From Nitrosopumilaceae archaeon (GTDB taxonomy: Archaea > Thermoproteota > Nitrososphaeria > Nitrososphaerales > Nitrosopumilaceae), in assembly GCA_965214835.1 (NCBI GenBank), contig CBDCCK010000002.1:1-64000 (forward strand): a stretch of DNA of 64,000 nt. Direction: 5' to 3'. Of this stretch, positions 1 through 64,000 are shown piece by piece (position 1 is the stretch's first letter; each line of letters opens with the position of its first letter). Below the pieces are notes generated by a model, which saw only the letters and a program-made list of their open reading frames with translations, was not told where the DNA came from and did no database searches. The translations under genes were made by a program, and so were the position numbers.

Positions 1-1
1 C

Positions 2-118
2 GAGCTGGACAACGTCATCTTGACTCCCCACATGGGCGCTCAAACCAGGGAGTCCCAGTCACTGGCAGCCAACGTGATCGGGGAAAAAATCATCCAGATT
101 CTCAGAGGCGTAATTTAG
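2..118 (+). CDS. serA: 3' end of D-3-phosphoglycerate dehydrogenase-family (2-hydroxyacid dehydrogenase) gene, partial
   Basis: Manual translation ELDNVILTPHMGAQTRESQSLAANVIGEKIIQILRGVI*; NVILTPHxG is the family motif. Confidence 0.75.
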   Translation, partial: ELDNVILTPHMGAQTRESQSLAANVIGEKIIQILRGVI

Positions 119-254
119 CACTACCCCTGCGAGCAGTTCTTGTTTTTAGAAAGCATTCCGCCCCATTTAACATACAGACTGCACAAGGACTAGAAACATT
201 GGCTCATCTAAGCGCCCTCAATGAGCAAAGGCCATAGTGACGATTAAAGGTTTT

Positions 255-347
255 GTGCGAGGTCACGTCCCCTTGCTGACCAGGCATGAAAACCACGGCC
301 ATACATGCCAACTCGTACCTGATTGGCGGGGTTAGGTGACCTCGTAC
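255..347 (-). mobile_element. MITE family A (~92 bp), diverged copy
   Basis: Reverse complement aligns with 3567-3658 and 46848-46940; termini GTACGAGGTCAC...GTGACCTCGCAC; no TSD left. Confidence 0.8.
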
Positions 348-865
348 ACTTGAAATCAGATGATCGTGGAATTTATCAAATGATTCTTGAGAAAGAAAAT
401 TCTAGATCTGCAAAAATTCTTGACGCGGGAGTGGAAAGCTGCTTAAACGAGCATGTGGCAGTACATTAGGATCAATGGGAGACTGAGGCAAGTGGAAAAA
501 ATTTTAAGGTCGGATAGTGAAAAATTTGCAAATGAGTTGCCGCTGCAGCCAAAATAAACCCTGCCGACATTACTGTTAAAGTGTCAAAAATCGCGGTTAA
601 ATTGCATGACAGGAGAGGTGTTTTGGTTTTACATAAAGGCGCTCCATCAGATTTGAATGGCTTGCCCCCAATCTCCTCTGAAAAATCCATCACAGGGCTG
701 ATCGTGCTTGATCCCAGAGATGACAGGCAGTGGAAAAAAAACTAGCAGGGGAGGTTTCCAGCTATCTAAAAGCCCCTGTAAAAGATACCCTTTGATGCGT
801 GCCTGTTTCACTCATGATTCCTGCAAATCCAGCAAAAATAAGTAAAAAAGCTTGACCAATACGTA

Positions 866-1858
866 ATGAATAATCGCCCAAGTTTCTTTAAGCCTGATTC
901 TATCATGAATACTCGGATTGACATGATTGGTACAAGGCCTGCTCTGAGTACGGGACTGTTCGTAGCTGCCATGCTTGCAGCTGTGGCCCCCGGCGTTTAT
1001 GCAGAGACCGTATCCGTATCTATCGACGGTACGTCCTATGACATAGAGTACATCGGAACCAATGTTTCGATAAGCTCTGCTGACATTGATGCCGACTTTG
1101 TTTCAATGATATTTGGCGTGGATGCGACAGCCGGCGCTACCCTAGAGATTACGTTTCCCAGAAACGTCTTTGACTCTGAATTTGAGGGAGCCGATGATCC
1201 ATTCATCGTAATTGCAGACGGTGATGAGCCAAGCTTTAGCGAGATAGAGACGACCCCGACGAGCAGAACGCTTAGCATAGACATAGATGCCGGCACCGAG
1301 GAGGTGGAGGTGATCGGCACGGTCTTTGGCAAGGAGTCACCTGCCATGGATGATCCTGCGATCTGCCCAACCGATTACGCTCCGGTATGCGGCACTGACG
1401 GGGCAACCTACAGCAACATGTGCAATCTTGATGCTGCCGGTATTGCCTTGGATCATGCCGGGGAGTGCCAGGCCCGGCCAGAATCGACTCCGGCCTGTGG
1501 TGAGGGAACCGTTTTTCGTGATGGGTTTTGTGTTCCTGCATGCGGCCCCGGCCTAGTCCAGGAGGACGGTGTTTGTGTTTTAGAAGAGGCCGACCCTGTT
1601 CCTGCCGAGGAGGATCCAAAGCCTGCCGAGGAGGATCCAAAGCCTGCCGAGGAGGATCCAAAGCCTGCCGAGGAGGATCCAAAGCCTGCCGAGGAGGATC
1701 CAAAGCCTGCCGAGGAGGATCCGGCACCCAAGGTGCAAACCAAGTCACTTGGGTCTAGCAGGGACTTTGCATACGGGATCATAGCGGCGTTTGTAATCGC
1801 CCTTGTCATCATGATCATACTGGGATTGGCTGCCAAGGCAAGCAGATCCAAGGGCTAG
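866..1858 (+). CDS. Secreted/membrane-anchored surface protein with Kazal-type domain and PAEEDPK repeats
   Basis: Signal-peptide-like segment, CPTDYAPVCGTDGATYSNMC (Kazal), acidic Pro-rich repeats, C-terminal TM helix; true start probably a downstream Met. Confidence 0.8.
   Translation: MNNRPSFFKPDSIMNTRIDMIGTRPALSTGLFVAAMLAAVAPGVYAETVSVSIDGTSYDIEYIGTNVSISSADIDADFVSMIFGVDATAGATLEITFPRNVFDSEFEGADDPFIVIADGDEPSFSEIETTPTSRTLSIDIDAGTEEVEVIGTVFGKESPAMDDPAICPTDYAPVCGTDGATYSNMCNLDAAGIALDHAGECQARPESTPACGEGTVFRDGFCVPACGPGLVQEDGVCVLEEADPVPAEEDPKPAEEDPKPAEEDPKPAEEDPKPAEEDPKPAEEDPAPKVQTKSLGSSRDFAYGIIAAFVIALVIMIILGLAAKASRSKG
1601..1722 (+). repeat. 21-bp coding tandem repeat CCTGCCGAGGAGGATCCAAAG x~6
   Basis: Directly visible; encodes PAEEDPK. 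Confidence 0.95.
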
Positions 1859-2385
1859 CATCTATACTGCCCTGATCTGTCCTCGATCATGTCAAGAAAC
1901 TCCTGGCCGTCATACTCGCTTGTGACCGTAGTCGGAATCACTCCAAAAATATTGGTCTCAAGGCTCGTCTTGACCGTGATTGCGCCCTCGTCCAAGTTTG
2001 ATATTTTGCCTCCGGCTCCCCCGGCGCCAATGAATCCAGACACTATTCTGCCTGCATCCTCCCCTACCTCCGCCTTCCCAGCCAGCTCAACCATGGAGTT
2101 TGGCTGAACGATGGCCCCGCCCGTGGTAAAACTTGCAATCTCCTGCCCACGATAGAAGGTCACTAGCGACAGCTGGTTGAATTTTAGCGGAGTAAACGAC
2201 GTGTTGCATACCTCAATTACCCCTCCGCGCAGAAACGAGACAAAACTAAAGCTGCTCCTCTCATTCCATTTTATCTGAACCTGCTCCCACGTTGAGACGC
2301 TGAGGACGGAATAGCCTATTGACGCCACTATCACGGCAGACGCTATGAGTACGATTCCCAGATGCTTGTCCATTTTACCTCCCAA
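1855..2385 (-). CDS. Membrane-anchored hypothetical protein (possibly LEA_2-like beta fold)
   Basis: N-terminal TM helix followed by a beta-rich domain; overlaps its upstream neighbour as in an operon. Confidence 0.6.
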   Translation of the reverse strand: MGGKMDKHLGIVLIASAVIVASIGYSVLSVSTWEQVQIKWNERSSFSFVSFLRGGVIEVCNTSFTPLKFNQLSLVTFYRGQEIASFTTGGAIVQPNSMVELAGKAEVGEDAGRIVSGFIGAGGAGGKISNLDEGAITVKTSLETNIFGVIPTTVTSEYDGQEFLDMIEDRSGQYRC

Positions 2386-2995
2386 CCGTAATTACGTTTT
2401 TGTCAACCAGGTACTGCATTCCCAAGGCATACTCGTGATCCGAGATCAGCCCCTGCACCCACGCAATTGACAATATTCTTGCGACTGTGGGAACGCTTGT
2501 CATTGCATCGCCGTCTAGCGCCTGTTCCGGCGTTATGGTTCCATTGTCCATCAGATTTTTAAGGTATGCCGTGTCGTCAATTATGCCATCCAGCCACAGC
2601 CTTGCGACATCCTTGATCCAAAAGGGAATTACGATCTTTCCCGAGTCCACCAGTTGAAACTCCGTATCTGCCCTAGCCCCGTCATATTCTACCGATATCG
2701 TATAAGTTCCTTGTTTTTTGAATTGGATTGATGTAAACGGATTAGGCGCAGTAACTGTCGTTTTGACGTCTGAGATCGCCATTGGAAGCGAGCTGCTTGC
2801 GATCCCATCCTGGTCAATTATCCTAAAGCTTGCACCATCCTGCGTTACCCTATCGACTGTAACCGTAAACGACAAGAAATCCCCGTAAGAATAGATGCTC
2901 TGGCTTGTTGCTACCTCTAGAACCTCCCCGTATGCAACCAGCGGGATCCCGGCTACTATCATCATGGCCATAAGCAGAGACAGCTTCATGCCCAA
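2375..2995 (-). CDS. Secreted thaumarchaeal protein with C-terminal IPxWIK domain
   Basis: Signal peptide; IPFWIKDVARLW..GII motif typical of Nitrosopumilaceae surface proteins. Confidence 0.7.
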   Translation of the reverse strand: MGMKLSLLMAMMIVAGIPLVAYGEVLEVATSQSIYSYGDFLSFTVTVDRVTQDGASFRIIDQDGIASSSLPMAISDVKTTVTAPNPFTSIQFKKQGTYTISVEYDGARADTEFQLVDSGKIVIPFWIKDVARLWLDGIIDDTAYLKNLMDNGTITPEQALDGDAMTSVPTVARILSIAWVQGLISDHEYALGMQYLVDKNVITVGR

Positions 2996-3032
2996 GATCC
3001 CATCTTCGGTAATAAAAACCTCAAAGCGGTTT

Positions 3033-3377
3033 TTATTTTCTGTTAAACGCCGACGGGGGGAATCTTGAAAATAATATCAGCACGCCACCTATGACCGATA
3101 TGCCGATGCCGGCGTAGAACTCGCTTTGGATTCTCTGAAACTTTTCAAGCTCAGCCCCGTCACGGAGCTGAAGCTCCTCGATTGTCATTGCTTGGATATA
3201 CGCTATCTGGGGAAGGTCATAGACTAGTATCAGCAATCCAAAAATCAGTACGGCCGCGCCTGCAAAGAATATCCTGCTGTCCACTAGCTCCCTCAGATGC
3301 AGGCATAATTTATGGCTAGGCATGAGTTTGTAAGAGCTTACCTCTCCCCCGAGATACGGCGTAGCAGGCGTGATCAT
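3033..3377 (-). CDS. Small two-TM membrane protein (start uncertain)
   Basis: Two hydrophobic helices in the ORF translation. Confidence 0.55.
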   Translation of the reverse strand: MITPATPYLGGEVSSYKLMPSHKLCLHLRELVDSRIFFAGAAVLIFGLLILVYDLPQIAYIQAMTIEELQLRDGAELEKFQRIQSEFYAGIGISVIGGVLILFSRFPPSAFNRK

Positions 3378-3566
3378 GGGAGCTCTGGCCAGCAGTGTTG
3401 CCTAGTGGGGTAAACTCTTGCCTCCGCACTGATTAAAACATATAAAAAATCCATAAGACCTGCCTGTGACAATAAAAATGAATCATATGCACAAGCTAGC
3501 TGTATTATATGAAAAGTCGGTCCGCTAGTCATCTGTGTCCCTCCATCCATTTTGGGTCTTTTTTTC

Positions 3567-3658
3567 GTACGAGGTCACCTACCCCCGCCAGTCAGGCACG
3601 AATTAGCATGAATGATTGTGATCTTCACGCCTAGCTAGCAAGGGACGTGACCACATAC
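3567..3658 (+). mobile_element. MITE family A with 8-bp TSD TTTTTTTC
   Basis: Termini GTACGAGGTCAC / GTGACCACATAC; TTTTTTTC on both flanks. Confidence 0.85.
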
Positions 3659-4046
3659 TTTTTTTCTGATCGCATCAGTGGCCTCCCTGCTCCTAAACGC
3701 CTGAAGCGGCGTCTCGCAGTTGGCAATGTCAAGCGAAAAGTGGGAGCCTTCTCTCGTTGTAATAGTCCACGTACTGCCTCAGGCCGTCATAATGCCATAT
3801 CTCCTCCTCTGTGGTGCGATGGAGCCGCTCCTGTCTGCAGGGTCAGGCATGCTGCAGTCCGGATCTGCTGCCGATACCGCATCGAGTACGGCCTGAACCG
3901 CATTCTCCTTTTGCGCCGTGGTATCAAAGGAGTATGCAAGCCAACCAGGCGCGGCATCGTGTGGCGCCGCAATGCGCTCCGTATCGCAGTATCAGAACCC
4001 AAGCCTGAGCTTCTTGTTCCGCTTGTCCCACAGCAACTTAAAGTTG

Positions 4047-4093
4047 GTATGTGGTCACGTCTCCTTGCTATCTAGGTACGAAGATCACAGTCA
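4047..4093 (-). mobile_element. Partial MITE family A copy (one end)
   Basis: GTATGTGGTCACGTCTCCTTGCTATCTAGG...AAGATCAC is the reverse complement of the right half of 3567-3658. Confidence 0.7.
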
Positions 4094-4233
4094 ACAGACT
4101 AGTTTTGGGGAAAGCCTTTTAGGCTGCTCGGTGCGACTTTCCATATCGAGTTTTCTGCGGGGGCTCTTTGAGTAGCATGTTGCTACCCAAAGAGTCATTT
4201 ACATATATTAAGTGGTTGCCAGCTAGTGCCTAC

Positions 4234-4692
4234 ATGCCTAGCTTACAGGACAGGTCTTGGACAAGTCTGTGGAAAAGCAACTCCCCGGACATAAGGGACA
4301 GGGTTGTCAGATGGCGCAGGCAGAATGCCGCCACCCGCATTGAAAAGCCAAGCAGGATCCAGCGGGCAAGAAGACTAGGCTACAAGGCAAAGCAGGGCAT
4401 CGTTGTCGTACGGATGAGGGTAGGCACCGGCGGCATGAGAAAGCAGCGGCCGCGCGGCGGCAGGAGGCCAAAGCACCTCGGCGTTACCCGGATCAAGGCA
4501 GATGTCTCCATGAAGCAGGTGGCAGAAAACAGGGTTCTGGAAAAATACCCCAACATGAGATTATTGGGCTCTTATTTTGTTTACAAGGACGGCATTCATT
4601 ACTGGTTTGAGGTAATCCTGGCCGATCCCTCCCATCCCAGAATTTCAAAAGACAGGGAGCTGCGCAAAAGGGTGGTTTCTGCAGCAGCATGA
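4234..4692 (+). CDS. rpl15e: 50S ribosomal protein L15e
   Basis: RIEKPSRIQRARRLGYKAKQG, GGRRPK, YWFEVIL motifs. Confidence 0.95.
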   Translation: MPSLQDRSWTSLWKSNSPDIRDRVVRWRRQNAATRIEKPSRIQRARRLGYKAKQGIVVVRMRVGTGGMRKQRPRGGRRPKHLGVTRIKADVSMKQVAENRVLEKYPNMRLLGSYFVYKDGIHYWFEVILADPSHPRISKDRELRKRVVSAAA

Positions 4693-4693
4693 A

Positions 4694-5539
4694 TTGAAGG
4701 CACTGCTCTTAGCGGCATTCCTGCTGGGGGTCATGATCGCGGTTCCGGCCCATGCGCAGCTTTCTGACAAGACCGGCTGGATCAGCAAACTGCACGTCGA
4801 TGCAGGCGGGCAGGGGTTTGAGGTCCTGGTCACTGCAAACTTTGACGTGCCCCGTGCCTCATTCAGCTTGGAGGAGAAGACCCTGACACTGAGCATCGCC
4901 AGCAGCCTGAAGAACAACCTCGGCGAAATTACGGTTCCAAGAACCCTGCTAGGCGGGGAGCTGACCTTCATGCTAGATGATCAGGAGTATCTTCCAAGGG
5001 TGAGATCAAACGACAGGATTTGGTTCATTACCGCTGAATTCGGCGGCACGGGCATGCATACCATGAAGATCATCGGCACAGAGTCCATCCGTGCTCCAGG
5101 CGCCGCCGATCTCCCCCGCCAGGAGGCGGGCACCGACGACGGCAGTGGCGGCGGGTGCCTTGTTGCGACTGCGGCATACGGCTCGGAGATGGCCCCGCAG
5201 GTACAGCTCCTCCGGGAGATCCGTGACGGCACGGTACTGAACACCAGGTCCGGCTCTGCATTCATGGCCGGATTCGGCCAGCTGTACTATTCGTTTTCCC
5301 CGACGGTTGCCGACTGGGAGCGGCAAAGCCCCGCCTTCCGGGAGGCTGTAAAGGCGGTGATTGCCCCGCTGCTCTCCATCCTTGCGGTTCTGAGCCATGT
5401 CGATATTGACTCTGAACATGAGATGCTGGGCTATGGCCTGGGCGTCATTGCAATGAGCGCCGGAGTGTACATTGGGCCGGTCATCGGACTGGCGTATCTT
5501 CGAAGGCTACTAGGCTTTATGCGCAATCGACCTGAATGA
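4694..5539 (+). CDS. CFI-box-CTERM domain surface protein
   Basis: Signal peptide; GGGCLVATAAYGSEMAPQVQLLREIRD...YYSFSP; C-terminal TM. Confidence 0.85.
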   Translation: MKALLLAAFLLGVMIAVPAHAQLSDKTGWISKLHVDAGGQGFEVLVTANFDVPRASFSLEEKTLTLSIASSLKNNLGEITVPRTLLGGELTFMLDDQEYLPRVRSNDRIWFITAEFGGTGMHTMKIIGTESIRAPGAADLPRQEAGTDDGSGGGCLVATAAYGSEMAPQVQLLREIRDGTVLNTRSGSAFMAGFGQLYYSFSPTVADWERQSPAFREAVKAVIAPLLSILAVLSHVDIDSEHEMLGYGLGVIAMSAGVYIGPVIGLAYLRRLLGFMRNRPE

Positions 5540-6001
5540 GATGAATCTGTTCGTAATGGTCCTGGATCTGAACCGGTCCACCAAAGTATAGTTTGATGCA
5601 TAACCGCGGTGGCTGCCATGTAGGAACCGAGCGCCGGTAGTGATCCGGAAGGATTGGCTGGGCTCTAGTCGGAGTTATGCCACAGACTATCAAAGTGCAT
5701 GCTTATATCATGCAGGAACGCATCCCACGCATGACTCGGATCATGACAGCACCGCCTGCATTTCTGCCTTCACAGGAGGCCCGGGGGAAGCTGACCGCAT
5801 GAAGGCGGCCGTCGTCCCGTGCGTGTTGCTTGGACTCTGCATTGCGGTACTGTACGTGGCAGCTGCCGCCCCTGACGCCCAGCAGGCCCATGCCAAGCTT
5901 GCATCCCCAGCCGAGCAGCTGAGATCCGGGGTGGCACCCGACCAGGTCAGGTGCGGCGAGGATAAAGTACTGGTGATCCGCCCAGGCGACAGGCCCGCAT
6001 G

Positions 6002-7839
6002 GTAACAGGTCGGGCTCCGGAAGCTGTTCCTGATTCCAGGCACGAATCTGTCTGATCGGGCTCCGGAAGCTGGATTTTGGCACAATCTGCCATGTTTTTC
6101 GGGCTCCGGACTGCGGTGGCACATGAGCGGAACCGAATTCGTGTACCGCACACCATTTACGGCAGCCACCGCTATCATTGTATTGCTATTCCATGGCAGC
6201 AGCCATGCGCATCCGGATTCAGGGCGTGCCTGCAGGGCCTGTCATGCCTTTGTTTATGCTGCCGCCGCGCCGACTTGCGGGACAGGCATCGGGATCTCCG
6301 TGACCCTGCCGTCAAGATAGTCCGTTACGAACGAGCAAAAGTTGACGCCGCGCAGCTCACACGTGGCGTATACTGTACACATGGTCTCAGTCATCTTCAT
6401 TCCCTTCTCGGATCTGTTTCCGTACAGGATCTTCCGTATCACGGCAATCATGCGCAGTACCCTCTCGCTGCCGTTGTTGTGATACTCGACGTCATGCTCT
6501 AGGAACGTAAACAGGTCGTCGACCTCCCTTTTGAGGCGCTTTGTATACCGGATGCAGTCCGTGTCCGTGTACGCGGCCGAGGCAAGCTTGTGTATGCGGT
6601 ACTTGAGGCACTGCACCTCCCCGGGCGTGGCCTTGCCCATCTCTATTGCGTCCTTTAGGATGCCGCGCAGCCTGTAAAACAGCGTGCCGTACTCGGCGCT
6701 GCCGTTTTTATCCAGCGTCAGGTACATGTCCCGAAAGTAGTGCAGGAGGCACTTTTGGTGCTTGCCGCCGATGCGGTTCCACACCGAGTACGAGTCTGAT
6801 GAGACGATGTCGTCAAAGGCTGCCATCAGGGAATCTATGACGTCGCCTGAGCGGGACGGCGCTATGTGGTAGAACACCGAGAACCGGGTCACAAGCACCC
6901 AGACCCAGTGGCCCGTCCCGTTGAGAAACCAGCCCGTCTCATCACCTCCGACGGACTCTGAGCGCCGTATTCCCTCCAGAATGCCGTCATATACAGGCAT
7001 CATCCTGGTAGTCGATACATCACACAGGTGGATCAGGGTGGACTTTGGTATGCAGGCGTCGTGAAGCGTGTGCAGTATGATCTGGATCTTTTCAAAGGAT
7101 ATACACATGCAGCGAAGAAACACGATTATCCCGATGATGCGCGTGCCGTAATGCTCGTCCGGCAGCACGCCGGGCACGGGGGCGGCGCGCTTTTTCTTGC
7201 ATGACTTGCAGTAGCGCTTGGTGACGTCCCATTCCGTCTCGGTCCACTTGCCGTCGACCAGATCCTTGGACTTTCTTGTGTACCTTTCGCACCAGTCAGA
7301 GAGCTTGTCGCCGCATCCGGGGCAGAACTCGGCGTCTGCCGTGCACGTGCGGGTGACTGCCTTGGTCTCTGGCTTCTTTTTCGGGGCCGCCTTTTCAGGA
7401 TGCGGAAAGTCGTGGAACTTGCGCACGTTATAGCTGCGCGAGTTCGGCTCTTTGCGGGCCTCCTTTGGGACCGAGCCGTCTGCCGGCCCGGATCCGGACG
7501 CCGGTATCTGCTGGCCGAGCAGTGTCCTTAGCCGTTCGATTTCCTCTTGCTGCTGCTGGATCACTTTCTGCAGCTGTCCGATTTCCTCTTGCTGCTGCTG
7601 GTTCTCGTTTTCAACCTTCTCCACCCTTGACCTCATGTGTTCAAACAGGCGGATCACGTCGGGAATTCTCCAGTCCACGTCCGTAATGTCAGGATCCCCA
7701 ACCAATACCCGGAAGGCAGATCCTGGGATCTTTATGTGTTGTGATTCCTCCAGATCTTCCTGCTAACCCGGGGTGCTGCTCAAGGGGGCCTCCAAGGTGG
7801 CAAGATTCACGCCTGAACTTCCCGAGCCCGACCTGTTAC
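6002..7839 (-). mobile_element. IS66-family insertion sequence (single-ORF, ISBst12-like organisation)
   Basis: TIRs GTAACAGGTCGGGCTC / GAGCCCGACCTGTTAC; flanking duplication CCGCATG; subterminal CGGGCTCCGGA repeats. Confidence 0.9.
6254..7705 (-). CDS. IS66-family transposase (TnpC type)
   Basis: N-terminal coiled coil, CPGCG..CKSC Zn finger, DETGW, SDSY, HQKCLLH, NNGSER motifs. Confidence 0.92.
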   Translation of the reverse strand: MVGDPDITDVDWRIPDVIRLFEHMRSRVEKVENENQQQQEEIGQLQKVIQQQQEEIERLRTLLGQQIPASGSGPADGSVPKEARKEPNSRSYNVRKFHDFPHPEKAAPKKKPETKAVTRTCTADAEFCPGCGDKLSDWCERYTRKSKDLVDGKWTETEWDVTKRYCKSCKKKRAAPVPGVLPDEHYGTRIIGIIVFLRCMCISFEKIQIILHTLHDACIPKSTLIHLCDVSTTRMMPVYDGILEGIRRSESVGGDETGWFLNGTGHWVWVLVTRFSVFYHIAPSRSGDVIDSLMAAFDDIVSSDSYSVWNRIGGKHQKCLLHYFRDMYLTLDKNGSAEYGTLFYRLRGILKDAIEMGKATPGEVQCLKYRIHKLASAAYTDTDCIRYTKRLKREVDDLFTFLEHDVEYHNNGSERVLRMIAVIRKILYGNRSEKGMKMTETMCTVYATCELRGVNFCSFVTDYLDGRVTEIPMPVPQVGAAAA

Positions 7840-8007
7840 CCGCATGCGTGAGTCCGTCCACGGCAGACCGGCTGGGACTCGAGCCGGTCGTGCGAGAAGT
7901 GCCTGACGGCCCGCAGGCAGTCGCCATTCATGGGGACGGCCCCGTACCCGATGATGCCGCCGGCGGAACCGGCGACGCGGGGGAATACCCTCTCGATTAC
8001 GCAAAGC

Positions 8008-8667
8008 CTACTCTAGAAGCAGCGACTGGACTAGCTGATCCACGTGCCCCGTCTGGCCAAACGAGACGTCCCTGAGAATCCCCTTCCTGTCAACTACGAT
8101 GGTCGACGGCGTTCCCTGCAGTGCAAACCTCTCAAAGGTCTCTGCGGAATACTCCTTTGACTTTAGATGGTCCCTGACCCTGCCGATAACCTGGTTTTTA
8201 TAGCCTTCTGGCTGCGAGTCAAATCCGGGGATCTGCCCGTGGATGAACTCCATTATCCTCTCCTGGCTTGGCTCCCCCTCGATCTTGGCCAGCCTGTCCA
8301 TTGCAATCGGAAATGGAATCTTGTAGCGGAGCCTGTTTCCATCCAGCTGGCCATACTGTGTCAGGCCGCTCAGCGTGTCCCCGATCACCTCGCCTGTCTC
8401 CACCAGCATCTTCAGGTTATCGAGCGTGTTTTTGTCAAAATCCTCAAAGGCCGTAGCTATGCCCAGAACTCGCACGCCGTCATCCTTGTACTTGCCGTAG
8501 ATCTTTATCATTTCGGGCATTCCGTACAGGAAGCAGCCCGGACAGTTGACCTGAAACACCTCTGCCACTACAATGCGGTCCTTTTCCTGGTCAAAGTTCG
8601 TAGGCAGTCCCTGCACCCACTGGGAAATGCCAAGGTTTGGGGCCTTTTGGCCCAGGACTGCGCTCAC
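8008..8667 (-). CDS. Redoxin/TlpA-like thioredoxin-fold protein
   Basis: FQVNCPGC active site, GTPS..VDRKG; GTG start at 8667 (the longer ORF call reads through unrelated sequence). Confidence 0.85.
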   Translation of the reverse strand: MSAVLGQKAPNLGISQWVQGLPTNFDQEKDRIVVAEVFQVNCPGCFLYGMPEMIKIYGKYKDDGVRVLGIATAFEDFDKNTLDNLKMLVETGEVIGDTLSGLTQYGQLDGNRLRYKIPFPIAMDRLAKIEGEPSQERIMEFIHGQIPGFDSQPEGYKNQVIGRVRDHLKSKEYSAETFERFALQGTPSTIVVDRKGILRDVSFGQTGHVDQLVQSLLLE

Positions 8668-8799
8668 AGGTAACCTCCTGGCAGTTTCCGTTAAAAAGAT
8701 AACTGTGGCCCAGTCTTCCCAGAAGTACCACATCAAATTATCCCAAGCTTGAAACAATCCAAGTGAGGATGCCTGCAGATCCGCATGTCGCCTCCACCG

Positions 8800-9110
8800 C
8801 CACGAGTCGGTTACTTCTGGGAAGACTGTTTCATGGCTGCTGTGATCAGTTGGTTCCACAAGAAACACTGACCTTTCTTCCCGAAAAGTTGTGATCGAAT
8901 AGATCAGCCCCACACCTTCGGGCAAATGCACATGAAGCGCATTATCAATCCCGTGTCTTTTTTTGTAGTATTTTGGCATGGTCTTGAATTTAACCTTCTC
9001 TCCGGAAATGACATCCTTTTTCAGATTCTCGATAATCCCTTCAGCGTCTTTGAAAACTGCGCCTGATTTGTCTAGGGACGGGAACGCCAGATCAAAACCT
9101 CTGTAATTAC
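8800..9110 (-). pseudogene. Probable degraded small gene (possibly RelE-like), no valid start
   Basis: Open frame ...LKKDVISGEKVKFKTMPKYYKKRHGIDNALHVHLPEGVGLIYS resembles archaeal RelE-like proteins from memory only. Confidence 0.3.
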
Positions 9111-9172
9111 AATGCTTGATTGCCCATCTTGGTCCCGGATATCTCCTTTCTCCGCATCATCTGAGCATCGCC

Positions 9173-9988
9173 TCAATTCGGTTTTGGCATGCAACATTTT
9201 TTGTATTTTTTTCCAGACATGCACGGACATGGATCATTTCTGCCCAGCTTCCTGCCGTACGCCATGTTGTGCAGGTCGTCGTTCTGCTTGGTGGTTTTGC
9301 AGTCAGCATCGTCAAATATATCAAGCGGATCCGTTGGGGCGTATTTTGCTGGTATGCCTGATTCGTCTGTGTACGTTTCAAGCAGATCACCATATTCGAA
9401 AAATTCATTTGTAACAAACCCGCTTTCAAGCGATCTTTTCAGATACTCTGAGACGTCGGGGTCTCTCAGATCAACCAGAGAGTCCATCAGAAAGGTCCTA
9501 TCGTCTATGTCCGGCTCTCTTTGCACCGAATCCCGTATCGTTTTGATGACCTTTTGCTTTTCTTGTGGGTGTTCTAGTGCGATTATAACCAGCGTGCTGG
9601 CAGCACAGTATCTTGAATATATGCTGGCCGAGGACAGCGACACCACATGGCAGAGGGAATCCACTGATTTTGGCCCCATGTATGCCAAAGCGTTCGGAAT
9701 CTTTTCACTAATCCAGCTATCATACAACATGTCAGGATAGTGAATAAGCGCCGAGATTATTGCAATCTGTGCCCTCTTTGTGCCAATTTTTGCAAGTATG
9801 TGCAATGCGTATATTGGGATCCACGGCGCGTATGTTCCATGGGTGTTGTCCTGGTATCTTTGATACGTCAAGATCCTTGCCAGCCTCTCAAACGATCTGT
9901 CGTCATTTATTATGATATCAAGGATCCACTTGTGGGTCTCTGTACCGTGAAACTTTAGGTGGTCTATTGCCTCTTCCCATTCCAACAC
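9173..9988 (-). CDS. DUF1186-like helical-repeat protein with C-terminal SEC-C motif
   Basis: KLGRNDPCPCMSGKKYKKCC at C-terminus; HEAT-like helices. Confidence 0.8.
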   Translation of the reverse strand: MLEWEEAIDHLKFHGTETHKWILDIIINDDRSFERLARILTYQRYQDNTHGTYAPWIPIYALHILAKIGTKRAQIAIISALIHYPDMLYDSWISEKIPNALAYMGPKSVDSLCHVVSLSSASIYSRYCAASTLVIIALEHPQEKQKVIKTIRDSVQREPDIDDRTFLMDSLVDLRDPDVSEYLKRSLESGFVTNEFFEYGDLLETYTDESGIPAKYAPTDPLDIFDDADCKTTKQNDDLHNMAYGRKLGRNDPCPCMSGKKYKKCCMPKPN

Positions 9989-10513
9989 AGAAGGAGGCTG
10001 TTAGAATACTATTATTGGTTTTGATATTGACGGATTGTTGCATGACCCTGCCTAAAATCTGAAACTTCCGAAAATCACCAAAATGTGGGGAGAGTTTCAA
10101 TCCTTGTTGAACACATGATAAAAACACCCCCGCCGTAGTTATGGTGATGGATCAACCCCTCGTTGTGCATGTGCCTCGTGCACTAGCTGTTGGATGGGGC
10201 AATCCAAGCCGCTGTGTTTCTGTGCTTTGTGCACTGATAGATGACTGCAGCTTCTGGTCCATCAGGGACAGGAGGAAGCCGTCTGCGATGACTCACTTCC
10301 TGCCCACCACCCACCCGATGATCTGGGAGGATATGACATGGCCGTACTGGGACAAGGCAAGCGCGACTGCACCGTGCAACCGGCGTAAGCTAAGGTGGGC
10401 CACGATCAAGCGGGGGGTTTGCCGCCTAATTCGCCGGAGTTCCTGCAAACCTCGAGATGCCATGTGGATCAGGCGTGCAAAAACGACGGAAGCTCAGAAA
10501 AACGCGCAGGTTG

Positions 10514-10613
10514 GTAACAGCTCGGACCCGAAGTTCATGCGTGAGTTTTGCCACCTCGGTGACTCCCGGGCAGATTCGCCCCTGAAATCAGGAACGGCTT
10601 AGCCCGAGCTTGC
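10514..10613. mobile_element. Degenerate IS66-derived MITE (family C)
   Basis: Joins sequences resembling both ends of IS 6002-7839; homologous to 20011-20122. Confidence 0.6.
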
Positions 10614-10678
10614 AAAAATTCTGGACACCGCCCTAGCCCGGATCAAGGATAATATATGAGCCGGGGGGATTTCCTGAC

Positions 10679-11167
10679 ATGTCGGCCGTCCCGCAGCAGA
10701 GGCTGGATCTCTTTGCAGAAATGGAGGAAAGATACGAGGCAAGGGACACACCGTATTTTGTCAGGCTGTTGGATCATGAGGACTATGTCGTAAGGACGCG
10801 TGCGACGTGCATACTGGTAGACTTTGGCGGGGAGGACAAGGTCCAGTACATAGCCAAGGTCCTCAGGGACGACCCCAACGAGCTTGTAAGACACGAGGCC
10901 GCGTTCTCCCTGGGACAGATGTGCTACAGCAGCGGAATCGGGCCCCTGGCCGAGGCGACGATAAATGATCCGAGCATGTTTGTAAGACACGAGGCCGCCA
11001 TTGCGCTGGGGGTGGTCGGCTCCGGGGAGGCCAGGGAGGTCCTGGAGAAGGCGCTGGGCGACAGGGACGCACCCGTGGCCGAGTCTGCAGTAGTTGCGCT
11101 GTCCAACATCGAGTTTATGGAAAAGCTGAGCAAAAACGAGCAGTTTGCAAGGCTGACCGGCGGCTAG
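10679..11167 (+). CDS. HEAT-repeat (PBS lyase/DOHH-like) protein
   Basis: Two VRHEAA repeats. Confidence 0.85.
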   Translation: MSAVPQQRLDLFAEMEERYEARDTPYFVRLLDHEDYVVRTRATCILVDFGGEDKVQYIAKVLRDDPNELVRHEAAFSLGQMCYSSGIGPLAEATINDPSMFVRHEAAIALGVVGSGEAREVLEKALGDRDAPVAESAVVALSNIEFMEKLSKNEQFARLTGG

Positions 11168-12093
11168 AGCGCCTCGACTGCAGTCCCGTCCGGGCCTGAC
11201 TCGAACCTGTAGATCCTCTCCACGTTAGAGTCCTCAAAGATCTCCGAGTCGTGCGATATTATGATGAACTGCATCGGACTTGCCGGCTCCGAGGCGCCTG
11301 AAAGGCTTGAGAGAACCCCGACTAGCGCCCTCCTCCTCTCCGCATCCAGGTGAGCCGTCGGCTCGTCTAGTATCATGAGGTTCAGGCTTGACGCGCCCAG
11401 CAGGCTTGCCATGCCCAGCCTCAGGGCAAGCGCGACTGAGACCTGCTCGCCCCCGCTGAGCGACTCCAGATCCAGCGTCTCCGTCTTTGAAAAGCACGCT
11501 ATGGAGACGTCCCTGGACTTTTCTGCAAGCTGGATTCTCTGTATTTTTGTGTCCAGTAGCGCCAGGTACTCTGAGGTCTTTGCAGATATTGCGCCGAGCG
11601 CCCATGATCTCAGGCTGGTGGCGACTGCCCCGTCCCTGCCGAAGATGCTGGCCTGGATCATGTCCAGCTCCCCCACGTACCTCCTGACGACTTTCAGCTC
11701 TGCAATGATACCCTTGGTCTCTTTTATCGACGCCTCTGAGTTTTTTATCTTTTGGGCGATGGCGCCGATCTGCCTGTCGATTCCGGAGATGTCCCGCTGC
11801 CTCTCCTCGGCCGACTCTTTCAGCCTTGTGAACTCCGGCTCGCTGAATCCCCTGACCTCCTCCTCCAGCCTTGCCACAGACTCGTGGATTTCTCTTGCAT
11901 GGGAGTCGATTCGGGAGATGTCGGCCGGGTCTGCAGTCTCAGCTATGGGGAGGGACTCTTTTTCCGCCCTGACCCGGCCTTGGATTTCTGCCAGCTCCTC
12001 CCTCGTGCGAACCGAGTGCGCCCGCAGCGTCGCCTCTGCCTCCCTTGATCTCTGAAGCCTCTGCGAGAACTCTGCCAGCCGGGTACCTCGTCC
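11164..12093 (-). pseudogene. rad50: 5'-truncated Rad50/SMC-family ATPase (C-terminal half only)
   Basis: LSGGE signature, ILDEPT Walker B, ISHD; frame open to an in-frame stop at 12094-12096; no Walker A or Zn hook. Confidence 0.75.
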
Positions 12094-12491
12094 TCATCCT
12101 CTAAGAACAGCCTCGGAGGCGGGCCACATCTTGTGTTCGGTGTCCAGCTGCCGGCTCAGCTGCTCTATCCTCTCTATCTTCTCCTGATCCTTCTCGTACC
12201 TTTTCTCGCACTGTGTATTCTCCTTGCACTGCCTGAGCTCCCTTTTCAGCTGTCGTATTAGCTGGGCCTCGGATTCTGCCATACCGCTACTGCTGGAATG
12301 GATCCCGGATTCAAATCAATCGCCTGAAAATAGTTGCGGATTTGATCGAATATGTTGGACGCCACGACGCCTCATGGTACCGCTTGCCGGCTTGACATGC
12401 ATGATCGGCTTTCAAAGATAATATTTCGATCCGGACGTTTACGCTAAGGTCTGGTGATTTTTTCGATAAGTTAAAAAAAGGTAATACGTAG

Positions 12492-13390
12492 TCATTTGGC
12501 CGAGCGATTTACTAACAGATCCGCCAATATTGGAAACAAATCCTCGTTTCGATGGTTGAATCTGAACTCTACCTCCTTCAAATAAAGGGGAAAGTACCGT
12601 TTTCGAATCCCACGGTACTGGTACATCCAGTGTTTGGCATAGCTCCAGAACCCCTCCATTCCATTGATGTGGATATTTACATCACGTACAAACTCGTCGT
12701 TGCTGTGGGTTACCGTCTTGTGCATTCCCCTGGTGGAGAGAAACGCATATGCAGTATGCTCGTCTGTATAGTATAGCGAACCTGCCTTGGTGTGCTTTTC
12801 GATCAGCGGCCGGAGAGTGGTGCGTTTTCGGTCAGGTACTGGAAACGTCATTACCTGTCCGCTTCTCGCATATATTCCAAATACGATCGTCTTGCCTTCG
12901 GCACCCCAGCCACGCTTTCCTTTACGATGTCCCCCGAACATCGCCTCATCGTACAACATCAGGTCCTATTTATACGGGCAAGCAAACACTTCCTAGATCC
13001 ATAGGCGGTTTAAATAGGACCTGATGTTGTACGCCTCATCAAATTCTATGTCTCCAGACAGCATTTTCATCTCTCCAATTGCGGCCTCGTATATGGCATC
13101 GCGAAACACCATGAACGCATGTTCTATGGACCTAAGACTGACGTTTATGCTAAATCGCAACCTGTATGCCGGAACTCCTACCGAAAACAGATACAGCAAA
13201 AGGATTACCGTGTTGGGTGGAAGCCTGATCCTTGCCAAGTATGTGCCAGTAAACTCGTCGAACCTATACCAGCATCTTTTACACCGGAATCGATCTCCTG
13301 TGCGATAGACCCCCCCCTGCACTCGCATTTGGGACATGTCCTCCTTCCATTCCATCTGGCGTGCCGAAAATAGACCCTACTTTTTGACAT
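12492..13390 (-). pseudogene. IS1595 transposase, disrupted by a MITE and a frameshift
   Basis: CPKC..CKRC Zn ribbon, E-F-D-E, YTDE, HINGMEGFW, YLKEVEFRFN split across ORFs. Confidence 0.88.
12951..13032. mobile_element. MITE family B (82 bp) nested in the IS1595 transposase
   Basis: 22-bp TIR GTACAACATCAGGTCCTATTTA; 8-bp TSD GCCTCATC. Confidence 0.9.
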
Positions 13391-13569
13391 GCTGTTGGCC
13401 AGTTTTATTGGATCTGTGCTAGGCACGACTTGCACGAATGCTGGTCGTATTATCTGTTTTTTGCTCGGCCAAATGACTACGTATTACCTAAAAAAATATC
13501 AAAACGAACTTCTTCAATCAGGAAAATCAAACCGTTATGTCTGTTTGAGGTATATGTCGTAAAAACTGA

Positions 13570-15990
13570 TTAGTTTAGCCGTGAAATCTTTGATATTCCG
13601 TCATTTTTTGATATTTGAAAAACATTGTCGACATAAGTCTCAAGCTCTTTCTCATGGGATACTAGAACAATCTGCTCTGATTTTAACTCGTCAAACAGAT
13701 CCCTGATTTTGCTGAGCTGATTCTTTGAAAATCCGTCAGTCGGCTCGTCTAAAATTAGCAGGCTTGATTTCATGGTTTCCGCCTCTTTTCTCATCAATGA
13801 ATTAAGAGTCAGCCTGTATGCTAGCGCTATGCTTGTTTTCTCTCCTCCTGACAGATAGCCCACTTCCTGCTCAAACCCGTCTTGATTCACAATCGGCGTA
13901 AAATCCTCGTCAATTCTTGATTCTTTGGTCGGGTCTTCAACTAGAATGGAATACCATCCGGTGTATGTCTCGTTGAAATTATGCAAAATTGATAGTAACA
14001 CTTGCTTTTCAATCTGAGAAATTGCTGGAATAAAAAACTCCTCAAGCCACCCCCTGAATTCTGACAGGATTTTGAATTTTTTTTGCCATTTTTTAGATTC
14101 GGATATGTCTTTTTGAATCTCTGTAATTTTTTCCTGTTCACTGTCTTTTCTCTCATTTGAGGCTGCTAGTTGCATCGACATTTTCCTGATATCTTCCCTA
14201 ATTTCATTTTGCTTTGATTCCAGTCCTGAAATTATTTCTTCGACATCCTCGTACGATTTTAGCAGTTTTTCCGTATCGGCCAATTCCGCCTCGTTTTGGA
14301 TGATCTCATTTTTTAATTTTTCCAACTCTGTTTTTCTTTGAGAAACTTTTTGATCTATTTTACTTGATGATTCAAGGGCTTGCTTCCTCTTTTCTGCAGC
14401 ATTTTCAAAATCTACAACCCTGTCTTTGAGGTGCGTTAAAAATCCGATCGGGTCTTCCCCATATTCCTTGCCTTCCGCATGCCTGATTTCTCTTATCTTG
14501 CTGTCAATTTCAGCCAGTCTGGATGTCTTTGAGGCAAGCTCCTCCATTCTGGGTATGATTTGCTGAATTTGATTAATCTCAGTACTGTTGGCCTTCAACT
14601 TGTCTTCAGTCTCCACCTTTTGATTCAAATTAAAAGACCAACGTTCTTCGCTTTTCTTTAACTCCCCATTTAATTCATTTAATTCGCTTTGTTTTTTACC
14701 AACTAGAGCATGATGATGTTCTTCGGAAATTTTTTGCTTGCATACAGGACAGCTATTTCCCAATTTTTCAAACTTTGCAATTTCCCCTTCCAGATTTGAT
14801 TTAAGCGTGCTTTTCTCCACCTTTTGTGATTTGACTTTGTCTATTTTTTCGGTAATTTTTTCAAGACATTCCACGAGTGATTTTTCCTCTTCTTGCAGAT
14901 TATTCAATGCAGACTCGTAGGCGTTTTTGTCCGCATTAATTTTGTCGCCTAGTTCGTCTTTTAGTTTTAGTATGTCTTGGGAGATCGACTTTTTTTCTGA
15001 GCCGTACGCAACCAAATCATCATTTATTTTTTGAAACTTTTTTATTTCTGATGTAATGTCTGTCCTGGTCAACCTTGTTTCTGGTTTTTTAATTTTACCT
15101 AGTTTCTCCACACTCTGATTGTTTTGAACCAGCTCTGATTCGAACTCTTTGATGTCCGATTCGATTCGTAAAGACTGCTTTCTGACAGTATCTCCTTTTA
15201 CTACCAGGCTCTCTTTTTTTGATTTTAGCCGGATTACTTTGTTGTTTTTTTCTTGCAGTTCTTTGATTTTTGTCAAAGTTTCTTTTTCTTCAATCTTTTT
15301 CTTTTTAATTGCGTTGGAAATACCGGCAATACTCGCATCTAGCTCTTTGATTCTTTTGTGAGACTCCAAACTATTCGATTCCAATTCAGAAATATTGCTG
15401 AATCTATCCTGCAGAACTGCCCCCCGAGAGCGTAATTCTGAAAGCACTTCTAAAGAATTTGATTTTGCTGTGCTATAGTCCTCTATTCCAAAGGCCTTGC
15501 GAATGGTTTCAAGGCGTTTACTTGAATCTGAAAGCACCTCTTTCATAGATTCTTGGGGCGTAAAAATGGCGTATCTGAAGATCTTACTCTCTGCCTTTGG
15601 GTCTGCAGGCTCATTAAATCTAAGGATCTTTAAAATCTGCTGCTTTAACTCTGATGGAGATAGTGGCGAAATTTCATCTCCAATTCGAATCCAGGAATTT
15701 TTTGGATCTTGATTGACTCTTGATTTTTTACGCTGCAATGTTCGTTTGATTTCATATTTTTCACCATCTACAGAAAAATCCAATATGACGAAACCTGACT
15801 CTGATTTTTTTGCAAGCAGGCTTTCGGCCTTTTGGGAGCCTAGCCCAAATAATGCAAACTCAATTGCCATCAGAATTGTTGATTTTCCTGAGCCTATGTC
15901 TCCTTCGAACAAAGAAATTCCTCGTGGAAAAATTACCTCCTCATGAGAGTAACTACGAATATTTTCTATGGTGATGCTGTTAAGAATCAT
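13570..15990 (-). CDS. rad50: DNA double-strand break repair ATPase Rad50
   Basis: GDIGSGKST, CPVC hook, LSGGE, LDEPT. Confidence 0.93.
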   Translation of the reverse strand: MILNSITIENIRSYSHEEVIFPRGISLFEGDIGSGKSTILMAIEFALFGLGSQKAESLLAKKSESGFVILDFSVDGEKYEIKRTLQRKKSRVNQDPKNSWIRIGDEISPLSPSELKQQILKILRFNEPADPKAESKIFRYAIFTPQESMKEVLSDSSKRLETIRKAFGIEDYSTAKSNSLEVLSELRSRGAVLQDRFSNISELESNSLESHKRIKELDASIAGISNAIKKKKIEEKETLTKIKELQEKNNKVIRLKSKKESLVVKGDTVRKQSLRIESDIKEFESELVQNNQSVEKLGKIKKPETRLTRTDITSEIKKFQKINDDLVAYGSEKKSISQDILKLKDELGDKINADKNAYESALNNLQEEEKSLVECLEKITEKIDKVKSQKVEKSTLKSNLEGEIAKFEKLGNSCPVCKQKISEEHHHALVGKKQSELNELNGELKKSEERWSFNLNQKVETEDKLKANSTEINQIQQIIPRMEELASKTSRLAEIDSKIREIRHAEGKEYGEDPIGFLTHLKDRVVDFENAAEKRKQALESSSKIDQKVSQRKTELEKLKNEIIQNEAELADTEKLLKSYEDVEEIISGLESKQNEIREDIRKMSMQLAASNERKDSEQEKITEIQKDISESKKWQKKFKILSEFRGWLEEFFIPAISQIEKQVLLSILHNFNETYTGWYSILVEDPTKESRIDEDFTPIVNQDGFEQEVGYLSGGEKTSIALAYRLTLNSLMRKEAETMKSSLLILDEPTDGFSKNQLSKIRDLFDELKSEQIVLVSHEKELETYVDNVFQISKNDGISKISRLN

Positions 15991-17236
15991 TCATGTCAAT
16001 TCCTAAAACCGCAATAGCGCTATTTCGAATTCTTGGAATGTATTCGTTTTTCTTTTCATTTACTAGTTGTCCTTGGCCCAGTTCTTGAAGTAGTTTTTTT
16101 GCCAGATTCACTCCCTGCTTCCCTGATAACTCTTTATTTTCAAGCCTTAATTGCCCTATGTTTTCAGCAAAAACATTTGTCTCTATTTCGTCTTTGTTTG
16201 AGCCCTTTGCACCTGTAATGGGGTATTCTTTTGATCTAAGTTGACTCTTTGAGATATTTACAGCAAGAGAACCGGCATCAGATAATGCGTGTTTGATTGA
16301 CGAAATGTCAATATCTGCAGTCTTACCTGACGTCATCTCTCCTGCAACCTTGATGATTATTATTTTGTCTACAGGATCAATTTTCCTAGTTTTCTCAATT
16401 AGCTCTTGGTTGACTGATTCAGCTTTTCTGTTTTCTGCATTGACTTCAACAATCTCGTATGAGGTGTTTTCTAATTCTACAAATTCTACAGAGTTTACTT
16501 TTTCTTCAAAATCTACAAGGACAAAGCCTCTCTTCTGTCCCCTGGCATTATCTTCAATATCTATATGGTATCCTGCAAACAGGGTTCCTGGATATACCAC
16601 ATGGCTATAATCTGTAAATTCCTGATGATTCCATTTGTGCATGTGTCCTCCTGCATAATACGCAAATCCCTTGGGAAGCAGTGAAAGGGGCATGTGATCC
16701 CCGTCCATGCTCGAATCTCTCTTCATGTCTGAAATTCCTCCATGAAACAGGAATATCTTAAAGCCTGATTCGGTCTCCAAGCTGTTTCTATCTAGCTTCT
16801 CATACCATTCCCTATCTCTGCCAACTTTGAGACCCGACAATCCTGTAATTTTGGCGCCTGTTTTAGAATCTACAACAAAGTCTAGAGATATTGTACCATC
16901 TTCTTTGGATACTGCTCTGGTAACTTTGATGATATACCCAACTTCTTCCAACAAGTCAATTACAGAATTTGACACTGGTGAAAAATCATGGCTTCCATAA
17001 ACCACATACACCGGAATTCCTGCATCATATACTTGACGAAATTTTGAAAAGGCGAACTTTTGGACTCTCATTTCTGGAATGTTTACGTGAAATATGTCTC
17101 CTGGAATCACAATAAAATCAACCTTGCGAGAAATGCACTCATCAAATGCCTTCTCAAATACTTGTTGTTCTATCTTTTGCAAAGATTCCTGCCTTTGAAA
17201 TCCTAAATGAATGTCAGATAAATGTGCAAATTTCAA
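15980..17236 (-). CDS. mre11: Mre11 nuclease
   Basis: SDIHLG, GDIF, GSHD, GHMH, YPG metallophosphoesterase motifs; adjacent to rad50. Confidence 0.93.
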   Translation of the reverse strand: MKFAHLSDIHLGFQRQESLQKIEQQVFEKAFDECISRKVDFIVIPGDIFHVNIPEMRVQKFAFSKFRQVYDAGIPVYVVYGSHDFSPVSNSVIDLLEEVGYIIKVTRAVSKEDGTISLDFVVDSKTGAKITGLSGLKVGRDREWYEKLDRNSLETESGFKIFLFHGGISDMKRDSSMDGDHMPLSLLPKGFAYYAGGHMHKWNHQEFTDYSHVVYPGTLFAGYHIDIEDNARGQKRGFVLVDFEEKVNSVEFVELENTSYEIVEVNAENRKAESVNQELIEKTRKIDPVDKIIIIKVAGEMTSGKTADIDISSIKHALSDAGSLAVNISKSQLRSKEYPITGAKGSNKDEIETNVFAENIGQLRLENKELSGKQGVNLAKKLLQELGQGQLVNEKKNEYIPRIRNSAIAVLGIDMNDS

Positions 17237-17237
17237 A

Positions 17238-18812
17238 CTAAAACACCTTTGTCTTTTCGGGTTTCGCAGAGGCGGATTTTGACTTTACAACCTCCTCAAA
17301 CAACGGAATTTTAATTGGCATTGCAAATGGGACAAAGATACTGGTAATAACCGCTTCTCCCTTATCCAAACTAGCAATGTTTTTGTCGTCTGCAGACAAG
17401 TCTTGGGAAGCCGAAGCAATGATTGCCTCTCTCTCTTGCTTCATCTCGTTTCCCAAAATTATCTTTGTATTCATGTTAGCAAGGATTGTTTTTGGAATGA
17501 CACTGCTTAATTGGGTAATTGCGGTTAGACCCACCTTGAACTTACGCCCTTCCTTGGCGATTGTGGAATAGATGTTGTCGCTTCTCGATTTTAGAACGTC
17601 TTCACCGATAACCCGTGGGGCTTCTTCAATTACTATGGTAGCTACGGGCTTTCTGTCTAGTTCCCCTGTTGCCTTTGCATCCTTGTATCTCTGTAGCAAT
17701 TTTGACGCGATTATATTCCCGACAATTAACTCAGCCTCGTCTCCTAATCGCGAAGTGTCCAAAACAACGACTTTACCTTGTTCCACATCTCTGACAATGC
17801 TGTTGACAGTATTGATTCCCCTGGTCGTACTGTCAAACACCTCATGTCTTGACACAATTACCTGCTCTTCGTCCATTTCTAGACTTAAAATCAGGCGTAA
17901 TTTTCTCTGGACTACCATTAAAGTTACAGGAGAAAACTCTGCACGTCCTTCTGGTTCCATTCCTGCATCAATTGCACCTTTTTTTATTAAATCTGAAATC
18001 CATCCTTTAGAATTTTTTCTGAAAGCCATTCTCATTGCCGAAAATTGCGGATCAGATAAGTTGACAATTCCTTCAAAATTTTCTGGCTTGATTGATTCCA
18101 AATTGATAGTAAGGCGCTCTGCACCGGCCGGTGGATTGGACGGTGTATAATATGCAAGATTATCTCTTGCCTTTGGATGGTCTTTGAGTCCTAGTCCCGT
18201 TCTGCCATAATATTCATCATGTGCGTCTAAAACTAGTGCACCAACTTTGTTTGCATCAAGCAAATGCCAAAGAATGGTTTTTACCAAATTTGATTTTCCA
18301 CGACCTGTAGTTGCAGGAATCAACATGTGATGAGAAAATACATCTTGAACAGGCAACCATACTTCTGCCTCCTTGATTACTTTGCTTCCACTTCTAATGT
18401 GTCCTACAAACACTTGATCGCCTTCTTTTTGCAAAAATTTCAAATCCTCCTTTCCAATCAGTCTTAATTTATTGAAAAACGACGGTAATGATTTTGGAAT
18501 CTTTACCTCTCCTCTTTCTTTGTAGACTCTGGCAAGTGGTTTTATTCGAGCCAAAACATAATTGACAAATTCTGGCTCATAAAATTGAGCATCAACTACA
18601 TGTTCTAAATTAACTCCAGACATCATCTGTTGCATCATGTCTTGAATCTGACTGCCATATTCTAGCGCAGATACCTGCAAGATCAAAAACGAACCGTTTT
18701 CTTCAGAGACCATCAAATCCCCAATCTCTAAATCAGTTCCGGCTTTTTGACGAATTAAAATATCTCCAAAGTTTCCCCCGACCACTTGCCCTACAACATG
18801 TAGCTCATCCAT
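17238..18812 (-). CDS. herA: HerA helicase/translocase
   Basis: N-terminal HAS-like domain, TTGRGKS, IEEA, KEGRKF, ITQ. Confidence 0.92.
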
Positions 18813-19909
18813 CAGCTAGTCACTCCATTTAGAACATCATGTGCGCTCACACTTGCGCTGTATTTTTGCAACCTCTTCCATTCTGGCCGTTTTAGAATTT
18901 CTGAGAGAATAAATCTCTTGTACATGCTGAGCTCATCTAGGCGAACTTGCGCAAACCTGTCTGCATCAATTGCTCCATACGGATAACCAACCATGGATAC
19001 GTCTTGCGAATTCTCAGCCAAACTACCAAGCACTGAATTGAGTTCCCCCTCATTCATTTTTTCAAACTGATCACGCAATATCTCAAACCTAAACACAAAT
19101 TTCGATTTTGGATGGAATTTTACAGCCAACATGAATCCTCTGTCATCTGATGACACCTCTTCGGCGATTTTGACGTACCATTTTTCATATGAAACGTTTT
19201 CGGCAATCTCTGCAACTCTTGCTAAAAGTGGATCTCCTGACTCGGTAATCAGTCTGCTTGTCTTTGCTAAACCACAAACAATCACTCCTTTTTTACGTGC
19301 TGACTTGTACAGCCTGCGTGCATACTTTACCTCGTTTTTGAAACTAGCCTGTAATGAACCATCCATAACTAGCATGTCTCCAGACTCTAATTCAGACTCT
19401 ACAACATGAATTGCTAATCGCCACTCTGCAAAACGTCTTCCCAAGGAACTTAGTCTTTCACTTTGTAAAACAGAAGTGTTTTCAACATTTGATAACAAAT
19501 CGGATTCTGCCGGTAAAAATTTTTTATCTTCTGATGTGTGTGAAAATAACCTTGTATCGTAGCTTACTTTTTTTGTACCACCAACCGTCGAAACGTTTAA
19601 TGTCACATAGCTGAAAAACTCAATCCTGGATTTTGCTTTTGGTTTGATTCTCTTTTTTCCTTGAAACATGGAAAAGTAGATTCGATTGATAGTGATTAAA
19701 AAGTTTGGCGATTCTTCTAGCAGACCGTTCCCCCCATCAACAAAGGCAATCTTTCTGAAATCCTTAATTGATTTTATTTCAGAAAATTTAGAGGGTGCAA
19801 TCAAAAAACGTTTTCCTTTTCCGTTATTTAGAACTACATCTAAGTGTTCTTTTTGGGATAGTTGGGTTCCAAGATCTTCAACTAATTTTTTTAATGGATC
19901 ATCGTTCAT
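18812..19909 (-). CDS. nurA: NurA nuclease
   Basis: FVDGG, MDGSL, AKTS, GYPY motifs; operon context. Confidence 0.9.
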
Positions 19910-20010
19910 GAAATTTTTCCTCGCTATAAACACTATGATGATTTCCCTGTGTAATAAGCTGACTGTTAGCTGTCTTGTTTTTGACTTGATTCACGGAAAA
20001 AGTCCTGATC

Positions 20011-20122
20011 GTAATAGCTTGAACTCTGGAAGTTTAGGCGTGAGTTTTGCCGCCTTGGAAACCACAATAGGGCATAATCCGTGCCTAAAATCAGGAACAG
20101 ATTCCAGAGCCCGACCTGTTAC
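20011..20122. mobile_element. IS66-derived MITE (family C, ~112 bp)
   Basis: Ends GTAATAGC... and ...GAGCCCGACCTGTTAC match the two termini of IS 6002-7839. Confidence 0.75.
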
Positions 20123-20164
20123 TTGAAAAGGAACACAGGATGCTGAGGCCTGCCGGCCATACAT

Positions 20165-20957
20165 GAAAATCACGGCTGCTTGCGGTTCGTGTCTGATTGC
20201 CGCCCGGGTGTGGGCCGTCCCGCCACGTTCGCTGCCCGCGCATGCTTTTATAGCATCACGCGCTCTGTTTCCTGTTGGAGCAAGCAGATGTCCGCAGGAT
20301 TCTGTATGATTCGGGCATTCGGTACACAGAGACGTCGAGCTTCCCGCAGCCCTGCAGGTATGCCCTGCTTGCAAAAGAGAACAGGATAACCGTGCTTGAC
20401 AGATCCGGGGTCCGCATCAGACATGGCTTCTGGATTGTCTACACGGATGACAATATAATGGTTCTCGGCAAGTACAATCTGGTCGAGCTACAGGCCATGC
20501 ACCAGCTCGGTGACGAGATTGCCGAAGAGTTCTTTCGGATGGACGCGTCTGCAAGGGACGGAATCGTGTACGAGTTGGAGTGCCTTCTCTCCAGTCTGGA
20601 TGTCAGGCACGTGGTAATAATGGAGGAGGAGAAACGGCTTTTGGGCTTTTCATTGTCTGTCTTTTTGCACGAAAAGGCGACGGTCGCCGATTTTTTTGAC
20701 GGCTACTACAGGATCAAGGAGCTCAGAAGGCTTGCGGAGGCGCGGGCGTCCGGCCTCATCCGGGGTCACGCGTGACGTGTCTCATCACCGTCAGAGATTG
20801 CTGACTGCCATTCCCGTACTCGCAAGCTCATTTCCTGCTGCCGATTAAAGTCTTAAGGGATCGTCTGGCATGTCTGTTGTGATGACGGGAGTGGATCTGT
20901 AAGACGCCCCGCGTGAAGATGGTGGCTGACGAGGAGTGAAAGACGTGTGTCCTCCCG
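20165..20957 (+). repeat. Long diverged inverted repeat, copy 1 (partner 25375-26163)
   Basis: Contains the 166-aa gene plus upstream and downstream flanks alignable to the reverse complement of copy 2. Confidence 0.85.
20275..20775 (+). CDS. Hypothetical protein, paralog of 25553-26053
   Basis: Both copies are open 166-aa frames with very similar translations. Confidence 0.7.
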   Translation: MEQADVRRILYDSGIRYTETSSFPQPCRYALLAKENRITVLDRSGVRIRHGFWIVYTDDNIMVLGKYNLVELQAMHQLGDEIAEEFFRMDASARDGIVYELECLLSSLDVRHVVIMEEEKRLLGFSLSVFLHEKATVADFFDGYYRIKELRRLAEARASGLIRGHA

Positions 20958-21176
20958 GATCTGGCGTGGTTTGAGAGATACATGAAGCGCCAGAAGGAGA
21001 TGCCCGCTTGCCTGGGCTGGGTCTGTTCCCATATCATGCAGAACACATGCATAACATCTGATCAGCGCCACTTTCTGCACCCCGGCGAGCTGCACGTCAT
21101 CGAGCATGCAGGCAAGCTTCCGTTTGAATCCGAGGTTATGCTGCAGGCCGGACACCCTAGGCTCCTACCGGTATAG
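20919..21176 (+). pseudogene. Degraded paralog of 55297-55611
   Basis: Shared CITSDxRHxLxPGELH...AGHPRLLPV; in-frame stop near the 5' end. Confidence 0.55.
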
Positions 21177-21192
21177 TGGCGACTGAAAGTCT

Positions 21193-21450
21193 TTGATCAT
21201 CAAAAAGCGTCTTCCTGCATATTTCATGCCCATAGGCGCTCAAAAACTTTCAATCGTCACTATAGAGTCGTTTCACGGAAGCATCAGGAGGGAGTACCTG
21301 TGGCCCCATGAGTTTGGCTCCTTCCAGGACGCCTCAGACGTCATAAAGGAGGCCTTTAGGGAATATAACCATGACAGAATACACTCCTCGCTTGGCTATC
21401 TCACTCCGATGGAGTTCATCGTACGGCACCAAAGGGAGGCAGGCAAATGA
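21193..21450 (+). pseudogene. IS3-like transposase C-terminal fragment
   Basis: IESFHGSIRRE...YNHDRIHSSLGYLTP integrase-core end. Confidence 0.8.
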
Positions 21451-21618
21451 TGCCAGAACTACGCAAAAACGCCCAAAAAGTGGTTCGAAAATACGGGATC
21501 CAGATCAATCTCACTCCGATGGAGTTCATCGTACGGCACCAAAGGGAGGCAGGCAGATGATGCCAGAACTACGCAAAAACGCCCAAAAAGTGGTTCGAAA
21601 ATACGGGATCCAGATCAA
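21398..21618 (+). repeat. 110-bp tandem duplication of the IS3-like right end
   Basis: Two near-identical units ending GGGATCCAGATCA. Confidence 0.9.
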
Positions 21619-21742
21619 CTCAACCTGCACGTTTTTATGAATTTCCGTCCTTTACACGCCTGATCCATGTGGTATCCCAAAGGTTTTCAGGAATTCTTAC
21701 AATTAGACGACAACCCGCTGAAATCATTGTTTCATATGAAAA

Positions 21743-22834
21743 TTAGTTCCGCCCCTCATTAGTATCCTTCTCCATCCATTTCGGGTCGCTTTTCCTGATC
21801 GCGTCTGTGGCCTCCCGGCTCCGGAACGCCATCCTGGGAGTCTCGGCATGCTTGATGTCAAGCGACCAGTGCGTCCTGCGCTCGTTGTAGAACTCGATGA
21901 ACTCGTCTACCTTGTCAAAGTGCGTCAGCTCCTTCTCAAGCGTCCCGAACCACCTCTCCAGCTTGCCGTTGGTCTGGGGGTGGTACGGACGCGAGTTGAG
22001 CAGGGCGATGTTGCGCTCCAGCAGCTCGTCCTCGAACAGCGTGGGCGTCCAGCTGCCCCGGGGGGTGCCGCGCCTGGCCGACGTAAAACAGCTGCCGTTA
22101 TCTGAGAGTATCTGAGCCGGCGTCCCGAACTGCCTGATTGCCTTGCGCAGCACCAGGACTGCGTTCTCCGAGGTCGCGTGCTCAAAGACGCCGAATCCGG
22201 TTATGCACCGCGAGGAATCGTCAAGATATGCCACCAGATTGAGCTTTTGTAGGTGTGGATCCTTCATTTCGTGCCAGTCTGCGTGCCACATTGCGTTGGA
22301 GTACATACGCTCGTAGCGCAGCCATTTGAGCTGTCTGGGTCTGGCAGGCGAGCTGTCCGTGATTCCCTCGGCCTTCATGATCCTGTATGCGGTATAGTAG
22401 CTTATCTGCATGCCTGAGGCCCTCATGCGCAATGCCAGCCGCTCCACGCCTGACGGCATCTGGGAATATGCATCAAGGACCTCCTTGACATCCCCGGGAT
22501 CCATGCCCATGCCGGGCCTTCCTGCCCCGTTCTGCGGCAGGACCGTGCCGGAGCTACGGAACCTGGCCCATATCTTCCTGACGTACCTGTCGCTGATGCC
22601 CAGCTCCCAGATCATCTGCCTTGCAGGCAGGATCCGGTGGATTTTCTTGATCTTGATGCCGTACCTCTTTTCGTCCCCCCTCCTTTTTCCCTCGTACTCG
22701 GCATGGTATTTCGGAGGCCTCGTGTACTTCTTTGACTCCCTCTCCTCATTGCCTTTCTTGGATTCCATCTTCTTGGTTTTTGATTTCATTGTACGGGGAC
22801 GGCGATCCATAAGATTGTCGCATCCTGCGTTCAT
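21743..22834 (-). CDS. IS481-like DDE transposase
   Basis: WHAD, LDDSSR, SDNGS, HPQTNGKLER, YNERR; TGTCCAGAATTTT-type end near 22877. Confidence 0.85.
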   Translation of the reverse strand: MNAGCDNLMDRRPRTMKSKTKKMESKKGNEERESKKYTRPPKYHAEYEGKRRGDEKRYGIKIKKIHRILPARQMIWELGISDRYVRKIWARFRSSGTVLPQNGAGRPGMGMDPGDVKEVLDAYSQMPSGVERLALRMRASGMQISYYTAYRIMKAEGITDSSPARPRQLKWLRYERMYSNAMWHADWHEMKDPHLQKLNLVAYLDDSSRCITGFGVFEHATSENAVLVLRKAIRQFGTPAQILSDNGSCFTSARRGTPRGSWTPTLFEDELLERNIALLNSRPYHPQTNGKLERWFGTLEKELTHFDKVDEFIEFYNERRTHWSLDIKHAETPRMAFRSREATDAIRKSDPKWMEKDTNEGRN

Positions 22835-22929
22835 GATCTATAGGCTTATCGGGGGATTTCTGGAAAAATTCTGGACAACGCCGGTTGCGAGATCCGTGTT
22901 GTGGGATCCAAAAAGCAGTTCGCCCCGAT

Positions 22930-23199
22930 CTATAGTTTATCAAGGTTTCGATAAACAATATTCCTCTTCATAATTCGTAGGACATTGACAACAAGTTTTC
23001 TATTTGCTAGTAAAACAATTCCTCTGTAGTGCTTAACTCTGAATCTATAGTAAGGATATTTTCTCATCTTGCTTAGATGCCTATACGGATCCTGTTTCAT
23101 GCTATCTATCTTGTTTAAAATATCATTTCTTAGTGCGTCATCAACAATTTTGTCAATTTCCGCCTCTACGTTTTTGGGAATTATAACAGTCCACGACAT
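22930..23199 (-). CDS. RelE/ParE-family toxin
   Basis: YYRFRVKHYRGI, RNIVY; 89 aa, downstream of a small acidic gene. Confidence 0.85.
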   Translation of the reverse strand: MSWTVIIPKNVEAEIDKIVDDALRNDILNKIDSMKQDPYRHLSKMRKYPYYRFRVKHYRGIVLLANRKLVVNVLRIMKRNIVYRNLDKL

Positions 23200-23209
23200 G
23201 ATAGAGAGA

Positions 23210-23452
23210 TTATTTCCTAGCGTATTTTTGTCTAAGTTGTTCTAGCGTCTTGTATTTGCCCTCTTTAATCTGTTCTAATGATTTTTCAATCTGCGCTACA
23301 TCATCGTCAGTTAGGAGATCATCTTGTTCGTCTGTGTAAGCACTAATCATCCTCTTGATCACTTCCTCAAAGGATTCGTTTGGAAAGTTTTTCAATTCGA
23401 CGAGTGCCTCCTTAGTTTTTTTAGAAAGCGACACGCTTGATTGTTGTGACAT
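23210..23452 (-). CDS. Antitoxin (RHH-like)
   Basis: SVSLSKKTKEAL..ESFEEVIKR, acidic C-terminus; paired with RelE. Confidence 0.8.
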   Translation of the reverse strand: MSQQSSVSLSKKTKEALVELKNFPNESFEEVIKRMISAYTDEQDDLLTDDDVAQIEKSLEQIKEGKYKTLEQLRQKYARK

Positions 23453-23597
23453 TATGACGTGCTATAGAATGCTATAATATTTAATAGTTATAGCAACGGT
23501 CACAAGTAATCGAGGGCCTTGACCGGCGATCTGTAAATGTACTTGTTTACATATACATAACACACTATTAATTAATTATGTTGACGCCTAGACATGC

Positions 23598-25322
23598 ATG
23601 GTTGGAGGCATAAAATCGTATTACCGGGTGGTCGTCCCGTTCCAGGATGTCCGCGACAGGCACGATCATTCCGAACGTCTTAACAGGATGCTCTCAAAGT
23701 TTGACACGGTAGGAATTGAGATCCGGCCTGTTGAATACCGCGATAAATACCGCGACGAGCTTGGCGGCGGCATCAGGGATCAGTCGTGGGGAAGCGTTGT
23801 AAACGACATGTTTAGGATCGCCGTCCGCGACGGAGTGCTGGAGAAATCCAGGACGGAGGGCACCATACCCGAGTGGTTTGGCAAGCTTGAGACCGTAAGA
23901 TACTGGACATCCCAGCTGCGCATCTCAAGGATGAAAAATAGCAAACATGCCTGTTCCCGCCGATCAACGTCGGCGTTATATGTCACCCTCCTGTGGAGGC
24001 TCAACAGGTGGCTGTCCGGCCGGAGCTTCACCGTCAGCAGGCGCGTTCCTGCGGGGGCCGACACGTACCGGATGTCGCGCGAGCAGGTAAGGTTTGATAC
24101 TGTCGAGGATCTGCTGGATCTGGCCCGCGACTGCGCGCCTGCGCCGTCTCCGGACGTGAGCCGGATAATCAAAGAGTACCTGGTTGATCCCATTCACTCC
24201 GGGATATCGCCTAACAGCGTCATCATCATGCGCAGCGCCATCCTGTCGTATTTTGCATCAAACGATCTGCCGGTAACCGTACGCTTCAAGGCCGGCATGG
24301 TGTATGCCGCGTCCGAGGAAGAGTCCGCGACGCTTTCACTTGACGAGTTCGCCTCCATGCTCGTCGAGGGTCACGCCTCTGTTACCGAGAAGGCCGTGCT
24401 TTTGTGCAAGCTCCATCGGGGCCTGGACACGGCGACCATGGCAGACCGCTTCAACTTTGAGGCGCTGGATCAGATGCGCGCCCACTTCAGGTCAGAGGAC
24501 CACCGCCTGTGGGATCTCAACATGTGTCCCGTGCCAATCACGCTGACGCGCATCAAGACCGGATACAGGCATGCCGGGTTTCTGGAGCGCGATGCCGTGC
24601 AGGCCGTATGCAAATATCTTGACTATGCCGCAAAGCACGACATTCCGGTGGACGGCGGGATGTTCAAGAACCAGGACCGCCGCCCGATCAGCGCCGACTG
24701 GATACGCATCCACTTTCGAAAGCTTGCCCTCCGGTGCGGCATAAAATGCGTCTCCCGCGACGGCCGGCGCCTCAGCCGCGGCGTCACCTCGCACGAGCTG
24801 CGCGACCTGCTAAAGTCGACCCTGATAGACTGCGGCTGTCGCATCGACGTTGCAGACCACGTGATAGGACACATGCCAAAGGACTCGTACGAAAAGCAGT
24901 CCATCCTGTATCCGGATACGATGCGGCGCGAGTACGCCAAGGCCGCCGGCAGGCTCAACATATTCACAAAGATGTCAAACGTCCTTGCAGGCAGGGACGA
25001 TCCCGGCCTGATGCTTACGAGGCTGGCAGAAAAGGAGCGCCAGCTGGAACGGATGCTGGAGGACAGCACCGCCGAGTTTGCCGCAGGCCAGCGTAAAAGC
25101 ATGGACAAGGATGCCCGCCTCTCCCAGCTTGATGACATGATGAGGCGCATCAGTGCGCTGGAGGGGGGCCTCAGGCCCGGAGCACAGCCGCCTGCAGGCG
25201 GAGGCGCGGGAAGGGGGGCCGCGCTGGAATTCTCATGTACCGGCTGCGGCCTGATACACTCCGAGCAGTCGTGCCCGAGCTGTGGCTCCAAGGTCCGCAG
25301 AATCTACGAGTCCCCTACGTAG
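23598..25322 (+). CDS. Tyrosine recombinase/integrase with C-terminal coiled coil and Zn ribbon
   Basis: RIKT, SHELR, IGH...SY catalytic-like residues; CTGC..CPSC tail. Confidence 0.85.
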   Translation: MVGGIKSYYRVVVPFQDVRDRHDHSERLNRMLSKFDTVGIEIRPVEYRDKYRDELGGGIRDQSWGSVVNDMFRIAVRDGVLEKSRTEGTIPEWFGKLETVRYWTSQLRISRMKNSKHACSRRSTSALYVTLLWRLNRWLSGRSFTVSRRVPAGADTYRMSREQVRFDTVEDLLDLARDCAPAPSPDVSRIIKEYLVDPIHSGISPNSVIIMRSAILSYFASNDLPVTVRFKAGMVYAASEEESATLSLDEFASMLVEGHASVTEKAVLLCKLHRGLDTATMADRFNFEALDQMRAHFRSEDHRLWDLNMCPVPITLTRIKTGYRHAGFLERDAVQAVCKYLDYAAKHDIPVDGGMFKNQDRRPISADWIRIHFRKLALRCGIKCVSRDGRRLSRGVTSHELRDLLKSTLIDCGCRIDVADHVIGHMPKDSYEKQSILYPDTMRREYAKAAGRLNIFTKMSNVLAGRDDPGLMLTRLAEKERQLERMLEDSTAEFAAGQRKSMDKDARLSQLDDMMRRISALEGGLRPGAQPPAGGGAGRGAALEFSCTGCGLIHSEQSCPSCGSKVRRIYESPT

Positions 25323-25374
25323 CAGTCCCCCCGGATGTGCCGTTTGGCGGCCGGTGCCGGCATCTCCTCCTTCT

Positions 25375-26163
25375 GGAGGACAGACTCCCTTTCCTCCTCG
25401 CCAGTCACCGTCTTTACGCGGGGCGTCCTGCGGATGCACTCGTGCTGTCATGACAGACATGCCAGACGATCCCCCTTAAGACCTTGATCGGCAGCAGGAG
25501 ACGGGCTTGCGAGTGCTGAAATGGCAGCCCGCAACATCCATGATGAGGTGCGTCACGCGTGGCCCCGGATGAGGCCGGACGCCCGCAACTCCGCAAGCCT
25601 TCTGAGCTCCATGACCCGGTAGTAGCCATCAAAAAAATCGGCGACCGTCACCTTTTCGTGCAAAAAGACGGACACTGAAAAGCCCAAAAGCCGCTTCTCC
25701 TCCTCCGTTATTACCACGTGCCTGACATCCAGACCGGAGAGGAGGCGCTCCAGCTCGTACACGATTCCGTCCCTGGCAAACGCGTCCATCTGAAAGAACT
25801 CTTCGGCAATCCCGTCACCGAGCTGGTGCATGGCCTGCAGCTCAACCAGATCGTACTTGCCGAGAATCATTATCTTGTCAACCGTCTCGACAATCCAGAA
25901 GCCATGCCTGATGCGGACCCGGGAATTGTCAAGCACGGTTATCCTGTTCTCTTTTGCAAGCAGTGCATACCTGCAGGACTGCGGGAAGTCCTGCGCCACT
26001 CCGTGCGGAATGCCCGAATCATGCAGAATCCTACGGACATCAGCTTGCTCCAACAGGAAGCAGAGCGCATGATGCTATAAAAGCATGCACGGGCAGCGGA
26101 CGTGACGGGACTGCCCGCCCCCGGGCAGCGGCCTGGCACGGACGGCAGGCGGCAGTGATTTTC
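25375..26163 (-). repeat. Long diverged inverted repeat, copy 2
   Basis: See 20165-20957. Confidence 0.85.
25553..26053 (-). CDS. Hypothetical protein, paralog of 20275-20775
   Basis: Near-identical translation. Confidence 0.7.
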   Translation of the reverse strand: MEQADVRRILHDSGIPHGVAQDFPQSCRYALLAKENRITVLDNSRVRIRHGFWIVETVDKIMILGKYDLVELQAMHQLGDGIAEEFFQMDAFARDGIVYELERLLSGLDVRHVVITEEEKRLLGFSVSVFLHEKVTVADFFDGYYRVMELRRLAELRASGLIRGHA

Positions 26164-26559
26164 TTCCCGGCCTGCAGGCTGCCACGGAACCTCCACTGGC
26201 CGATACACCGCGGGGCTCCCGCGCGCCTTCCAGCGGTCCGTGTCTAGAGGGACACCGATGGGTACTGGCCGGTGAACTAAATGCCGGCCTCGATGTCGTG
26301 GTGGACACGTGACTCGTGCAACCATGCCATCGACGTGCCAGTCACCATAGCACTGAGTCGTAATCTGCCGAATCTGGAGAAAGGGTTGCGGGTGTTTTAT
26401 GCGCATCACACATAATCGGCAGTCGTCAAACCATTGATGCCTGCGGGTTTGGCTCTGCTGGCCTAATCGTGGTAATGGGTTGGTAGTGGCCTAGAATTGT
26501 TTGCAACAACATTCCATAGAAGGGTTTCTCCTTTGTTGCCACTACCATGAATATGTGTG

Positions 26560-26660
26560 TCATGCTCCTTTTTAATTGATTTCAATTAAGTTCTTAATTT
26601 ACTCTGATGTACACAGATTTGCAACTTCGATATCCTTAAATCCTCCATCTTCCTAGGTAA
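26560..26660 (+). promoter_or_regulatory. AT-rich putative promoter of the element operon
   Basis: AT-rich island with dyad TTAATTGA-T-TTCAATTAA and TATA-like CCTTAAAT upstream of the first gene. Confidence 0.4.
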
Positions 26661-26662
26661 AT

Positions 26663-26983
26663 TTGCAACAACATGTCAGTCATAGAAGGGGTGAGACACT
26701 GATAGATGGTAGAAATTCCAAGTCATCACTGAGTGCAGCTGTCAGCCCGCAGACTGCCAAGCTGATAGACCGGATAATCTCAAAGTCCGAGATCTTCTCG
26801 GATCTGACAAAGCTCGGATACCCGACTGCCAGGGCCAACGTCCTACGCGCGGCCCTGATCACATTCCTTGACAACCTGGATGCAGTCGAAAAGAACCCCG
26901 AGCTTCTGCTGCGCGCATCGACTGACTATGCGATGCACCAGTCACTGGCACGGATTTTCAAAGAGGAGGAAAAGTCACGATGA
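26663..26983 (+). CDS. Small hypothetical, possible RHH-like regulator
   Basis: First gene of operon; ATGA overlap with RNR. Confidence 0.55.
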   Translation: MQQHVSHRRGETLIDGRNSKSSLSAAVSPQTAKLIDRIISKSEIFSDLTKLGYPTARANVLRAALITFLDNLDAVEKNPELLLRASTDYAMHQSLARIFKEEEKSR

Positions 26984-29577
26984 CCGGCGCCACCATCACA
27001 AAGCGCGACGGTACGTCGGTGCCGTTTGCGCCAGACAAGATAGAGGCCGCCATGCGCAACGCCTTTGTGCAGTGCGCAAGGGATCTCCCGCCGGAGCTTG
27101 TCCGCACCGTCGTCTCCAGAACCGCCGGCATCGACGGGCAACTGACCGTCGAGGACGTGCAGGATACCGTAGAGTCTGCGCTCATCGACGGCGGATACCA
27201 CGAGGTCGCAAAGGCCTACATACTCTACCGGCACGAGCACCGCCGCCTCCGCGATGAAAAGTGCCGCATACTGCAGACATCCAAACTTGATCCCGTCTCA
27301 AAGAAGTTCGACACCAACTCGCTCCGCGTGCTTGCATCGCGCTATCTGGTACGGCACGACAACCGCATAGCAGAGTCGCCGCAGCAGCTCTTCGAGCGCG
27401 TCGCAACGCTGGTGGGAATGTGCGAGCTGCTCTATGATCCTGGCGTGTATGATGTGGCAGCCGGCCACTCACAGGATGCTACTGCCGCACTCGCATACCT
27501 TGAAAAGACGGAGGCCTTTGACGGCAAGCTGGCAGTCGGCGGCCGGTACCGCCTCAACAGGCATCACTTCCGGGGGCTGGCATCCCTGTATGCCGAGCTT
27601 GCAGGACATATGCGCTCCGGCTTCCGGGACGTCCTTGCGGGCATCGCATCAGGCGCCATCGGACGCGAGGCCGCCACCGCCATATCCAATTATATCGGGC
27701 TGATGAGCTCGCGCGACTTTCTTCCAAACTCGCCCACCCTGATGAACGCAGGATGCAGCCTGGGGCAGCTGTCTGCCTGCTTTGTGCTGGAGATGCCTGA
27801 CCGCATGGAAAAAATAATGAAATCGACGTCCGATGCGGCCATGATATTCAAGTCCGGCGGGGGGGTTGGAATCAACTATTCTGATCTGAGGGAGGAGGGC
27901 GACATCGTGGCCTCCACATCTGGCGTGGCCTCGGGCCCCATGTCGTTCATGGAGATAATCAACACCATAACCGACGTCATAAAGCAGGGCGGCAGGCGGC
28001 GCGGTGCGAACATGGGCATCCTGGACATGTCGCATCCGGATGTAGAGGGGTTCATCGAGCGCAAACTCAGGCCCGGAATCCTTGAGAACTTTAACCTCAG
28101 CGTCGGCATTGATGCCGACTACTGGGAGGCACTATACTCTGACGGCCACTATGACCTCGTATCGCCGCGCACCGGGCAGGCAGCAAGGCGCGTCTATGCC
28201 AGGCACCTCCTCGAGCTTGTGGCGCAGTCGGCGTGGAATAGCGCCGAGCCCGGCGTCATCTTCTGGGACAACGTAAACAAATACAACGTGCTACGCCCGG
28301 CCCGCGGCGCCGATATCAGGGCGACCAACCCGTGCGGCGAGCAGAGCCTGTACCCGCACGAGTCGTGCAACCTCGGATCCATAAACCTGGCAAACTTTGT
28401 CACCGGCGATCCCCCCGCCTTTGACTGGGAGCGATTCGAGTCCGTCACGAGATCATGCACCAGGTTCCTTGACAATGTGATTGACGCAAACCGCTATCCT
28501 ACCACGGAGATATCGCGCGCCTCGCGCGAGACCCGCCGCATAGGGCTCGGCGTCATGGGCGTGGCCGACCTCCTGTACGCGCTCGGCATCCCGTACAACT
28601 CCGAGGAGGGATACGCGCTGCAGTCGCGGATCTCAGAGACGCTGACATATGTTTCGATGGATGAGAGCGTCAAGCTTGCAGAGTCGCGCGGCGCCTTTCC
28701 GCTGTATCCAAAGACAGAGTATCCGGACGGCCGGATTCCCGTCGCAGGATACCACGAGTCCGCAGAGTCTCACTGGGACTGGGACGCGCTCGTATCCCGC
28801 ATACGGGAGCACGGCATCCGGAACGTGATGACCACCACCGTGGCGCCGACTGGCACCCTTGCAATGATTGCCGACTGCACCAACGGGATGGAGCCGGCAT
28901 TCGCGCTGGTCTTTGAAAAGCGGGTATCGGTCGGCCGGTTCTTTTACACCAACAGGATCTTCGAGCAGGCTCTGCGCGACCGCAACCTGTACAACGAGGA
29001 ACTGCTTGCGCGCATCGCCGAGCGCGGCGGCTCCATACAGGGGATGCACGAGATCCCAGAGTCCCTGCGCCGCGTCTTTGTGACTGCCATGGACATCCAC
29101 TGGGCAGACCACTTGATGGCGCAGTCAGTCTGGCAGCGGTGGACGTGCAACGCGATAGCCAAGACCATAAACATACCGCACGAGGCAACTGTCCAGGACG
29201 TAAAGAGCGCGTACGTGCTGGCGCACCATCTGGGCCTCAAGGGGGTCACCGTATACCGCGACGGCTCGCGCAACGAGCAGGTCATGTATGCCGACGCGCA
29301 GGAGCGGCCCGCCCCAGAGATGAGCTGTTATGTACGCAATGTGATGGACGGTCTTCCCGACGATGTCAAAAGGCACATGGATTCCCCCGGCGGCCGGACT
29401 CCGGCACAGACGGCAGGCTGTGATGCGGCATCACCGCCGGCGGCGGCGGCCACGGATGCCAGACAAAAAAAGACCGCCGCCGATGACGGCACGTGTCCTG
29501 CATGCGGGTCCGATACGATATTCTCAGAGGGCTGCCATCTCTGCCTTGACTGCGGGTACAGCGGGTGTGCATCATGA
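26980..29577 (+). CDS. nrdJ: Class II (B12-dependent) ribonucleotide reductase with ATP cone
   Basis: ITKRDG ATP cone, PNSPTLMNAG, LSACF, TNPCGEQ, CNLGS, APTGT, TVYRDGS, C-terminal CxxC/CxxC. Confidence 0.93.
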   Translation: MTGATITKRDGTSVPFAPDKIEAAMRNAFVQCARDLPPELVRTVVSRTAGIDGQLTVEDVQDTVESALIDGGYHEVAKAYILYRHEHRRLRDEKCRILQTSKLDPVSKKFDTNSLRVLASRYLVRHDNRIAESPQQLFERVATLVGMCELLYDPGVYDVAAGHSQDATAALAYLEKTEAFDGKLAVGGRYRLNRHHFRGLASLYAELAGHMRSGFRDVLAGIASGAIGREAATAISNYIGLMSSRDFLPNSPTLMNAGCSLGQLSACFVLEMPDRMEKIMKSTSDAAMIFKSGGGVGINYSDLREEGDIVASTSGVASGPMSFMEIINTITDVIKQGGRRRGANMGILDMSHPDVEGFIERKLRPGILENFNLSVGIDADYWEALYSDGHYDLVSPRTGQAARRVYARHLLELVAQSAWNSAEPGVIFWDNVNKYNVLRPARGADIRATNPCGEQSLYPHESCNLGSINLANFVTGDPPAFDWERFESVTRSCTRFLDNVIDANRYPTTEISRASRETRRIGLGVMGVADLLYALGIPYNSEEGYALQSRISETLTYVSMDESVKLAESRGAFPLYPKTEYPDGRIPVAGYHESAESHWDWDALVSRIREHGIRNVMTTTVAPTGTLAMIADCTNGMEPAFALVFEKRVSVGRFFYTNRIFEQALRDRNLYNEELLARIAERGGSIQGMHEIPESLRRVFVTAMDIHWADHLMAQSVWQRWTCNAIAKTINIPHEATVQDVKSAYVLAHHLGLKGVTVYRDGSRNEQVMYADAQERPAPEMSCYVRNVMDGLPDDVKRHMDSPGGRTPAQTAGCDAASPPAAAATDARQKKTAADDGTCPACGSDTIFSEGCHLCLDCGYSGCAS

Positions 29578-30083
29578 TAGGCTGGGTGATGCACGATTAT
29601 GGGGACCGGCGGATGCCTCACTATCATGCCGGCGGCGCCCGGAGCATATGCGGGAAGGCCGACATCTTTGCAGCAGTACCCGGAACCCTGCAGGCGATAG
29701 GCGCGCCGGTAAAGCGTGCGCGCTGTCCTGCGTGCAACGACGGGTACAAGTCTGCGCGCACTGCCCGCGTGCTGCAAAAAGTCACGGATTCCAGGCGGCG
29801 CATACTTGAGACATACCGCTCCCGGCCAAGGGACTTGGTATGGCAGGCGATCTGGTACCGCGAGTCCGTCGGACTGGACGAGCTTGCGGCGCTGTTCTCC
29901 TCCTCGTTTCCGGAGGTTGACTTTGAGGACGCGCTGGGAACGCTCATAGTGAACATGCGCGTCTCCCTGTCGCCTGGAGCCACGGCGACGGAGGCGGCCA
30001 CGCTTGCATGCGTCATGGAAAAAGAGGCCGGCGGCCGGATGCCTGGCGGCCCCTCGACAACGGAGGTCCTGCATGCATCCTGA
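29574..30083 (+). CDS. Hypothetical Zn-finger protein
   Basis: H..SICG...RCPAC; ATGA overlap with nrdJ. Confidence 0.55.
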   Translation: MIGWVMHDYGDRRMPHYHAGGARSICGKADIFAAVPGTLQAIGAPVKRARCPACNDGYKSARTARVLQKVTDSRRRILETYRSRPRDLVWQAIWYRESVGLDELAALFSSSFPEVDFEDALGTLIVNMRVSLSPGATATEAATLACVMEKEAGGRMPGGPSTTEVLHAS

Positions 30084-30984
30084 CTGCCGGACTGCCGGGC
30101 AGGGGCACATGCGGCATCACGAGTGTCCGCGATGCCGGGGCAGGCTTGTCACCGATCCGTCAAGCGCCGAGACGGTGTGCGCATCATGCGGCATGGTCAC
30201 CGGGTGCTCGTATGACGTGCCTGCCATCCCCGACAGCGGGGGTGGCAGCGGCCACGAGATCGCCTTCCTCCACGCCGACTCCTCTGTCGGCTGTGCCCCG
30301 GTCAACATCCCGCGCCTGAGAAAGGTCGACAGCATAACGCGCAGGCGCGACGGCAGGGCCGCAATGCAGCACGTCCTCGCAGGCATGACCGACAGGGCCT
30401 GCCTGCCCCCGTTTGTTGTCTGGGATGCCACCGCCCTTGTGGACAGCGCAAAGCTGCACGGGATCGTCAAGAGATACGGCATGAAATATGTGGCCGCATC
30501 CTGCATGTATCTGGCCAGCAGGACAAGCGGCAGGGTCATCATGCCGGCCGAGATTGCCAGGCGCGAGAACCTCAGGATGAAGAGGATCAACACGACAACG
30601 CGGGCAATCATCGCGGAATGCTGCATCCCTCCCGTCTCTGCTCGTGATGTCGTCGAATCGATCATGCTGCGCGCCTGCAACACCCTGGGGCTCAAGAGCC
30701 GGTACGTGCTCGCACATGCGCGCTCCAACCTTGGCATACTGGAGGACAGCAACGAGCTGTCCGGCAAGCGCCCGTCCGTCCTGGCAGGTCTGCTCATCTG
30801 GCTTGCAAGCCGTGGCGGCGGCAATATCAGCAGCAGCAACGGCGGCGGCGGCAGCAGCAGCAGGCGCACGACCCTCCGCGACATCTCAAGGGCCACGGGA
30901 GCCACCGACGGCGGCATACGCAGCATGGGTGCCGAGCTCAAGCGACGGCACATAGAATGCCGCTGCGAGGAGGGACTGCCTTGA
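30073..30984 (+). CDS. Divergent TFB/TFIIB-like protein 1
   Basis: CPRC..VTD..ETVCASCGMV Zn ribbon; cyclin-fold motifs AASCMYLASR, SGKRPSVLAG, TLRDISRATG. Confidence 0.8.
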   Translation: MHPDCRTAGQGHMRHHECPRCRGRLVTDPSSAETVCASCGMVTGCSYDVPAIPDSGGGSGHEIAFLHADSSVGCAPVNIPRLRKVDSITRRRDGRAAMQHVLAGMTDRACLPPFVVWDATALVDSAKLHGIVKRYGMKYVAASCMYLASRTSGRVIMPAEIARRENLRMKRINTTTRAIIAECCIPPVSARDVVESIMLRACNTLGLKSRYVLAHARSNLGILEDSNELSGKRPSVLAGLLIWLASRGGGNISSSNGGGGSSSRRTTLRDISRATGATDGGIRSMGAELKRRHIECRCEEGLP

Positions 30985-31799
30985 GCGCCTGTCAGGCCGG
31001 CATCGCCGCCGTCGGCAGCAGTAGCAGCAACAGCAGTGCAGGCCCCGGGTCCTGCTGCGCGTCGTGCGGCAGTACACCAATAACTGACACCGTGCGGTGC
31101 GAGGCAGTCTGCGTGTATTGCGGCATGATACGGGAGACCTGCCGCATTCCTGCCGTCGGCGACAGCCGGGCGCGCGAGCGACGGATGATGCGGCTGGCGG
31201 CCGCGCTGGACTGCCAGCTTGACTGCCACGGCCTGGCAGAGCCGGTCCGCCATGACGCCTTTGTCCTGGCCCGGAGGATCGTCGCAGACGATCGCGGCCT
31301 CCGGCACGGCTACAGTGCGGACACCATTGCCATGGCATGCACTCACATATCGTGCAGGCAGCACGGCATACGGCTCGGCTTCCATGCCATGACGCGCGGC
31401 CGGCCCGTCAGTACCGGAACCGTCAGACGCGCGGCAGACGCGGTTTCTGAGAAATACGGCATATCATACATGTCCGATCTAGAGAGGGTTCACTCTGAAG
31501 CAGTCCGCCTTGCGATCCGCCTGGGGGTCTGCAAGGCAGATGTGCTTGATGCCGTGCGGCACAACATACACATAATGGCCCAGCGCGGTCTGCTGGCAGG
31601 ATGCAATCCCCGCGTGGCCGCCGCCCTGCTGGTACTGCTGGCAGGAGGAGCCAGTGGTGATGGCCGCCTGCGACAGCACGCCGTCAGGTCAGACGTTGCC
31701 GCAAGGAATGCCGGCGTTTCGGCAGGCGCAATAACTGCGCTGCGCCGCAAGTGTGCCGGTGCCGGACTGTATGATGCCAGGAGGGGGTGCCTCACATGA
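30981..31799 (+). CDS. Divergent TFB/TFIIB-like protein 2
   Basis: CASC..ITD..EAVCVYCGMI; GYSADTIAMAC, AGCNPRVAAA, VAARNAGVS. Confidence 0.75.
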   Translation: MSACQAGIAAVGSSSSNSSAGPGSCCASCGSTPITDTVRCEAVCVYCGMIRETCRIPAVGDSRARERRMMRLAAALDCQLDCHGLAEPVRHDAFVLARRIVADDRGLRHGYSADTIAMACTHISCRQHGIRLGFHAMTRGRPVSTGTVRRAADAVSEKYGISYMSDLERVHSEAVRLAIRLGVCKADVLDAVRHNIHIMAQRGLLAGCNPRVAAALLVLLAGGASGDGRLRQHAVRSDVAARNAGVSAGAITALRRKCAGAGLYDARRGCLT

Positions 31800-34348
31800 C
31801 CATACGAGCAGAAGTGATGCCGCCGGATTCGGCCCTGCTATTGCTTTCTGCAGACTATGACGAGCAGGCAAACCGCATACGCCTCAGGTTATATGACGAG
31901 CAGGCAGGCAGGCTGCACGTCGTGTACCGGCCTGCCGCGCCAAGCATCTATTGTTACACCAAGACGCGGCGTTCTGCTGCCGCATTGGAGCTGACCAAAA
32001 CAGACCTGGCATCAGATGCCCCATGCAAGCTCTACAAGGAGCACGCAAAGTCGCCGTCTGCAATGGCATCACTTGCCGCGTCCTCAGACATAAAGACGTA
32101 CGAGTCTGACATACGCGCATACGAGAACTATCTGTATGATCACTCTTTGATTTGCGGATGCCACTATAGATTCACCTCCGGCAACAGCAACGGCAGTAAC
32201 AGTCACCTCCTCTCACCAGTAGATACCCAGGTTACTCCTGCAATCGGCGACTCCCTTGGCAAGATAATGTCAAATCTGGAATCAGAGCCCAAGCAGTACA
32301 GACAGCACATACTGATGTGGGCCAGGCTGCTCAGCGAGTCCGTCCCGGACATGCGCCGCGCTGCAGTCGACATAGAGATCTCGATGGACGGACGACAATC
32401 GCCGGACATGGAGGGCGTGCCGCACCGCGTCACGGCAATCGGGATACACGGGAGCGACATTGCCGTATCATACGTGCTTGATCCCGGATGCGATAATAAC
32501 AACAGCGGCCGCCGGATCATAACTGAGAATGCCGTAGGTAATGACGGTGACGGCAAGTCTACGGCGCAAGTCATCCGGTATTCCAGCGAGGCGCAGATGA
32601 TATCTGATGCAATAGCACGGTTGTCTGAATACCCGATCATACTCACGTACTATGGCGACGAGTTTGACCTGCCGTACCTGTACCGGCGCGCATCAAAGAT
32701 CGGGGCGGGTCTTGACGGCCTGCTGGTGCGCTCGGGCGGCAGCACGTGCACCACTGCCAAGTCCATACACCTTGATCTGTACCGCTTTCTCAAGCAGGCA
32801 TCAATCCAGAATTACGCGTTCAGCCACAGGTATTCTGAGTTCTCGCTTGATGCAGTGTGTCGCGCGCTTTTAGGCGAGGAGAAGACAGGCAGCGGCTCGC
32901 AGACAGACTCGATGGATATAGATACGCTTGCCGCATACTGCCACCATGACGCGTACCTGACTTACAGGCTTACCACGTTTGCAGACAACATACTGCTGCA
33001 GCTGATGGTAATGATATCGCGCATATCAAAGCTGCCGCTTGATATCGTGTGCCGCACCGGAGTCTCCACCTGGATCAAGAGCATGTTGTATTATGAGCAC
33101 AGGCAGACTGGCGCAGTCATCCCGCGCGCCGACGAGCTGCAGGAGCGCGTCGGGGAGACTGCAGACGATGCCATAATGGCAGGCAAAAAGTACCGGGGCG
33201 GGCTGGTCCTGAAACCGGAGCCGGGCGTGCACTTTGGCGTTACGGTAATGGACTTTGCAAGCCTGTATCCCAGTATCATCAAGGTAAAGAACGTCTCGTA
33301 TGAGACAATCCGGTGCGTTCATGAGGAGTGCCGGGGCAACATCGTTCCTGGCACGCACCACTGGTCGTGCACAAAAAAGATGGGGATGCTTGCTGGTCTG
33401 GTCGGCTCACTCAAGGAGTTGCGCGTATCGCACTTCAAGCCGCTTGCCAGTGCTACTGGTAATGATATCACGGAGACTGAGCGCAGCCGCTATGACATCA
33501 TCGCCCAGGCCCTCAAGGTAATACTGAATGCCGCCTCTGGCGCAATGGGGTTCGAGTCGTTTCCGCTTTATTTTCTGCCGACCGCAGAGGTCATAACATC
33601 AAGCGGAAGGCAGGCCATAGCAGACGTTGCAGACAGGTGTCGCGAGCTGGGAGTCGGCGTCCTGTACGGGGATACTGACTCTGTATTTGTGAAATGCTCT
33701 GCCGAAGAGACGCTGATGGAGGTCATGCAGTATGCAGCTGATGCCCACCGCGTCGACCTCGAGATAGACAAGCAGTACAGGTATGTCGTGCTCAGCGACC
33801 GCAAAAAAAATTACTTTGGAGTCACCACGTCAGGAAAGGTCGACGTCAAGGGGCTTGCAGGCAAAAAGTCAAACACGCCGGCATGGGTCCGCTCCGTATT
33901 TTCCGGCATACTTGATACCGTTTCGCGCGTCTCCACACATGAGGAGTTTGATGCCGCAAAATCAGACGTCCAGCAGAAGATACGCGATGCGGTGGGATGC
34001 CTATATGACAATACGGTTCCTGTAGACAGCCTTGCTTACAACGTAAAAATGTCGCGCGCGACCGGCTCGTACACAAAGTCCATGCCGCAGCACGTCCGCG
34101 CGGCAAAAAGGCTGGAGGAGGCCACCGGCACCTCCGTCAGCCCCGGCGACACGATCAGGTACGTAAAGACCCAGACCGGGGAGCACGTCGCGCCCGTCGA
34201 GCTTGCACACATTGCCAGCATAGACCGCGCAAAGTATGTCGAGTGCCTCTCCTCCGTTCTGGCACCGGTCATAGAGCCAATGGATATGGACATGGACGTC
34301 ATACTCGGACATGGTAAACAGATCGCACTGGAGAGGTACTTCCAATGA
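31796..34348 (+). CDS. polB: Family B DNA polymerase (RNA-primed, archaeal PolB1-like)
   Basis: ExoI DIE, ExoIII YCxxDA, DFASLYPS, YGDTDS, KKNY, KG motifs. Confidence 0.93.
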   Translation: MTIRAEVMPPDSALLLLSADYDEQANRIRLRLYDEQAGRLHVVYRPAAPSIYCYTKTRRSAAALELTKTDLASDAPCKLYKEHAKSPSAMASLAASSDIKTYESDIRAYENYLYDHSLICGCHYRFTSGNSNGSNSHLLSPVDTQVTPAIGDSLGKIMSNLESEPKQYRQHILMWARLLSESVPDMRRAAVDIEISMDGRQSPDMEGVPHRVTAIGIHGSDIAVSYVLDPGCDNNNSGRRIITENAVGNDGDGKSTAQVIRYSSEAQMISDAIARLSEYPIILTYYGDEFDLPYLYRRASKIGAGLDGLLVRSGGSTCTTAKSIHLDLYRFLKQASIQNYAFSHRYSEFSLDAVCRALLGEEKTGSGSQTDSMDIDTLAAYCHHDAYLTYRLTTFADNILLQLMVMISRISKLPLDIVCRTGVSTWIKSMLYYEHRQTGAVIPRADELQERVGETADDAIMAGKKYRGGLVLKPEPGVHFGVTVMDFASLYPSIIKVKNVSYETIRCVHEECRGNIVPGTHHWSCTKKMGMLAGLVGSLKELRVSHFKPLASATGNDITETERSRYDIIAQALKVILNAASGAMGFESFPLYFLPTAEVITSSGRQAIADVADRCRELGVGVLYGDTDSVFVKCSAEETLMEVMQYAADAHRVDLEIDKQYRYVVLSDRKKNYFGVTTSGKVDVKGLAGKKSNTPAWVRSVFSGILDTVSRVSTHEEFDAAKSDVQQKIRDAVGCLYDNTVPVDSLAYNVKMSRATGSYTKSMPQHVRAAKRLEEATGTSVSPGDTIRYVKTQTGEHVAPVELAHIASIDRAKYVECLSSVLAPVIEPMDMDMDVILGHGKQIALERYFQ

Positions 34349-34439
34349 GCCAGTATGTGATCTGCGTCAAAAATCGCAGCAGACTGCCGCATCCTGGACG
34401 CAGCGTGCCTGTCCCGGCTGAACAGGCCACAAGCCCTGG

Positions 34440-35722
34440 AAATGTGGCAATATTGCCACATTTGTGGAGTGGTAAAGTCGTCAGATTCCGTGGAAAATGT
34501 GGCAAATTGCCACATTTGGGTCTGGCCTCCACAAAACCGTGGAAAATGTGGCAATATTGCCACATTTGGGTAGCAATCTCCAGAATGCAGTCCAGAACCC
34601 GCTCTAGGAGGCCAGAAAATGTGGCAATATTGCCACATTCAGACTGTATGGCCACGGTTACGCGCCTTGGCCGCCTGCAAGACGCCAGAAAATGTGGCAA
34701 ATTGCCACATTCAGGGGTCATATCCAAAGCAGGCAAGACCGATACACACAGGAAAATGTGGCAAATTGCCACATTCAGACTGCCTTGCGCCGGAGGTAAA
34801 CTTGTGCCAGAATCGGCAAAAATGTGGCAAATTGCCACATTTGCATCCGGCCTGCCTGCAAGCCTTGAGAAATGTGGCAATATTGCCACATTCTGGCAAA
34901 GTCGCCTTTATCGTTCTGTAAAATGTGGCAAATTGCCACATTCTGACACCGGCGATAGCCTGAAGAATCCCCTAAAATGTGGCAATATTGCCACATTTGC
35001 ATCCGGCCTGCCTGCAAGCCTTGAGAAATGTGGCAAATTGCCACATTCTGACACCGGCGGTAGCCTGAAGAATCCCCTAAAATGTGGCAATATTGCCACA
35101 TTTGCATCCGGCCTGCCTGCAAGCCTTGAGAAATGTGGCAAATTGCCACATTCTGACACCGGCGGTAGCCTGAAGAATCCCCTAAAATGTGGCAATATTG
35201 CCACATTCTGGCAGCCGTTACATGATTGTGAGATCAGGTCGTGTAAAATGTGGCAAATTGCCACATTTGAGAGGCGGCAGGACTGCCCCGGAACCACTGC
35301 GGAATCCTCAAAATGTGGCAATATTGCCACATTCTGGCGGCCTTTGCACCGCCGTAGGCCAATGCCTCCTCAAAGGCTCCGTAAAATGTGGCAATATTGC
35401 CACATTTGGGCTGAGGCGTGCCTGCATTGGAGTCAGACCTCTCCCAGAGGGTCAGAAAATGTGGCAATATTGCCACATTCTGGCAGGCTTGGGAAGGCAT
35501 TCAAAAAATGTGGCAAATTGCCACATTTGCGTCTGGCCTCTCTGAATCCTTGGAAAATGTGGCAATATTGCCACATTCTGGCGGCACTGTCACGGCCCGC
35601 CGCCGGATCCGCCTGCAAAGCGCTGGAAAATGTGGCAATATTGCCACATTCTGGCTGTGGTGAGCCGGCCACCTGGCCAGACACCTTGCAGAGCCTTGAA
35701 AATGTGGCAATATTGCCACATT
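34440..35722. repeat. Array of 22 palindromes AAATGTGGCAA(T)ATTGCCACATT with ~26-50-bp variable spacers
   Basis: Counted by hand: 13 copies with centre AATATT, 9 with AAATT; includes a 105-bp unit repeated about three times. Confidence 0.95.
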
Positions 35723-35737
35723 CTACCCCCTCCTGCC

Positions 35738-36128
35738 TGTTCCAAAGTTCCAGAGAATCTCAATTCCATTTTCAGGCACAAATGTTCCAAAGTTCCAGAG
35801 AATTCGAATTCCATTTTTGCCTGTTCCAAAGTTCCAGAGGATCCCAATTCCATTTTCAGGCACAAATGTTCCAAAGTTCCAGAGAATTCGAATTCCATTT
35901 TTGCCTGTTCCAAAGTTCCAGAGGATCCCAATTCCATTTTCAGGCACAAATGTTCCAAAGTTCCAGAGAATTCGAATTCCATTTTTGCCTGTTCCAAAGT
36001 TCCAGAGGATCCCAATTCCATTTTCAGGCACAAATGTTCCAAAGTTCCAGAGAATTCGAATTCCATTTTTGCCTGTTCCAAAGTTCCAGAGAATTCGAAT
36101 TCCATTTTGGGGGTGTTCCAAAGTTCCA
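35738..36128 (+). repeat. 10 copies of TGTTCCAAAGTTCCA in alternating 45/39-bp units (84-bp period)
   Basis: Starts at 35738, 35783, 35822, 35867, 35906, 35951, 35990, 36035, 36074, 36114. Confidence 0.95.
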
Positions 36129-36266
36129 GATGGGGAGTGCCTGCTTAGGGAGCCGGAGTCATGAACAGGGAAGAGCGAAGGATGATCCGCGAGGAAATCA
36201 GGCATCTCAGGGCGCAGAAAAGGAGATCGAGGCTCATATCAGACGGAAACTGGAGGATCTGAAAAA

Positions 36267-36452
36267 ATGAAATCCGATCTGAAAAAGGCATCAGAAGAAG
36301 TGACCATATCATTGGAGCATATAGCTGGCGCACTGGCATGTATTGACATGGGTGAGTTTCCGAAAATGGATGATCAACTAAAGAAACAACTACTGGAACT
36401 GTCTACGGTGGCTGCTGCGTTGGATACCATATGGGAGGAGAATGAAAAATAA
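36267..36452 (+). CDS. Small hypothetical protein
   Basis: 61 aa; overlapping stop/start with the next gene. Confidence 0.55.
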   Translation: MKSDLKKASEEVTISLEHIAGALACIDMGEFPKMDDQLKKQLLELSTVAAALDTIWEENEK

Positions 36453-36628
36453 TGCACATGTGGAAGGTTTTGCGTCTGGACAGTGAAGGAACATGGTATC
36501 CGGACACGTTTGATAACAAGGAAAGCGCGATGAAAGGGCTGGAGCGGGAACTGACCAAGGACTTTATCCGTGTAGAGATACTGGACATAACAGTACCAGA
36601 CGACGAGGAGGTTGATGCCGATGCCTGA
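36452..36628 (+). CDS. Small hypothetical protein (58 aa, not in ORF track)
   Basis: MHMWKVLRLDSEGTWYPDTF...EEVDADA*; TAATG coupling, GGAGG upstream. Confidence 0.55.
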   Translation: MHMWKVLRLDSEGTWYPDTFDNKESAMKGLERELTKDFIRVEILDITVPDDEEVDADA

Positions 36629-36782
36629 TCCCATCTGCGACGGCTGCGGCGAGCGATACCTTCCTGGCACCGGCCGGGAGGGATACTGCGCTGCCTGCAA
36701 GGCCGAGTTTGACCGGGATTTCGAGGCCGACATCTCCCGGGTAAAAAGAGCGATAAAGAAAGAGGTTGATGCCGATGCCTGA
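36621..36782 (+). CDS. Small Zn-finger protein (53 aa, not in ORF track)
   Basis: MPDPICDGCG...YCAACK; RBS-like GAGG; overlaps both neighbours. Confidence 0.6.
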   Translation: MPDPICDGCGERYLPGTGREGYCAACKAEFDRDFEADISRVKRAIKKEVDADA

Positions 36783-37980
36783 CATTCCGATTGATGACAT
36801 AGTGATTGGCACGCGCTTTCGCGGCGACGTGGGGGACATCACGCAGCTTGCCGAGTCAATCAGCGATATAGGCCTGCTACACCCAATAGTCCTTGATTCA
36901 GACCACAGACTCATTGCCGGACTGCGCCGCATCGAGGCATACAAGCATCTGGGGCTTGCGAGCATACCATACCATGCCGTCGGCAACAACAAGGACAGCC
37001 CCGAATGTGAAATCCATGAAAACAGCCTCCGAAAATCATTTGGCATAAGCGAGGTCGTCTCGATATTCAACCATGTCAAGGAGTCAAAAAAGCAAAAGCC
37101 TGAAAAGGAAAAAGATGATGCGGTGACTGCCGAAACCCCCGGTGACGCACCGGGTAAAAACGGCAAAAATAACGGCCGCACCCGCGACGTGGTATCTGCC
37201 ATTACAGGATACAGCCCCCGGCAGGTGCAAAAGATGTCGGATCTGGTAAAGCGCGCCGGCCAAAAGCCAGAGTACTGCAAGCTGTTGCAGGACGTCGAAT
37301 CAGGCAAAAAATCAGTAAACACCGCACACAAGATAGCCATGCGCGAGGAGCGCGCGATGCCAAAGGCCGAGATGCCCGACGGCATATACGACGTGATTTT
37401 GTGCGACGTGCCAATCCGGTATGATACCACCACGCGTTCGGACGGGGCTGCCGACCACTATTCCATGATGACAGTCGACGAGTTGTGTGAGCTTCAGGTG
37501 CCGGCTGCGGCCAACGCCGTCATCTTCTTCTGGATGTCTCCATCGATAATGTATGATACCGTCCCCCGGCAGGTTGCCATAACAGACGAGGAGGGCGGCG
37601 GCATGATCCAGGGAACGGTTGATGTCCCCGTGTACAAGGCCATACTGGATTCATGGGGATTCACCCGTGTAAAGGGGGAGTTCAGCTGGGACAAGGAGAA
37701 GATGGGCAGCGGGTATATCGTGCGCGGCCAGCACGAGAACTGCATCATTGCGCACCGCGGCAGGATGCCGGCGCCTGCCGAGTCATTCCCGTCTGTCATC
37801 CGCGCGCCCCGCCGGCAGTTTTCGCGCAAGCCCGACGAGATGTACGGTATCATAGAGAGGATGTATCCGGGCAGGCACAAATATCTGGAGCTGTTTGCGC
37901 GACAGCAGCACAGCCCCGCATGGGACACGTACGGGAACCAGACGGCTCACTTTGAGGAGGGGGGTGCCGGCGATGAGTGA
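36775..37980 (+). CDS. ParB/Srx N-terminal domain fused to MT-A70-like methyltransferase
   Basis: LAESISDIGLLHPI..LIAGLRR..EIHENSLR; C-terminal WDK, RGQHE, SRKPDE, YLELFAR. Confidence 0.85.
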   Translation: MPDIPIDDIVIGTRFRGDVGDITQLAESISDIGLLHPIVLDSDHRLIAGLRRIEAYKHLGLASIPYHAVGNNKDSPECEIHENSLRKSFGISEVVSIFNHVKESKKQKPEKEKDDAVTAETPGDAPGKNGKNNGRTRDVVSAITGYSPRQVQKMSDLVKRAGQKPEYCKLLQDVESGKKSVNTAHKIAMREERAMPKAEMPDGIYDVILCDVPIRYDTTTRSDGAADHYSMMTVDELCELQVPAAANAVIFFWMSPSIMYDTVPRQVAITDEEGGGMIQGTVDVPVYKAILDSWGFTRVKGEFSWDKEKMGSGYIVRGQHENCIIAHRGRMPAPAESFPSVIRAPRRQFSRKPDEMYGIIERMYPGRHKYLELFARQQHSPAWDTYGNQTAHFEEGGAGDE

Positions 37981-38917
37981 TCTTGAAGGTGTCGCATCGC
38001 GCATAACAGATGAGACCCCCATGATCTCCCTTGAGCACACCGGCGAGATCCTCGCGTATGTCGACGGCGCATACGTGCCCGGCGGCGAGATCATAGTCGA
38101 GCAGTCCTGCGAGGAGCTGATACCCGACTGCACGACTGAGGCCCGCGAATCCGTCCTGGAGATCGTCCGCCGCGCCACCGTGACCCCGCGCATGTGCTGC
38201 GATCCCCCCGGCCTCCTGGTGTGCTCAAACGGCCTGCTCGATCTGCACACCATGAGCATCGAGTCCCACTCGCCGCTTGTCCGGTGCAGGACAAAGCTTG
38301 ACGTGGAATACGACCCGTGCGCCAGGGCGCCGCAGTACACGGACATGATATACCGGATTCTGCCTGACGGGCCCTCCCGCGAGGCCCTGCACCGGGCCTT
38401 TGGTTCTGCGCTGCTCAGGGCGTCCTGTCCCCCTCCCGCCCCCGCCCTGCTGCTTGGCGGCGCTGCAGGCGTCGAGGGGCACGACCTGGTGCTCGGAATC
38501 ATGGAGCGCGTACTCGGCCCCAGGAATGTCGCGCACCTCAGGCCGTCAGACGTCATGCACCACCCGTACATGAGATCCCAGCTTGACGGCAGGATTGCCA
38601 GCATATCAAGGTATAACACGGTCTCGGAGCTGCTGCACGTCGCACACGGAAGAGGCATCCTTGCCTCGCCTGCGCTTGCCGTGCAGCAAAAGGGCGCAGG
38701 CCAGTACCTCATACCAAACCACGCCCGCCTGTTTCTCTCATGTAATGACCCGCGCCCGCCTGCGCGCATCCTGTCCCATTTTGGCTGCGTGATACGATTT
38801 TCTGACTGCGGCGACTGCGGGGCGGACTCTGATTTGGATTCCCTGCTTGCCGGCCCCGAAAGATCCGGCATATTGAACCTGCTCATCGAGGCGGCCGGCG
38901 GAGGTGCCATACAGTGA
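37973..38917 (+). CDS. Degenerate D5/P4-like helicase paralog
   Basis: Colinear with the core of 38914-41130 (NGLLDL, KLDVEYDP, LDGRIA, NHARL) but Walker A lost. Confidence 0.75.
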   Translation: MSDLEGVASRITDETPMISLEHTGEILAYVDGAYVPGGEIIVEQSCEELIPDCTTEARESVLEIVRRATVTPRMCCDPPGLLVCSNGLLDLHTMSIESHSPLVRCRTKLDVEYDPCARAPQYTDMIYRILPDGPSREALHRAFGSALLRASCPPPAPALLLGGAAGVEGHDLVLGIMERVLGPRNVAHLRPSDVMHHPYMRSQLDGRIASISRYNTVSELLHVAHGRGILASPALAVQQKGAGQYLIPNHARLFLSCNDPRPPARILSHFGCVIRFSDCGDCGADSDLDSLLAGPERSGILNLLIEAAGGGAIQ

Positions 38918-41130
38918 GCGGCAGCACGCACGCAGAAAAGTTCGGCTGCACTGCCAGGATGATCGACGACTTTCTGCACAGGTGTGTCAGGCAGAATCAC
39001 GGGATACTGTCAGCCAGGTGCAGCGCCGGGACGCACGACATAGATCCCGAGAGGCCCGCGTACGTCTTTGCCGGCGAGACAGGCAACCTGACTGACTCGT
39101 ACTGCCACATGGCAGAGTGCTTTCTGTCCGTGCTGGATCCTGCGACGATAAGGTCCATGCATGATGGCGGCAACCGCAGTAGTAGTGGTGGTGGTAATAA
39201 CGGCGACAGGAAGACTCCTGCCGCTGCCGCTGCCGCCTCTGCGGCCCGCCGTGGAAGCGCGTCGCCCGTAAAGCGCAGGCGCGTCTCGTACCAGTGCTTT
39301 GACTGCGACAACCGCCGGGGCTCATACAAGGACTTTGAGGAGTGCCGACGCCTCCGGCACGACGTCGTCCCGTACTCGGAGGGCCCTCCGCCCCCGTCGA
39401 CGTCGCCGTCCCCCTCAGGGGATTCGGCTGCGGCAGCCGCAGCGGGTGGTGACAGGACTGCGGCTGCCGCAACAACCGCAGGTGGCGGCGGTAATGGCGA
39501 CAGGCCGACTCATACGGATCACGCGATGGCAATCATGGCAGACTATAATTTTTTGACCCTGAATGACACCCGCGAGATACTCGTGTACCGCGACGGCGTG
39601 TACGTGGCCGGCGGCGACATCGTAATAGAGGAGGAGGCAGAGCGCCGCGTCCCCGACTGCGCTACCGTCATGCGCAAGGAGATCCAGAATACCATACGGG
39701 CGCACACGTACGTTGACAGGAGGCTGTTTGATTCTGATGACTCCAAGCTGGTGGTTGAAAACGGCGTGCTTGACCTGGTTACGGGCAAGCTCGGCGCGCA
39801 CACGCCGCACGAGCCGTGCCGCATAAAGCTCAACGTCGCCTATGATCCGGACGCCCTGTCACCCCACTATGACGAATTTATGAGCCGCGTCGTCCCCGAC
39901 GAGGAGGACCGCCTCACCCTGCACGAGTTATTTGGCGCGGCGCTGTTGCGCAACTCGCCTAATCTGGAAAAGATAACGATGTGCACCGGCGAGGGCGCCA
40001 ACGGAAAGTCGACGCTGCTCGGCGTGTACAACGACATACTTGGAAACCAGAACGTGGCGCACGTCTCCATACACGACCTGATAAACCACAGGTTCATGCG
40101 CTCGAACCTTGACGGCAAGCTGGCAAACATCTATGCGGACATCAGCAACAACGAGCTGGAGCACATGGGAGTGGTAAAGTCGCTTGTCACAGGTGAGACT
40201 GTGACCGTCGAGAAAAAGGGCACCAACAGCTTTGACATTGAGAACCACGCAAAGCTCATCTTCAGTTGCAACCGCCTGCCGGAGATATCAGAAGACAGTG
40301 ATGCCATATTCAGGCGCTTTGTGATAATACCGTTTACCGTCAGGATACCCGAGGATGAGCGCAACCCGGCCCTCAAGGGAGAGCTGCTAAAGGAAAAGTC
40401 GGGGATATTCAACATACTGCTGAAATGCGCGCTGGAAGTCAGGCGCGCCGGCGCGCTGACTCACGGCGGCACAACAATGGAGACGCGCCGCGCCTGGAAG
40501 GGTATGGCCGATCCCGTCGAGGGCTTTTCTGCCGGTCATCTGTCCAGGGAGCCCGGACACAACGAGCCAAAGTCGGCCGTGTACGAGGCGTACGTGGCGT
40601 GGTGCAGCAACGCCGACCTCAAGCCCAAGACCAAGCAGGCCTTCTCTGCGCGCATGGAGCGGCTCAAGTACAGGTGGGGCAAGGCGCGCATTGACGGTAA
40701 GTCAGTCAACGCGTGGCTGGACGTCCGCTTATTTTCCGGCGAGCAGGCAGGCGATCCGACCGTGGCAGGTGGCGGTGGTGGTGATGATGATGGCATCGGT
40801 GGTGGTGATGATATCTTGCGGCCTGCGGCAGGTGGCGGTGGCAGCAGCAGTGGTAGTGGTGATGATGATAGTGGGACTGCTGACGGCAGTAGCAGTGACC
40901 GCCCCGGTGATGATTCAAAGCGATGGTCCGAGATGGTGCCCGAGTCCGAGATGGTGCCCGGCACCACATACTATGAGTGCCGCACGTGCGGCGCCGGCCC
41001 GTACACCGGCGGTGCCACCGGCATCGGCGGGCGCCTCATCTCCGACGTCCACCGCTCCATGGGACACGACTATGGGCCGTGTAAGGATGCAAAAAAGGAC
41101 GGGAAGGAGGATGGTGACGGCGGCACATGA
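38914..41130 (+). CDS. D5/P4-family SF3 helicase (phage/plasmid primase-helicase C-terminal type) with Zn-binding extensions
   Basis: ENGVLDL, GEGANGKST, KLIFSCNRLP, AIFRRF, C-terminal wHTH-like segment. Confidence 0.9.
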   Translation: MSGSTHAEKFGCTARMIDDFLHRCVRQNHGILSARCSAGTHDIDPERPAYVFAGETGNLTDSYCHMAECFLSVLDPATIRSMHDGGNRSSSGGGNNGDRKTPAAAAAASAARRGSASPVKRRRVSYQCFDCDNRRGSYKDFEECRRLRHDVVPYSEGPPPPSTSPSPSGDSAAAAAAGGDRTAAAATTAGGGGNGDRPTHTDHAMAIMADYNFLTLNDTREILVYRDGVYVAGGDIVIEEEAERRVPDCATVMRKEIQNTIRAHTYVDRRLFDSDDSKLVVENGVLDLVTGKLGAHTPHEPCRIKLNVAYDPDALSPHYDEFMSRVVPDEEDRLTLHELFGAALLRNSPNLEKITMCTGEGANGKSTLLGVYNDILGNQNVAHVSIHDLINHRFMRSNLDGKLANIYADISNNELEHMGVVKSLVTGETVTVEKKGTNSFDIENHAKLIFSCNRLPEISEDSDAIFRRFVIIPFTVRIPEDERNPALKGELLKEKSGIFNILLKCALEVRRAGALTHGGTTMETRRAWKGMADPVEGFSAGHLSREPGHNEPKSAVYEAYVAWCSNADLKPKTKQAFSARMERLKYRWGKARIDGKSVNAWLDVRLFSGEQAGDPTVAGGGGGDDDGIGGGDDILRPAAGGGGSSSGSGDDDSGTADGSSSDRPGDDSKRWSEMVPESEMVPGTTYYECRTCGAGPYTGGATGIGGRLISDVHRSMGHDYGPCKDAKKDGKEDGDGGT

Positions 41131-42791
41131 GTCCTCCTACTCCTGCTACTCCCCCTTCTCCACAGCTTCTCGCCTCGTTTCCCCCCGGACTCTCCCCGCG
41201 TCCGGAGCAAAAACGCATACTTGCAGACATCGGCGAGGCGCTTGCCTCGGGGTACCGCGATATCATACTGTGCGCGCCCACCGGTGTTGGCAAGAGCGCC
41301 GTGGCAGCTGCGGTCGCCCGCTCGATGGGAAGCTCGTTCGTGCTTACCGCCCAGAAGATACTCCAGGATCAGTACTCGCGCGACTTTGGCTCGTGGCTTG
41401 CCCCCGGCAAGGGCAAGGGCAACTTTCCGTGCCGCGCCCTGTACGAGGGGGTCATGTCCCGTGACGAGGCGGCATCCGACCCGTCCGTATCGTGCGCCAA
41501 CGGCGTGTGCTCGTGGCACACGCCGCAGGGAACCGCGCACTGCGAGTACAAGCCCGTCCTGGCCGAGTTCGAGCCCGGCGGTGAGTGTGGTGATGACGAC
41601 AATTGCTGCCACTATTATTCGGCAAAATATACGGCGCTTGCCTCGCCGCACTCTGTATACAACTATGCGGCATACTTTGCAATACGCGGCCAGTTTCTTC
41701 CGGACCGGCTCATCCGGAGGCAGGTCGTCATTTGTGACGAGGCCCACGAGCTTGAGGACGTGCTGGCAGAGCACGTCGGCTGCGAGATAACAAGATCGTA
41801 CCTTGCCGACGCCGACTCTGCGTTTTCCGAGTTTGAGGATGTCGATGCCGTCGAGGGTGTAACCCGCATGGTCTCGCTTCTCTGCGACAGGTACGGTGAG
41901 CGCCTGCGCAGCTCGCCGGACGGGAGGATGCAGTCCCGGCTGGAGCGCCTCTCGCTGTGCAGGTACGAGCTGGCAAACAGCCCGGGCAACGTGTCCGTAC
42001 AGGTCAACCGATATGATGACGGCCACGTGCGGTCCGTCTCTGTCCGGCCCCTGTCCGTGTCGCGGTACGCCGAGAGGTATTTGGACTCGCCGCACCGGAT
42101 CTTCATGTCTGCTACCATCCATCCGGACATGTTCTGCGGCCGCATGGGCATTGACGGGCGCGACTGCTGCTTTGTGGACGTAAAGACCGCCCCCTTTGAG
42201 GCCTCCCGCGCCCCCGTCTCCTTCTGCGACGTGGCCGCCATCAACCGCGATACCGGCGAGGACGAGTACGCCCTGCTATACGATAGGATCGACTCGATAC
42301 TGGACATGCACGGCAACCACAAGGGGTTGATACTGGTGTCTTCGGTGGATCAGTGCCGCAGCATTGCCGCCGGGCTGTCCGAACGCAACCGGGGCAGGCT
42401 GCTGCAGGTATACAACTCGGCGCCGCTTGAGCGCGACGAGACGCTGCGCCTGCATGCCGGCTCCCCCGAGCCGACGGTCCTGATATCGCCGAGCCTGTGG
42501 TACGGCGTTGACCTCCGCGGGATGCTCTCCAGGTTCTGCATAATAGCAAAGTGTCCGTTTCCGTCTCTGGCAGACAGGCGTGTCGGCGCGCTGGCAAAGG
42601 CAAGCCCCGTATGGTACCGGTATCACACACTGTGCAAGATGCTCCAGGGGATGGGGCGCAGCATACGGAGCGAGGACGACTGGGCCGACACGTATGTTCT
42701 GGACTCCAACGCCGGCAAGCTCGTGCGGCAGATGTCCGCATACGTCCCTGACGCATACGGGGAGGCGCTCTCGGAGGTAGGGGGAAGATGA
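41127..42791 (+). CDS. XPD/DinG/Rad3-family SF2 helicase
   Basis: PRPEQ, APTGVGKS, Cys cluster, DEAH, SAT, GVD, QGMGRSIRS. Confidence 0.9.
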   Translation: MSPPTPATPPSPQLLASFPPGLSPRPEQKRILADIGEALASGYRDIILCAPTGVGKSAVAAAVARSMGSSFVLTAQKILQDQYSRDFGSWLAPGKGKGNFPCRALYEGVMSRDEAASDPSVSCANGVCSWHTPQGTAHCEYKPVLAEFEPGGECGDDDNCCHYYSAKYTALASPHSVYNYAAYFAIRGQFLPDRLIRRQVVICDEAHELEDVLAEHVGCEITRSYLADADSAFSEFEDVDAVEGVTRMVSLLCDRYGERLRSSPDGRMQSRLERLSLCRYELANSPGNVSVQVNRYDDGHVRSVSVRPLSVSRYAERYLDSPHRIFMSATIHPDMFCGRMGIDGRDCCFVDVKTAPFEASRAPVSFCDVAAINRDTGEDEYALLYDRIDSILDMHGNHKGLILVSSVDQCRSIAAGLSERNRGRLLQVYNSAPLERDETLRLHAGSPEPTVLISPSLWYGVDLRGMLSRFCIIAKCPFPSLADRRVGALAKASPVWYRYHTLCKMLQGMGRSIRSEDDWADTYVLDSNAGKLVRQMSAYVPDAYGEALSEVGGR

Positions 42792-43864
42792 GCGGCCTGG
42801 CGCCGGCGGCGGCGGCCGCGGCTGTTTCTGCCAGGAAGCCCCCGTTCCTCCCCGGGGTCATACCCGAGACCCTCGGCAGGGGCGGGCTCACCGTCTCGGA
42901 GCTGCTGCACGGTGCATCCTGTGATGCCGTGCGCCGCGAGGCCGTAAACCGCGTGATATCGGCCGAGACGGGAAGGCAGTACTGCGCGGTAGGCGGCCCC
43001 GTCGTCATGATCGGCGGCATGACATACAGGCAGGACGTGCTGACGTATGTCGTGGCCTCGGCCATTTGTAACGTAAAGGGCGACAGGGTCCTGACAAAAA
43101 AGTTCGCGCTGTCCGAGTCCGTGACTGCCGAGCCCTTTCTTCGCGGCCACCCGAGCCCGGAGGACCTGGTATCCGAGATGGCATCCATAAAGGCGCTGCG
43201 CGACGGCGCTGAATACCGCGTTCCCGTCGCCGACTATCTTCCGCTTGCCTGCCGCATAAGCAGCATGGAATGGAAGCTGGTAAACCAGCGCGTCACCGGT
43301 GGGTACGTCATGCTTGCCAAGAGGAGGATGGTGCGGCTGGTGCGGCACGCCATGGCCGCATACGTCATTGATCAGGTCAACGGTATGTCCCTTGGGAGCA
43401 GGGATGCAGAGGCGCTTGCCGGATATGCGGCCAAGGTGGGGACCACCCACGTGTGGGCCGGCAGGAGGCCTCCTGCAGACGGCGGCCGCCTGCCCCCGTG
43501 CATCGCGCACTGCAGGCAGCAGCTGAAGGAGGGCGAGAACCTGCCCCATGTAGCCCGGTTCCTGCTTGCTTCATACCTGCTCAAGGCAGGTACCCCCGCA
43601 GACGACATTGCAGTCCTGTTTCAGACGGCCCCCGACTATAACGAGGCAGTCACGAAATACCAGATAGGCCAGATAGCGAGATCAGAGTACCTCCCCCCCA
43701 GCTGCGCCAAGGTGGAGACGGCAGGATGGTGCAGGAGGAGCGAGGCCTGTGGGAACATAGCCAACCCGATCCAGTTTGGGAGGCATGACGGCCGCGTCCT
43801 ACAAGAGGACGAAAATGACACGCCCGTCCCTGAAGAAAAAAGCATGGAGGGGGACATCCCCTGA
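42788..43864 (+). CDS. priL: Archaeal primase large subunit (PriL)-like
   Basis: WKLVNQ...GYV, PPCI, NLPHVARF, APDYNE..TKYQI, YLPPSC..C....C Fe-S domain. Confidence 0.88.
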   Translation: MSGLAPAAAAAAVSARKPPFLPGVIPETLGRGGLTVSELLHGASCDAVRREAVNRVISAETGRQYCAVGGPVVMIGGMTYRQDVLTYVVASAICNVKGDRVLTKKFALSESVTAEPFLRGHPSPEDLVSEMASIKALRDGAEYRVPVADYLPLACRISSMEWKLVNQRVTGGYVMLAKRRMVRLVRHAMAAYVIDQVNGMSLGSRDAEALAGYAAKVGTTHVWAGRRPPADGGRLPPCIAHCRQQLKEGENLPHVARFLLASYLLKAGTPADDIAVLFQTAPDYNEAVTKYQIGQIARSEYLPPSCAKVETAGWCRRSEACGNIANPIQFGRHDGRVLQEDENDTPVPEEKSMEGDIP

Positions 43865-43872
43865 GAAAGTGC

Positions 43873-45465
43873 GTGTATTGCGGGGTGTGGCTGTCAGGCG
43901 GCAGCGTGCACCACGGACTTGTTGTGGACCGTGACGGGATCCGGTTCTCACAGCTTCCATCATCGGTCAGCGACGAACCATTCGAGTATTACTGCTGCCA
44001 TGCGTGCTTTACCATGAACCGCGAGAGGGTCATCGCAAGGATAAGCGGTATGGTGGGCGGCACTGCCGGCCGGAAGGGTGCGCCGCGCTGCCAGGTCTGC
44101 CGCAGGAAGATCACGGCGTATGGGCGCCACATCACCTGCTCCAAAAAATGCGCGGAAAAATATTCCGTACGGCTTGGAGGGCATGGCGGCGGCGGGGGGA
44201 GGAATTCCACATGAGGGTTGCAAAGTCGTGCCGGATCTGCGGCCGGGACCTCCACTGCAGCCAGGGCGCCGGCATGCCGGATCGCCGCCTGGTCACCTGC
44301 TCTGGCAGGTGCTCCTCGGAGTACTCCCGCCTCATGTCACGCGCGCGCCATTCCGCCAAAGGTCCGGAGGACGCGGCATGAGTCCGGGTGATCGTTGCGG
44401 GTGCCTCCACGTATGCCGCAGCTGCCCGGGGTTTTCACATAGTTGGTTGCGTGCCGCGTGCCGGGAGGATGAGGATGAGGATGCCAATAAAGGGGGAAGG
44501 TGCCCGTGAGCCGGCAGTGCGCGGCCTGTGACCGGCGCGCAGTAATGACCGTCGGCGCGCAGCACCTCTGCCTGCGGTGCTCCGGGGCCATGGAGGACGA
44601 CCCGTTCAGTTGCAGTCCGGATGTGGGCAGTTGGTATGATCCCGCCGAGTTTGACAGGCAGTGGGAGCGTGCCATGAGTACTGACCTGCGCAGGTGTGAA
44701 TATGGGGGTTGTGAAAGATATGCGTGGTGGAATGTGACTGACCTCGGCTTTGTCCGGTGGTTCTGTAGGATGCACTATGTGGAAAAAACGGGGGAGGAGG
44801 CCTGCGACGCCTGATGAACTGCCAGAACCGTTGTGAGTATTACAAGATACCCAAGACGCTCCCCCACGCCGACAAGGGGCTGTGCCGCGAGTGCGGCATC
44901 TTCATGTTGTGGGCGGGGTTTTTCTGCCCGTGCTGCGGCACCAAGCTCCGCAAGAAGAGGGTGACGCGTGTGTGCCGCGCGCGCCAGCATAAGATGATGG
45001 GGGTGAAGAGGGAGAAATGACACGCCGGGGATTCTGGCGGTTCCTACCGTGTAAGGTGTGTGGTGTCAGGTTCGAGGTCAGAATACATCCAGGAAGAAAG
45101 TGGCACCGCGTCTGCTGCTCGCCTGAGTGCAGCCATGAGAACCGCCGCGCCTCCTGTAAGGAGTATGACAGGAAGATCAGCGGTGCCAGGTCCGTGGTCA
45201 GATGGATATACAGGATGGTTACCGGAAGGCCCCTCATCTGTGGGGTGGCCACAAGACACCTGGTACGCCACAGTATGATAGGGACCGGCGACCCCCGCTC
45301 CCTGAAGGGTTGGGGGTACAAGTCCTGAAGATCACCATGACGAAACGGTGCGCTGTTTGCGGCCATGACCTCCGGTGCAGGCATACAGGCATCATGGAAA
45401 GAAGGACCTATAGCCATGGGTGTAGTGTGATTATGAGCGGATGTGACACCACAGGAGGCGCCTGA
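43873..45465 (+). other. Run of ~7 tiny overlapping Cys-rich ORFs (43873-44214, 44211-44381, 44378-44509, 44506-44814, 44814-45020, 45017-45328, 45337-45465)
   Basis: CxxC pairs in each; ATGA/GTGA/TGATG coupling and GGAGG-like RBS. Confidence 0.7.
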
Positions 45466-45588
45466 AGGAGGAGGAGGGGTGTTATTCCAGGTGATGGTGA
45501 CGGACCGTTTTGGATCCCATATTTTGGAAGGACAGTCCCTGTTTTTACGGGGGTCAAACATTCAAATGTCTCCCGACCGCGCCAAGAG

Positions 45589-46026
45589 TTGATGTTGTTT
45601 GGAAGGAGGAGTAAACCGCGCCTCATCAAAATAAGGGGTTTTGAGCCCCCAACGGCCTCCAATAATCCGGTTGACGGAAAATTGAGACTGAAAAAGGAGG
45701 TTGAAGGAAAGGTTGAAGGCCTAGAGGAGATCAGGGGTTTTTGCCTCGGGAAAAAACTGTCTGTTAACGTGAGGTTTTTCCTGTATGATGGGACCGGTGG
45801 GACTGCACAGCCAGAGGGAAGGACAAGGAAGGATCTTGATAATATGTTGAAGATTGTCGTGGATGTGCTTCCTGAAAAGATGGACAAGGACGGCAAACAT
45901 GACGGATTGGGCCTTATCAGGGGAGATGCAGACGACATGGTATATGAGATAAGGGCTGTAAAGGAGACGGTATCCAATATAGATAAGGAGGGAATGGATA
46001 TCGAGATTTCAGAGTTTAAGGGTTGA
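45589..46026 (+). CDS. RusA-like Holliday junction resolvase
   Basis: KDLDNMLK...DD motif; start uncertain. Confidence 0.7.
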   Translation: MMLFGRRSKPRLIKIRGFEPPTASNNPVDGKLRLKKEVEGKVEGLEEIRGFCLGKKLSVNVRFFLYDGTGGTAQPEGRTRKDLDNMLKIVVDVLPEKMDKDGKHDGLGLIRGDADDMVYEIRAVKETVSNIDKEGMDIEISEFKG

Positions 46027-46194
46027 TTTTTTAAAAATGTCTGGTTGGTTGGTTTGGCCAATCTTGATGTTTTTTGGATTGGGTTTTGTGTGATGAAAGA
46101 AGGAATGTTTTGTTGTTTTTGTCGGTGTTGGTGGTGTGTAATGTGATCCATATGTGGCGTAACCTGGCACCCTGCGATCAGAACTTTTAACGGT

Positions 46195-46313
46195 TGTTCC
46201 AAAGTTCCATTGTTCCAGCGATTCCATACTGCCGTATATTTGGGGAAAATAAGGAAAAATGTCGTCTGCCACACAGCGGTGTAGAAATGCTGGAACACTG
46301 GAACTTTGGAACA
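46195..46313. repeat. 25-bp inverted repeat built from the TGTTCCAAAGTTCCA motif
   Basis: 46195-46219 vs 46289-46313, one mismatch. Confidence 0.9.
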
Positions 46314-46847
46314 TTTCTCACGCCTGACGTTTGCCACACAAGGAACCTTCAGAATTTGATCACTTTGCCACAAAACGAGACTGGAACAGATTTTGGCGGA
46401 ATTCATCCCGGATCTCCGAAAAGCGTGCGGATCTCGACGTGGCAAAATACTCGTCGGAATGGATTTTGAAAATTGATCTAAATTTCGGGCTTTTTGGGAA
46501 TTTGATCTGAAATAGCTGGAACAACTCTGGAACATGGTGGAACATCCGGGTGTTTTTGGCGGATTTCGGATCGGTTTTTGCGGAATTTTTCGGAATGGAT
46601 TTGGGGGTCTGATCGCAAAAATCACCTATTTTGAGAAAAACTCTGGAACAATGGAACACAAATATCAAAAAAGTACCGGAAAAGCGATCAGGATTCCCAT
46701 GGGTGTTCTTTGATCGATGTTGGTGTAGTCGGGATGTTATTTCTTGTTTTGCGCAACCTTGATGATGATGACGCAAATATCATGGTAGATATGCTGCAGA
46801 CAAGGACAAACTGTAAAACTTGGGAAGGCGCGACAAACCAAAGATCC

Positions 46848-46940
46848 GTACGAGGTCACCTACCCCCATCAGTCAGGCATGAATTAGCATGAATGATTGT
46901 AATCTTCGTGCCTAACTAACAAGGGGACGTGACCACATAC
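46848..46940 (+). mobile_element. MITE family A with 8-bp TSD AAAGATCC
   Basis: Closely matches 3567-3658; TSD on both flanks. Confidence 0.9.
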
Positions 46941-47034
46941 AAAGATCCAATAGTGTGTGGGAACTGGCCCAGACCTCATCCAAACTGATCAGAAACCCCA
47001 AGATGATCCAAAATCAGAAACCGTGAATACAATC

Positions 47035-50000
47035 CTAAAATCCATCCAATCCCTTCTTACCAAGCGAGTCATCGAACTTTTCCGGTGTAATAAAAATAAC
47101 TCCAACCAACTTTAGTTTGGACTCTGCGGCCATCTCTTCTTTCTTTTCTACTACCTTTACAGGATCCGTCTTTTCCTTGATACCTATCCACTCACTCATT
47201 CTCTTTATTCCGTTTATCAACATCTCAATATCCTGGTCTCTACCGTATTCCAAAACCAATGAGTTGAGGTCGTCGGCCCAGTGCCGTACATGCTCGGACT
47301 TTACAATTTGTATAACCTCCTTTCCCTCATCCTTGACTATCTTACCGTTCAGTATGGCGCCCATCATTATCTTGGAGACCTCGTCGACGTTCCTGTCATG
47401 CTGTCTGTGTCTCTTACCGTGAAGTTCCCTAACATATGAGGATACGGCGTCATTGTTTTCCTTTATGGCCCTTCGCGCCTTTGGATCTATCTTCAGTAAC
47501 AACTCAAACGATTCCTTGCTTGTCGTACCGTCCATCGGTAGATGGATCGGTGTCTCCACAATACATGATGCAAGGCGTATGGCCTCCGAGTCGTCATCAG
47601 GCACCAACACCACATCGGTCTCAAAATCATACTGGACAAAATAGACACGTCTCTCCGAACCCTCTTGCAGGTACGCCAGGACGGCCTTCTGGCTATCACC
47701 CATCTTACCACTGCGACGCCCTATGGGGATGTCCTGGACCGTCTCCATCCCCTTCTCCTTGATGAACCTACCCAACTCGTTGATCGGTGAGAGCGCCGGC
47801 ATGACGTCTGATTCCTTCTCCATCTCCGAGATTACCCTGCCGGCGCTACTACTACTGCCGTCCTCCTGCCGGCCGCCGGCAAGCACCTTGATCCTATGTG
47901 CCGCACCGTTGAACTGTTTGGGGGTTGGGGCCTCTCCCAATATCTCTTCATCTCCCCCTATTACAGTATCAACCACATGTATCTTGTCCAACAACCTACC
48001 CATGAGCCTCAGGATGTCGTCCAACTCCCTGTCCGGGTAGCAGGCCCTGGTACGGATCACGTCATGTTTACTGGTGAGCCTGTCCACCCTGCCAGTCCTC
48101 TGGACTATTCTCATCGGATTCCACGGTAAATCATAGTTTATGACATAGTTGCAGTCCTGGAGGTTCTGTCCCTCTGCTAGCACCTCAGTAGAGACCAACA
48201 TATCAATTTCCCCCAAATCCAGCTTCTCATCCTCGAGCAGGTTTGCCTCCGGGGCAAACCGCCTGATGTGACTCATCCTTGCGTCCGGCTTTGTGCTCCC
48301 CGTAATGCATTCTATGGCATGATTGGGAAACTTTTCCCGCAGTTTTTTGGTGACGTATCTTGCAGTGGCCGTGTATTCGGTAAATATCAGAACTTTTTTG
48401 CTCTCGTTTTCAAGCGCCCGCTCCTTTAGGATGGTTCTAATTACCGCGTCGATCTTTGTGTCAACTGTTATCTTTTTGACCTCCTCTAACAGGCCCTCCA
48501 GTATGGCCATGTCACCTGCCATGTCGCGCTTGAGTGACTCGATGTCATAGTTTTTTCCTATCTTCTCCTTTTGAATCTCCATAATCTCCCTGAGAAAGAA
48601 CCTCATCTTTTCCTCATCATCGTCGTCGTCGGCAGCAGTGCCAGGATCCTCACCAGACTCCACCACGTTCCACTTTGTAATTATCCTGTTAAAGTCGCGG
48701 ACCCGCAGTATCCTACCTTCGTCTAACACACCGCTGATGTGCCGGTACAGGTTTATCTTGTTCTCCAGGCTTATCCTTACGGCCTCAACACTGCTCTCAA
48801 AGCGCTTTAACAACAATATGACCTGGAGGTGACCTATCACCCTGTACCTGCCTCTCTCCTCATCTGACAGGCTTGTGTTGTATCGCTCCATTCCATACGG
48901 CGCCATGGTCAGACGTCCTATATCCTCCAAGATCTTCCGGAATATATTCCCGAACAGGTCTGCAAGGCTGTACTGTATGGGGGAGTACTGGTGTACAGGA
49001 AACCTTATCTCCCTATCGCCTATGCGGTCGTCCCTGTAGACGTCCTTGATGTAGGATCTTGTGCGCCTCACCATCACGACGTCCAGTAACTGCTGTATCT
49101 TTTCGAGTCCCTGCGCCAGATCCTTGTTTGCAGCATCCCTCATATGCCGGTACAGGTCGGGTATGCCAACATGCCGGTAAAAGTAAGAGTCCTCACCCCC
49201 GGTAATTAGGGACAGCTGATAGTACAGATCCATCAACGAGTTGTTGATCGGCGTGGCAGTCAGCATTATAACCTGCTTTCTCTTTCCTATACTCATCAGT
49301 TTCATCAGGTTCTTTCTCCTGTTTGCACCCTTTGAACGAAAGTTCTGCGACTCATCGATGAGCACCAAGTCTATGTTCCTGTATCTTCCCAGCGTCTTGA
49401 TGATGTCCTCTCTTCCCAGGGACTCCATGGTGAGTGTCTCGCGCACGTTGATGTCGACCTCCTTGAGCTTTTCTGCCCACATGCTGTGCAACACCTGGGC
49501 TGGTGCCACAAGCAACACTTTTTTGCCCTCCTTGAGGACCTTCTGGCGCATCATCTCTATTCCCATGTTGGTCTTGCCAAGTCCGGTTGCATCTGCAATG
49601 ATGACTCCGCCAAACTCCGACACTATGAACATTCCGGCGTGCACCGCGTCCTGCTGGAACCGGGTCAGCACCTTGCTTTCCTTACCGGCGTCATGATCTA
49701 TCCTTTCGAGCAGCGGCCTGAACCGCTCAAAGAGCATCTTCATGTATACCTCGTACGGCTCTGCGGGCTGGCCGAACTTTGACTGCGTCAGGACGTCGAT
49801 CAACTGTTGTTTGGTGTCCTTCGCTGTACCCCACATCCTGTCAAACCACGCCCTCGTCTGCTCTGCCACACCAGGCTGGTACAGTCCGGCGTTGAGCTCA
49901 TAGTTTCCAGTCATACCGCCGGCAGTGAAATTGCTGGAGCCGATGAATACAGAGTTGTTTCCCATGATATAACACTTTGAGTGATTGAACCTACTTGCGC

Positions 50001-50385
50001 CAAGTCGCACCTGGATGTTCTCCTGTCTCAACAGGTTGATCAGCGACGTGGTATCGTCCCTTGACTCGGGCGACAGATCCGCATCGTCAAGGTTTGACTT
50101 TAACGACGAGCCCTCTGATGATTCATTGTACTGTCTTGCGTATTTCTCAAAGGAGCCCTCCTGCGGGAATATGGCCTCCCTGCCAAGTAGCAGCCTCATT
50201 GAGAACGACTCGTTGCGGGCCGCATCCTCCAGGGAATCGCGGAGCATCCCGTATCCGGCAACATCAAAGTATCCTGTGGATATGTCGAGGGTTTCGGCCA
50301 CGGGAATCTCAGAGTTGAGTATCTTTTGCATCGTTATGTCATCCTGCGAATTGTCGATGATGTCCTTTTTGATTCTCTTTGTCAT
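47035..50385 (-). CDS. PLD-nuclease + SNF2-type SF2 helicase
   Basis: HSKCY..GSSNFT..NYELN; DATGLGKT, DESQ, TATP, EGQNLQ, QRTGRVDR. Confidence 0.88.
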   Translation of the reverse strand: MTKRIKKDIIDNSQDDITMQKILNSEIPVAETLDISTGYFDVAGYGMLRDSLEDAARNESFSMRLLLGREAIFPQEGSFEKYARQYNESSEGSSLKSNLDDADLSPESRDDTTSLINLLRQENIQVRLGASRFNHSKCYIMGNNSVFIGSSNFTAGGMTGNYELNAGLYQPGVAEQTRAWFDRMWGTAKDTKQQLIDVLTQSKFGQPAEPYEVYMKMLFERFRPLLERIDHDAGKESKVLTRFQQDAVHAGMFIVSEFGGVIIADATGLGKTNMGIEMMRQKVLKEGKKVLLVAPAQVLHSMWAEKLKEVDINVRETLTMESLGREDIIKTLGRYRNIDLVLIDESQNFRSKGANRRKNLMKLMSIGKRKQVIMLTATPINNSLMDLYYQLSLITGGEDSYFYRHVGIPDLYRHMRDAANKDLAQGLEKIQQLLDVVMVRRTRSYIKDVYRDDRIGDREIRFPVHQYSPIQYSLADLFGNIFRKILEDIGRLTMAPYGMERYNTSLSDEERGRYRVIGHLQVILLLKRFESSVEAVRISLENKINLYRHISGVLDEGRILRVRDFNRIITKWNVVESGEDPGTAADDDDDEEKMRFFLREIMEIQKEKIGKNYDIESLKRDMAGDMAILEGLLEEVKKITVDTKIDAVIRTILKERALENESKKVLIFTEYTATARYVTKKLREKFPNHAIECITGSTKPDARMSHIRRFAPEANLLEDEKLDLGEIDMLVSTEVLAEGQNLQDCNYVINYDLPWNPMRIVQRTGRVDRLTSKHDVIRTRACYPDRELDDILRLMGRLLDKIHVVDTVIGGDEEILGEAPTPKQFNGAAHRIKVLAGGRQEDGSSSSAGRVISEMEKESDVMPALSPINELGRFIKEKGMETVQDIPIGRRSGKMGDSQKAVLAYLQEGSERRVYFVQYDFETDVVLVPDDDSEAIRLASCIVETPIHLPMDGTTSKESFELLLKIDPKARRAIKENNDAVSSYVRELHGKRHRQHDRNVDEVSKIMMGAILNGKIVKDEGKEVIQIVKSEHVRHWADDLNSLVLEYGRDQDIEMLINGIKRMSEWIGIKEKTDPVKVVEKKEEMAAESKLKLVGVIFITPEKFDDSLGKKGLDGF

Positions 50386-53300
50386 GGTGTGGTCTCCTCA
50401 AAGTATTGGATGGCAAGCTCTGCCATCTCCCCGTAGAACTCCTTTAGGTTTTTATCATTCCATGTTATTTCGTTAAGATCGTATAGTTTGGGATTCTTTT
50501 TGAATATATTGAACGTACTGATTACAAACCTGTATTCATCAAGGGCCAGACCGTAGGATAAGGCAACCAATACGTCCAATTCTGCTGCAGTTTCTATTCT
50601 CTGGGCAGGTGAAAGCATATGATTTGAAATCCTCATGGATTCGGCAATCCCTTCAAACTCAGGAGTTCCAACCACTAACTTTACCACAAGATTTGCAATT
50701 CTCTCTTCATGATGAGTCTTGGGCAAGATCAGAGACTTGAATGCTGTGGCTAAATCCATGTTTGTTTTTGCACGTGCCACAAAATCAAAGGTTGTTGAGT
50801 TTATCACGCCGCACAGGTATAGTATTTTCCGATTATATGTCGCGTCTAGGGTAATTTTTTGATCATGTTTTAAGACTAGGCTTATCAGCTTATGAGTGTG
50901 AAATGTGTGCGGCGGTATTATGGTACTTATGGCAGTACGCAAACGCGTAGGATGTGTGACTTCTCTAAACACAAGTCTGTATGAGTTATGAACATCAACA
51001 TGTTTTCCAAGGTAAATTTTCTTTCTGCCCTCCCTCTCCAAACCTTTTCTTCTGTCTACACTAAATGTGGGAGGAGACCATCTGTGATTGTACTGGTGCA
51101 TGTTTTTGCCCTCAAAGAGAGGCCATCCACTACCACCTTCAGAGAACAGATCCGAGTCGTTTGTTTTGTGGAGACCTCTTGATAATTCAACACTCCATCC
51201 GCCATCTAGTTCCATAGGACTGTTGTTTTTTGATATTTTTTCAAGGATTTCGAGACCAGTTCCTGCAGTCTCTGGTATCTGATATGATCTAGGAGACAAT
51301 TCCTTTATCTTTTTGGCGGACAGCATTCCAAACTTCTCTGTTTCCTTGCTATTATCGGTCAACGACATCATATTGTGAAGATAAAATCCAACTGGAAAGT
51401 CTCCAGAATCGGATGAGTTGCGTACACCCATCAACACGAATCGATAACTTGAATCAATAGCAAATATCTTTTTTTTATTATCAAAGACATAAAGAGACAA
51501 TACATTTTTGTCAAGTATCTGTTTTCGTAAATCTATGGCACCAGCACTAGAAACAAACGAGGATGGGATAACGATTGATATTATACCACGGTCTGCCACC
51601 AGATTCAACACACGTTCTAGAACCAGCTTCCAAAGATCCTTGTCGCCCGTACTTTGCATTTGATATGTTGAATAAAAAGCGTTGTTTTCTACAATCTGTG
51701 TCTCATAGGCATTCCATGCTTTTTGTAATACAGGGTCTTTGAGTAACTGTTTTTTCCTTTTTCCTTTTTTGGTCTTTGGTTTCAAAGATTTGAATTCAGG
51801 ATCAACAGGGGTGAAAAAATCATCATCGTCAGGTTTCATTTTCTTCCAGGGTAAATTACCAACGATTACATCAAACCCACTTCTAACATCCGTAAAGGCA
51901 TCCATCATCTCTATCTCCCAGTGAAGGAAACGGTGTCGTTCTGCCAGCTCGTTGACGGTTTTGCGCGCCCGTGCAAGCTCGGCAGTTTCGGTCTTTGAAT
52001 ATCTGCCGAACCTGTGAATGAACTCGCTTGCGCCCTTTTTTGGCAGGATTTTGGGGTCTATCTTGGATGCAGTCAGCGCATCCAGTATTCGCCTTGTCGG
52101 CTCCAGCGACCTCCTGTATTCATGGTACAGATCCTCGCTTGCACGAACCTGCTGTATCGTAATGTCCGGGCTGGACGATATATCGCATATCATCCTGTTT
52201 GACTCGGCGCCCGGTGACCAGTCATCTAACGTGGCATTTTTCTTGTCCTTTAGATCATCCAGAAACGAGCCGATCGTAGAGTCTCCAGTCTTCAGGTGGT
52301 GATCCATGTACGTCAGCGGGACGCCTATGGCAAACGAGTCAAGCCACAGCGACAATTTTGCAAGATCTACTGCCATGGGATTCAGGTCCATGCCGAAGAT
52401 GCAGCGCTTCATTATCTTGCGTTTCAGCAGGACATCGGCAGTAAGAAGGCCCTCGTCGATGGTTATACCCATGTCCCTCTGCCCGTCTATGACAGTCCTT
52501 CTGTCCTGCTCTATTTCAGATAACAGTGGATGATCCACATGCTGCTTTAGGATTCCCGTGGCCCACAGCGTAATCCTGTTGAGTGCCTCGACCAGAAAGT
52601 GCCCGCTCCCCATGGTGGGATCCAACACCTGTATATCCAGAACGCGATCCATACATGTCTGCAGATCCTTCGGACTCCCACTCTTCCTGTACCGTCGTAT
52701 GTCGTCTGCGACCAGCTTTTCGCGCTCTGCAAGTATTGGATCTAACCCCTGTTTTACCAGAAACTTGACGATTTCGTCCGGGGTGTAAAAGCTTGCAGAC
52801 GTCTTGCGGGATATGATCCCTCCCTTTGATGCCAGATACAGGTCGTTTTTCCTGTAGGAATACGTGGCATCCTTTCTCGTTTCTACCTCCCTTACGCCCT
52901 TTGAATCCTCTAGCAGCATGATGTCCTTGTCGGTCTGGCGCGGACTGTACTCCATGAGCGTCTCAAAGATGTTTCCAAGGTGTCTCACACTGAAATCCAC
53001 ATAATCGATTGCAGAGCCGTCATCCTCCAAGAGGCCGTAAAGCGCCCTTACGATAAACTCATTTCTAATAGATATGTTGTCAACTGCAGGATCACTTTTG
53101 AACAGATCCCCGTTGTACTGCGGGAGGTTGTGCTTCTCACTTCCGTTTCTTATCCCTCCAAACAGGACGGCAAGTGCACTCCAGCATTCGTCACCATCAG
53201 GATTACTCTCAAAGGTGTCAAGCTTTTTTCGGATGGTCTGCAGCGATATGGGGCCGTATCTTGCATCCTTTACGGGCAGGAGATTCCGTGACTCTGCGTA

Positions 53301-54359
53301 TGCCAGGAACCATATCCTGTACATTATCTTCAGAGACGTCCGCTTTGCATCCTCCAATTCTGCAGAGGAGAACGTCTTTTTCATGTCGTGTCCGAGCACT
53401 CCCTTTACTATGTCCAGAAACAGCCCGTCAGGACTCATTATTTTGGCAGAAAGGTTCTCCTCTAGAGTCTTGCCGTAATTTTTCCCTTCATCAAAGAAAG
53501 TGTCAACGTCGGCCTTGTTGTCTTTTTGCAGGAATGACTCTGCTCCAAACAGCATGATAAGATATTTCGTAATGCTGTCATGCTCTGGATCCAGCACGAT
53601 CTCAAAATAGTTCGTGCTCGATGACGAGACCCTGGCAGAATACAGCCTCCATTTGCTGCCGTTGGTAAGTATGGCCCACCTGGCAGAGCTCAACGTTGCC
53701 ACTGCCGTATAACTCGGTGATACGTCTGAGTCATTCACCCTGATGCCAAAGTCGTCCTGTCCCGTAATCGTAATCGAGACTGTGCCGTCATGGTAGGAGC
53801 CTGACGTATTTGAGACATCCCATCCAAGCGTCTCCAACATCCTTTTTGTGTCGCCCATCACACTCTTTACACCGTCCAACCTGGCATCGACGTCCTGGCG
53901 CGCATCCTCAAAGATCCTGCTACGCAGATAGTGGGTTGAAAACAGGCCCTTGTTTACAAAGTCGCCCGTGGCGTTTGGAATTTTGTCGATTAGTTTTTTT
54001 ACGGCAAGCTGCAGGTCAATCTCGTCCTTCACCTCTGCCATTTCTGTGGATTTTAGGATGGATGCAATTCGCTGATACTCTGCGTCGTTTTCCAGAACGG
54101 TGATGTGGCTCTCATCCATCGACTTGAAGAAGAGTAGATTCTTCTCCTCAAAGAACACTATACAGGTGCCAAAGTTCTTTGTCTGTTTCTTTATCTCTGC
54201 AATGTTTTTGGGGCCACGTTCGATTAGTATGATCGGGACTTCTTTGGAGGGGTTCTGGTGGTTAAGACTGTAACAGATCCATCCCTCATGCAGTGGCATT
54301 TCCCTTTTTGCATCAAGGCTGACACCCATGGAGGAGAACAGGGCCTCGAGGCGTGCCAA
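50382..54359 (-). CDS. Large Eco57I/type IIG-like DNA adenine methyltransferase with C-terminal target-recognition region
   Basis: LTNGSKWRLY, YNGDLF, FYTP, DPTMGSGHFL, GNLPW. Confidence 0.85.
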   Translation of the reverse strand: MARLEALFSSMGVSLDAKREMPLHEGWICYSLNHQNPSKEVPIILIERGPKNIAEIKKQTKNFGTCIVFFEEKNLLFFKSMDESHITVLENDAEYQRIASILKSTEMAEVKDEIDLQLAVKKLIDKIPNATGDFVNKGLFSTHYLRSRIFEDARQDVDARLDGVKSVMGDTKRMLETLGWDVSNTSGSYHDGTVSITITGQDDFGIRVNDSDVSPSYTAVATLSSARWAILTNGSKWRLYSARVSSSSTNYFEIVLDPEHDSITKYLIMLFGAESFLQKDNKADVDTFFDEGKNYGKTLEENLSAKIMSPDGLFLDIVKGVLGHDMKKTFSSAELEDAKRTSLKIMYRIWFLAYAESRNLLPVKDARYGPISLQTIRKKLDTFESNPDGDECWSALAVLFGGIRNGSEKHNLPQYNGDLFKSDPAVDNISIRNEFIVRALYGLLEDDGSAIDYVDFSVRHLGNIFETLMEYSPRQTDKDIMLLEDSKGVREVETRKDATYSYRKNDLYLASKGGIISRKTSASFYTPDEIVKFLVKQGLDPILAEREKLVADDIRRYRKSGSPKDLQTCMDRVLDIQVLDPTMGSGHFLVEALNRITLWATGILKQHVDHPLLSEIEQDRRTVIDGQRDMGITIDEGLLTADVLLKRKIMKRCIFGMDLNPMAVDLAKLSLWLDSFAIGVPLTYMDHHLKTGDSTIGSFLDDLKDKKNATLDDWSPGAESNRMICDISSSPDITIQQVRASEDLYHEYRRSLEPTRRILDALTASKIDPKILPKKGASEFIHRFGRYSKTETAELARARKTVNELAERHRFLHWEIEMMDAFTDVRSGFDVIVGNLPWKKMKPDDDDFFTPVDPEFKSLKPKTKKGKRKKQLLKDPVLQKAWNAYETQIVENNAFYSTYQMQSTGDKDLWKLVLERVLNLVADRGIISIVIPSSFVSSAGAIDLRKQILDKNVLSLYVFDNKKKIFAIDSSYRFVLMGVRNSSDSGDFPVGFYLHNMMSLTDNSKETEKFGMLSAKKIKELSPRSYQIPETAGTGLEILEKISKNNSPMELDGGWSVELSRGLHKTNDSDLFSEGGSGWPLFEGKNMHQYNHRWSPPTFSVDRRKGLEREGRKKIYLGKHVDVHNSYRLVFREVTHPTRLRTAISTIIPPHTFHTHKLISLVLKHDQKITLDATYNRKILYLCGVINSTTFDFVARAKTNMDLATAFKSLILPKTHHEERIANLVVKLVVGTPEFEGIAESMRISNHMLSPAQRIETAAELDVLVALSYGLALDEYRFVISTFNIFKKNPKLYDLNEITWNDKNLKEFYGEMAELAIQYFEETTP

Positions 54360-54402
54360 TCAGGCCGCCACCAGCGTTAGGATGTGTAATCTGTTATCTA
54401 GG

Positions 54403-54441
54403 GAATGATCTTGAATGATCTTGAATGATCTTGAATGATCT
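54403..54441. repeat. 10-bp tandem repeat GAATGATCTT x~4 upstream of the MTase
   Basis: Directly visible. Confidence 0.9.
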
Positions 54442-54719
54442 CTCATGCCAACGGGGCTGAACTTAGAACCAATTTTAACGTTCAAGAGCACACATACCGA
54501 TGGCACGAATGCCTTTTAAATATTGTAACACAAACGTCGTGCAAACTCACGTCATGTAGCAGCACGACCAGCATTCATTTCCGAGGTGTCAAGCGCATGC
54601 AAGCAGGCAGTGACAGGATCCAGCCCCCGGTGGATTCTTGCCTTTTGGATTCACAGACGAACCAGGCAGTCTTTACAGGACGCAAGATTGGGAGAATCAC
54701 AAAACTAGAAAAAAACAGG

Positions 54720-55142
54720 TCACGCGCTTTTAGTCATTTTTTGACTTCCGCACGAGCCGCCCTCTTTGACAATTGGCTCGATTAACTGCTCACCGGTACC
54801 TGCATCAAGAACATGTATTATCTTTGCATTGGATTCCGTATAGTCAACCAGCTTCCATACGAGGAAATGCTGGCCAGAGTCGTTTACGGCCTTTGTGAGT
54901 CTGGCCTTCTCAACGTCATATCCCTCCAGTGCCTGCTCTTCTGAGATTGCAAGATCCCGGACATCGTCAATGTCGGCATCCTGTGAAACCTCTATTGTTC
55001 CCTCTGCCTCGCCTATCGGAACGGCCCAGCTTCGTTTGTAGGGCTTGTTCTCCGAGTCGGCCAGCGCAGGAGACACAGAACCAAATACCAAAACTGCCGT
55101 CAGAAGAGACAGCAGGAATACAGGAGCGAGTGCCTTTCCCAT
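54720..55142 (-). CDS. Secreted PepSY-like protein
   Basis: Signal peptide; AISEEQAL...VLDAGTGE. Confidence 0.65.
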   Translation of the reverse strand: MGKALAPVFLLSLLTAVLVFGSVSPALADSENKPYKRSWAVPIGEAEGTIEVSQDADIDDVRDLAISEEQALEGYDVEKARLTKAVNDSGQHFLVWKLVDYTESNAKIIHVLDAGTGEQLIEPIVKEGGSCGSQKMTKSA

Positions 55143-55296
55143 GCAAGTGGTTGTTCAAGACTGCATATAAAGAGTACGGATGGCTTGCATGCACCAGTGT
55201 CGGGTAGCAAGTTTACACATCAGGAGACACTATTCACCAGAGTCTTCATCATTACACATACCATGCAAGACAAAGCTGCATCTACAGAACAAACAG

Positions 55297-55611
55297 TCAG
55301 TACGCATCATCGGGCTTTACAAGCGGAGGATACTCCTCTACGGGCAAAAGCCTCGGATGTCCTGCCTTTATCAGCGTCTCGGTCTCGTAGGGAAACTTGC
55401 TCCAGCCGTTGATGGTGTGCAGCTCGCCGGGAAACAGCCAGTGGCGGATGTCAGACGTGATGCACATCCGCTGCCTTATCGTGTTGTGTAAAATGGGATC
55501 CCTTGACTTTTTCATCCTCCAGCCCTCCTCCATCCACTCCTTGAGCTCCTCCTTGCTGGGACGGAGGAAGGTCTTCATCCTCTCCGGGGTGGCAACGGGT
55601 ACGGCAGGCAT
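55297..55611 (-). CDS. Hypothetical protein (intact paralog of 20919-21176)
   Basis: Motif conservation between the two copies. Confidence 0.65.
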   Translation of the reverse strand: MPAVPVATPERMKTFLRPSKEELKEWMEEGWRMKKSRDPILHNTIRQRMCITSDIRHWLFPGELHTINGWSKFPYETETLIKAGHPRLLPVEEYPPLVKPDDAY

Positions 55612-55789
55612 CTAGCAGATCCCTCCGGTCGTATCTCTCATGACTATCTCACGGAACGATTCCTTATAAGGATAAAATCGCCGCAGGCGTGATGCCGTAC
55701 CTGCCGGGAGAGGCGCGCCGGCGGTCACGGTACGGCAGACTGTAACAGTCTACCCTGAATGATTTGCCAACCCGCACCACGGGTGAAGG

Positions 55790-56611
55790 CTACCTGCCGA
55801 ATCCCCTTCTTGACAGATAGTCCGAGACTATCTTCTGCGCAAGCTCGCCAGGCTCCAGATTCTTCTCGCGCGACAATTTGGACAATCCCCTTGCCTGGTT
55901 TTTGGAGAACCTCAAAGAGACGTTCTGCCTTGCACGAAACGAGTTTGCAAGCCGCTGTACTTCAGAATGCTCTGCCGCACTTCCGAGCTGCTCTAATGCG
56001 TCTACATACCTCTTTTTTTGCGCATGATCATATCTGGAGATCCGTTGAATTACATCCAGTGCGTCTGACGGAACCGTAACGACCCTGCATATCCTGATGG
56101 CATCCCTCCTGGATATTGTTTTTGGGACCATCTCCCTTATCTTGTCAGGGACTGCGCCATACCCCAGGTATTCCCGGAACGTTCTGCGGGAGACACCGAG
56201 TGCCCTTGATGCTGCTGCCACCCCCATCTTTTCTGCCAGAAACTCACACGATGCGGCCATCTCGGAGGCAGACATGTCCCTTCTGTGCAGGTTCTCGATT
56301 ACCGATACTGCCTTTGCATCCTCGATATCGTGCGAGCTTTCACGGGAGAGTATCAGGACGGGAATCGTCTTGGAGCCTAACTTTCTGAGTGCCTCAAGTC
56401 GTCTCTGTCCTGCCATGAGCAGGTACGAGTTTGCGCCGTCTCTTTGCACCATCGGGGGATTCTGCAGTCCCTCCTCTCTTATGGAGCGGGCAAGCGAGTC
56501 GATGTCTGCGCGGTCCAGCGTTCTTGACTGTGCCTCCTCCCATACCGTAATGGAATCAATGGGAACCTCCTTCAGCGAGTACGCGATTGGGTTTTCCTTT
56601 ATGCCTTCCAA
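55790..56611 (-). CDS. ParB/Spo0J-family protein
   Basis: LARSIREEGLQNPP, AGQRRL, IENLHR, HTH-like segment. Confidence 0.85.
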   Translation of the reverse strand: MEGIKENPIAYSLKEVPIDSITVWEEAQSRTLDRADIDSLARSIREEGLQNPPMVQRDGANSYLLMAGQRRLEALRKLGSKTIPVLILSRESSHDIEDAKAVSVIENLHRRDMSASEMAASCEFLAEKMGVAAASRALGVSRRTFREYLGYGAVPDKIREMVPKTISRRDAIRICRVVTVPSDALDVIQRISRYDHAQKKRYVDALEQLGSAAEHSEVQRLANSFRARQNVSLRFSKNQARGLSKLSREKNLEPGELAQKIVSDYLSRRGFGR

Positions 56612-56658
56612 CGGTCTGTATCATGTGGAGCCTCTCTGATAAACTTTTGTAAATCCAG

Positions 56659-57522
56659 TCACTTGTGGGCCGCAAAAATCATCTGAAAGCCGTTTCCCAT
56701 GTATCCATAAGGCACGCTATAGTATGCCAGCATGTATGCGTCCATGAACGAGGCGTCCTTTAAGAAGTCCAGAAAGTCCCACCCGTAGTCGTAGAATACC
56801 AATTGATCATCCGAGAGCGAATTGGAATGGTGTACTGGAGGCAGGACGTGTCTTAGATGGTTGTTTTCAATCCAGGCCCTTCTGACTGTAGTTGTCTCGC
56901 CGGTGAATGGAACGGAGATTAAGAGGATGCCCCCCCCCCGCAACACCCTGTACGCCTCTGAGAGTGTCCTTCTAATGTCCGGGACATGCTCGAAAACATC
57001 GTTTGATACCATGATGTCAAACGAGTCCTCCGGAAAGCTGAGAGACATAGCGTCCTCATGCCTTATGCCGTCTATCACCTCCCCGGGCTTCTTGTCGTAT
57101 CCCCGAAATTCGCTTCCGATCAGGTTGAAGTTAAAAGATCTCTTGGTGTAGGCAAAGGCGTAGGTTGCCGCCTCATACATGAATACGGACTTTGCATCGC
57201 CGGTCTGTTGCTTCTTTAGAAGGTTGAACATGAAGCGCTGCCTGTTTGTCAGCTTGCAGTACTCGCATGTGAGATGTTCCCGGTAGTTGGGAAGGTCATT
57301 TTTTGAGTTCTCCCAGCACATAGAAAACTTTGTATCCCGTCCGCACAGCTGACAGAATCCTATCTGAAACCACCTATCCTTGTCAGCATTTTCTTTGCCT
57401 ATGCGGGACTCGATCATGGTTCTGGAACGTATGCGCGGTACGTATTTTCGGTATTCCTCGATTGATCTTATCCTAACAAGATCCAGATCTGGCACTTTCA
57501 GATTCTCATAGTTCATCAGCAC
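56659..57522 (-). CDS. Class I SAM-dependent methyltransferase
   Basis: DSFDIMVSNDVFEHV..EAYRVLRGGG..SVP. Confidence 0.8.
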   Translation of the reverse strand: MLMNYENLKVPDLDLVRIRSIEEYRKYVPRIRSRTMIESRIGKENADKDRWFQIGFCQLCGRDTKFSMCWENSKNDLPNYREHLTCEYCKLTNRQRFMFNLLKKQQTGDAKSVFMYEAATYAFAYTKRSFNFNLIGSEFRGYDKKPGEVIDGIRHEDAMSLSFPEDSFDIMVSNDVFEHVPDIRRTLSEAYRVLRGGGILLISVPFTGETTTVRRAWIENNHLRHVLPPVHHSNSLSDDQLVFYDYGWDFLDFLKDASFMDAYMLAYYSVPYGYMGNGFQMIFAAHK

Positions 57523-58000
57523 TGTTGGCGTACATGCTGTATTTATATCAGCAACGGTTCAGCAAGCAATAGGATAGCCCCTAGACGGCGTTTCCTACCA
57601 GCGCGTCCCTTATCATTCCCCTCACATTGCGTCCCTGGGAGGTGATCCGGATTAGAGACCTGGCGCCCCCGTCCGTAGCTGTCCTGCTACCGACCTTCCT
57701 GAGAGAGTCGGTTCGAAATCAGCAGATTCTGATTATCTGTGAACGAATTTGCACAAGACGGCTCAAAACATCGACAAGATGCAAAAAACTATCCGTGAAA
57801 TCACCTGAAAAGTTCGTACGGTCTCTAATTTTAGATCATCTCTGGAAGTATTTCCATGCTTCCTACACAAGAACTGGGGCTTCTACCTATCTGCGTCCTG
57901 CGGATGCTGACTCGCAGGCTGGCTCAGGGCGGCACCCTTGCAAGGTGCCTTCCGGCCCGCCCCCATTTCACCAAGCCGCCCCGAACAGATCCGGGATCTC

Positions 58001-58390
58001 CTACTGTCCGTGCCCGTCGACCGTCCCGAGGTAGGCGTCGACGACCTCGGCGGAGCTGCCCTCGGCCAAGACCTTTCCGCCGTGCAGAAATATGGCCCTG
58101 TCGCAGAGGCGCTTTATCTCGTCGGTGTTGTGGGATACGTAGGTTGTGGTCTTTCCCCTCTCCTTGAACTCCATGAACTTGTTGAAGCTCTTCTCCCTGA
58201 ACCTGACGTCCCCTACGGCCAAGACCTCGTCGACTATCAGGATGTCCGGATCGACCTGGACGGCTATGGAAAAGGCAAGCCTTGCAAGCATGCCCGAGGA
58301 GAAGTTTTTCAGCTTTGTGTTGAGGAATTCCCCCACCTCTGCAAACTCTGCTATGTGCTTTATCTTTCTGCTGATCTCGCGCTTTGTAAA
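58001..58390 (-). pseudogene. C-terminal fragment of Wzt/TagH-type ABC ATPase
   Basis: FSSGMLARLAF, DEVLAVGD, VSH; Walker A absent. Confidence 0.8.
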
Positions 58391-58566
58391 CCGGTCTGGA
58401 TTGGCAGCCTGGCGTGTGCTTGTGCTTCTTGGAAGGTGTCCGGGTTCCGACGCTCCGGATTATTTTTTTTCACTTGTCGTTGTCCTCCAGAACCCCGGTT
58501 TTGGTGCCGTCGGCCGGCACAATCCCAGCCTTAAATACGCTGCCAACCCAGTACAGTGTGACAAAC

Positions 58567-58722
58567 GTGAGACTCTCATGCCCGAGATGCGGTAATGCCA
58601 TGAGGGTTGAAGGATACTCCCCGACAATCTGGCTGCTGAAACCCAGGTCGTGGTGGATATGCGACTCGTGCAGCCATGCCATCGACGTCAACTCGTACAA
58701 GGAGTCAGTCTGCTGCCCGTGA
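58567..58722 (+). CDS. Small Zn-ribbon protein
   Basis: CPRCG...CDSC; TTAAATA upstream. Confidence 0.5.
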   Translation: MRLSCPRCGNAMRVEGYSPTIWLLKPRSWWICDSCSHAIDVNSYKESVCCP

Positions 58723-58742
58723 CCGCATACAGGATTGGAGAA

Positions 58743-59099
58743 TCAAAACTCCCAGCCAAATGCAATGTATGCAAGTATGACGGATACCGCCAGTATCGCG
58801 CTGGTCAGAATCCACGATATGACGCCGGAGAGAATGTCTTTTGTTCTCTGGATTATTCGGTGCCGGGTACTCTGGGGGACACGGATGTCGGTGCGTTCTC
58901 CTCTATGATCCCAGGAGAACTCGGATATTACCATGACTAGCATTCCTGCGGCCACCGCACCCATGAGGAATCCCGCCACATCGACTCCCGGGATCGGCCC
59001 GGGCCCGCATATGTCCTCATCACATCCCATGATGCCGGCAATCATGCTGCCGCAGACGCCACCAATGACAGATGTCAGCCCAAGCAGGAACCAGTTCAT
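58743..59099 (-). CDS. Small membrane protein
   Basis: Three hydrophobic segments. Confidence 0.55.
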   Translation of the reverse strand: MNWFLLGLTSVIGGVCGSMIAGIMGCDEDICGPGPIPGVDVAGFLMGAVAAGMLVMVISEFSWDHRGERTDIRVPQSTRHRIIQRTKDILSGVISWILTSAILAVSVILAYIAFGWEF

Positions 59100-59261
59100 A
59101 CAACAAATGACGCATGTCGGGATTTAACACTTGCAACGCGCGGGAACCGGCAACCTGGCGTGTGTCTGTTCTCTCTGGAAAGTGCCACATGCTGGAAATC
59201 CCGGATAAAATACACGCAGCAACACAGGATGACACCTCATGCACCATTGACTGCGGCCGGG

Positions 59262-62165
59262 TTATGCGCCTCTTGGATGACTGCCCTGATGGCGCCTGTC
59301 TGAGCGACACTCCTTACACCACGACTGCGGCCGGGTTATGCCGCTTGTGCGCCTGAATCCGAAGGCCGACATGATCTCCTTTCTGCCAGACGCATGTGCA
59401 CCGCATGACGGACAGGTGGCAACTTGTTTTGGAGCTCCACCCGTGGATTCGGACTGCTTGCTATCCGAGCCAGCCCCGTCCAGTACATCCTTCAACCCCG
59501 CACTATTCCGCACCATCCCACAGTTCACCCATGCCCCATATCCACCATCATTATTCACTGCATCCACCCATTCGTCCAGTGCCTTTTGCTTCCTGCCGGC
59601 CTCCTCCTCTTCGGCACCCTTTACCTCAATCACGGCGGTGACTCCGTTGTCAAGCACGGCCAGAAAGTCCGGATAATAGTCGTGCCACGCGCCTTCAAAA
59701 TGGTATGGTATCCGAAATCCCAGATGTTGATCGTTTTTTACCCACGCCCGCACCAGTGAATTGCGCTCAAACTCGCGCATGGCATCCTTTTCCGGTTCAG
59801 TGTCATACACGCCCACGTTCAGGTGGCACTTTGACACGTCGTCCTCCGGCAACCATCTGCGCCGGGAGTACCATCGCGGCATGGTCTTGGTGGACTTGAC
59901 AGGGTGCGCCGGATCGTCCGGCTTGAAATACGTGCTAGTCGTTTTTTCATATTGGATGCACCCTACCACGTGTTCCACTATGTCGTTTATTTTGGCCTTG
60001 AGTGAACGGGCATATTTTTCCTTCTCGGATCTGTGCACTCCGGCAACCGTGATGCCGCTGCCGCTGACATAGCCCTCAACGGCCCGTATGAGATCTGTGA
60101 TTCTGGCCGGATTCATAGTGCCTGGCCAGATCCTTTTACCCACGTCTAACGAGATCCGAAATACAAGCTCCTGCAGGCGCATTCCATCCACCTTAAGCTC
60201 GGTCTCCGGGCCGATATGCTTGCCTGAAATCAACTGCGCAACTGTCACGCTGGTTGCTATATCGCCACCCTGAATCTCGATGGGAGAGATGCTCACAGGG
60301 CCGAGCCTTTCGCGGTGCTCCATCTTTACCGATCCATCGGGCCAGCCGATCTCATACTCTGACTTGGAGTCTTCCGGATACACGGCGGTCACCGGCTGGC
60401 TGGTCGTCTCACCGGCGTCGTCGCTCCCTTCATGCGGCATGAACGAGAACGGTATTCCGAACACGTTGACGTATTCTGGCAGCAGCAGTCCGGTATCGCA
60501 GTCCACCTCGTACGAGTTGCGGCGCAGACCCCGGCCCACCACCTGCTCACACAGCAGCTGGCTCTCAAACGCCCTGAGGCCCATTATGTGGGTGACGTTG
60601 TGGGCGTCCCACCCCTCCGTAAGCATGTTTACCGATACCACGTGGGTAACGTCCTGTCCGGGCTCGCCTTCCTTGCCGACGGTGTCTATCTTGGTGCGCA
60701 GCTCCCGCGAGCCGTCGTCATCCTTGCTGTCCAGCGCCATCGAGTCTATCTTTTCCATGCCTCCTGCAAGATCCCCGAACCGTCCGCTGTTGGCATTAAA
60801 GTGGTTTACTATCCGGCTGGCAGACTTTGTGTTGTTGCACACCGTTATCATGACGGGCGGTATTGCATACTTGCTGTCCCTCCAGTCTTGCAGCGTCCTT
60901 TTCCAGTCATCGCCCAGGATCTCGTACGCGTCGGAGACCAGCTGGGGGAGAGGATCCGACTCGTTACGCCTCATCCCAAAGTCCCCCCTTACCTGTGGGA
61001 ATATGTGGTGGAACCGGGACGCGCCGTCGTCACCGGTGATGCCACTGTCGTCATACTTTGGCGTCTTTGGCGTCTTTACCAGCCCCGATTCTATGGCGTC
61101 CTCCAGGGAAAAGTCCGAGATCACCCACTTGAACCGCTCCACCTCGCTTACAGAGTGTCCGGTTGGCCGGAACGGCGTGGCCGAAAAATCATAACATGTC
61201 ATGATGCCGCGATCCTGGTGTATCCTGTCCAGGCCCTCCATCCACCGGGTGGCACGCTCCATCTCGTCCTTCGCGTCCTTGCCTGTCCTGCCGACATCGC
61301 CATCTGCCACCGGCCGCCAGGCGTGGTGGGCCTCGTCGTTTATTACCAGTATGTTGCGCGATGTATGGCCCAGCACGTCCTTGGAGAACTTGATGTCAGA
61401 TACGGGAATGTCGCGCATGACGCGCGAGGCCTGTCCTGCCGGCTTTTTCTGTTCGGCCATGTTCATCAGAACGTGCCAGTTGTGTGTGACTATCCTGGCC
61501 CTGTTGAGGGCTTCAAGTCCGTTTCTGTCAACGATTGCAAACTTTTCATAATAGTTATTCGGGTTGCTCGGATCAAGGACTGCCAGCCTCCTCCTGACAG
61601 ATATGCTGGGCGCCACGATCAGTACGTTTCTGGTAAAGCCTGCGCCCCGGTCGTTAAGGTGGTTTAGGACCTGCCAGGCAATCAGCATGGCCATGACAAC
61701 TGTCTTGCCGGTGCCCGTTGCCATCTTGCAGCAGAGCCTTTTGAAACCGCTTCCGTCCCCCTCCAGTTTACGGATGAGGGCGTCGTTTCTACCTATTTCA
61801 TGCGCCCAGATTATCGTCTCTATGGCCTCCAGCTGACAGTAAAAGAGTCGGCTGTCTGGACTGCGCATGCTGACATCCCTCCAGCGCTTCAGCAGTCTTC
61901 GGGTGGTGCCGGTGGCTCCCTCATATCCGCACATCCTCCACTCGGACACCTTTTTTCTTATCCTGTTGATGTGCGGTATCTCCTCAAAGAATCCGGCGTC
62001 ATCCCCCCTTCTGCTTCCATCAGTGGCCCTGGTGTATCCAGCAGGGCGCCTGCCGTTCATTTTTTCATACCGCCCAAGATGCGGGTTGAACCGCCAGTAC
62101 ATGTCCGGCTCCTTGTACGGACTGCATATTATCAGCTTCTTGATCGGCTTTACAGGCTCACTCAA
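59262..62165 (-). CDS. res: Type III restriction endonuclease Res subunit
   Basis: MATGTGKT, DEAHH, SAT, EGWD, EQVVGRGLR, YYPDF..IEVKG. Confidence 0.9.
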   Translation of the reverse strand: MSEPVKPIKKLIICSPYKEPDMYWRFNPHLGRYEKMNGRRPAGYTRATDGSRRGDDAGFFEEIPHINRIRKKVSEWRMCGYEGATGTTRRLLKRWRDVSMRSPDSRLFYCQLEAIETIIWAHEIGRNDALIRKLEGDGSGFKRLCCKMATGTGKTVVMAMLIAWQVLNHLNDRGAGFTRNVLIVAPSISVRRRLAVLDPSNPNNYYEKFAIVDRNGLEALNRARIVTHNWHVLMNMAEQKKPAGQASRVMRDIPVSDIKFSKDVLGHTSRNILVINDEAHHAWRPVADGDVGRTGKDAKDEMERATRWMEGLDRIHQDRGIMTCYDFSATPFRPTGHSVSEVERFKWVISDFSLEDAIESGLVKTPKTPKYDDSGITGDDGASRFHHIFPQVRGDFGMRRNESDPLPQLVSDAYEILGDDWKRTLQDWRDSKYAIPPVMITVCNNTKSASRIVNHFNANSGRFGDLAGGMEKIDSMALDSKDDDGSRELRTKIDTVGKEGEPGQDVTHVVSVNMLTEGWDAHNVTHIMGLRAFESQLLCEQVVGRGLRRNSYEVDCDTGLLLPEYVNVFGIPFSFMPHEGSDDAGETTSQPVTAVYPEDSKSEYEIGWPDGSVKMEHRERLGPVSISPIEIQGGDIATSVTVAQLISGKHIGPETELKVDGMRLQELVFRISLDVGKRIWPGTMNPARITDLIRAVEGYVSGSGITVAGVHRSEKEKYARSLKAKINDIVEHVVGCIQYEKTTSTYFKPDDPAHPVKSTKTMPRWYSRRRWLPEDDVSKCHLNVGVYDTEPEKDAMREFERNSLVRAWVKNDQHLGFRIPYHFEGAWHDYYPDFLAVLDNGVTAVIEVKGAEEEEAGRKQKALDEWVDAVNNDGGYGAWVNCGMVRNSAGLKDVLDGAGSDSKQSESTGGAPKQVATCPSCGAHASGRKEIMSAFGFRRTSGITRPQSWCKECRSDRRHQGSHPRGA

Positions 62166-64000
62166 CGTCCAGTACCCTCATGGTCTCGCGCCCGGCCCAG
62201 TCAATCACCTTTACGGCGATCCTTTTTGATCCGCCGGCGCCGCCCTTTGCCGGGCTGAACGGCAGCGACCGTGTCTGCATGTGCGCCTCCAGCCTGTCGG
62301 CGTTTATGACGGCCTTGAGATCCTTCAGCATGCTACGGTACAGCCTGTCCCCAGAGCTTCCCTGTATGGGAAAGAAGACCTGCCGCGGGTACATGCAGCG
62401 GCCGTCATAATCCGTATCAAGAGACCACATGGCTATGCGGTCCGTGTTTCCAGAATCCATCTTCCCCGTGTTAGGATCCATATAGTCAAACCCCCTGACC
62501 TCCACGACGCATGTGCCATCATCTGCCATTTCCAGTTCCACATCAGGCTGCCCGATCATCCAAAAGGTGGCAGACTTTGGGGATTTGGGAGACTTGAGGT
62601 CATGGTTCATCAGATCCTTGTTTATGTCCACCATGTAGAACTTTTCCGTTATTCCCCTGTTGCCGTTCAGTGTGGATATCTCGTCATGCACGGCGGGATC
62701 AAACTGCATCGCGGCAAAGATCACAATGTCGAATTTTTCTCCCAGCTGTCTGATTTCTTCGCACACGGACTGGATCTGCCTGGTATCCATCGTGCCGTAT
62801 TCCGGCCCAAACGAGACGGCTGCCCTCTTGGAGTCGGCAGTCACGCCTGAGGCATGGATCCATTTTGACGTGGGGTGAGGTGCCATGCTCTCAAACTTTA
62901 TTCTGACCCTTCCGGATATGCCTGCGTGCCGGAGTGCCGTACGCCAGTTGTCCTGAAAGGCTTTTCCTGATAACCTGTTGTCTTCTTGGTTCTCCCTTGC
63001 ATGTATGACGTCAAGCGACTCCACGGATGGCGGCGAGGCCGACTCTACAGTAAACGGTCCGGACACCCTCTTCTTGGCTTTGTCGACAAGCGGCTTGTCG
63101 TAGAGTGTCTCCTGCCTGTGCTCGGACTCGCCGTCTGGATCCTCATCCCCTGCACCCTCATCGGCAACACCCGCTACCGATTTTTTGGTCTTTCTTTCCA
63201 CGGTATCGTACTGGAATCCCCCACATACGCCGTCCTCGTCTGACTTTAGCTTGTAATAATCAAAGACTGCCGACATCAGACGCATCCGCGCAAGGAAGAT
63301 TGCAACCTGTGAGGTGTCCATCGTGATCCACCTGCGTCCGAGCCTCTCTGCCACGAACGCGGTAGTCCCGGATCCGCAGGTGGGATCCAGAACCAGATCA
63401 CCGGGATTCGTGGCCATCAGCATGCACCTCTGCACCACCTTGGACTTGGTCTGTACGACATAGATCTTCTCGGAGGTAAAACCGCCAGCGGTGTCTGTCC
63501 AGACGTTGGTGAACTTTGTCAATGGGAAATCATCGTAATAGAGTTTGTAGCGCAACCTTTTTCCGCTGGGGACAAGACGGCCTTTTTCTGCCAGTGCATC
63601 CATGACTCTGGTAGATACCCTCCACTGCCCGTCACTTGGGGGATTGTACTCCTTACCTTGGAATGTGTATGGCACGGTTCTCGTCTCACTATAATGAGCT
63701 GAATCCATACGATCTAGGTTAAACTGTCTTGCATTCGGATATTGGTCGCGTTTGGAGACTGAAACATGTTTGCCATTACCAATGTCAAGTTTGTCAAATG
63801 TCTTGTCTCTTTCTTCAGGCGTTCTCGCTCGAAACAGGTTGTTGCTCTTAAACAAGCGTTTGTCCTTTGCGTACCATAACAGAATGTCAAACACGCTGGA
63901 AAGGTGTTCCGACGTGCTCTGCGTCGTCTTCTGGAAGCTTATCTGCGATACGAAGTTACCTGCCCCGAATACCTCGTCGAGGATCTCCCTTACGTGGTGC
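62158..64000 (-). CDS. mod: Type III RM methyltransferase Mod subunit (5' end outside window)
   Basis: TNPGDLVLDPTCGSGTT, GPFTVES; overlaps res. Confidence 0.9.
   Translation of the reverse strand, partial: HHVREILDEVFGAGNFVSQISFQKTTQSTSEHLSSVFDILLWYAKDKRLFKSNNLFRARTPEERDKTFDKLDIGNGKHVSVSKRDQYPNARQFNLDRMDSAHYSETRTVPYTFQGKEYNPPSDGQWRVSTRVMDALAEKGRLVPSGKRLRYKLYYDDFPLTKFTNVWTDTAGGFTSEKIYVVQTKSKVVQRCMLMATNPGDLVLDPTCGSGTTAFVAERLGRRWITMDTSQVAIFLARMRLMSAVFDYYKLKSDEDGVCGGFQYDTVERKTKKSVAGVADEGAGDEDPDGESEHRQETLYDKPLVDKAKKRVSGPFTVESASPPSVESLDVIHARENQEDNRLSGKAFQDNWRTALRHAGISGRVRIKFESMAPHPTSKWIHASGVTADSKRAAVSFGPEYGTMDTRQIQSVCEEIRQLGEKFDIVIFAAMQFDPAVHDEISTLNGNRGITEKFYMVDINKDLMNHDLKSPKSPKSATFWMIGQPDVELEMADDGTCVVEVRGFDYMDPNTGKMDSGNTDRIAMWSLDTDYDGRCMYPRQVFFPIQGSSGDRLYRSMLKDLKAVINADRLEAHMQTRSLPFSPAKGGAGGSKRIAVKVIDWAGRETMRVLDVE

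Follow-up and report, generated by a model that had tools for sequence, protein, structure and literature searches.

The DNA analysed here, the first 64,000 nucleotides of a Nitrosopumilaceae contig (GCA_965214835.1 CBDCCK010000002.1:1-64000; hereafter the window, on contig C2 of genome G000), carries an integrase followed by a dense set of replication, partition and transcription genes, and raises the question of what kind of genetic element such a set belongs to. The original prediction proposed, as one possibility, a capsid-less element of 23 kb, complete in itself and of a class not yet described, or else the replication half of a large provirus. Our results show that the genes do form a mobile-element set, which appears to be no more than the end, with integrase and replication genes, of a larger conjugative element. 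The segment at 23.6-46.7 kb is probably the part, next to the integrase, that serves replication, partition and transcription in a single ICE of ~195-199 kb; this ICE lies between nurA and the C2:219,002 ortholog. This giant element is best read as a variant of the known thaumarchaeal ICEs, and as neither a separate class nor a provirus.

Gene families were assigned with Pfam, complemented by PHROGs, PDB and Atlas searches. The host is an ammonia-oxidising archaeon with a 3.2 Mb chromosome, and the comparison genomes carrying a related module, all Nitrosopumilaceae, were G039 and G014 (both of the same genus as the host), G041 and G419. Pfam scans of the island beyond the window were restricted to ORFs of at least 110 aa delimited with a crude ORF caller.

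Table 1 Features of the window and of the island that extends past its end, with positions on contig C2
Feature	Position	Strand	Evidence or remark
Left border zone of 199-kb insertion	19955..23597	.	synteny break directly after nurA
Dispersed repeats in left border	20008-20130, 21173-21261, 23488-23546	.	plus 110-bp tandem repeat
rve transposase	21743-22834	-	Pfam rve 1.8e-13
ParE toxin / RHH antitoxin pair	22930-23452	-	ParE 1e-4; VapB/RHH-type antitoxin
Tyrosine integrase, 574 aa	23598..25322	+	Phage_integrase E 4.3e-5 (under curated cut-off); phrog_216
Inverted duplicate of 20165-20955, 79-89% identical	25375..26163	.	contains 120-aa ORF 25718-26080 with paralogs elsewhere in genome
Small protein, 106 aa, operon head	26663..26983	+	no Pfam family
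Class II ribonucleotide reductase, NrdJ type	26980..29577	+	Ribonuc_red_lgC 1.5e-144 and ATP-cone
ORF, 172 aa	29565..30083	+	no family in Pfam or PHROGs; Atlas score only 0.82
TFB/TFIIB-like protein 1	30004..30984	+	TFIIB 1.6e-8 and Zn_Ribbon_TF 4e-5
TFB/TFIIB-like protein 2, weak	30957..31799	+	TFIIB 0.0014, under cut-off
Family B DNA polymerase with exonuclease domain	31787..34348	+	DNA_pol_B 6e-49, exo 7e-15
Palindrome array, 22 exact copies of ATGTGGCAA(T)ATTGCCACAT	34442..35721	.	spacing 49-73 bp
Tandem array, 84-bp period or 39/45-bp half-units	35734..36130	.	10 TGGAACA cores
Two small ORFs, 61 and 58 aa	36267..36628	+	between arrays and ParB-methylase; no family found
ParB N-terminal domain fused to MT-A70 DNA methyltransferase	36766..37980	+	Pfam ParB_N and MT-A70
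Short D5-like paralog	37895..38917	+	D5_N only
D5-like superfamily 3 helicase	38914..41130	+	D5_N, DUF5906 and Pox_D5
XPD/DinG-type superfamily 2 helicase	41127..42791	+	Helicase_C_2/DEAD_2
Primase large subunit PriL	42788..43864	+	DNA_primase_lrg 9e-20
Run of small cysteine-rich zinc-ribbon-like ORFs	43873..45465	+	one with weak HNH-endonuclease PHROG match
RusA-like Holliday-junction resolvase	45589..46026	+	Pfam 0.0054 (weak); Atlas 0.95, 25/30 matches in RusA sets
Non-coding tract, second cluster of 10 TGGAACA cores	46190..46660	.	includes inverted pair 46195-46313
PLD-SNF2 helicase (1116 aa) and Eco57I-type methyltransferase (1325 aa), cargo pair	47035..54359	-	
ParB_N protein, backbone gene of element family	55790..56611	-	64% identical to ParB directly upstream of TFB-like gene in G419 element
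Modification/restriction-type cargo	56659..64000	-	methyltransferase, ResIII helicase 59262-62165, N6_N4 methylase to C2:64866
VirD4/TraG-like	C2:139713-142709		TraG-D_C over cut-off
VirB4-like	C2:142722-144563		P-loop_TraG 1.4e-11 and AAA_10, both over cut-off; PDB VirB4-like 4ag5 6.7e-9
T2SSE secretion ATPase	C2:198471-200108		adjoins 657-aa ORF with ~10 hydrophobic segments

The gene list put forward for positions 23598 to 46700 (integrase, NrdJ, two TFB-like genes, PolB, repeat arrays, ParB-methylase, two D5-like genes, XPD-like helicase, PriL, zinc-ribbon ORFs and a RusA-like gene) holds in content and coordinates against Pfam and Atlas (Table 1). Most neighbours among these genes overlap, in several cases by 4 bases, in agreement with the tightly coupled operon that had been proposed, and the GC content of the module is 59%, compared with 52.6% for the genome. 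As the original prediction had supposed, the genes are mobile DNA; they are not the host's sole copies, since the chromosome has its own NrdJ, PolB and PriL elsewhere, to which the element proteins are 58%, 42% and 36% identical, respectively. The host PriS adjoins the host PriL; no element PriS was found in the G000 genome.

Phylogenies against the host copies, suggested as a check in the original prediction, set the element genes apart. Seven element PolB sequences form one clade (SH-aLRT 100), sister to 14 host-family sequences, and five element PriL sequences split from 28 host PriLs (SH-aLRT 100), with long-branch and composition warnings attached to both trees. Element PolB and PriL are separate, fast-evolving clades beside the host clade, and NrdJ sits on a long branch within the Nitrosopumilaceae clade, apart from the host genus. 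The position of PolB bears out its assignment to the cellular, RNA-primed type. Its translation contains DIE, SLYPS and YGDTDS, which we take to be PolB motifs. Judged from the trees, the element appears to have a DNA polymerase and a primase subunit of its own that it captured long ago.

The D5-PolB-XPD-PriL module recurs in the four comparison genomes, giving five genomes in total: four of 101 sampled with D5, plus G419 among 401 sampled with PriL. The long D5-like protein, which also matches PDB 7ola, a 'DNA primase' (5.7e-16), is 41-50% identical to copies in G041, G039 and G014, and the XPD-like helicase is 38-41% identical to syntenic genes of the related elements. Homologs of the ParB part of the ParB-methylase adjoin the modules of G041, G014 and G419, and TFB-like protein 1 shares 25% identity with a TFB-like gene of the G419 element. 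The regions retrieved for the four related elements yielded no NrdJ homolog. The short D5-like protein aligns to residues 207-453 of the long one (38% identity), and no Walker A motif is present on reading of its sequence; G419 likewise has a short-plus-long D5 pair.

The patchy distribution over five genomes, at chromosomal sites that differ among them, and the fast evolution of the element copies argue against a domesticated or chromosomal accessory operon for replication or repair that has lost its mobility, as does the preservation of the integrase and the other large genes as intact open frames. Such an operon, which we hold to be very unlikely, would agree with the IS and toxin-antitoxin insertions beside the integrase, with a first D5 copy that looks inactivated and with the fact that no excision or circular form was seen; archaeal PolB-containing accessory operons have been proposed for repair in the available text of PMC6563490.

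The extent of the mobile DNA can be gauged from synteny with strains that lack it, a comparison that the original prediction had also put forward. The nurA operon adjoins the orthologs of C2:219,002-222,894 in G039 and G014; 199 kb (19,955-219,001) separate them in G000, and the mean GC content of this island exceeds that of the genome. Matches to the G419 element (E<=1e-8) were obtained for 47 of the 194 ORFs in this island, spanning 23.6 to 214.4 kb, and for none of 52 ORFs outside it. Homologs of the gene at 213,440-214,396 adjoin the replication modules in G419 and in G041, and the 106-aa protein at the operon head has a paralog near the island's far end (C2:214875-215120; 28% identity, E 4e-10). 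The integrase, for which 206 homologs were found, most of the 120 listed carrying PF00589, shares 40% identity across 542 aa with the integrase that lies at the left end of the element in G419; it accounts for the single PF00589 match in the island, out of two in the whole genome.

The island also contains one VirD4-like gene, whose product has no PDB match, and one VirB4-like gene, the pair lying outside the window, ~96 kb from PriL. In the family scans, the reported absence of capsid and terminase genes extends from the window to the island, but that of VirB4 holds only inside 23598-46700, and the notion of a self-contained 23-kb element gives way to that of one end of a 199-kb insertion with VirB4-like, VirD4-like and T2SSE ATPases. 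Polytopic membrane ORFs are present in the island by hydropathy only, and the TadC/T2SSF family was not found there. All four comparison genomes have VirB4/VirD4 homologs; in G419, G041 and G014 these lie at a distance of 20-110 kb from the module, and in G039 on other contigs. VirD4-like genes occur in 18 genomes of the 101-genome sample, including all four with the module.

We consider it unlikely that the module is instead a stand-alone cryptic integrated element or plasmid of ~23-35 kb, running from integrase to RusA and perhaps including adjacent defence genes, within an accretion hotspot beside a separate ICE and other islands. No att direct repeats were detected that would join the two ends of the 199-kb island, and those repeats that do occur near its ends belong to dispersed multi-copy families (border repeats A and B each have ~30 or more matches genome-wide); GC falls from ~60% to 43-48% beyond 46 kb; IS elements and dispersed repeats occur at 20-23.5 kb and 46.8 kb; the G039 module is on a separate contig of 19.7 kb that has no conjugation genes; and cryptic integrated elements that carry replication genes of their own have been described (PMC6563490, available text). 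Against this, a single tyrosine integrase serves the entire island, homologs of the G419-element backbone span 23.6 to 214.4 kb, the 55.8-kb ParB and the 213.4-kb gene have counterparts adjoining the replication module in G419 and G041, and module and VirB4/VirD4 homologs share a contig in three of three other judgeable genomes. An integrase without virion or conjugation genes is a true description of 23.6-46.7 kb alone and a false one if the element is the whole island, as the evidence favours.

The alternative of a large provirus stood in so far as the module is part of a larger element, but that element looks conjugative, not viral. Archaeal capsid proteins often escape profile searches, and virion genes too divergent to recognise could accompany a replication half in which D5-like helicases, PolB, RNR, RusA and HNH, all common in viruses, are represented. 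Relatives of the D5 helicase are encoded on 529 IMG/VR stretches, and most island ORFs lack a Pfam family: the 141 island ORFs of at least 110 aa yielded 41 family rows (20 and 21 in two Pfam scans, with two accessions common to both). Nevertheless, neither the window ORFs (Pfam, PHROGs) nor the 141 island ORFs gave a capsid, portal or terminase family, bearing in mind that profiles can miss archaeal capsids, and conjugation ATPases are present instead; ribosomal and metabolic-core families were likewise absent from the island ORFs (Pfam). Next to the D5 gene, the best 80 IMG/VR loci show no homolog of PolB or PriL, the module is shared neither by these records nor by deposited phages, and deposited phages offer no PolB match closer than 23-28% identity. 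We hold a provirus to be very unlikely.

Within the island, several transposases and lower-GC blocks were observed, so that an ICE may be combined there with other elements. Six tRNA-like genes were predicted in the island by ARAGORN; one of them is the genome's sole tRNA-Arg(CCT) call without an intron, so some island DNA could be the host's. The element itself extends past the window end. Counterparts of its PLD-SNF2/Eco57I pair, with 74% and 56% identity, occur in the G014 element at ~6 kb from PriL, and G061 has three copies of the PLD-SNF2 helicase.

Candidate cis sites lie beside PolB and beyond the RusA-like gene. The palindrome has no further copies elsewhere in the 3.2-Mb chromosome, 20 of the 23 TGGAACA sites in the window fall within the two clusters, and G419 and G039 likewise have tandem arrays with TGGAAC in the interval from D5 to PolB. 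A 641-aa 'ORF' at 34345-36270 was rejected as an artefact across the repeat arrays.

Under the reading of one giant ICE, the integrase would excise a circle, on which the D5-like SF3 helicase could load at the TGGAACA iterons, at the palindrome array next to PolB or at both. Priming might be shared by element PriL and host PriS (in G014, the element itself includes a PriS-like gene), element PolB would elongate with dNTPs provided by NrdJ, and the XPD-like helicase and RusA may process intermediates. The ParB proteins and palindromes would partition the episome, TFB-like factors may direct host RNA polymerase to element promoters, and the VirB4/VirD4/T2SSE machinery would transfer the element between cells, with methylases and restriction-type genes as probable cargo.

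It is possible, and in our estimate only slightly less probable than its contrary, that an undescribed lineage is at hand: giant (~110-200 kb) conjugative elements of ammonia-oxidising archaea in which cellular PolB and PriL were captured once near the base of the Nitrosopumilaceae and have been kept since with the D5-type helicase, the XPD-like helicase and conserved TGGAAC iterons. If so, these elements would amount to a second, transferable replicon that has part of a replisome, transcription factors and, in the G000 member, a dNTP supply of its own.

Among known systems, Family 1 and 2 casposons are likewise self-replicating archaeal elements with PolB. The G000 element, as had been noted, has no Cas1 family in the window or island scans; it also lacks element-specific terminal inverted repeats, its end repeats being dispersed and multi-copy, and a tyrosine integrase is present. 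Its PolB groups with cellular PolB as sister to that of the host, and a casposon was rejected on these grounds. Plasmids of the pNOB8 type resemble the element in having a VirB4/VirD4 pair without a known relaxase and ParB-based partition and in being able to integrate, but they are far smaller, are not known to have a PolB/PriL/NrdJ set and belong to a different phylum. Such Sulfolobales conjugative plasmids are cited in the available text of PMC6563490. The jumbo extrachromosomal elements of Methanoperedens are very large and carry defence cargo, and one 409-kb relative is chromosomally integrated, according to the accessible part of PMC13444090; their host phylum differs. The thaumarchaeal cryptic element ThaMY3-E2 (98.3 kb, PolB plus MCM; PMC6563490, available text) shares with the G000 element an integrase and host-like replication genes without virion genes. 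The latter differs in its conjugation ATPases further along, in a D5-type SF3 helicase that replaces MCM, and in the addition of PriL, an XPD-like helicase and NrdJ.

The closest comparison is with the thaumarchaeal ICEs (Krupovic et al. 2019, PMC6563490; Abby et al. 2018, PMC5797428; both in their available text), whose description, TFIIB and ParB genes included, speaks against an undescribed class. As portrayed in the available parts of PMC6563490, they integrate into Nitrososphaerota chromosomes with an integrase, encode a VirB4/TrbE-like and VirD4/TraG-like pair, a FlaI/PilT-type ATPase, TFIIB homologs, ParB-like genes and restriction-modification cargo, and have no recognised relaxase. 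The same signature was found in the G000 element, with an integrase and 199-kb insertion, a VirB4/VirD4-like pair, and TFIIB and ParB in non-adjacent positions: the TFB-like genes of the window lie upstream of PolB, not beside ParB, and in G419 a ParB lies directly upstream of the TFB-like gene. The G000 element likewise has restriction-modification cargo, a FlaI/PilT-type ATPase and no recognised relaxase. The reported median size is 64 kb (PMC6563490, available text), versus ~199 kb here. Only one ICE with PolB, NitEve-E6, is named in that text, with a casposon-like PolB, in contrast to the PolB of the G000 element, which is sister to its host family's own. Unlike the ICEs described there, the G000 element combines a D5-type SF3 helicase pair, PolB, an XPD-like helicase and PriL with NrdJ in a single module.

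The integrase-proximal gene set at window 23.6-46.7 kb, here termed the module, is probably the replication, partition and transcription part of a giant integrative-conjugative element (ICE) in G000, the source genome, whose placement in the Nitrosopumilaceae follows the protein names carried by homologs. The window covers the first 64 kb of C2, a 3.21-Mb contig in a genome totaling 3.22 Mb with 52.6% GC, and positions 23,598-46,026 form a plus-strand gene array with 59% GC. The gene set recognized in the original prediction (integrase, NrdJ, two TFB-like genes, PolB, ParB-methyltransferase, two D5-like helicases, XPD-like helicase, PriL and a RusA-like gene) is present according to Pfam and Atlas, confirming that observation. 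The tyrosine integrase on its own falls below the Pfam threshold; it belongs to a family of 206 homologs, and PF00589 is found in the majority of those listed. A PDB sequence search with the integrase returned no match. An Atlas search with a 172-aa ORF yielded no lead, and the search of the window for tRNA and Rfam features detected none.

Features of the module and of the conjugation and secretion loci on C2
Feature	Location	Strand	Support or context
NrdJ with ATP-cone	in 23,598-46,026 array	+	Pfam
Two TFIIB-like proteins, the second weak	in 23,598-46,026 array	+	Pfam
Family B polymerase with exonuclease domain	in 23,598-46,026 array	+	Pfam
ParB_N-MT-A70 fusion	in 23,598-46,026 array	+	Pfam
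Short protein, D5_N alone	in 23,598-46,026 array	+	Pfam
Full D5-type SF3 helicase	in 23,598-46,026 array	+	Pfam; PDB 7ola, 5.7e-16
XPD/DinG-type helicase	in 23,598-46,026 array	+	Pfam
PriL	in 23,598-46,026 array	+	Pfam
Cysteine-rich small ORFs	3' of PriL
RusA-like protein	3' of PriL		Pfam (weak); Atlas 0.95
VirD4-like gene	C2:139,713-142,709		in tandem with VirB4-like gene
VirB4-like gene	C2:142,722-144,563		PDB 4ag5, 6.7e-9
Secretion ATPase	C2:198,471-200,108		adjoins 657-aa ORF with ~10 hydrophobic segments

These genes are not the only copies in the host, which carries separate chromosomal NrdJ (781 kb), PolB (2.80 Mb) and PriL (1.04 Mb, adjoined by PriS) genes with 58, 42 and 36% identity, respectively, to the element proteins. 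There are also two XPD-like paralogs, one at 262 kb and one at 433 kb; the second (locus C2:434,011-435,590) is split by an insertion sequence (IS) of 1.76 kb. The same IS is carried by contig C1 (13,188 bp), and C2 has 13 or more nearly identical copies of it.

Phylogenies, which had been proposed as a check on the origin of these genes, set the element copies apart from those of the host, although the PolB, PriL and NrdJ trees all carry long-branch and composition warnings. In a quick IQ-TREE analysis of 45 PolB sequences, the seven element sequences (the window copy, three metagenome proteins with 97, 49 and 46% identity, and the copies in G041, G014 and G039) form one clade (SH-aLRT 100) that is sister (100) to 14 host-family PolBs and nested among the PolBs of the phylum. 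The unrooted PriL tree (33 sequences) separates five element copies from 28 host copies (100). The NrdJ tree (30 sequences) places the element copy, which has a long branch, basally in the family clade and away from the host genus. We read these topologies as suggesting a single capture of PolB and PriL from an early Nitrosopumilaceae-like host; NrdJ may be a later addition, because it was found in the G000 element only. A profile search of genome contigs with the PolB alignment, which was used to name the family, returned host PolBs only, and no close PolB relative was found among deposited phages or plasmids (best identity 23-28%). A 178.5-kb contig of a near-identical strain encodes both a PolB (97% identity) and an integrase (85%). 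The NrdJ of G080, the nearest relative, is nearly identical to the host NrdJ; this assembly is 76% complete and lacks the nurA region. The NrdJ of G066 (contig C6, locus L022:6585-10280), located 7 kb from a D5-like helicase, contains ~1.1 kb between residues 452 and 453 that may be an intein, and interruptions are also seen in the host PolBs of G169 and G099.

Synteny defines the insertion in which the module resides. In G039 and G014, two genomes of the same genus, the nurA-herA-mre11-rad50 operon stands between orthologs of C2:219,002-222,894, which precede it, and orthologs of C2:4-11 kb. In G000 nurA ends at 19,954, and therefore 199 kb (C2:19,955-219,001, hereafter the island) have been inserted. 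The interval 23598-46700, originally put forward as the whole element, is thus too small. The Rad50 gene at this locus is the single copy in the genome. The operon to which it belongs (13570-19933, the only copy in the host) has 37-40% GC, against 52.6% for the genome, and the Rad50 that it encodes shares just 35-55% identity with that of same-genus genomes.

The island has a GC content of ~56% (5-kb windows), one of the two PF00589 matches of the genome and six tRNA-like calls. Pfam searches with its 141 ORFs of at least 110 aa produced 41 family rows (20 and 21 in two scans), including methylases, transposases, DndB, Cas3_HD, actin-like ALP_N, surface-protein repeats, TraG-D_C, P-loop_TraG/AAA_10 and T2SSE, and detected no housekeeping, capsid or terminase families. 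The initial statement that no capsid, terminase or VirB4 is recognisable in 23598-46700 extends, for capsid and terminase families, to these scanned ORFs, but VirB4-like and VirD4-like genes occur at C2:139,713-144,563; a PDB sequence search with the VirD4-like protein gave no match. T2SSF was searched for in the island and not found. The original interpretation is partly right, and the supposed capsid-less self-replicator probably represents the end portion of a conjugative element. Elsewhere in G000, a second cluster (C2:2,757,426-2,765,790) combines T2SSF genes and a T2SSE ATPase with a VirB4-like gene (28% identity); this cluster could serve conjugation or pilus formation, or could belong to a second ICE. 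The island also encodes four paralogs of 715-774 aa (C2:72174-77137, 101100-107181), whose conserved N-terminal motifs we take to resemble those of GHKL-type ATPases; homologs occur in both the G419 and the G014 element, and L019:15657-17765 is a further locus of this set.

The gene order ParB, D5, PolB, XPD, PriL recurs, at 31-51% protein identity, in G039 and G014, in G041 (another genus, 67% GC) and in G419 (a third genus). G419 also has an integrase (40% identity over 542 aa), a TFB-like gene and a short-plus-long D5 pair, and G014 adds a PriS-like gene. A D5 search matched 11 of 101 family genomes, and a PriL search of 401 genomes returned 22 with at least two matches. Four of these 22 are known module carriers, and six more were checked for a second PolB, which is present in G419; G169 and G099 show an interrupted host gene alone, and G189, G345 and G013 none. 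Scanning IMG/VR with the D5 alignment identified a PolB or PriL homolog in none of the 80 best loci, and a full-text literature search found no Nitrosopumilaceae ICE with such a module.

The island could represent several elements; the repeats at its ends belong to dispersed families, and it contains IS elements and the six tRNA-like calls. The evidence nonetheless favors a single element. Homologs in the G419 element were found for 47 of the 194 island ORFs, spread from 23.6 to 214.4 kb, versus none of the 52 flanking ORFs. A ParB gene at 55,790-56,611 is 64% identical to the ParB adjoining the G419 TFB-like gene, and homologs of the gene at 213,440-214,396 are located next to the G419 and G041 modules. 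The distance between PriL and the VirB4/VirD4 homologs is 64-68 kb in G419 (51 and 59% identity), 20-42 kb in G041 and 65-110 kb in G014; in G039 these homologs are on contigs other than that of the module. VirD4-like genes occur in 18 of 101 genomes, including all four module carriers (one-sided Fisher test, 7.5e-4, with three of the four carriers from one genus and one of the 18 a flagged unpublished genome).

In keeping with this putative single element, the high-GC tract of G419 spans ~158 kb, with GC steps at ~1,578,000 and ~1,737,000 and no repeat at either step. When direct or inverted att repeats were sought by exact matching and by BLAST (19.9-26.7 kb versus 43.8-64 or 195-220 kb), short chance or dispersed multi-copy matches were the only results. 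No RNA run containing the stretch is listed, and four runs of one study contain it as Logan contigs. Aligned to 14001-34000, these contigs match 23609-34000 without differences and break at dispersed repeats; the search for junctions there revealed joints between repeat copies only, with no excision or circle joint, and the contigs yielded no usable estimate of copy number.

Two adjacent repeat arrays interrupt the module. The palindrome ATGTGGCAA(T)ATTGCCACAT occurs in 22 exact copies at 34,442-35,721, spaced 49-73 bp, and has zero copies elsewhere in the chromosome; a tandem array (35,734-36,130) follows directly. A 641-aa ORF called at 34,345-36,270 was rejected as an artefact of translated repeats. 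The motif TGGAACA appears 23 times in the window (9.3 expected), ten in the tandem array and ten in a non-coding tract at 46,195-46,658. G419 has a 54-bp unit with TGGAAC (9.3 perfect copies) between its D5 and PolB genes, and G039 has a comparable array at the corresponding position (17-bp unit with TGGAACA, 4.2 copies). The simplest reading is that TGGAAC(A) arrays would constitute a conserved site acting in cis, recognized by a protein that the element encodes, and we infer that the arrays are a candidate replication origin.

Other repeats occur in the window. A dispersed 94-bp repeat with internal inverted repeats (46847-46940 and 3566-3658) has ~137 chromosomal matches at 81-95% identity and no Rfam family match, and is possibly a MITE or a structured RNA. 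Three further dispersed families (20008-20130, 21173-21261 and 23488-23546) have ~30-40 copies each. Because other copies join the first family directly to the third, a 3,365-bp segment containing an inverted duplicate, a tandem repeat, an rve transposase and a ParE/RHH pair has apparently entered a single repeat unit at this locus. The integrase, the transposase and the toxin-antitoxin genes lie between the arms of an ~800-bp inverted repeat (20165-20955 and 25375-26163, 79-89% identical); this repeat encodes a 120-aa ORF that has paralogs at C2:652794 and at C2:2565512. Integrase-like fragments at C2:2,396,324-2,396,582 (N-terminal 87 aa, 69-89% identity) and C2:2,273,185 (60 aa, 52%) are probably remnants of related elements. 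Downstream, the PLD-SNF2 helicase of the pair at 47035-54359 has three copies in same-genus G061 (53-56% identity), and this helicase and an Eco57I-type methylase also adjoin the G014 element (74 and 56% identity); the set behaves as a mobile, defence-like cassette.

Ammonia-oxidising archaea, to our knowledge a group without genetic tools, are usually pictured as having small, stable genomes, and their few known conjugative elements are thought to rely on host replication. If our reading is correct, a 100-200 kb ICE family with a polymerase and a primase subunit captured long ago would help account for those Nitrosopumilaceae genomes that reach 2-3 times the usual size. The family would also supply another version of the archaeal replisome, evolving independently, for comparison with that of the host, and the iteron and palindrome arrays would offer a concrete origin candidate for testing or vector building. 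Its size, apparently anciently captured replisome genes and candidate origin arrays make the element of real interest.

Thaumarchaeal ICEs with VirB4/VirD4, TFIIB and ParB have already been described (PMC6563490). That work reports a median size of 64 kb, against 199 kb for the island, and names a single ICE with PolB, which is casposon-like, whereas the PolB of the G000 element is sister to host-family PolBs.

What the first reader, a model, noticed from the sequence alone, without database searches (positions are those of the whole stretch)
34440..35722. CRISPR-looking but non-CRISPR array of 22 palindromes with near helically phased spacing inside a replication operon
Seen: the dyad AATGTGGCAATATTGCCACATT (or its 1-nt-shorter variant) is otherwise invariant in 22 copies while the spacers diverge. 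Start-to-start distances are 55,49,73,73,64,66,50,51,54,51,54,51,54,61,65,73,73,49,49,73,72, clustering near 5, 6 and 7 helical turns. Some spacers look like diverged relatives (after repeats 2 and 19; 4 and 20), so the array grew by duplication with selection on the palindrome. No cas gene is in the window. Inference: a multivalent binding platform for a dimeric protein, such as a centromere-like parS array for the ParB-domain protein 1 kb downstream, an origin/iteron field for the D5 helicase, or a host-factor sponge. An alternative is a transcribed hairpin array processed into small RNAs.
Basis: partly seen in the sequence, partly recalled or inferred. Interest (0 to 1): 0.9.

Follow-up and report, generated by a model that had tools for sequence, protein, structure and literature searches.

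The report
Palindrome array in archaeal replication operon
An integrated mobile element in an ammonia-oxidising archaeon carries 22 identical short DNA palindromes beside a second repeat array, most likely docking sites for proteins that control the element's replication or inheritance, and not a CRISPR.

Summary
The array is real. There are 22 copies (13 of 22 nt, 9 of 21 nt) at 34441-35722, with exactly the reported spacings. None is expected by chance and it occurs nowhere else in the 3.2 Mb genome. A second study's contigs recover it in a ~98.5% variant. It is not a CRISPR: the only cas1 lies 2.45 Mb away beside an array with an unrelated 36-nt repeat, and the spacers here are 27-51 nt and related to one another.

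It lies between polB and a ParB_N-MT-A70 / D5-helicase / XPD / PriL operon of an integrated element (about 23.6-47 kb). It abuts a second array of 10 TGTTCCAAAGTTCCA iterons. That GTTCCA motif also forms an inverted, AT-rich, origin-like region at 46.2-46.65 kb. The same motif marks the helicase-polB spacer in 3 of 4 related elements. The origin-like region holds the genome's only other cluster of palindrome half-sites.

Best reading (0.55): an amplified protein-binding field for replication control or maintenance. The binding protein is unidentified. The ParB-parS reading is weakened and helical phasing is weak.

Unexplained: one 641-codon frame, overlapping neighbouring genes at both ends, stays open through both arrays but has no codon bias and no homologues.

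The parts
34441..35722 (.). P array: 22 perfect palindromes (13 x 22 nt, 9 x 21 nt) separated by 27-51 nt spacers that are related to one another
35734..36130 (+). I array: 84-nt (2 x 42) tandem units giving 10 direct copies of TGTTCCAAAGTTCCA, i.e. 20 GTTCCA hexamers
34345..36270 (+). 641-codon open frame through both arrays. Its ATG overlaps the polB stop (ATGA) and its stop overlaps the next ATG (ATGA). It has no codon periodicity and no homologues.
46195..46660 (.). Origin-like non-coding region. GTTCCA iterons run forward at 46196-46212 and reverse at 46291-46307, 46382, 46517-46538 and 46644-46652, around AT-rich DNA. Three palindrome half-sites lie at 46331, 46365 and 46437-46445.
31787..34348 (+). 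Family B DNA polymerase
   Evidence: DNA_pol_B 6e-49
36267..36782 (+). Three small overlapping ORFs (61, 58 and 53 aa; the last is a CxxC...CxxC zinc-ribbon type) that link ORF641 to the ParB_N-methylase gene. No homologues in 10 relatives' loci.
36766..37980 (+). ParB_N + MT-A70 DNA methyltransferase fusion (likely ATG at 36775)
37895..38917 (+). Truncated D5_N / primase-helicase paralogue
38914..41130 (+). D5-like SF3 primase-helicase (D5_N, DUF5906, Pox_D5)
41127..42791 (+). XPD/Rad3-like helicase
42788..43864 (+). Primase large-subunit (PriL)-like protein
26663..26983 (+). orf106, an orphan. Possible ribbon-helix-helix DNA binder and a candidate palindrome-binding protein. This is a lead only.
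   Evidence: (Atlas nearest MetJ, 0.91)
23598..25322 (+). Tyrosine-recombinase-like integrase at the left side of the GC-rich island

Best explanation
The 22 palindromes are high-affinity double-stranded binding sites for a sequence-specific, probably dimeric, protein of an integrated ~23 kb polB/D5-helicase replicon in an ammonia-oxidising archaeon. With the adjoining array of 10 GTTCCA-type iterons they form an amplified second cluster of the same two site types found in the element's origin-like region at 46.2-46.65 kb.

By analogy with paired iteron clusters in other replicons, the field most likely governs replication control or stable maintenance. Possible modes are titration or pairing (handcuffing) with the origin, tethering or segregation of the excised form, or a protein roadblock inside the operon that tunes read-through from polB into the helicase and primase genes.

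Shown: the sites, their invariance, the co-occurrence of both motifs at two places, and conservation of the GTTCCA iteron in relatives. Inferred: that proteins bind them, which protein binds the palindrome, and what binding achieves.
For: 1) Selection on the dyad. There are 0 substitutions in 22 copies outside the centre, while related spacers differ by 25-35%.
2) Uniqueness. This is the only locus in the genome, and no site within 3 mismatches exists elsewhere.
3) Position. It lies in a tight replication operon between polB and the ParB_N-methylase, D5 helicase, XPD and PriL genes.
4) The adjoining I array carries TGTTCCAAAGTTCCA 10 times. The same 15-mer occurs at 46195(+) and 46299(-) around AT-rich DNA. 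Genome-wide, windows with >=6 GTTCCA/TGGAAC per 600 nt exist only at 35739 (20 sites) and 46196 (12 sites).
5) Relatives. Of 8 fetched D5-helicase loci, 4 carry D5hel, polB, XPD and PriL. In 3 of those 4 a GTTCCA cluster lies in or at the edge of the helicase-polB spacer. None is found in the 4 polB-less loci. The layout matches the window: inverted triplets around an AT-rich core, and in G428 a following 9-unit direct array.
6) The only genome-wide cluster of the half-site 7-mer GTGGCAA/TTGCCAC outside the array (>=3 in 150 nt) is at 46331-46439, inside that origin-like region.
7) The dyad centre CAAATTG recurs once per unit in the arrays of G428 (9 copies) and G291 (9 copies), and AAATTGC occurs in the G014 unit. 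P(>=3 of 4 units share a 7-mer with the palindrome) = 7e-4 by shuffling.
8) A strain variant from another study keeps the array, with one whole unit (66 nt) deleted.
Against: - No binding protein is identified. orf106 is only RHH-like by eye and by one language-model look-up. Its AlphaFold model is poor (pLDDT 66) and Foldseek finds nothing.
- The palindrome array has no counterpart in 10 relatives' loci, in 200 other genomes of the family, or in the viral, metagenome, phage and plasmid collections. There is therefore no comparative test of the array itself.
- Both 21- and 22-nt forms are common. A rigid dimer on duplex DNA would usually not tolerate that. It fits a hairpin with a 3- or 4-nt loop at least as well.
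- The closest helicase relative (G041, 50% identity) shows no GTTCCA cluster in 20 kb.
- The open frame through the field is not explained by a pure DNA-site model.
- The shared-7-mer observation was made post hoc.
Confidence: 0.55

Rival explanations
1. Centromere (parS-like) array loaded by the ParB_N-MT-A70 protein encoded 1 kb downstream. It would segregate the excised element.
For: Clustered palindromes lie immediately upstream of a ParB_N-domain gene. PHROG hits include 'ParB-like partition' families. Thaumarchaeal ICEs pair TFIIB with ParB-like genes (PMC6563490, passages read), and this element has two TFB genes upstream. Arrays lie upstream of or near ParB_N-methylase genes in G014 and G291. 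The centre CAA(W)TTG resembles the MunI-type methylase site, which I recall rather than tested.
Against: Pfam finds only ParB_N plus a methyltransferase, with no HTH or dimerisation domain. Relatives keep ParB_N but swap the methylase family to N6_N4_Mtase. That is typical of orphan phage/plasmid methylases rather than partition proteins. No AAA_31 or CbiA ParA-type ATPase lies in the window; the nearest is at 237 kb. G041 has the ParB_N gene but no array.
Confidence: 0.12
2. The palindromes act as hairpins in single-stranded nucleic acid. They could be an RNA hairpin array within the operon transcript, processed into small RNAs or modulating translation or decay. Alternatively they could be ssDNA hairpins that serve as primase/helicase loading or fork-pausing sites.
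For: Each unit folds into a 9-bp stem with a 3- or 4-nt loop (-11.5 and -12.3 kcal/mol). The only variation among 22 copies is at the loop position. The flanks are asymmetric: A at -1 in 22 of 22 copies. The array is co-directional with, and inside, a transcribed-looking operon.
Against: The stems show no covariation, so structure cannot be separated from sequence selection. The spacers show no structure (mean z -0.2 on + and 0.0 on -). No Rfam family reaches its gathering score anywhere in the window. Half-sites, not hairpins, recur in the origin-like region. There are no RNA data.
Confidence: 0.12
3. ORF641 is a genuine repeat protein and is itself the functional product. The DNA repeats would be a by-product.
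For: There are 0 stops in 641 codons against 10-24 in the other five frames. 0 of 20000 shuffles leave any frame open. The frame-product estimate for the palindrome array is 6e-4. ATGA overlaps occur at both ends. The 105-, 84- and 66-nt indels are all multiples of 3. A gene caller has it on record.
Against: The palindrome is read in all three frames: 5, 11 and 6 copies in frames 0, 1 and 2. Conservation is therefore at the nucleotide level, not the peptide level. GC by codon position is flat (0.50/0.49/0.49) against GC3 of 0.67-0.79 in neighbouring genes. There is no homologue among 5.8 billion proteins (352-1122 aa range only) and no Pfam or PHROG hit. Iteron regions of relatives are not in long ORFs.
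Confidence: 0.05
4. Decoy or sponge that sequesters a host DNA-binding factor.
For: 22 identical high-density sites would titrate a dimeric factor efficiently. This is inference only.
Against: The host genome has no other site within 3 mismatches; the nearest have 4-5 mismatches. The host origin boxes near cdc6 (GGAGTGGAAATAAAGGGGT) are unrelated. Half-sites cluster only inside the element itself.
Confidence: 0.04
5. A CRISPR or virus-borne mini-CRISPR array.
For: Superficial look: short palindromic repeats interspaced by non-identical spacers.
Against: The repeats are 21-22 nt. The spacers are 27-51 nt, partly duplicated and related to one another. The single cas1 lies at C2:2480729 beside a 148-repeat array whose 36-nt repeat is unrelated. 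The spacers have no significant match in the genome, in phage records or in plasmid records.
Confidence: 0.01

Closest known systems
F-plasmid sopC and similar multi-site plasmid centromeres (recalled, not read here)
   Same: A tandem field of about a dozen or more units, each with a short inverted repeat bound by a dimeric protein, next to maintenance genes.
   Different: sopC units are regular (43 bp) and are served by a canonical ParB (SopB) with a ParA partner. Here the spacing is irregular (49-73 bp), no ParA lies in the window, and the ParB_N protein is a methylase fusion.
Epstein-Barr virus oriP: family of repeats (about 20 palindromic EBNA1 sites) plus the dyad-symmetry replicator (recalled)
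   Same: There are two separate clusters of the same binding sites. One is a large array of palindromes used for maintenance and the other is the initiation site. The array is similar in size.
   Different: That is a eukaryotic virus with one known binding protein. Here there are two site types (palindrome and GTTCCA iteron), the binder is unknown, and the origin-like region carries only palindrome half-sites.
Satellite phage P4 ori/crr and plasmid P1 incC/incA iteron pairs (recalled)
   Same: Iterons occur in two clusters kilobases apart around a replication gene. In P4 the binder is a D5/alpha-type primase-helicase, the same helicase family as here. This best matches the GTTCCA array at 35.7-36.1 kb together with the 46.2-46.65 kb region.
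   Different: Those iterons are asymmetric direct repeats. The 22 perfect palindromes have no counterpart there.
Thaumarchaeal integrated elements (Krupovic et al. 2019, PMC6563490; listing, abstract start and 12 passages seen; supplements not seen)
   Same: Integrated elements of ammonia-oxidising archaea with TFIIB genes next to ParB-like genes. Some encode PolB or other replication proteins.
   Different: The 12 passages returned by my term search ('iteron', 'palindrom', 'direct repeats' and others) describe no such array. The single 'palindrom' hit was in a reference title.
CRISPR arrays
   Same: Short palindromic repeats interspaced by differing sequences.
   Different: The defining features fail: repeat and spacer sizes, spacer uniqueness, and a cognate cas locus.
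pRN1 replicon of Sulfolobus (PMC4234260; only the search listing and start of the abstract seen)
   Same: An archaeal replicon with a small repressor gene, a primase/SF3-helicase gene, and a cis region downstream of the replication gene.
   Different: That replicon is small. No multi-copy palindrome field is mentioned in the part I saw.

Membership tests
CRISPR array | Constant-length repeats (usually >=23 nt) separated by unique spacers of near-uniform length | tested here: not met
   Repeats are 21-22 nt. Spacers are 27-51 nt, 3+3 of them duplicated and several pairs 67-75% alike.
CRISPR array | Cognate cas genes or the same repeat at a cas locus | tested here: not met
   The single cas1 lies at C2:2480729-2481571, next to 148 repeats of an unrelated 36-nt sequence.
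CRISPR array | Spacers that match foreign DNA | tested here: not met
   No significant hit in the own genome, in 50,697 phage records or in 72,556 plasmid records. IMG/VR and metagenomes were not searched with the spacers.
ParABS centromere (parS) | Clustered palindromic sites near the par genes | tested here: met
   22 dyads end 1.04 kb upstream of a ParB_N gene.
ParABS centromere (parS) | ParB with an HTH DNA-binding domain and a dimerisation domain | tested here: not met
   Pfam finds only ParB_N (residues 23-69) and MT-A70. Relatives have ParB_N + N6_N4_Mtase. A fold-level search was not done.
ParABS centromere (parS) | Partner ParA-type ATPase in the element | tested here: not met
   There are 0 AAA_31 or CbiA matches inside the window. 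The nearest is at C2:237718.
ParABS centromere (parS) | ParB binds and spreads from the sites | not testable with these tools
   Needs EMSA or ChIP.
Iteron-type origin / replication-control locus | Multiple copies of one motif beside the initiator/helicase gene | tested here: met
   The P array and the I array lie between polB and the D5 helicase genes.
Iteron-type origin / replication-control locus | The same motif at an AT-rich region with inverted arrangement (the origin proper) | tested here: inconclusive
   Met for GTTCCA (46195+ / 46299-). For the palindrome only three 1-mismatch half-sites are present.
Iteron-type origin / replication-control locus | Motif conserved in related replicons | tested here: inconclusive
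   GTTCCA clusters occur in 3 of 4 polB/D5 relatives. The palindrome occurs in 0 of 10 relatives' loci; only its centre 7-mer recurs.
Iteron-type origin / replication-control locus | Initiator binding and origin activity | not testable with these tools
   Needs binding and replication assays.
Ordinary protein-coding gene (ORF641) | Open frame with codon-position bias and homologues | tested here: not met
   The frame is open. GC1/2/3 is flat at 0.50/0.49/0.49 against GC3 of 0.67-0.79 in neighbours. Only the protein itself was found among 5.8e9 proteins of 352-1122 aa. There is no Pfam or PHROG hit.

The most novel reading that the evidence does not exclude
The repeat field is a translated cis-element. 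A 1.9 kb array of protein-binding dyads and iterons is kept as an open, translationally coupled reading frame between polB and the helicase/primase genes.

Ribosomes would have to plough through 22 hairpin-forming, protein-occupiable sites to carry expression downstream. Site occupancy, and hence element copy number or binder level, would then gate synthesis of the replisome. This would be an operon-internal roadblock rheostat that couples replication control to transcription-translation coupling in an archaeon.

Selection would act on the absence of stops, not on the peptide.
Probability: 0.12. Interest if true: 0.8.

Novelty: new variant of a known kind. Interest (0 to 1): 0.55.

Why it matters
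- Replication origins, copy control and segregation of mobile elements in ammonia-oxidising archaea are essentially uncharacterised. This work gives concrete candidate cis-sites: a GTTCCA iteron shared by a family of polB/D5-helicase elements, an origin-like region, and a unique 22-dyad field.
- The 21/22-bp palindrome is an ideal bait for finding a new archaeal site-specific DNA-binding protein.
- The element family could supply parts (origin plus helicase) for vectors in a group that has no genetic tools.
- The stop-free frame through a non-coding-looking repeat field may reveal how archaea protect long cis-regions inside operons from polarity.
- It is also a clean example of a CRISPR look-alike that array finders may miscall.

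Tried and rejected
- The exact or near-exact palindrome elsewhere:
  - Viral contigs: 0 hits.
  - Genome contigs: 14 stretches, all bacterial MAGs with 1-2 matches each. In the three Bacillota loci inspected the palindrome sits in A/T-flanked intergenic hairpins, which I take to be terminator- or operator-like (my reading).
  - Metagenome contigs with a two-repeat pattern: 18 stretches, at most 5 dyads per locus, none an array.
  - Same family: among 200 other genomes, 1 had a single 2-mismatch match.
- polB, D5 helicase and ParB-methylase queries in viral contigs found no relatives.
- blastn of the whole field against phages and plasmids found no match.
- RNA evidence: no RNA holder is listed, so expression remains untested.
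- Complex prediction on two copies of orf106 gave no verdict.
- The AlphaFold monomer of orf106 is poor (pLDDT 66). Foldseek against the PDB found nothing at E<=0.001.
- orf106 has no sequence homologue.
- att sites: no direct repeat longer than 12 nt links 19.5-23.7 kb with 45.3-47.3 kb. The element's ends are therefore only approximate, from GC content and gene content.
- GATC enrichment in the origin-like region is only 2.2 times the genome average, and the idea was dropped.
- The host origin boxes are unrelated to both motifs.
- Strain SNPs in ORF641: 5 of 11 listed (4 of 9 unique) are synonymous in frame 0 and none creates a stop. That is too few to judge.
- Helical phasing is not robust.
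Full report
WHAT IS THERE

There are 22 copies of a perfect palindrome at 34441-35722: 13 of the 22-nt form and 9 of a 21-nt form that lacks one central base. The start-to-start distances are exactly those listed. Shuffled sequence gives no match. Outside the centre the 22 copies carry no substitution.

The spacers are 27-51 nt and are related by descent:
- A 105-nt unit is triplicated (S7=S10=S12; S9~S11=S13).
- Other pairs are 65-75% identical, against a shuffled null with mean 46%, 95th percentile 57% and maximum 65%.

Related units have therefore diverged by a quarter or more of their spacer positions while the dyad stayed untouched. That is strong purifying selection on the 21/22 bp.

IS IT REAL, AND IS IT FOUND ELSEWHERE?

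The window is the first 64 kb of a 3.21 Mb chromosome. The genome encodes archaeal AmoA and Orc1/Cdc6.

The palindrome occurs nowhere else in this genome, and no site within 3 mismatches exists.

Run X1 covers the region with 17 of 20 contig pieces at >=99%. Runs X5 and X6 come from a different study. They carry a ~98-99% variant of polB, the array and the ParB-methylase gene. That variant has its own SNPs in the spacers, one SNP in repeat 18, and a 66-nt deletion of exactly one unit. This rules out an assembly artefact. The copy number itself is not checked by these short-read contigs.

No related array was found:
- 1 of 200 other family genomes had a lone 2-mismatch site.
- Viral contigs gave no hit.
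- There are 14 bacterial MAG stretches with 1-2 copies each. In the three Bacillota loci inspected these are A/T-flanked intergenic hairpins.
- There are 18 metagenome stretches with at most 5 dyads.
- The phage and plasmid collections gave no blastn match.

CONTEXT

The array lies in a GC-rich island (about 0.60-0.65 GC against 0.53 for the chromosome). The genes run in this order:

| Coordinates | Feature |
|---|---|
| 23598 | tyrosine-recombinase-like integrase |
| 26663 | orphan orf106 |
| 26980 | ribonucleotide reductase |
| 30004, 30957 | two TFIIB homologues |
| 31787-34348 | family B polymerase |
| 34441-36130 | the repeat field |
| 36267-36782 | three small ORFs |
| 36766 | ParB_N+MT-A70 methyltransferase |
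| 37895 | truncated D5_N paralogue |
| 38914 | D5-like SF3 helicase |
| 41127 | XPD-like helicase |
| 42788 | PriL-like protein |
| 43.9-45.3 kb | several zinc-ribbon ORFs |
| ~45.6-46.0 kb | weak RusA-like ORF |
| 46030-47035 | non-coding stretch before a host SNF2-type gene on the other strand |

From polB to PriL most gene junctions are short overlaps of stop and start codons. I found no att repeats, so the element's ends are approximate.

THE SECOND ARRAY AND THE ORIGIN-LIKE REGION

Directly after the last palindrome comes an 84-nt (2 x 42) tandem array. It carries TGTTCCAAAGTTCCA ten times.

The same 15-mer occurs once forward at 46195 and once reversed at 46299, around an AT-rich core. 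Further reversed GGAACA groups lie at 46517-46538 and 46644-46652. Genome-wide, windows with six or more GTTCCA/TGGAAC per 600 nt exist only at these two places, with 20 and 12 sites.

Relatives:
- The D5 helicase has matches in 55 of 401 sampled genomes of the class at E<=1e-20, counting the window's own genome.
- I fetched 8 of the best loci. Four of the eight (G041, G039, G428, G014) carry D5 helicase, polB, XPD and PriL in that order. Three of those four also have a ParB_N gene upstream.
- In three of those four a GTTCCA cluster lies in or at the edge of the helicase-polB spacer. None of the four polB-less loci has one.
- The layout is the same as in the window. G014 and G428 show inverted doublets or triplets around AT-rich DNA. 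G428 follows these with nine direct 54-nt units, each holding CTGGAATGAATGGAAC.

The GTTCCA repeat is therefore a conserved iteron of this replicon family. The helicase is the obvious candidate binder, but that is inference. The 46.2-46.65 kb region is the likely origin.

LINKS BETWEEN THE PALINDROME AND THAT SYSTEM

- The half-site 7-mer GTGGCAA/TTGCCAC occurs 711 times in the chromosome. Outside the array, the only place with three copies within 150 nt is 46331-46439, inside the origin-like region.
- The dyad centre CAAATTG occurs once per unit in the otherwise unrelated arrays of G428 (9 copies) and G291 (9 copies, as GCAAATTG). G291 is an element with a 37%-identical integrase and the closest MT-A70 fusion. 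The G014 unit has AAATTGC.
- By shuffling the units, three of four sharing a 7-mer with the palindrome has P=7e-4. This was noticed post hoc and is a lead, not proof.

In G428 the CAAATTG element and the TTCCA iterons are interleaved in one unit. In the window they are sorted into two adjacent arrays.

THE OPEN READING FRAME

One frame (34345-36270, 641 codons) has no stop through both arrays. The other five frames have 10-24 stops.

How unlikely this is depends on the null:
- Shuffling the unique segments never left any of the six frames open (0 of 20000).
- A more conservative estimate multiplies, spacer by spacer, the fraction of frames that are open. It gives 6e-4 for the palindrome array. 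That is roughly 2e-3 to 1e-2 after allowing for near-duplicate spacers and the choice of frame.

Further points in favour of selection for openness:
- The ORF's ATG overlaps the polB stop, and its stop overlaps the ATG of the next small ORF.
- The 105-nt and 84-nt duplications and the 66-nt strain deletion are all multiples of three.

Points against an ordinary gene:
- The palindrome is read in all three frames.
- GC by codon position is flat, while all neighbouring genes have GC3 of 0.67-0.79.
- The protein has no relative among 5.8 billion proteins of 352-1122 aa and no Pfam or PHROG hit.
- The iteron regions of relatives are not spanned by long ORFs.

I read this as possible selection for absence of stops only. 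Keeping ribosomes on the transcript across a 1.9 kb cis-region would protect downstream replication genes from polarity. Ribosome-free RNA as a target of the archaeal termination factor is recalled, not tested here. I put this at under one half and flag it as unexplained.

ALTERNATIVES TESTED

CRISPR:
- The genome's single cas1 lies beside a 148-repeat array, and there is a 7-repeat array elsewhere. Their 36-nt repeat is unrelated.
- The spacers of the palindrome array match nothing significant in the genome, in phage records or in plasmid records.
- Repeat and spacer sizes are wrong for a CRISPR.

ParB-parS:
- The ParB_N domain is fused to a methylase here.
- Relatives fuse it to a methylase of another family.
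- No ParA-type ATPase lies in the window.

Host-factor sponge:
- There is no native site in the host.
- The host origin boxes are unrelated.

RNA or ssDNA hairpins:
- The stems are stable (-11.5 and -12.3 kcal/mol) and the only variable position is the loop. This reading therefore stays alive.
- The spacers are unstructured, Rfam finds nothing, and no RNA run is listed.

Helical phasing:
- It is weak. P is 0.07 for adjacent distances, 0.41 with duplicate spacings collapsed, and 0.02-0.09 for the 10.50-bp periodogram peak.

WHICH PROTEIN BINDS?

This is unknown. orf106 has a strand-helix-helix pattern by eye. Its nearest clusters in the protein atlas are MetJ repressors (score 0.91, below the shared-feature count that marks secure hits). 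It has no homologues. Its model is poor and has no fold match.

The other candidates are the methylase fusion, the D5_N paralogue and the small ORFs.

MECHANISM PROPOSED

Shown:
- There are two site types.
- The dyad is invariant.
- Both types co-occur at two loci.
- The iteron is conserved in relatives.

Inferred:
- Element proteins occupy both loci.
- The internal field acts as a reservoir or partner for the origin, by titration, pairing or tethering.
- Because it sits inside the operon, it could also act as a roadblock that tunes helicase and primase expression.

COMPARISON AND NOVELTY

Functionally it resembles multi-site plasmid centromeres (sopC), the two-cluster iteron systems of P4 and P1, and EBV's family of repeats plus dyad-symmetry element. 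All of these are recalled, not read here.

It fails the membership tests for CRISPR and for a canonical ParABS system. It meets only part of those for iteron loci.

In the thaumarchaeal mobile-element survey (PMC6563490) I saw the listing, the start of the abstract and the 12 passages returned for my search terms. None described such an array. Its supplements were closed. Two further literature searches returned nothing on comparable arrays.

I class it as a new variant of a known kind. It is of moderate interest. The open frame is the one odd feature.

Noticed in passing
G000 contig C1:6366-6401 and C2:2482178-2492939: One spacer (number 41) of the host's 148-repeat CRISPR array matches the separate 13,188-bp contig C1 at 36 of 36 bases. 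C1 may therefore be, or contain, a mobile element targeted by its own host.
   Followed up: no
G000 C2:~899,800-900,150 (L079:282-598): Upstream of the single orc1/cdc6 gene there are four copies (two direct, two inverted) of GGAGTGGAAATAAAGGGGT-type boxes. This is presumably the chromosomal origin. The boxes are unrelated to both element motifs.
   Followed up: partly
L043-L046 (G041, G039, G428, G014): A conserved replication module recurs in elements of related archaea: ParB_N-methylase, D5-like helicase, repeat region, polB, XPD-like helicase, PriL-like protein. In the window polB has moved to the other side of the repeat field. ParB_N is kept while the fused methylase family differs (MT-A70 versus N6_N4_Mtase).
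   Followed up: partly
window 36608-36628 and 36763-36783: A 21-nt direct repeat GAGGTTGATGCCGATGCCTGA precedes both the 53-aa zinc-ribbon ORF and the ParB_N-methylase start. The two preceding ORFs therefore end with the same EVDADA tail, and both downstream genes begin MPD. It looks like a duplicated translation-initiation junction.
   Followed up: no
L077:189-539 (G291) and L046:4404-5133 (G014): Other elements of the family carry their own tandem arrays: 25 nt x 9 in G291, and 37 nt x 4.8 plus 21 nt x 3.2 in G014. Their units are unrelated apart from the AAATTG core.
   Followed up: partly
L066, L070 (metagenome contigs); L008, L009 (Bacillota MAG): The shorter dyad TGTGGCAA-N-TTGCCACA recurs 4-5 times, often in pairs about 47 bp apart, in unrelated 40% GC contigs. 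It also occurs as A/T-flanked hairpins in Firmicute MAGs. It is a commonly reused operator- or terminator-like palindrome. I recall that the 21-nt form also fits the TGGC-N5-GCCA dyad known from NFI sites, which I take to be coincidence.
   Followed up: no
window 33282-33505 (inside polB): Contigs in three runs (X1, X5, X6) join 33282 to 33505, skipping 222 nt, with only 27 nt on the shorter side. Several loose ends lie at 33137-33531. This is probably cross-mapping of other polB genes at conserved motifs, but a length variant is not excluded.
   Followed up: no
G000, many sites (e.g. C2:1112535, 1318214, 2402269; C1:584): TGTGGCACAGCTGTCACA and its complement recur at about 15 places. A GTCCTCTGATGTTCCT short tandem recurs at 8 or more places, including C1. 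These look like parts of a dispersed insertion-sequence-like repeat.
   Followed up: no
window 14000-20000; 21398-21622; 1601-1722: A 6 kb low-GC island (0.37-0.41) lies just left of the element. There are also two perfect tandem repeats (110 nt x 2.1 and 21 nt x 5.8) that were not examined.
   Followed up: no
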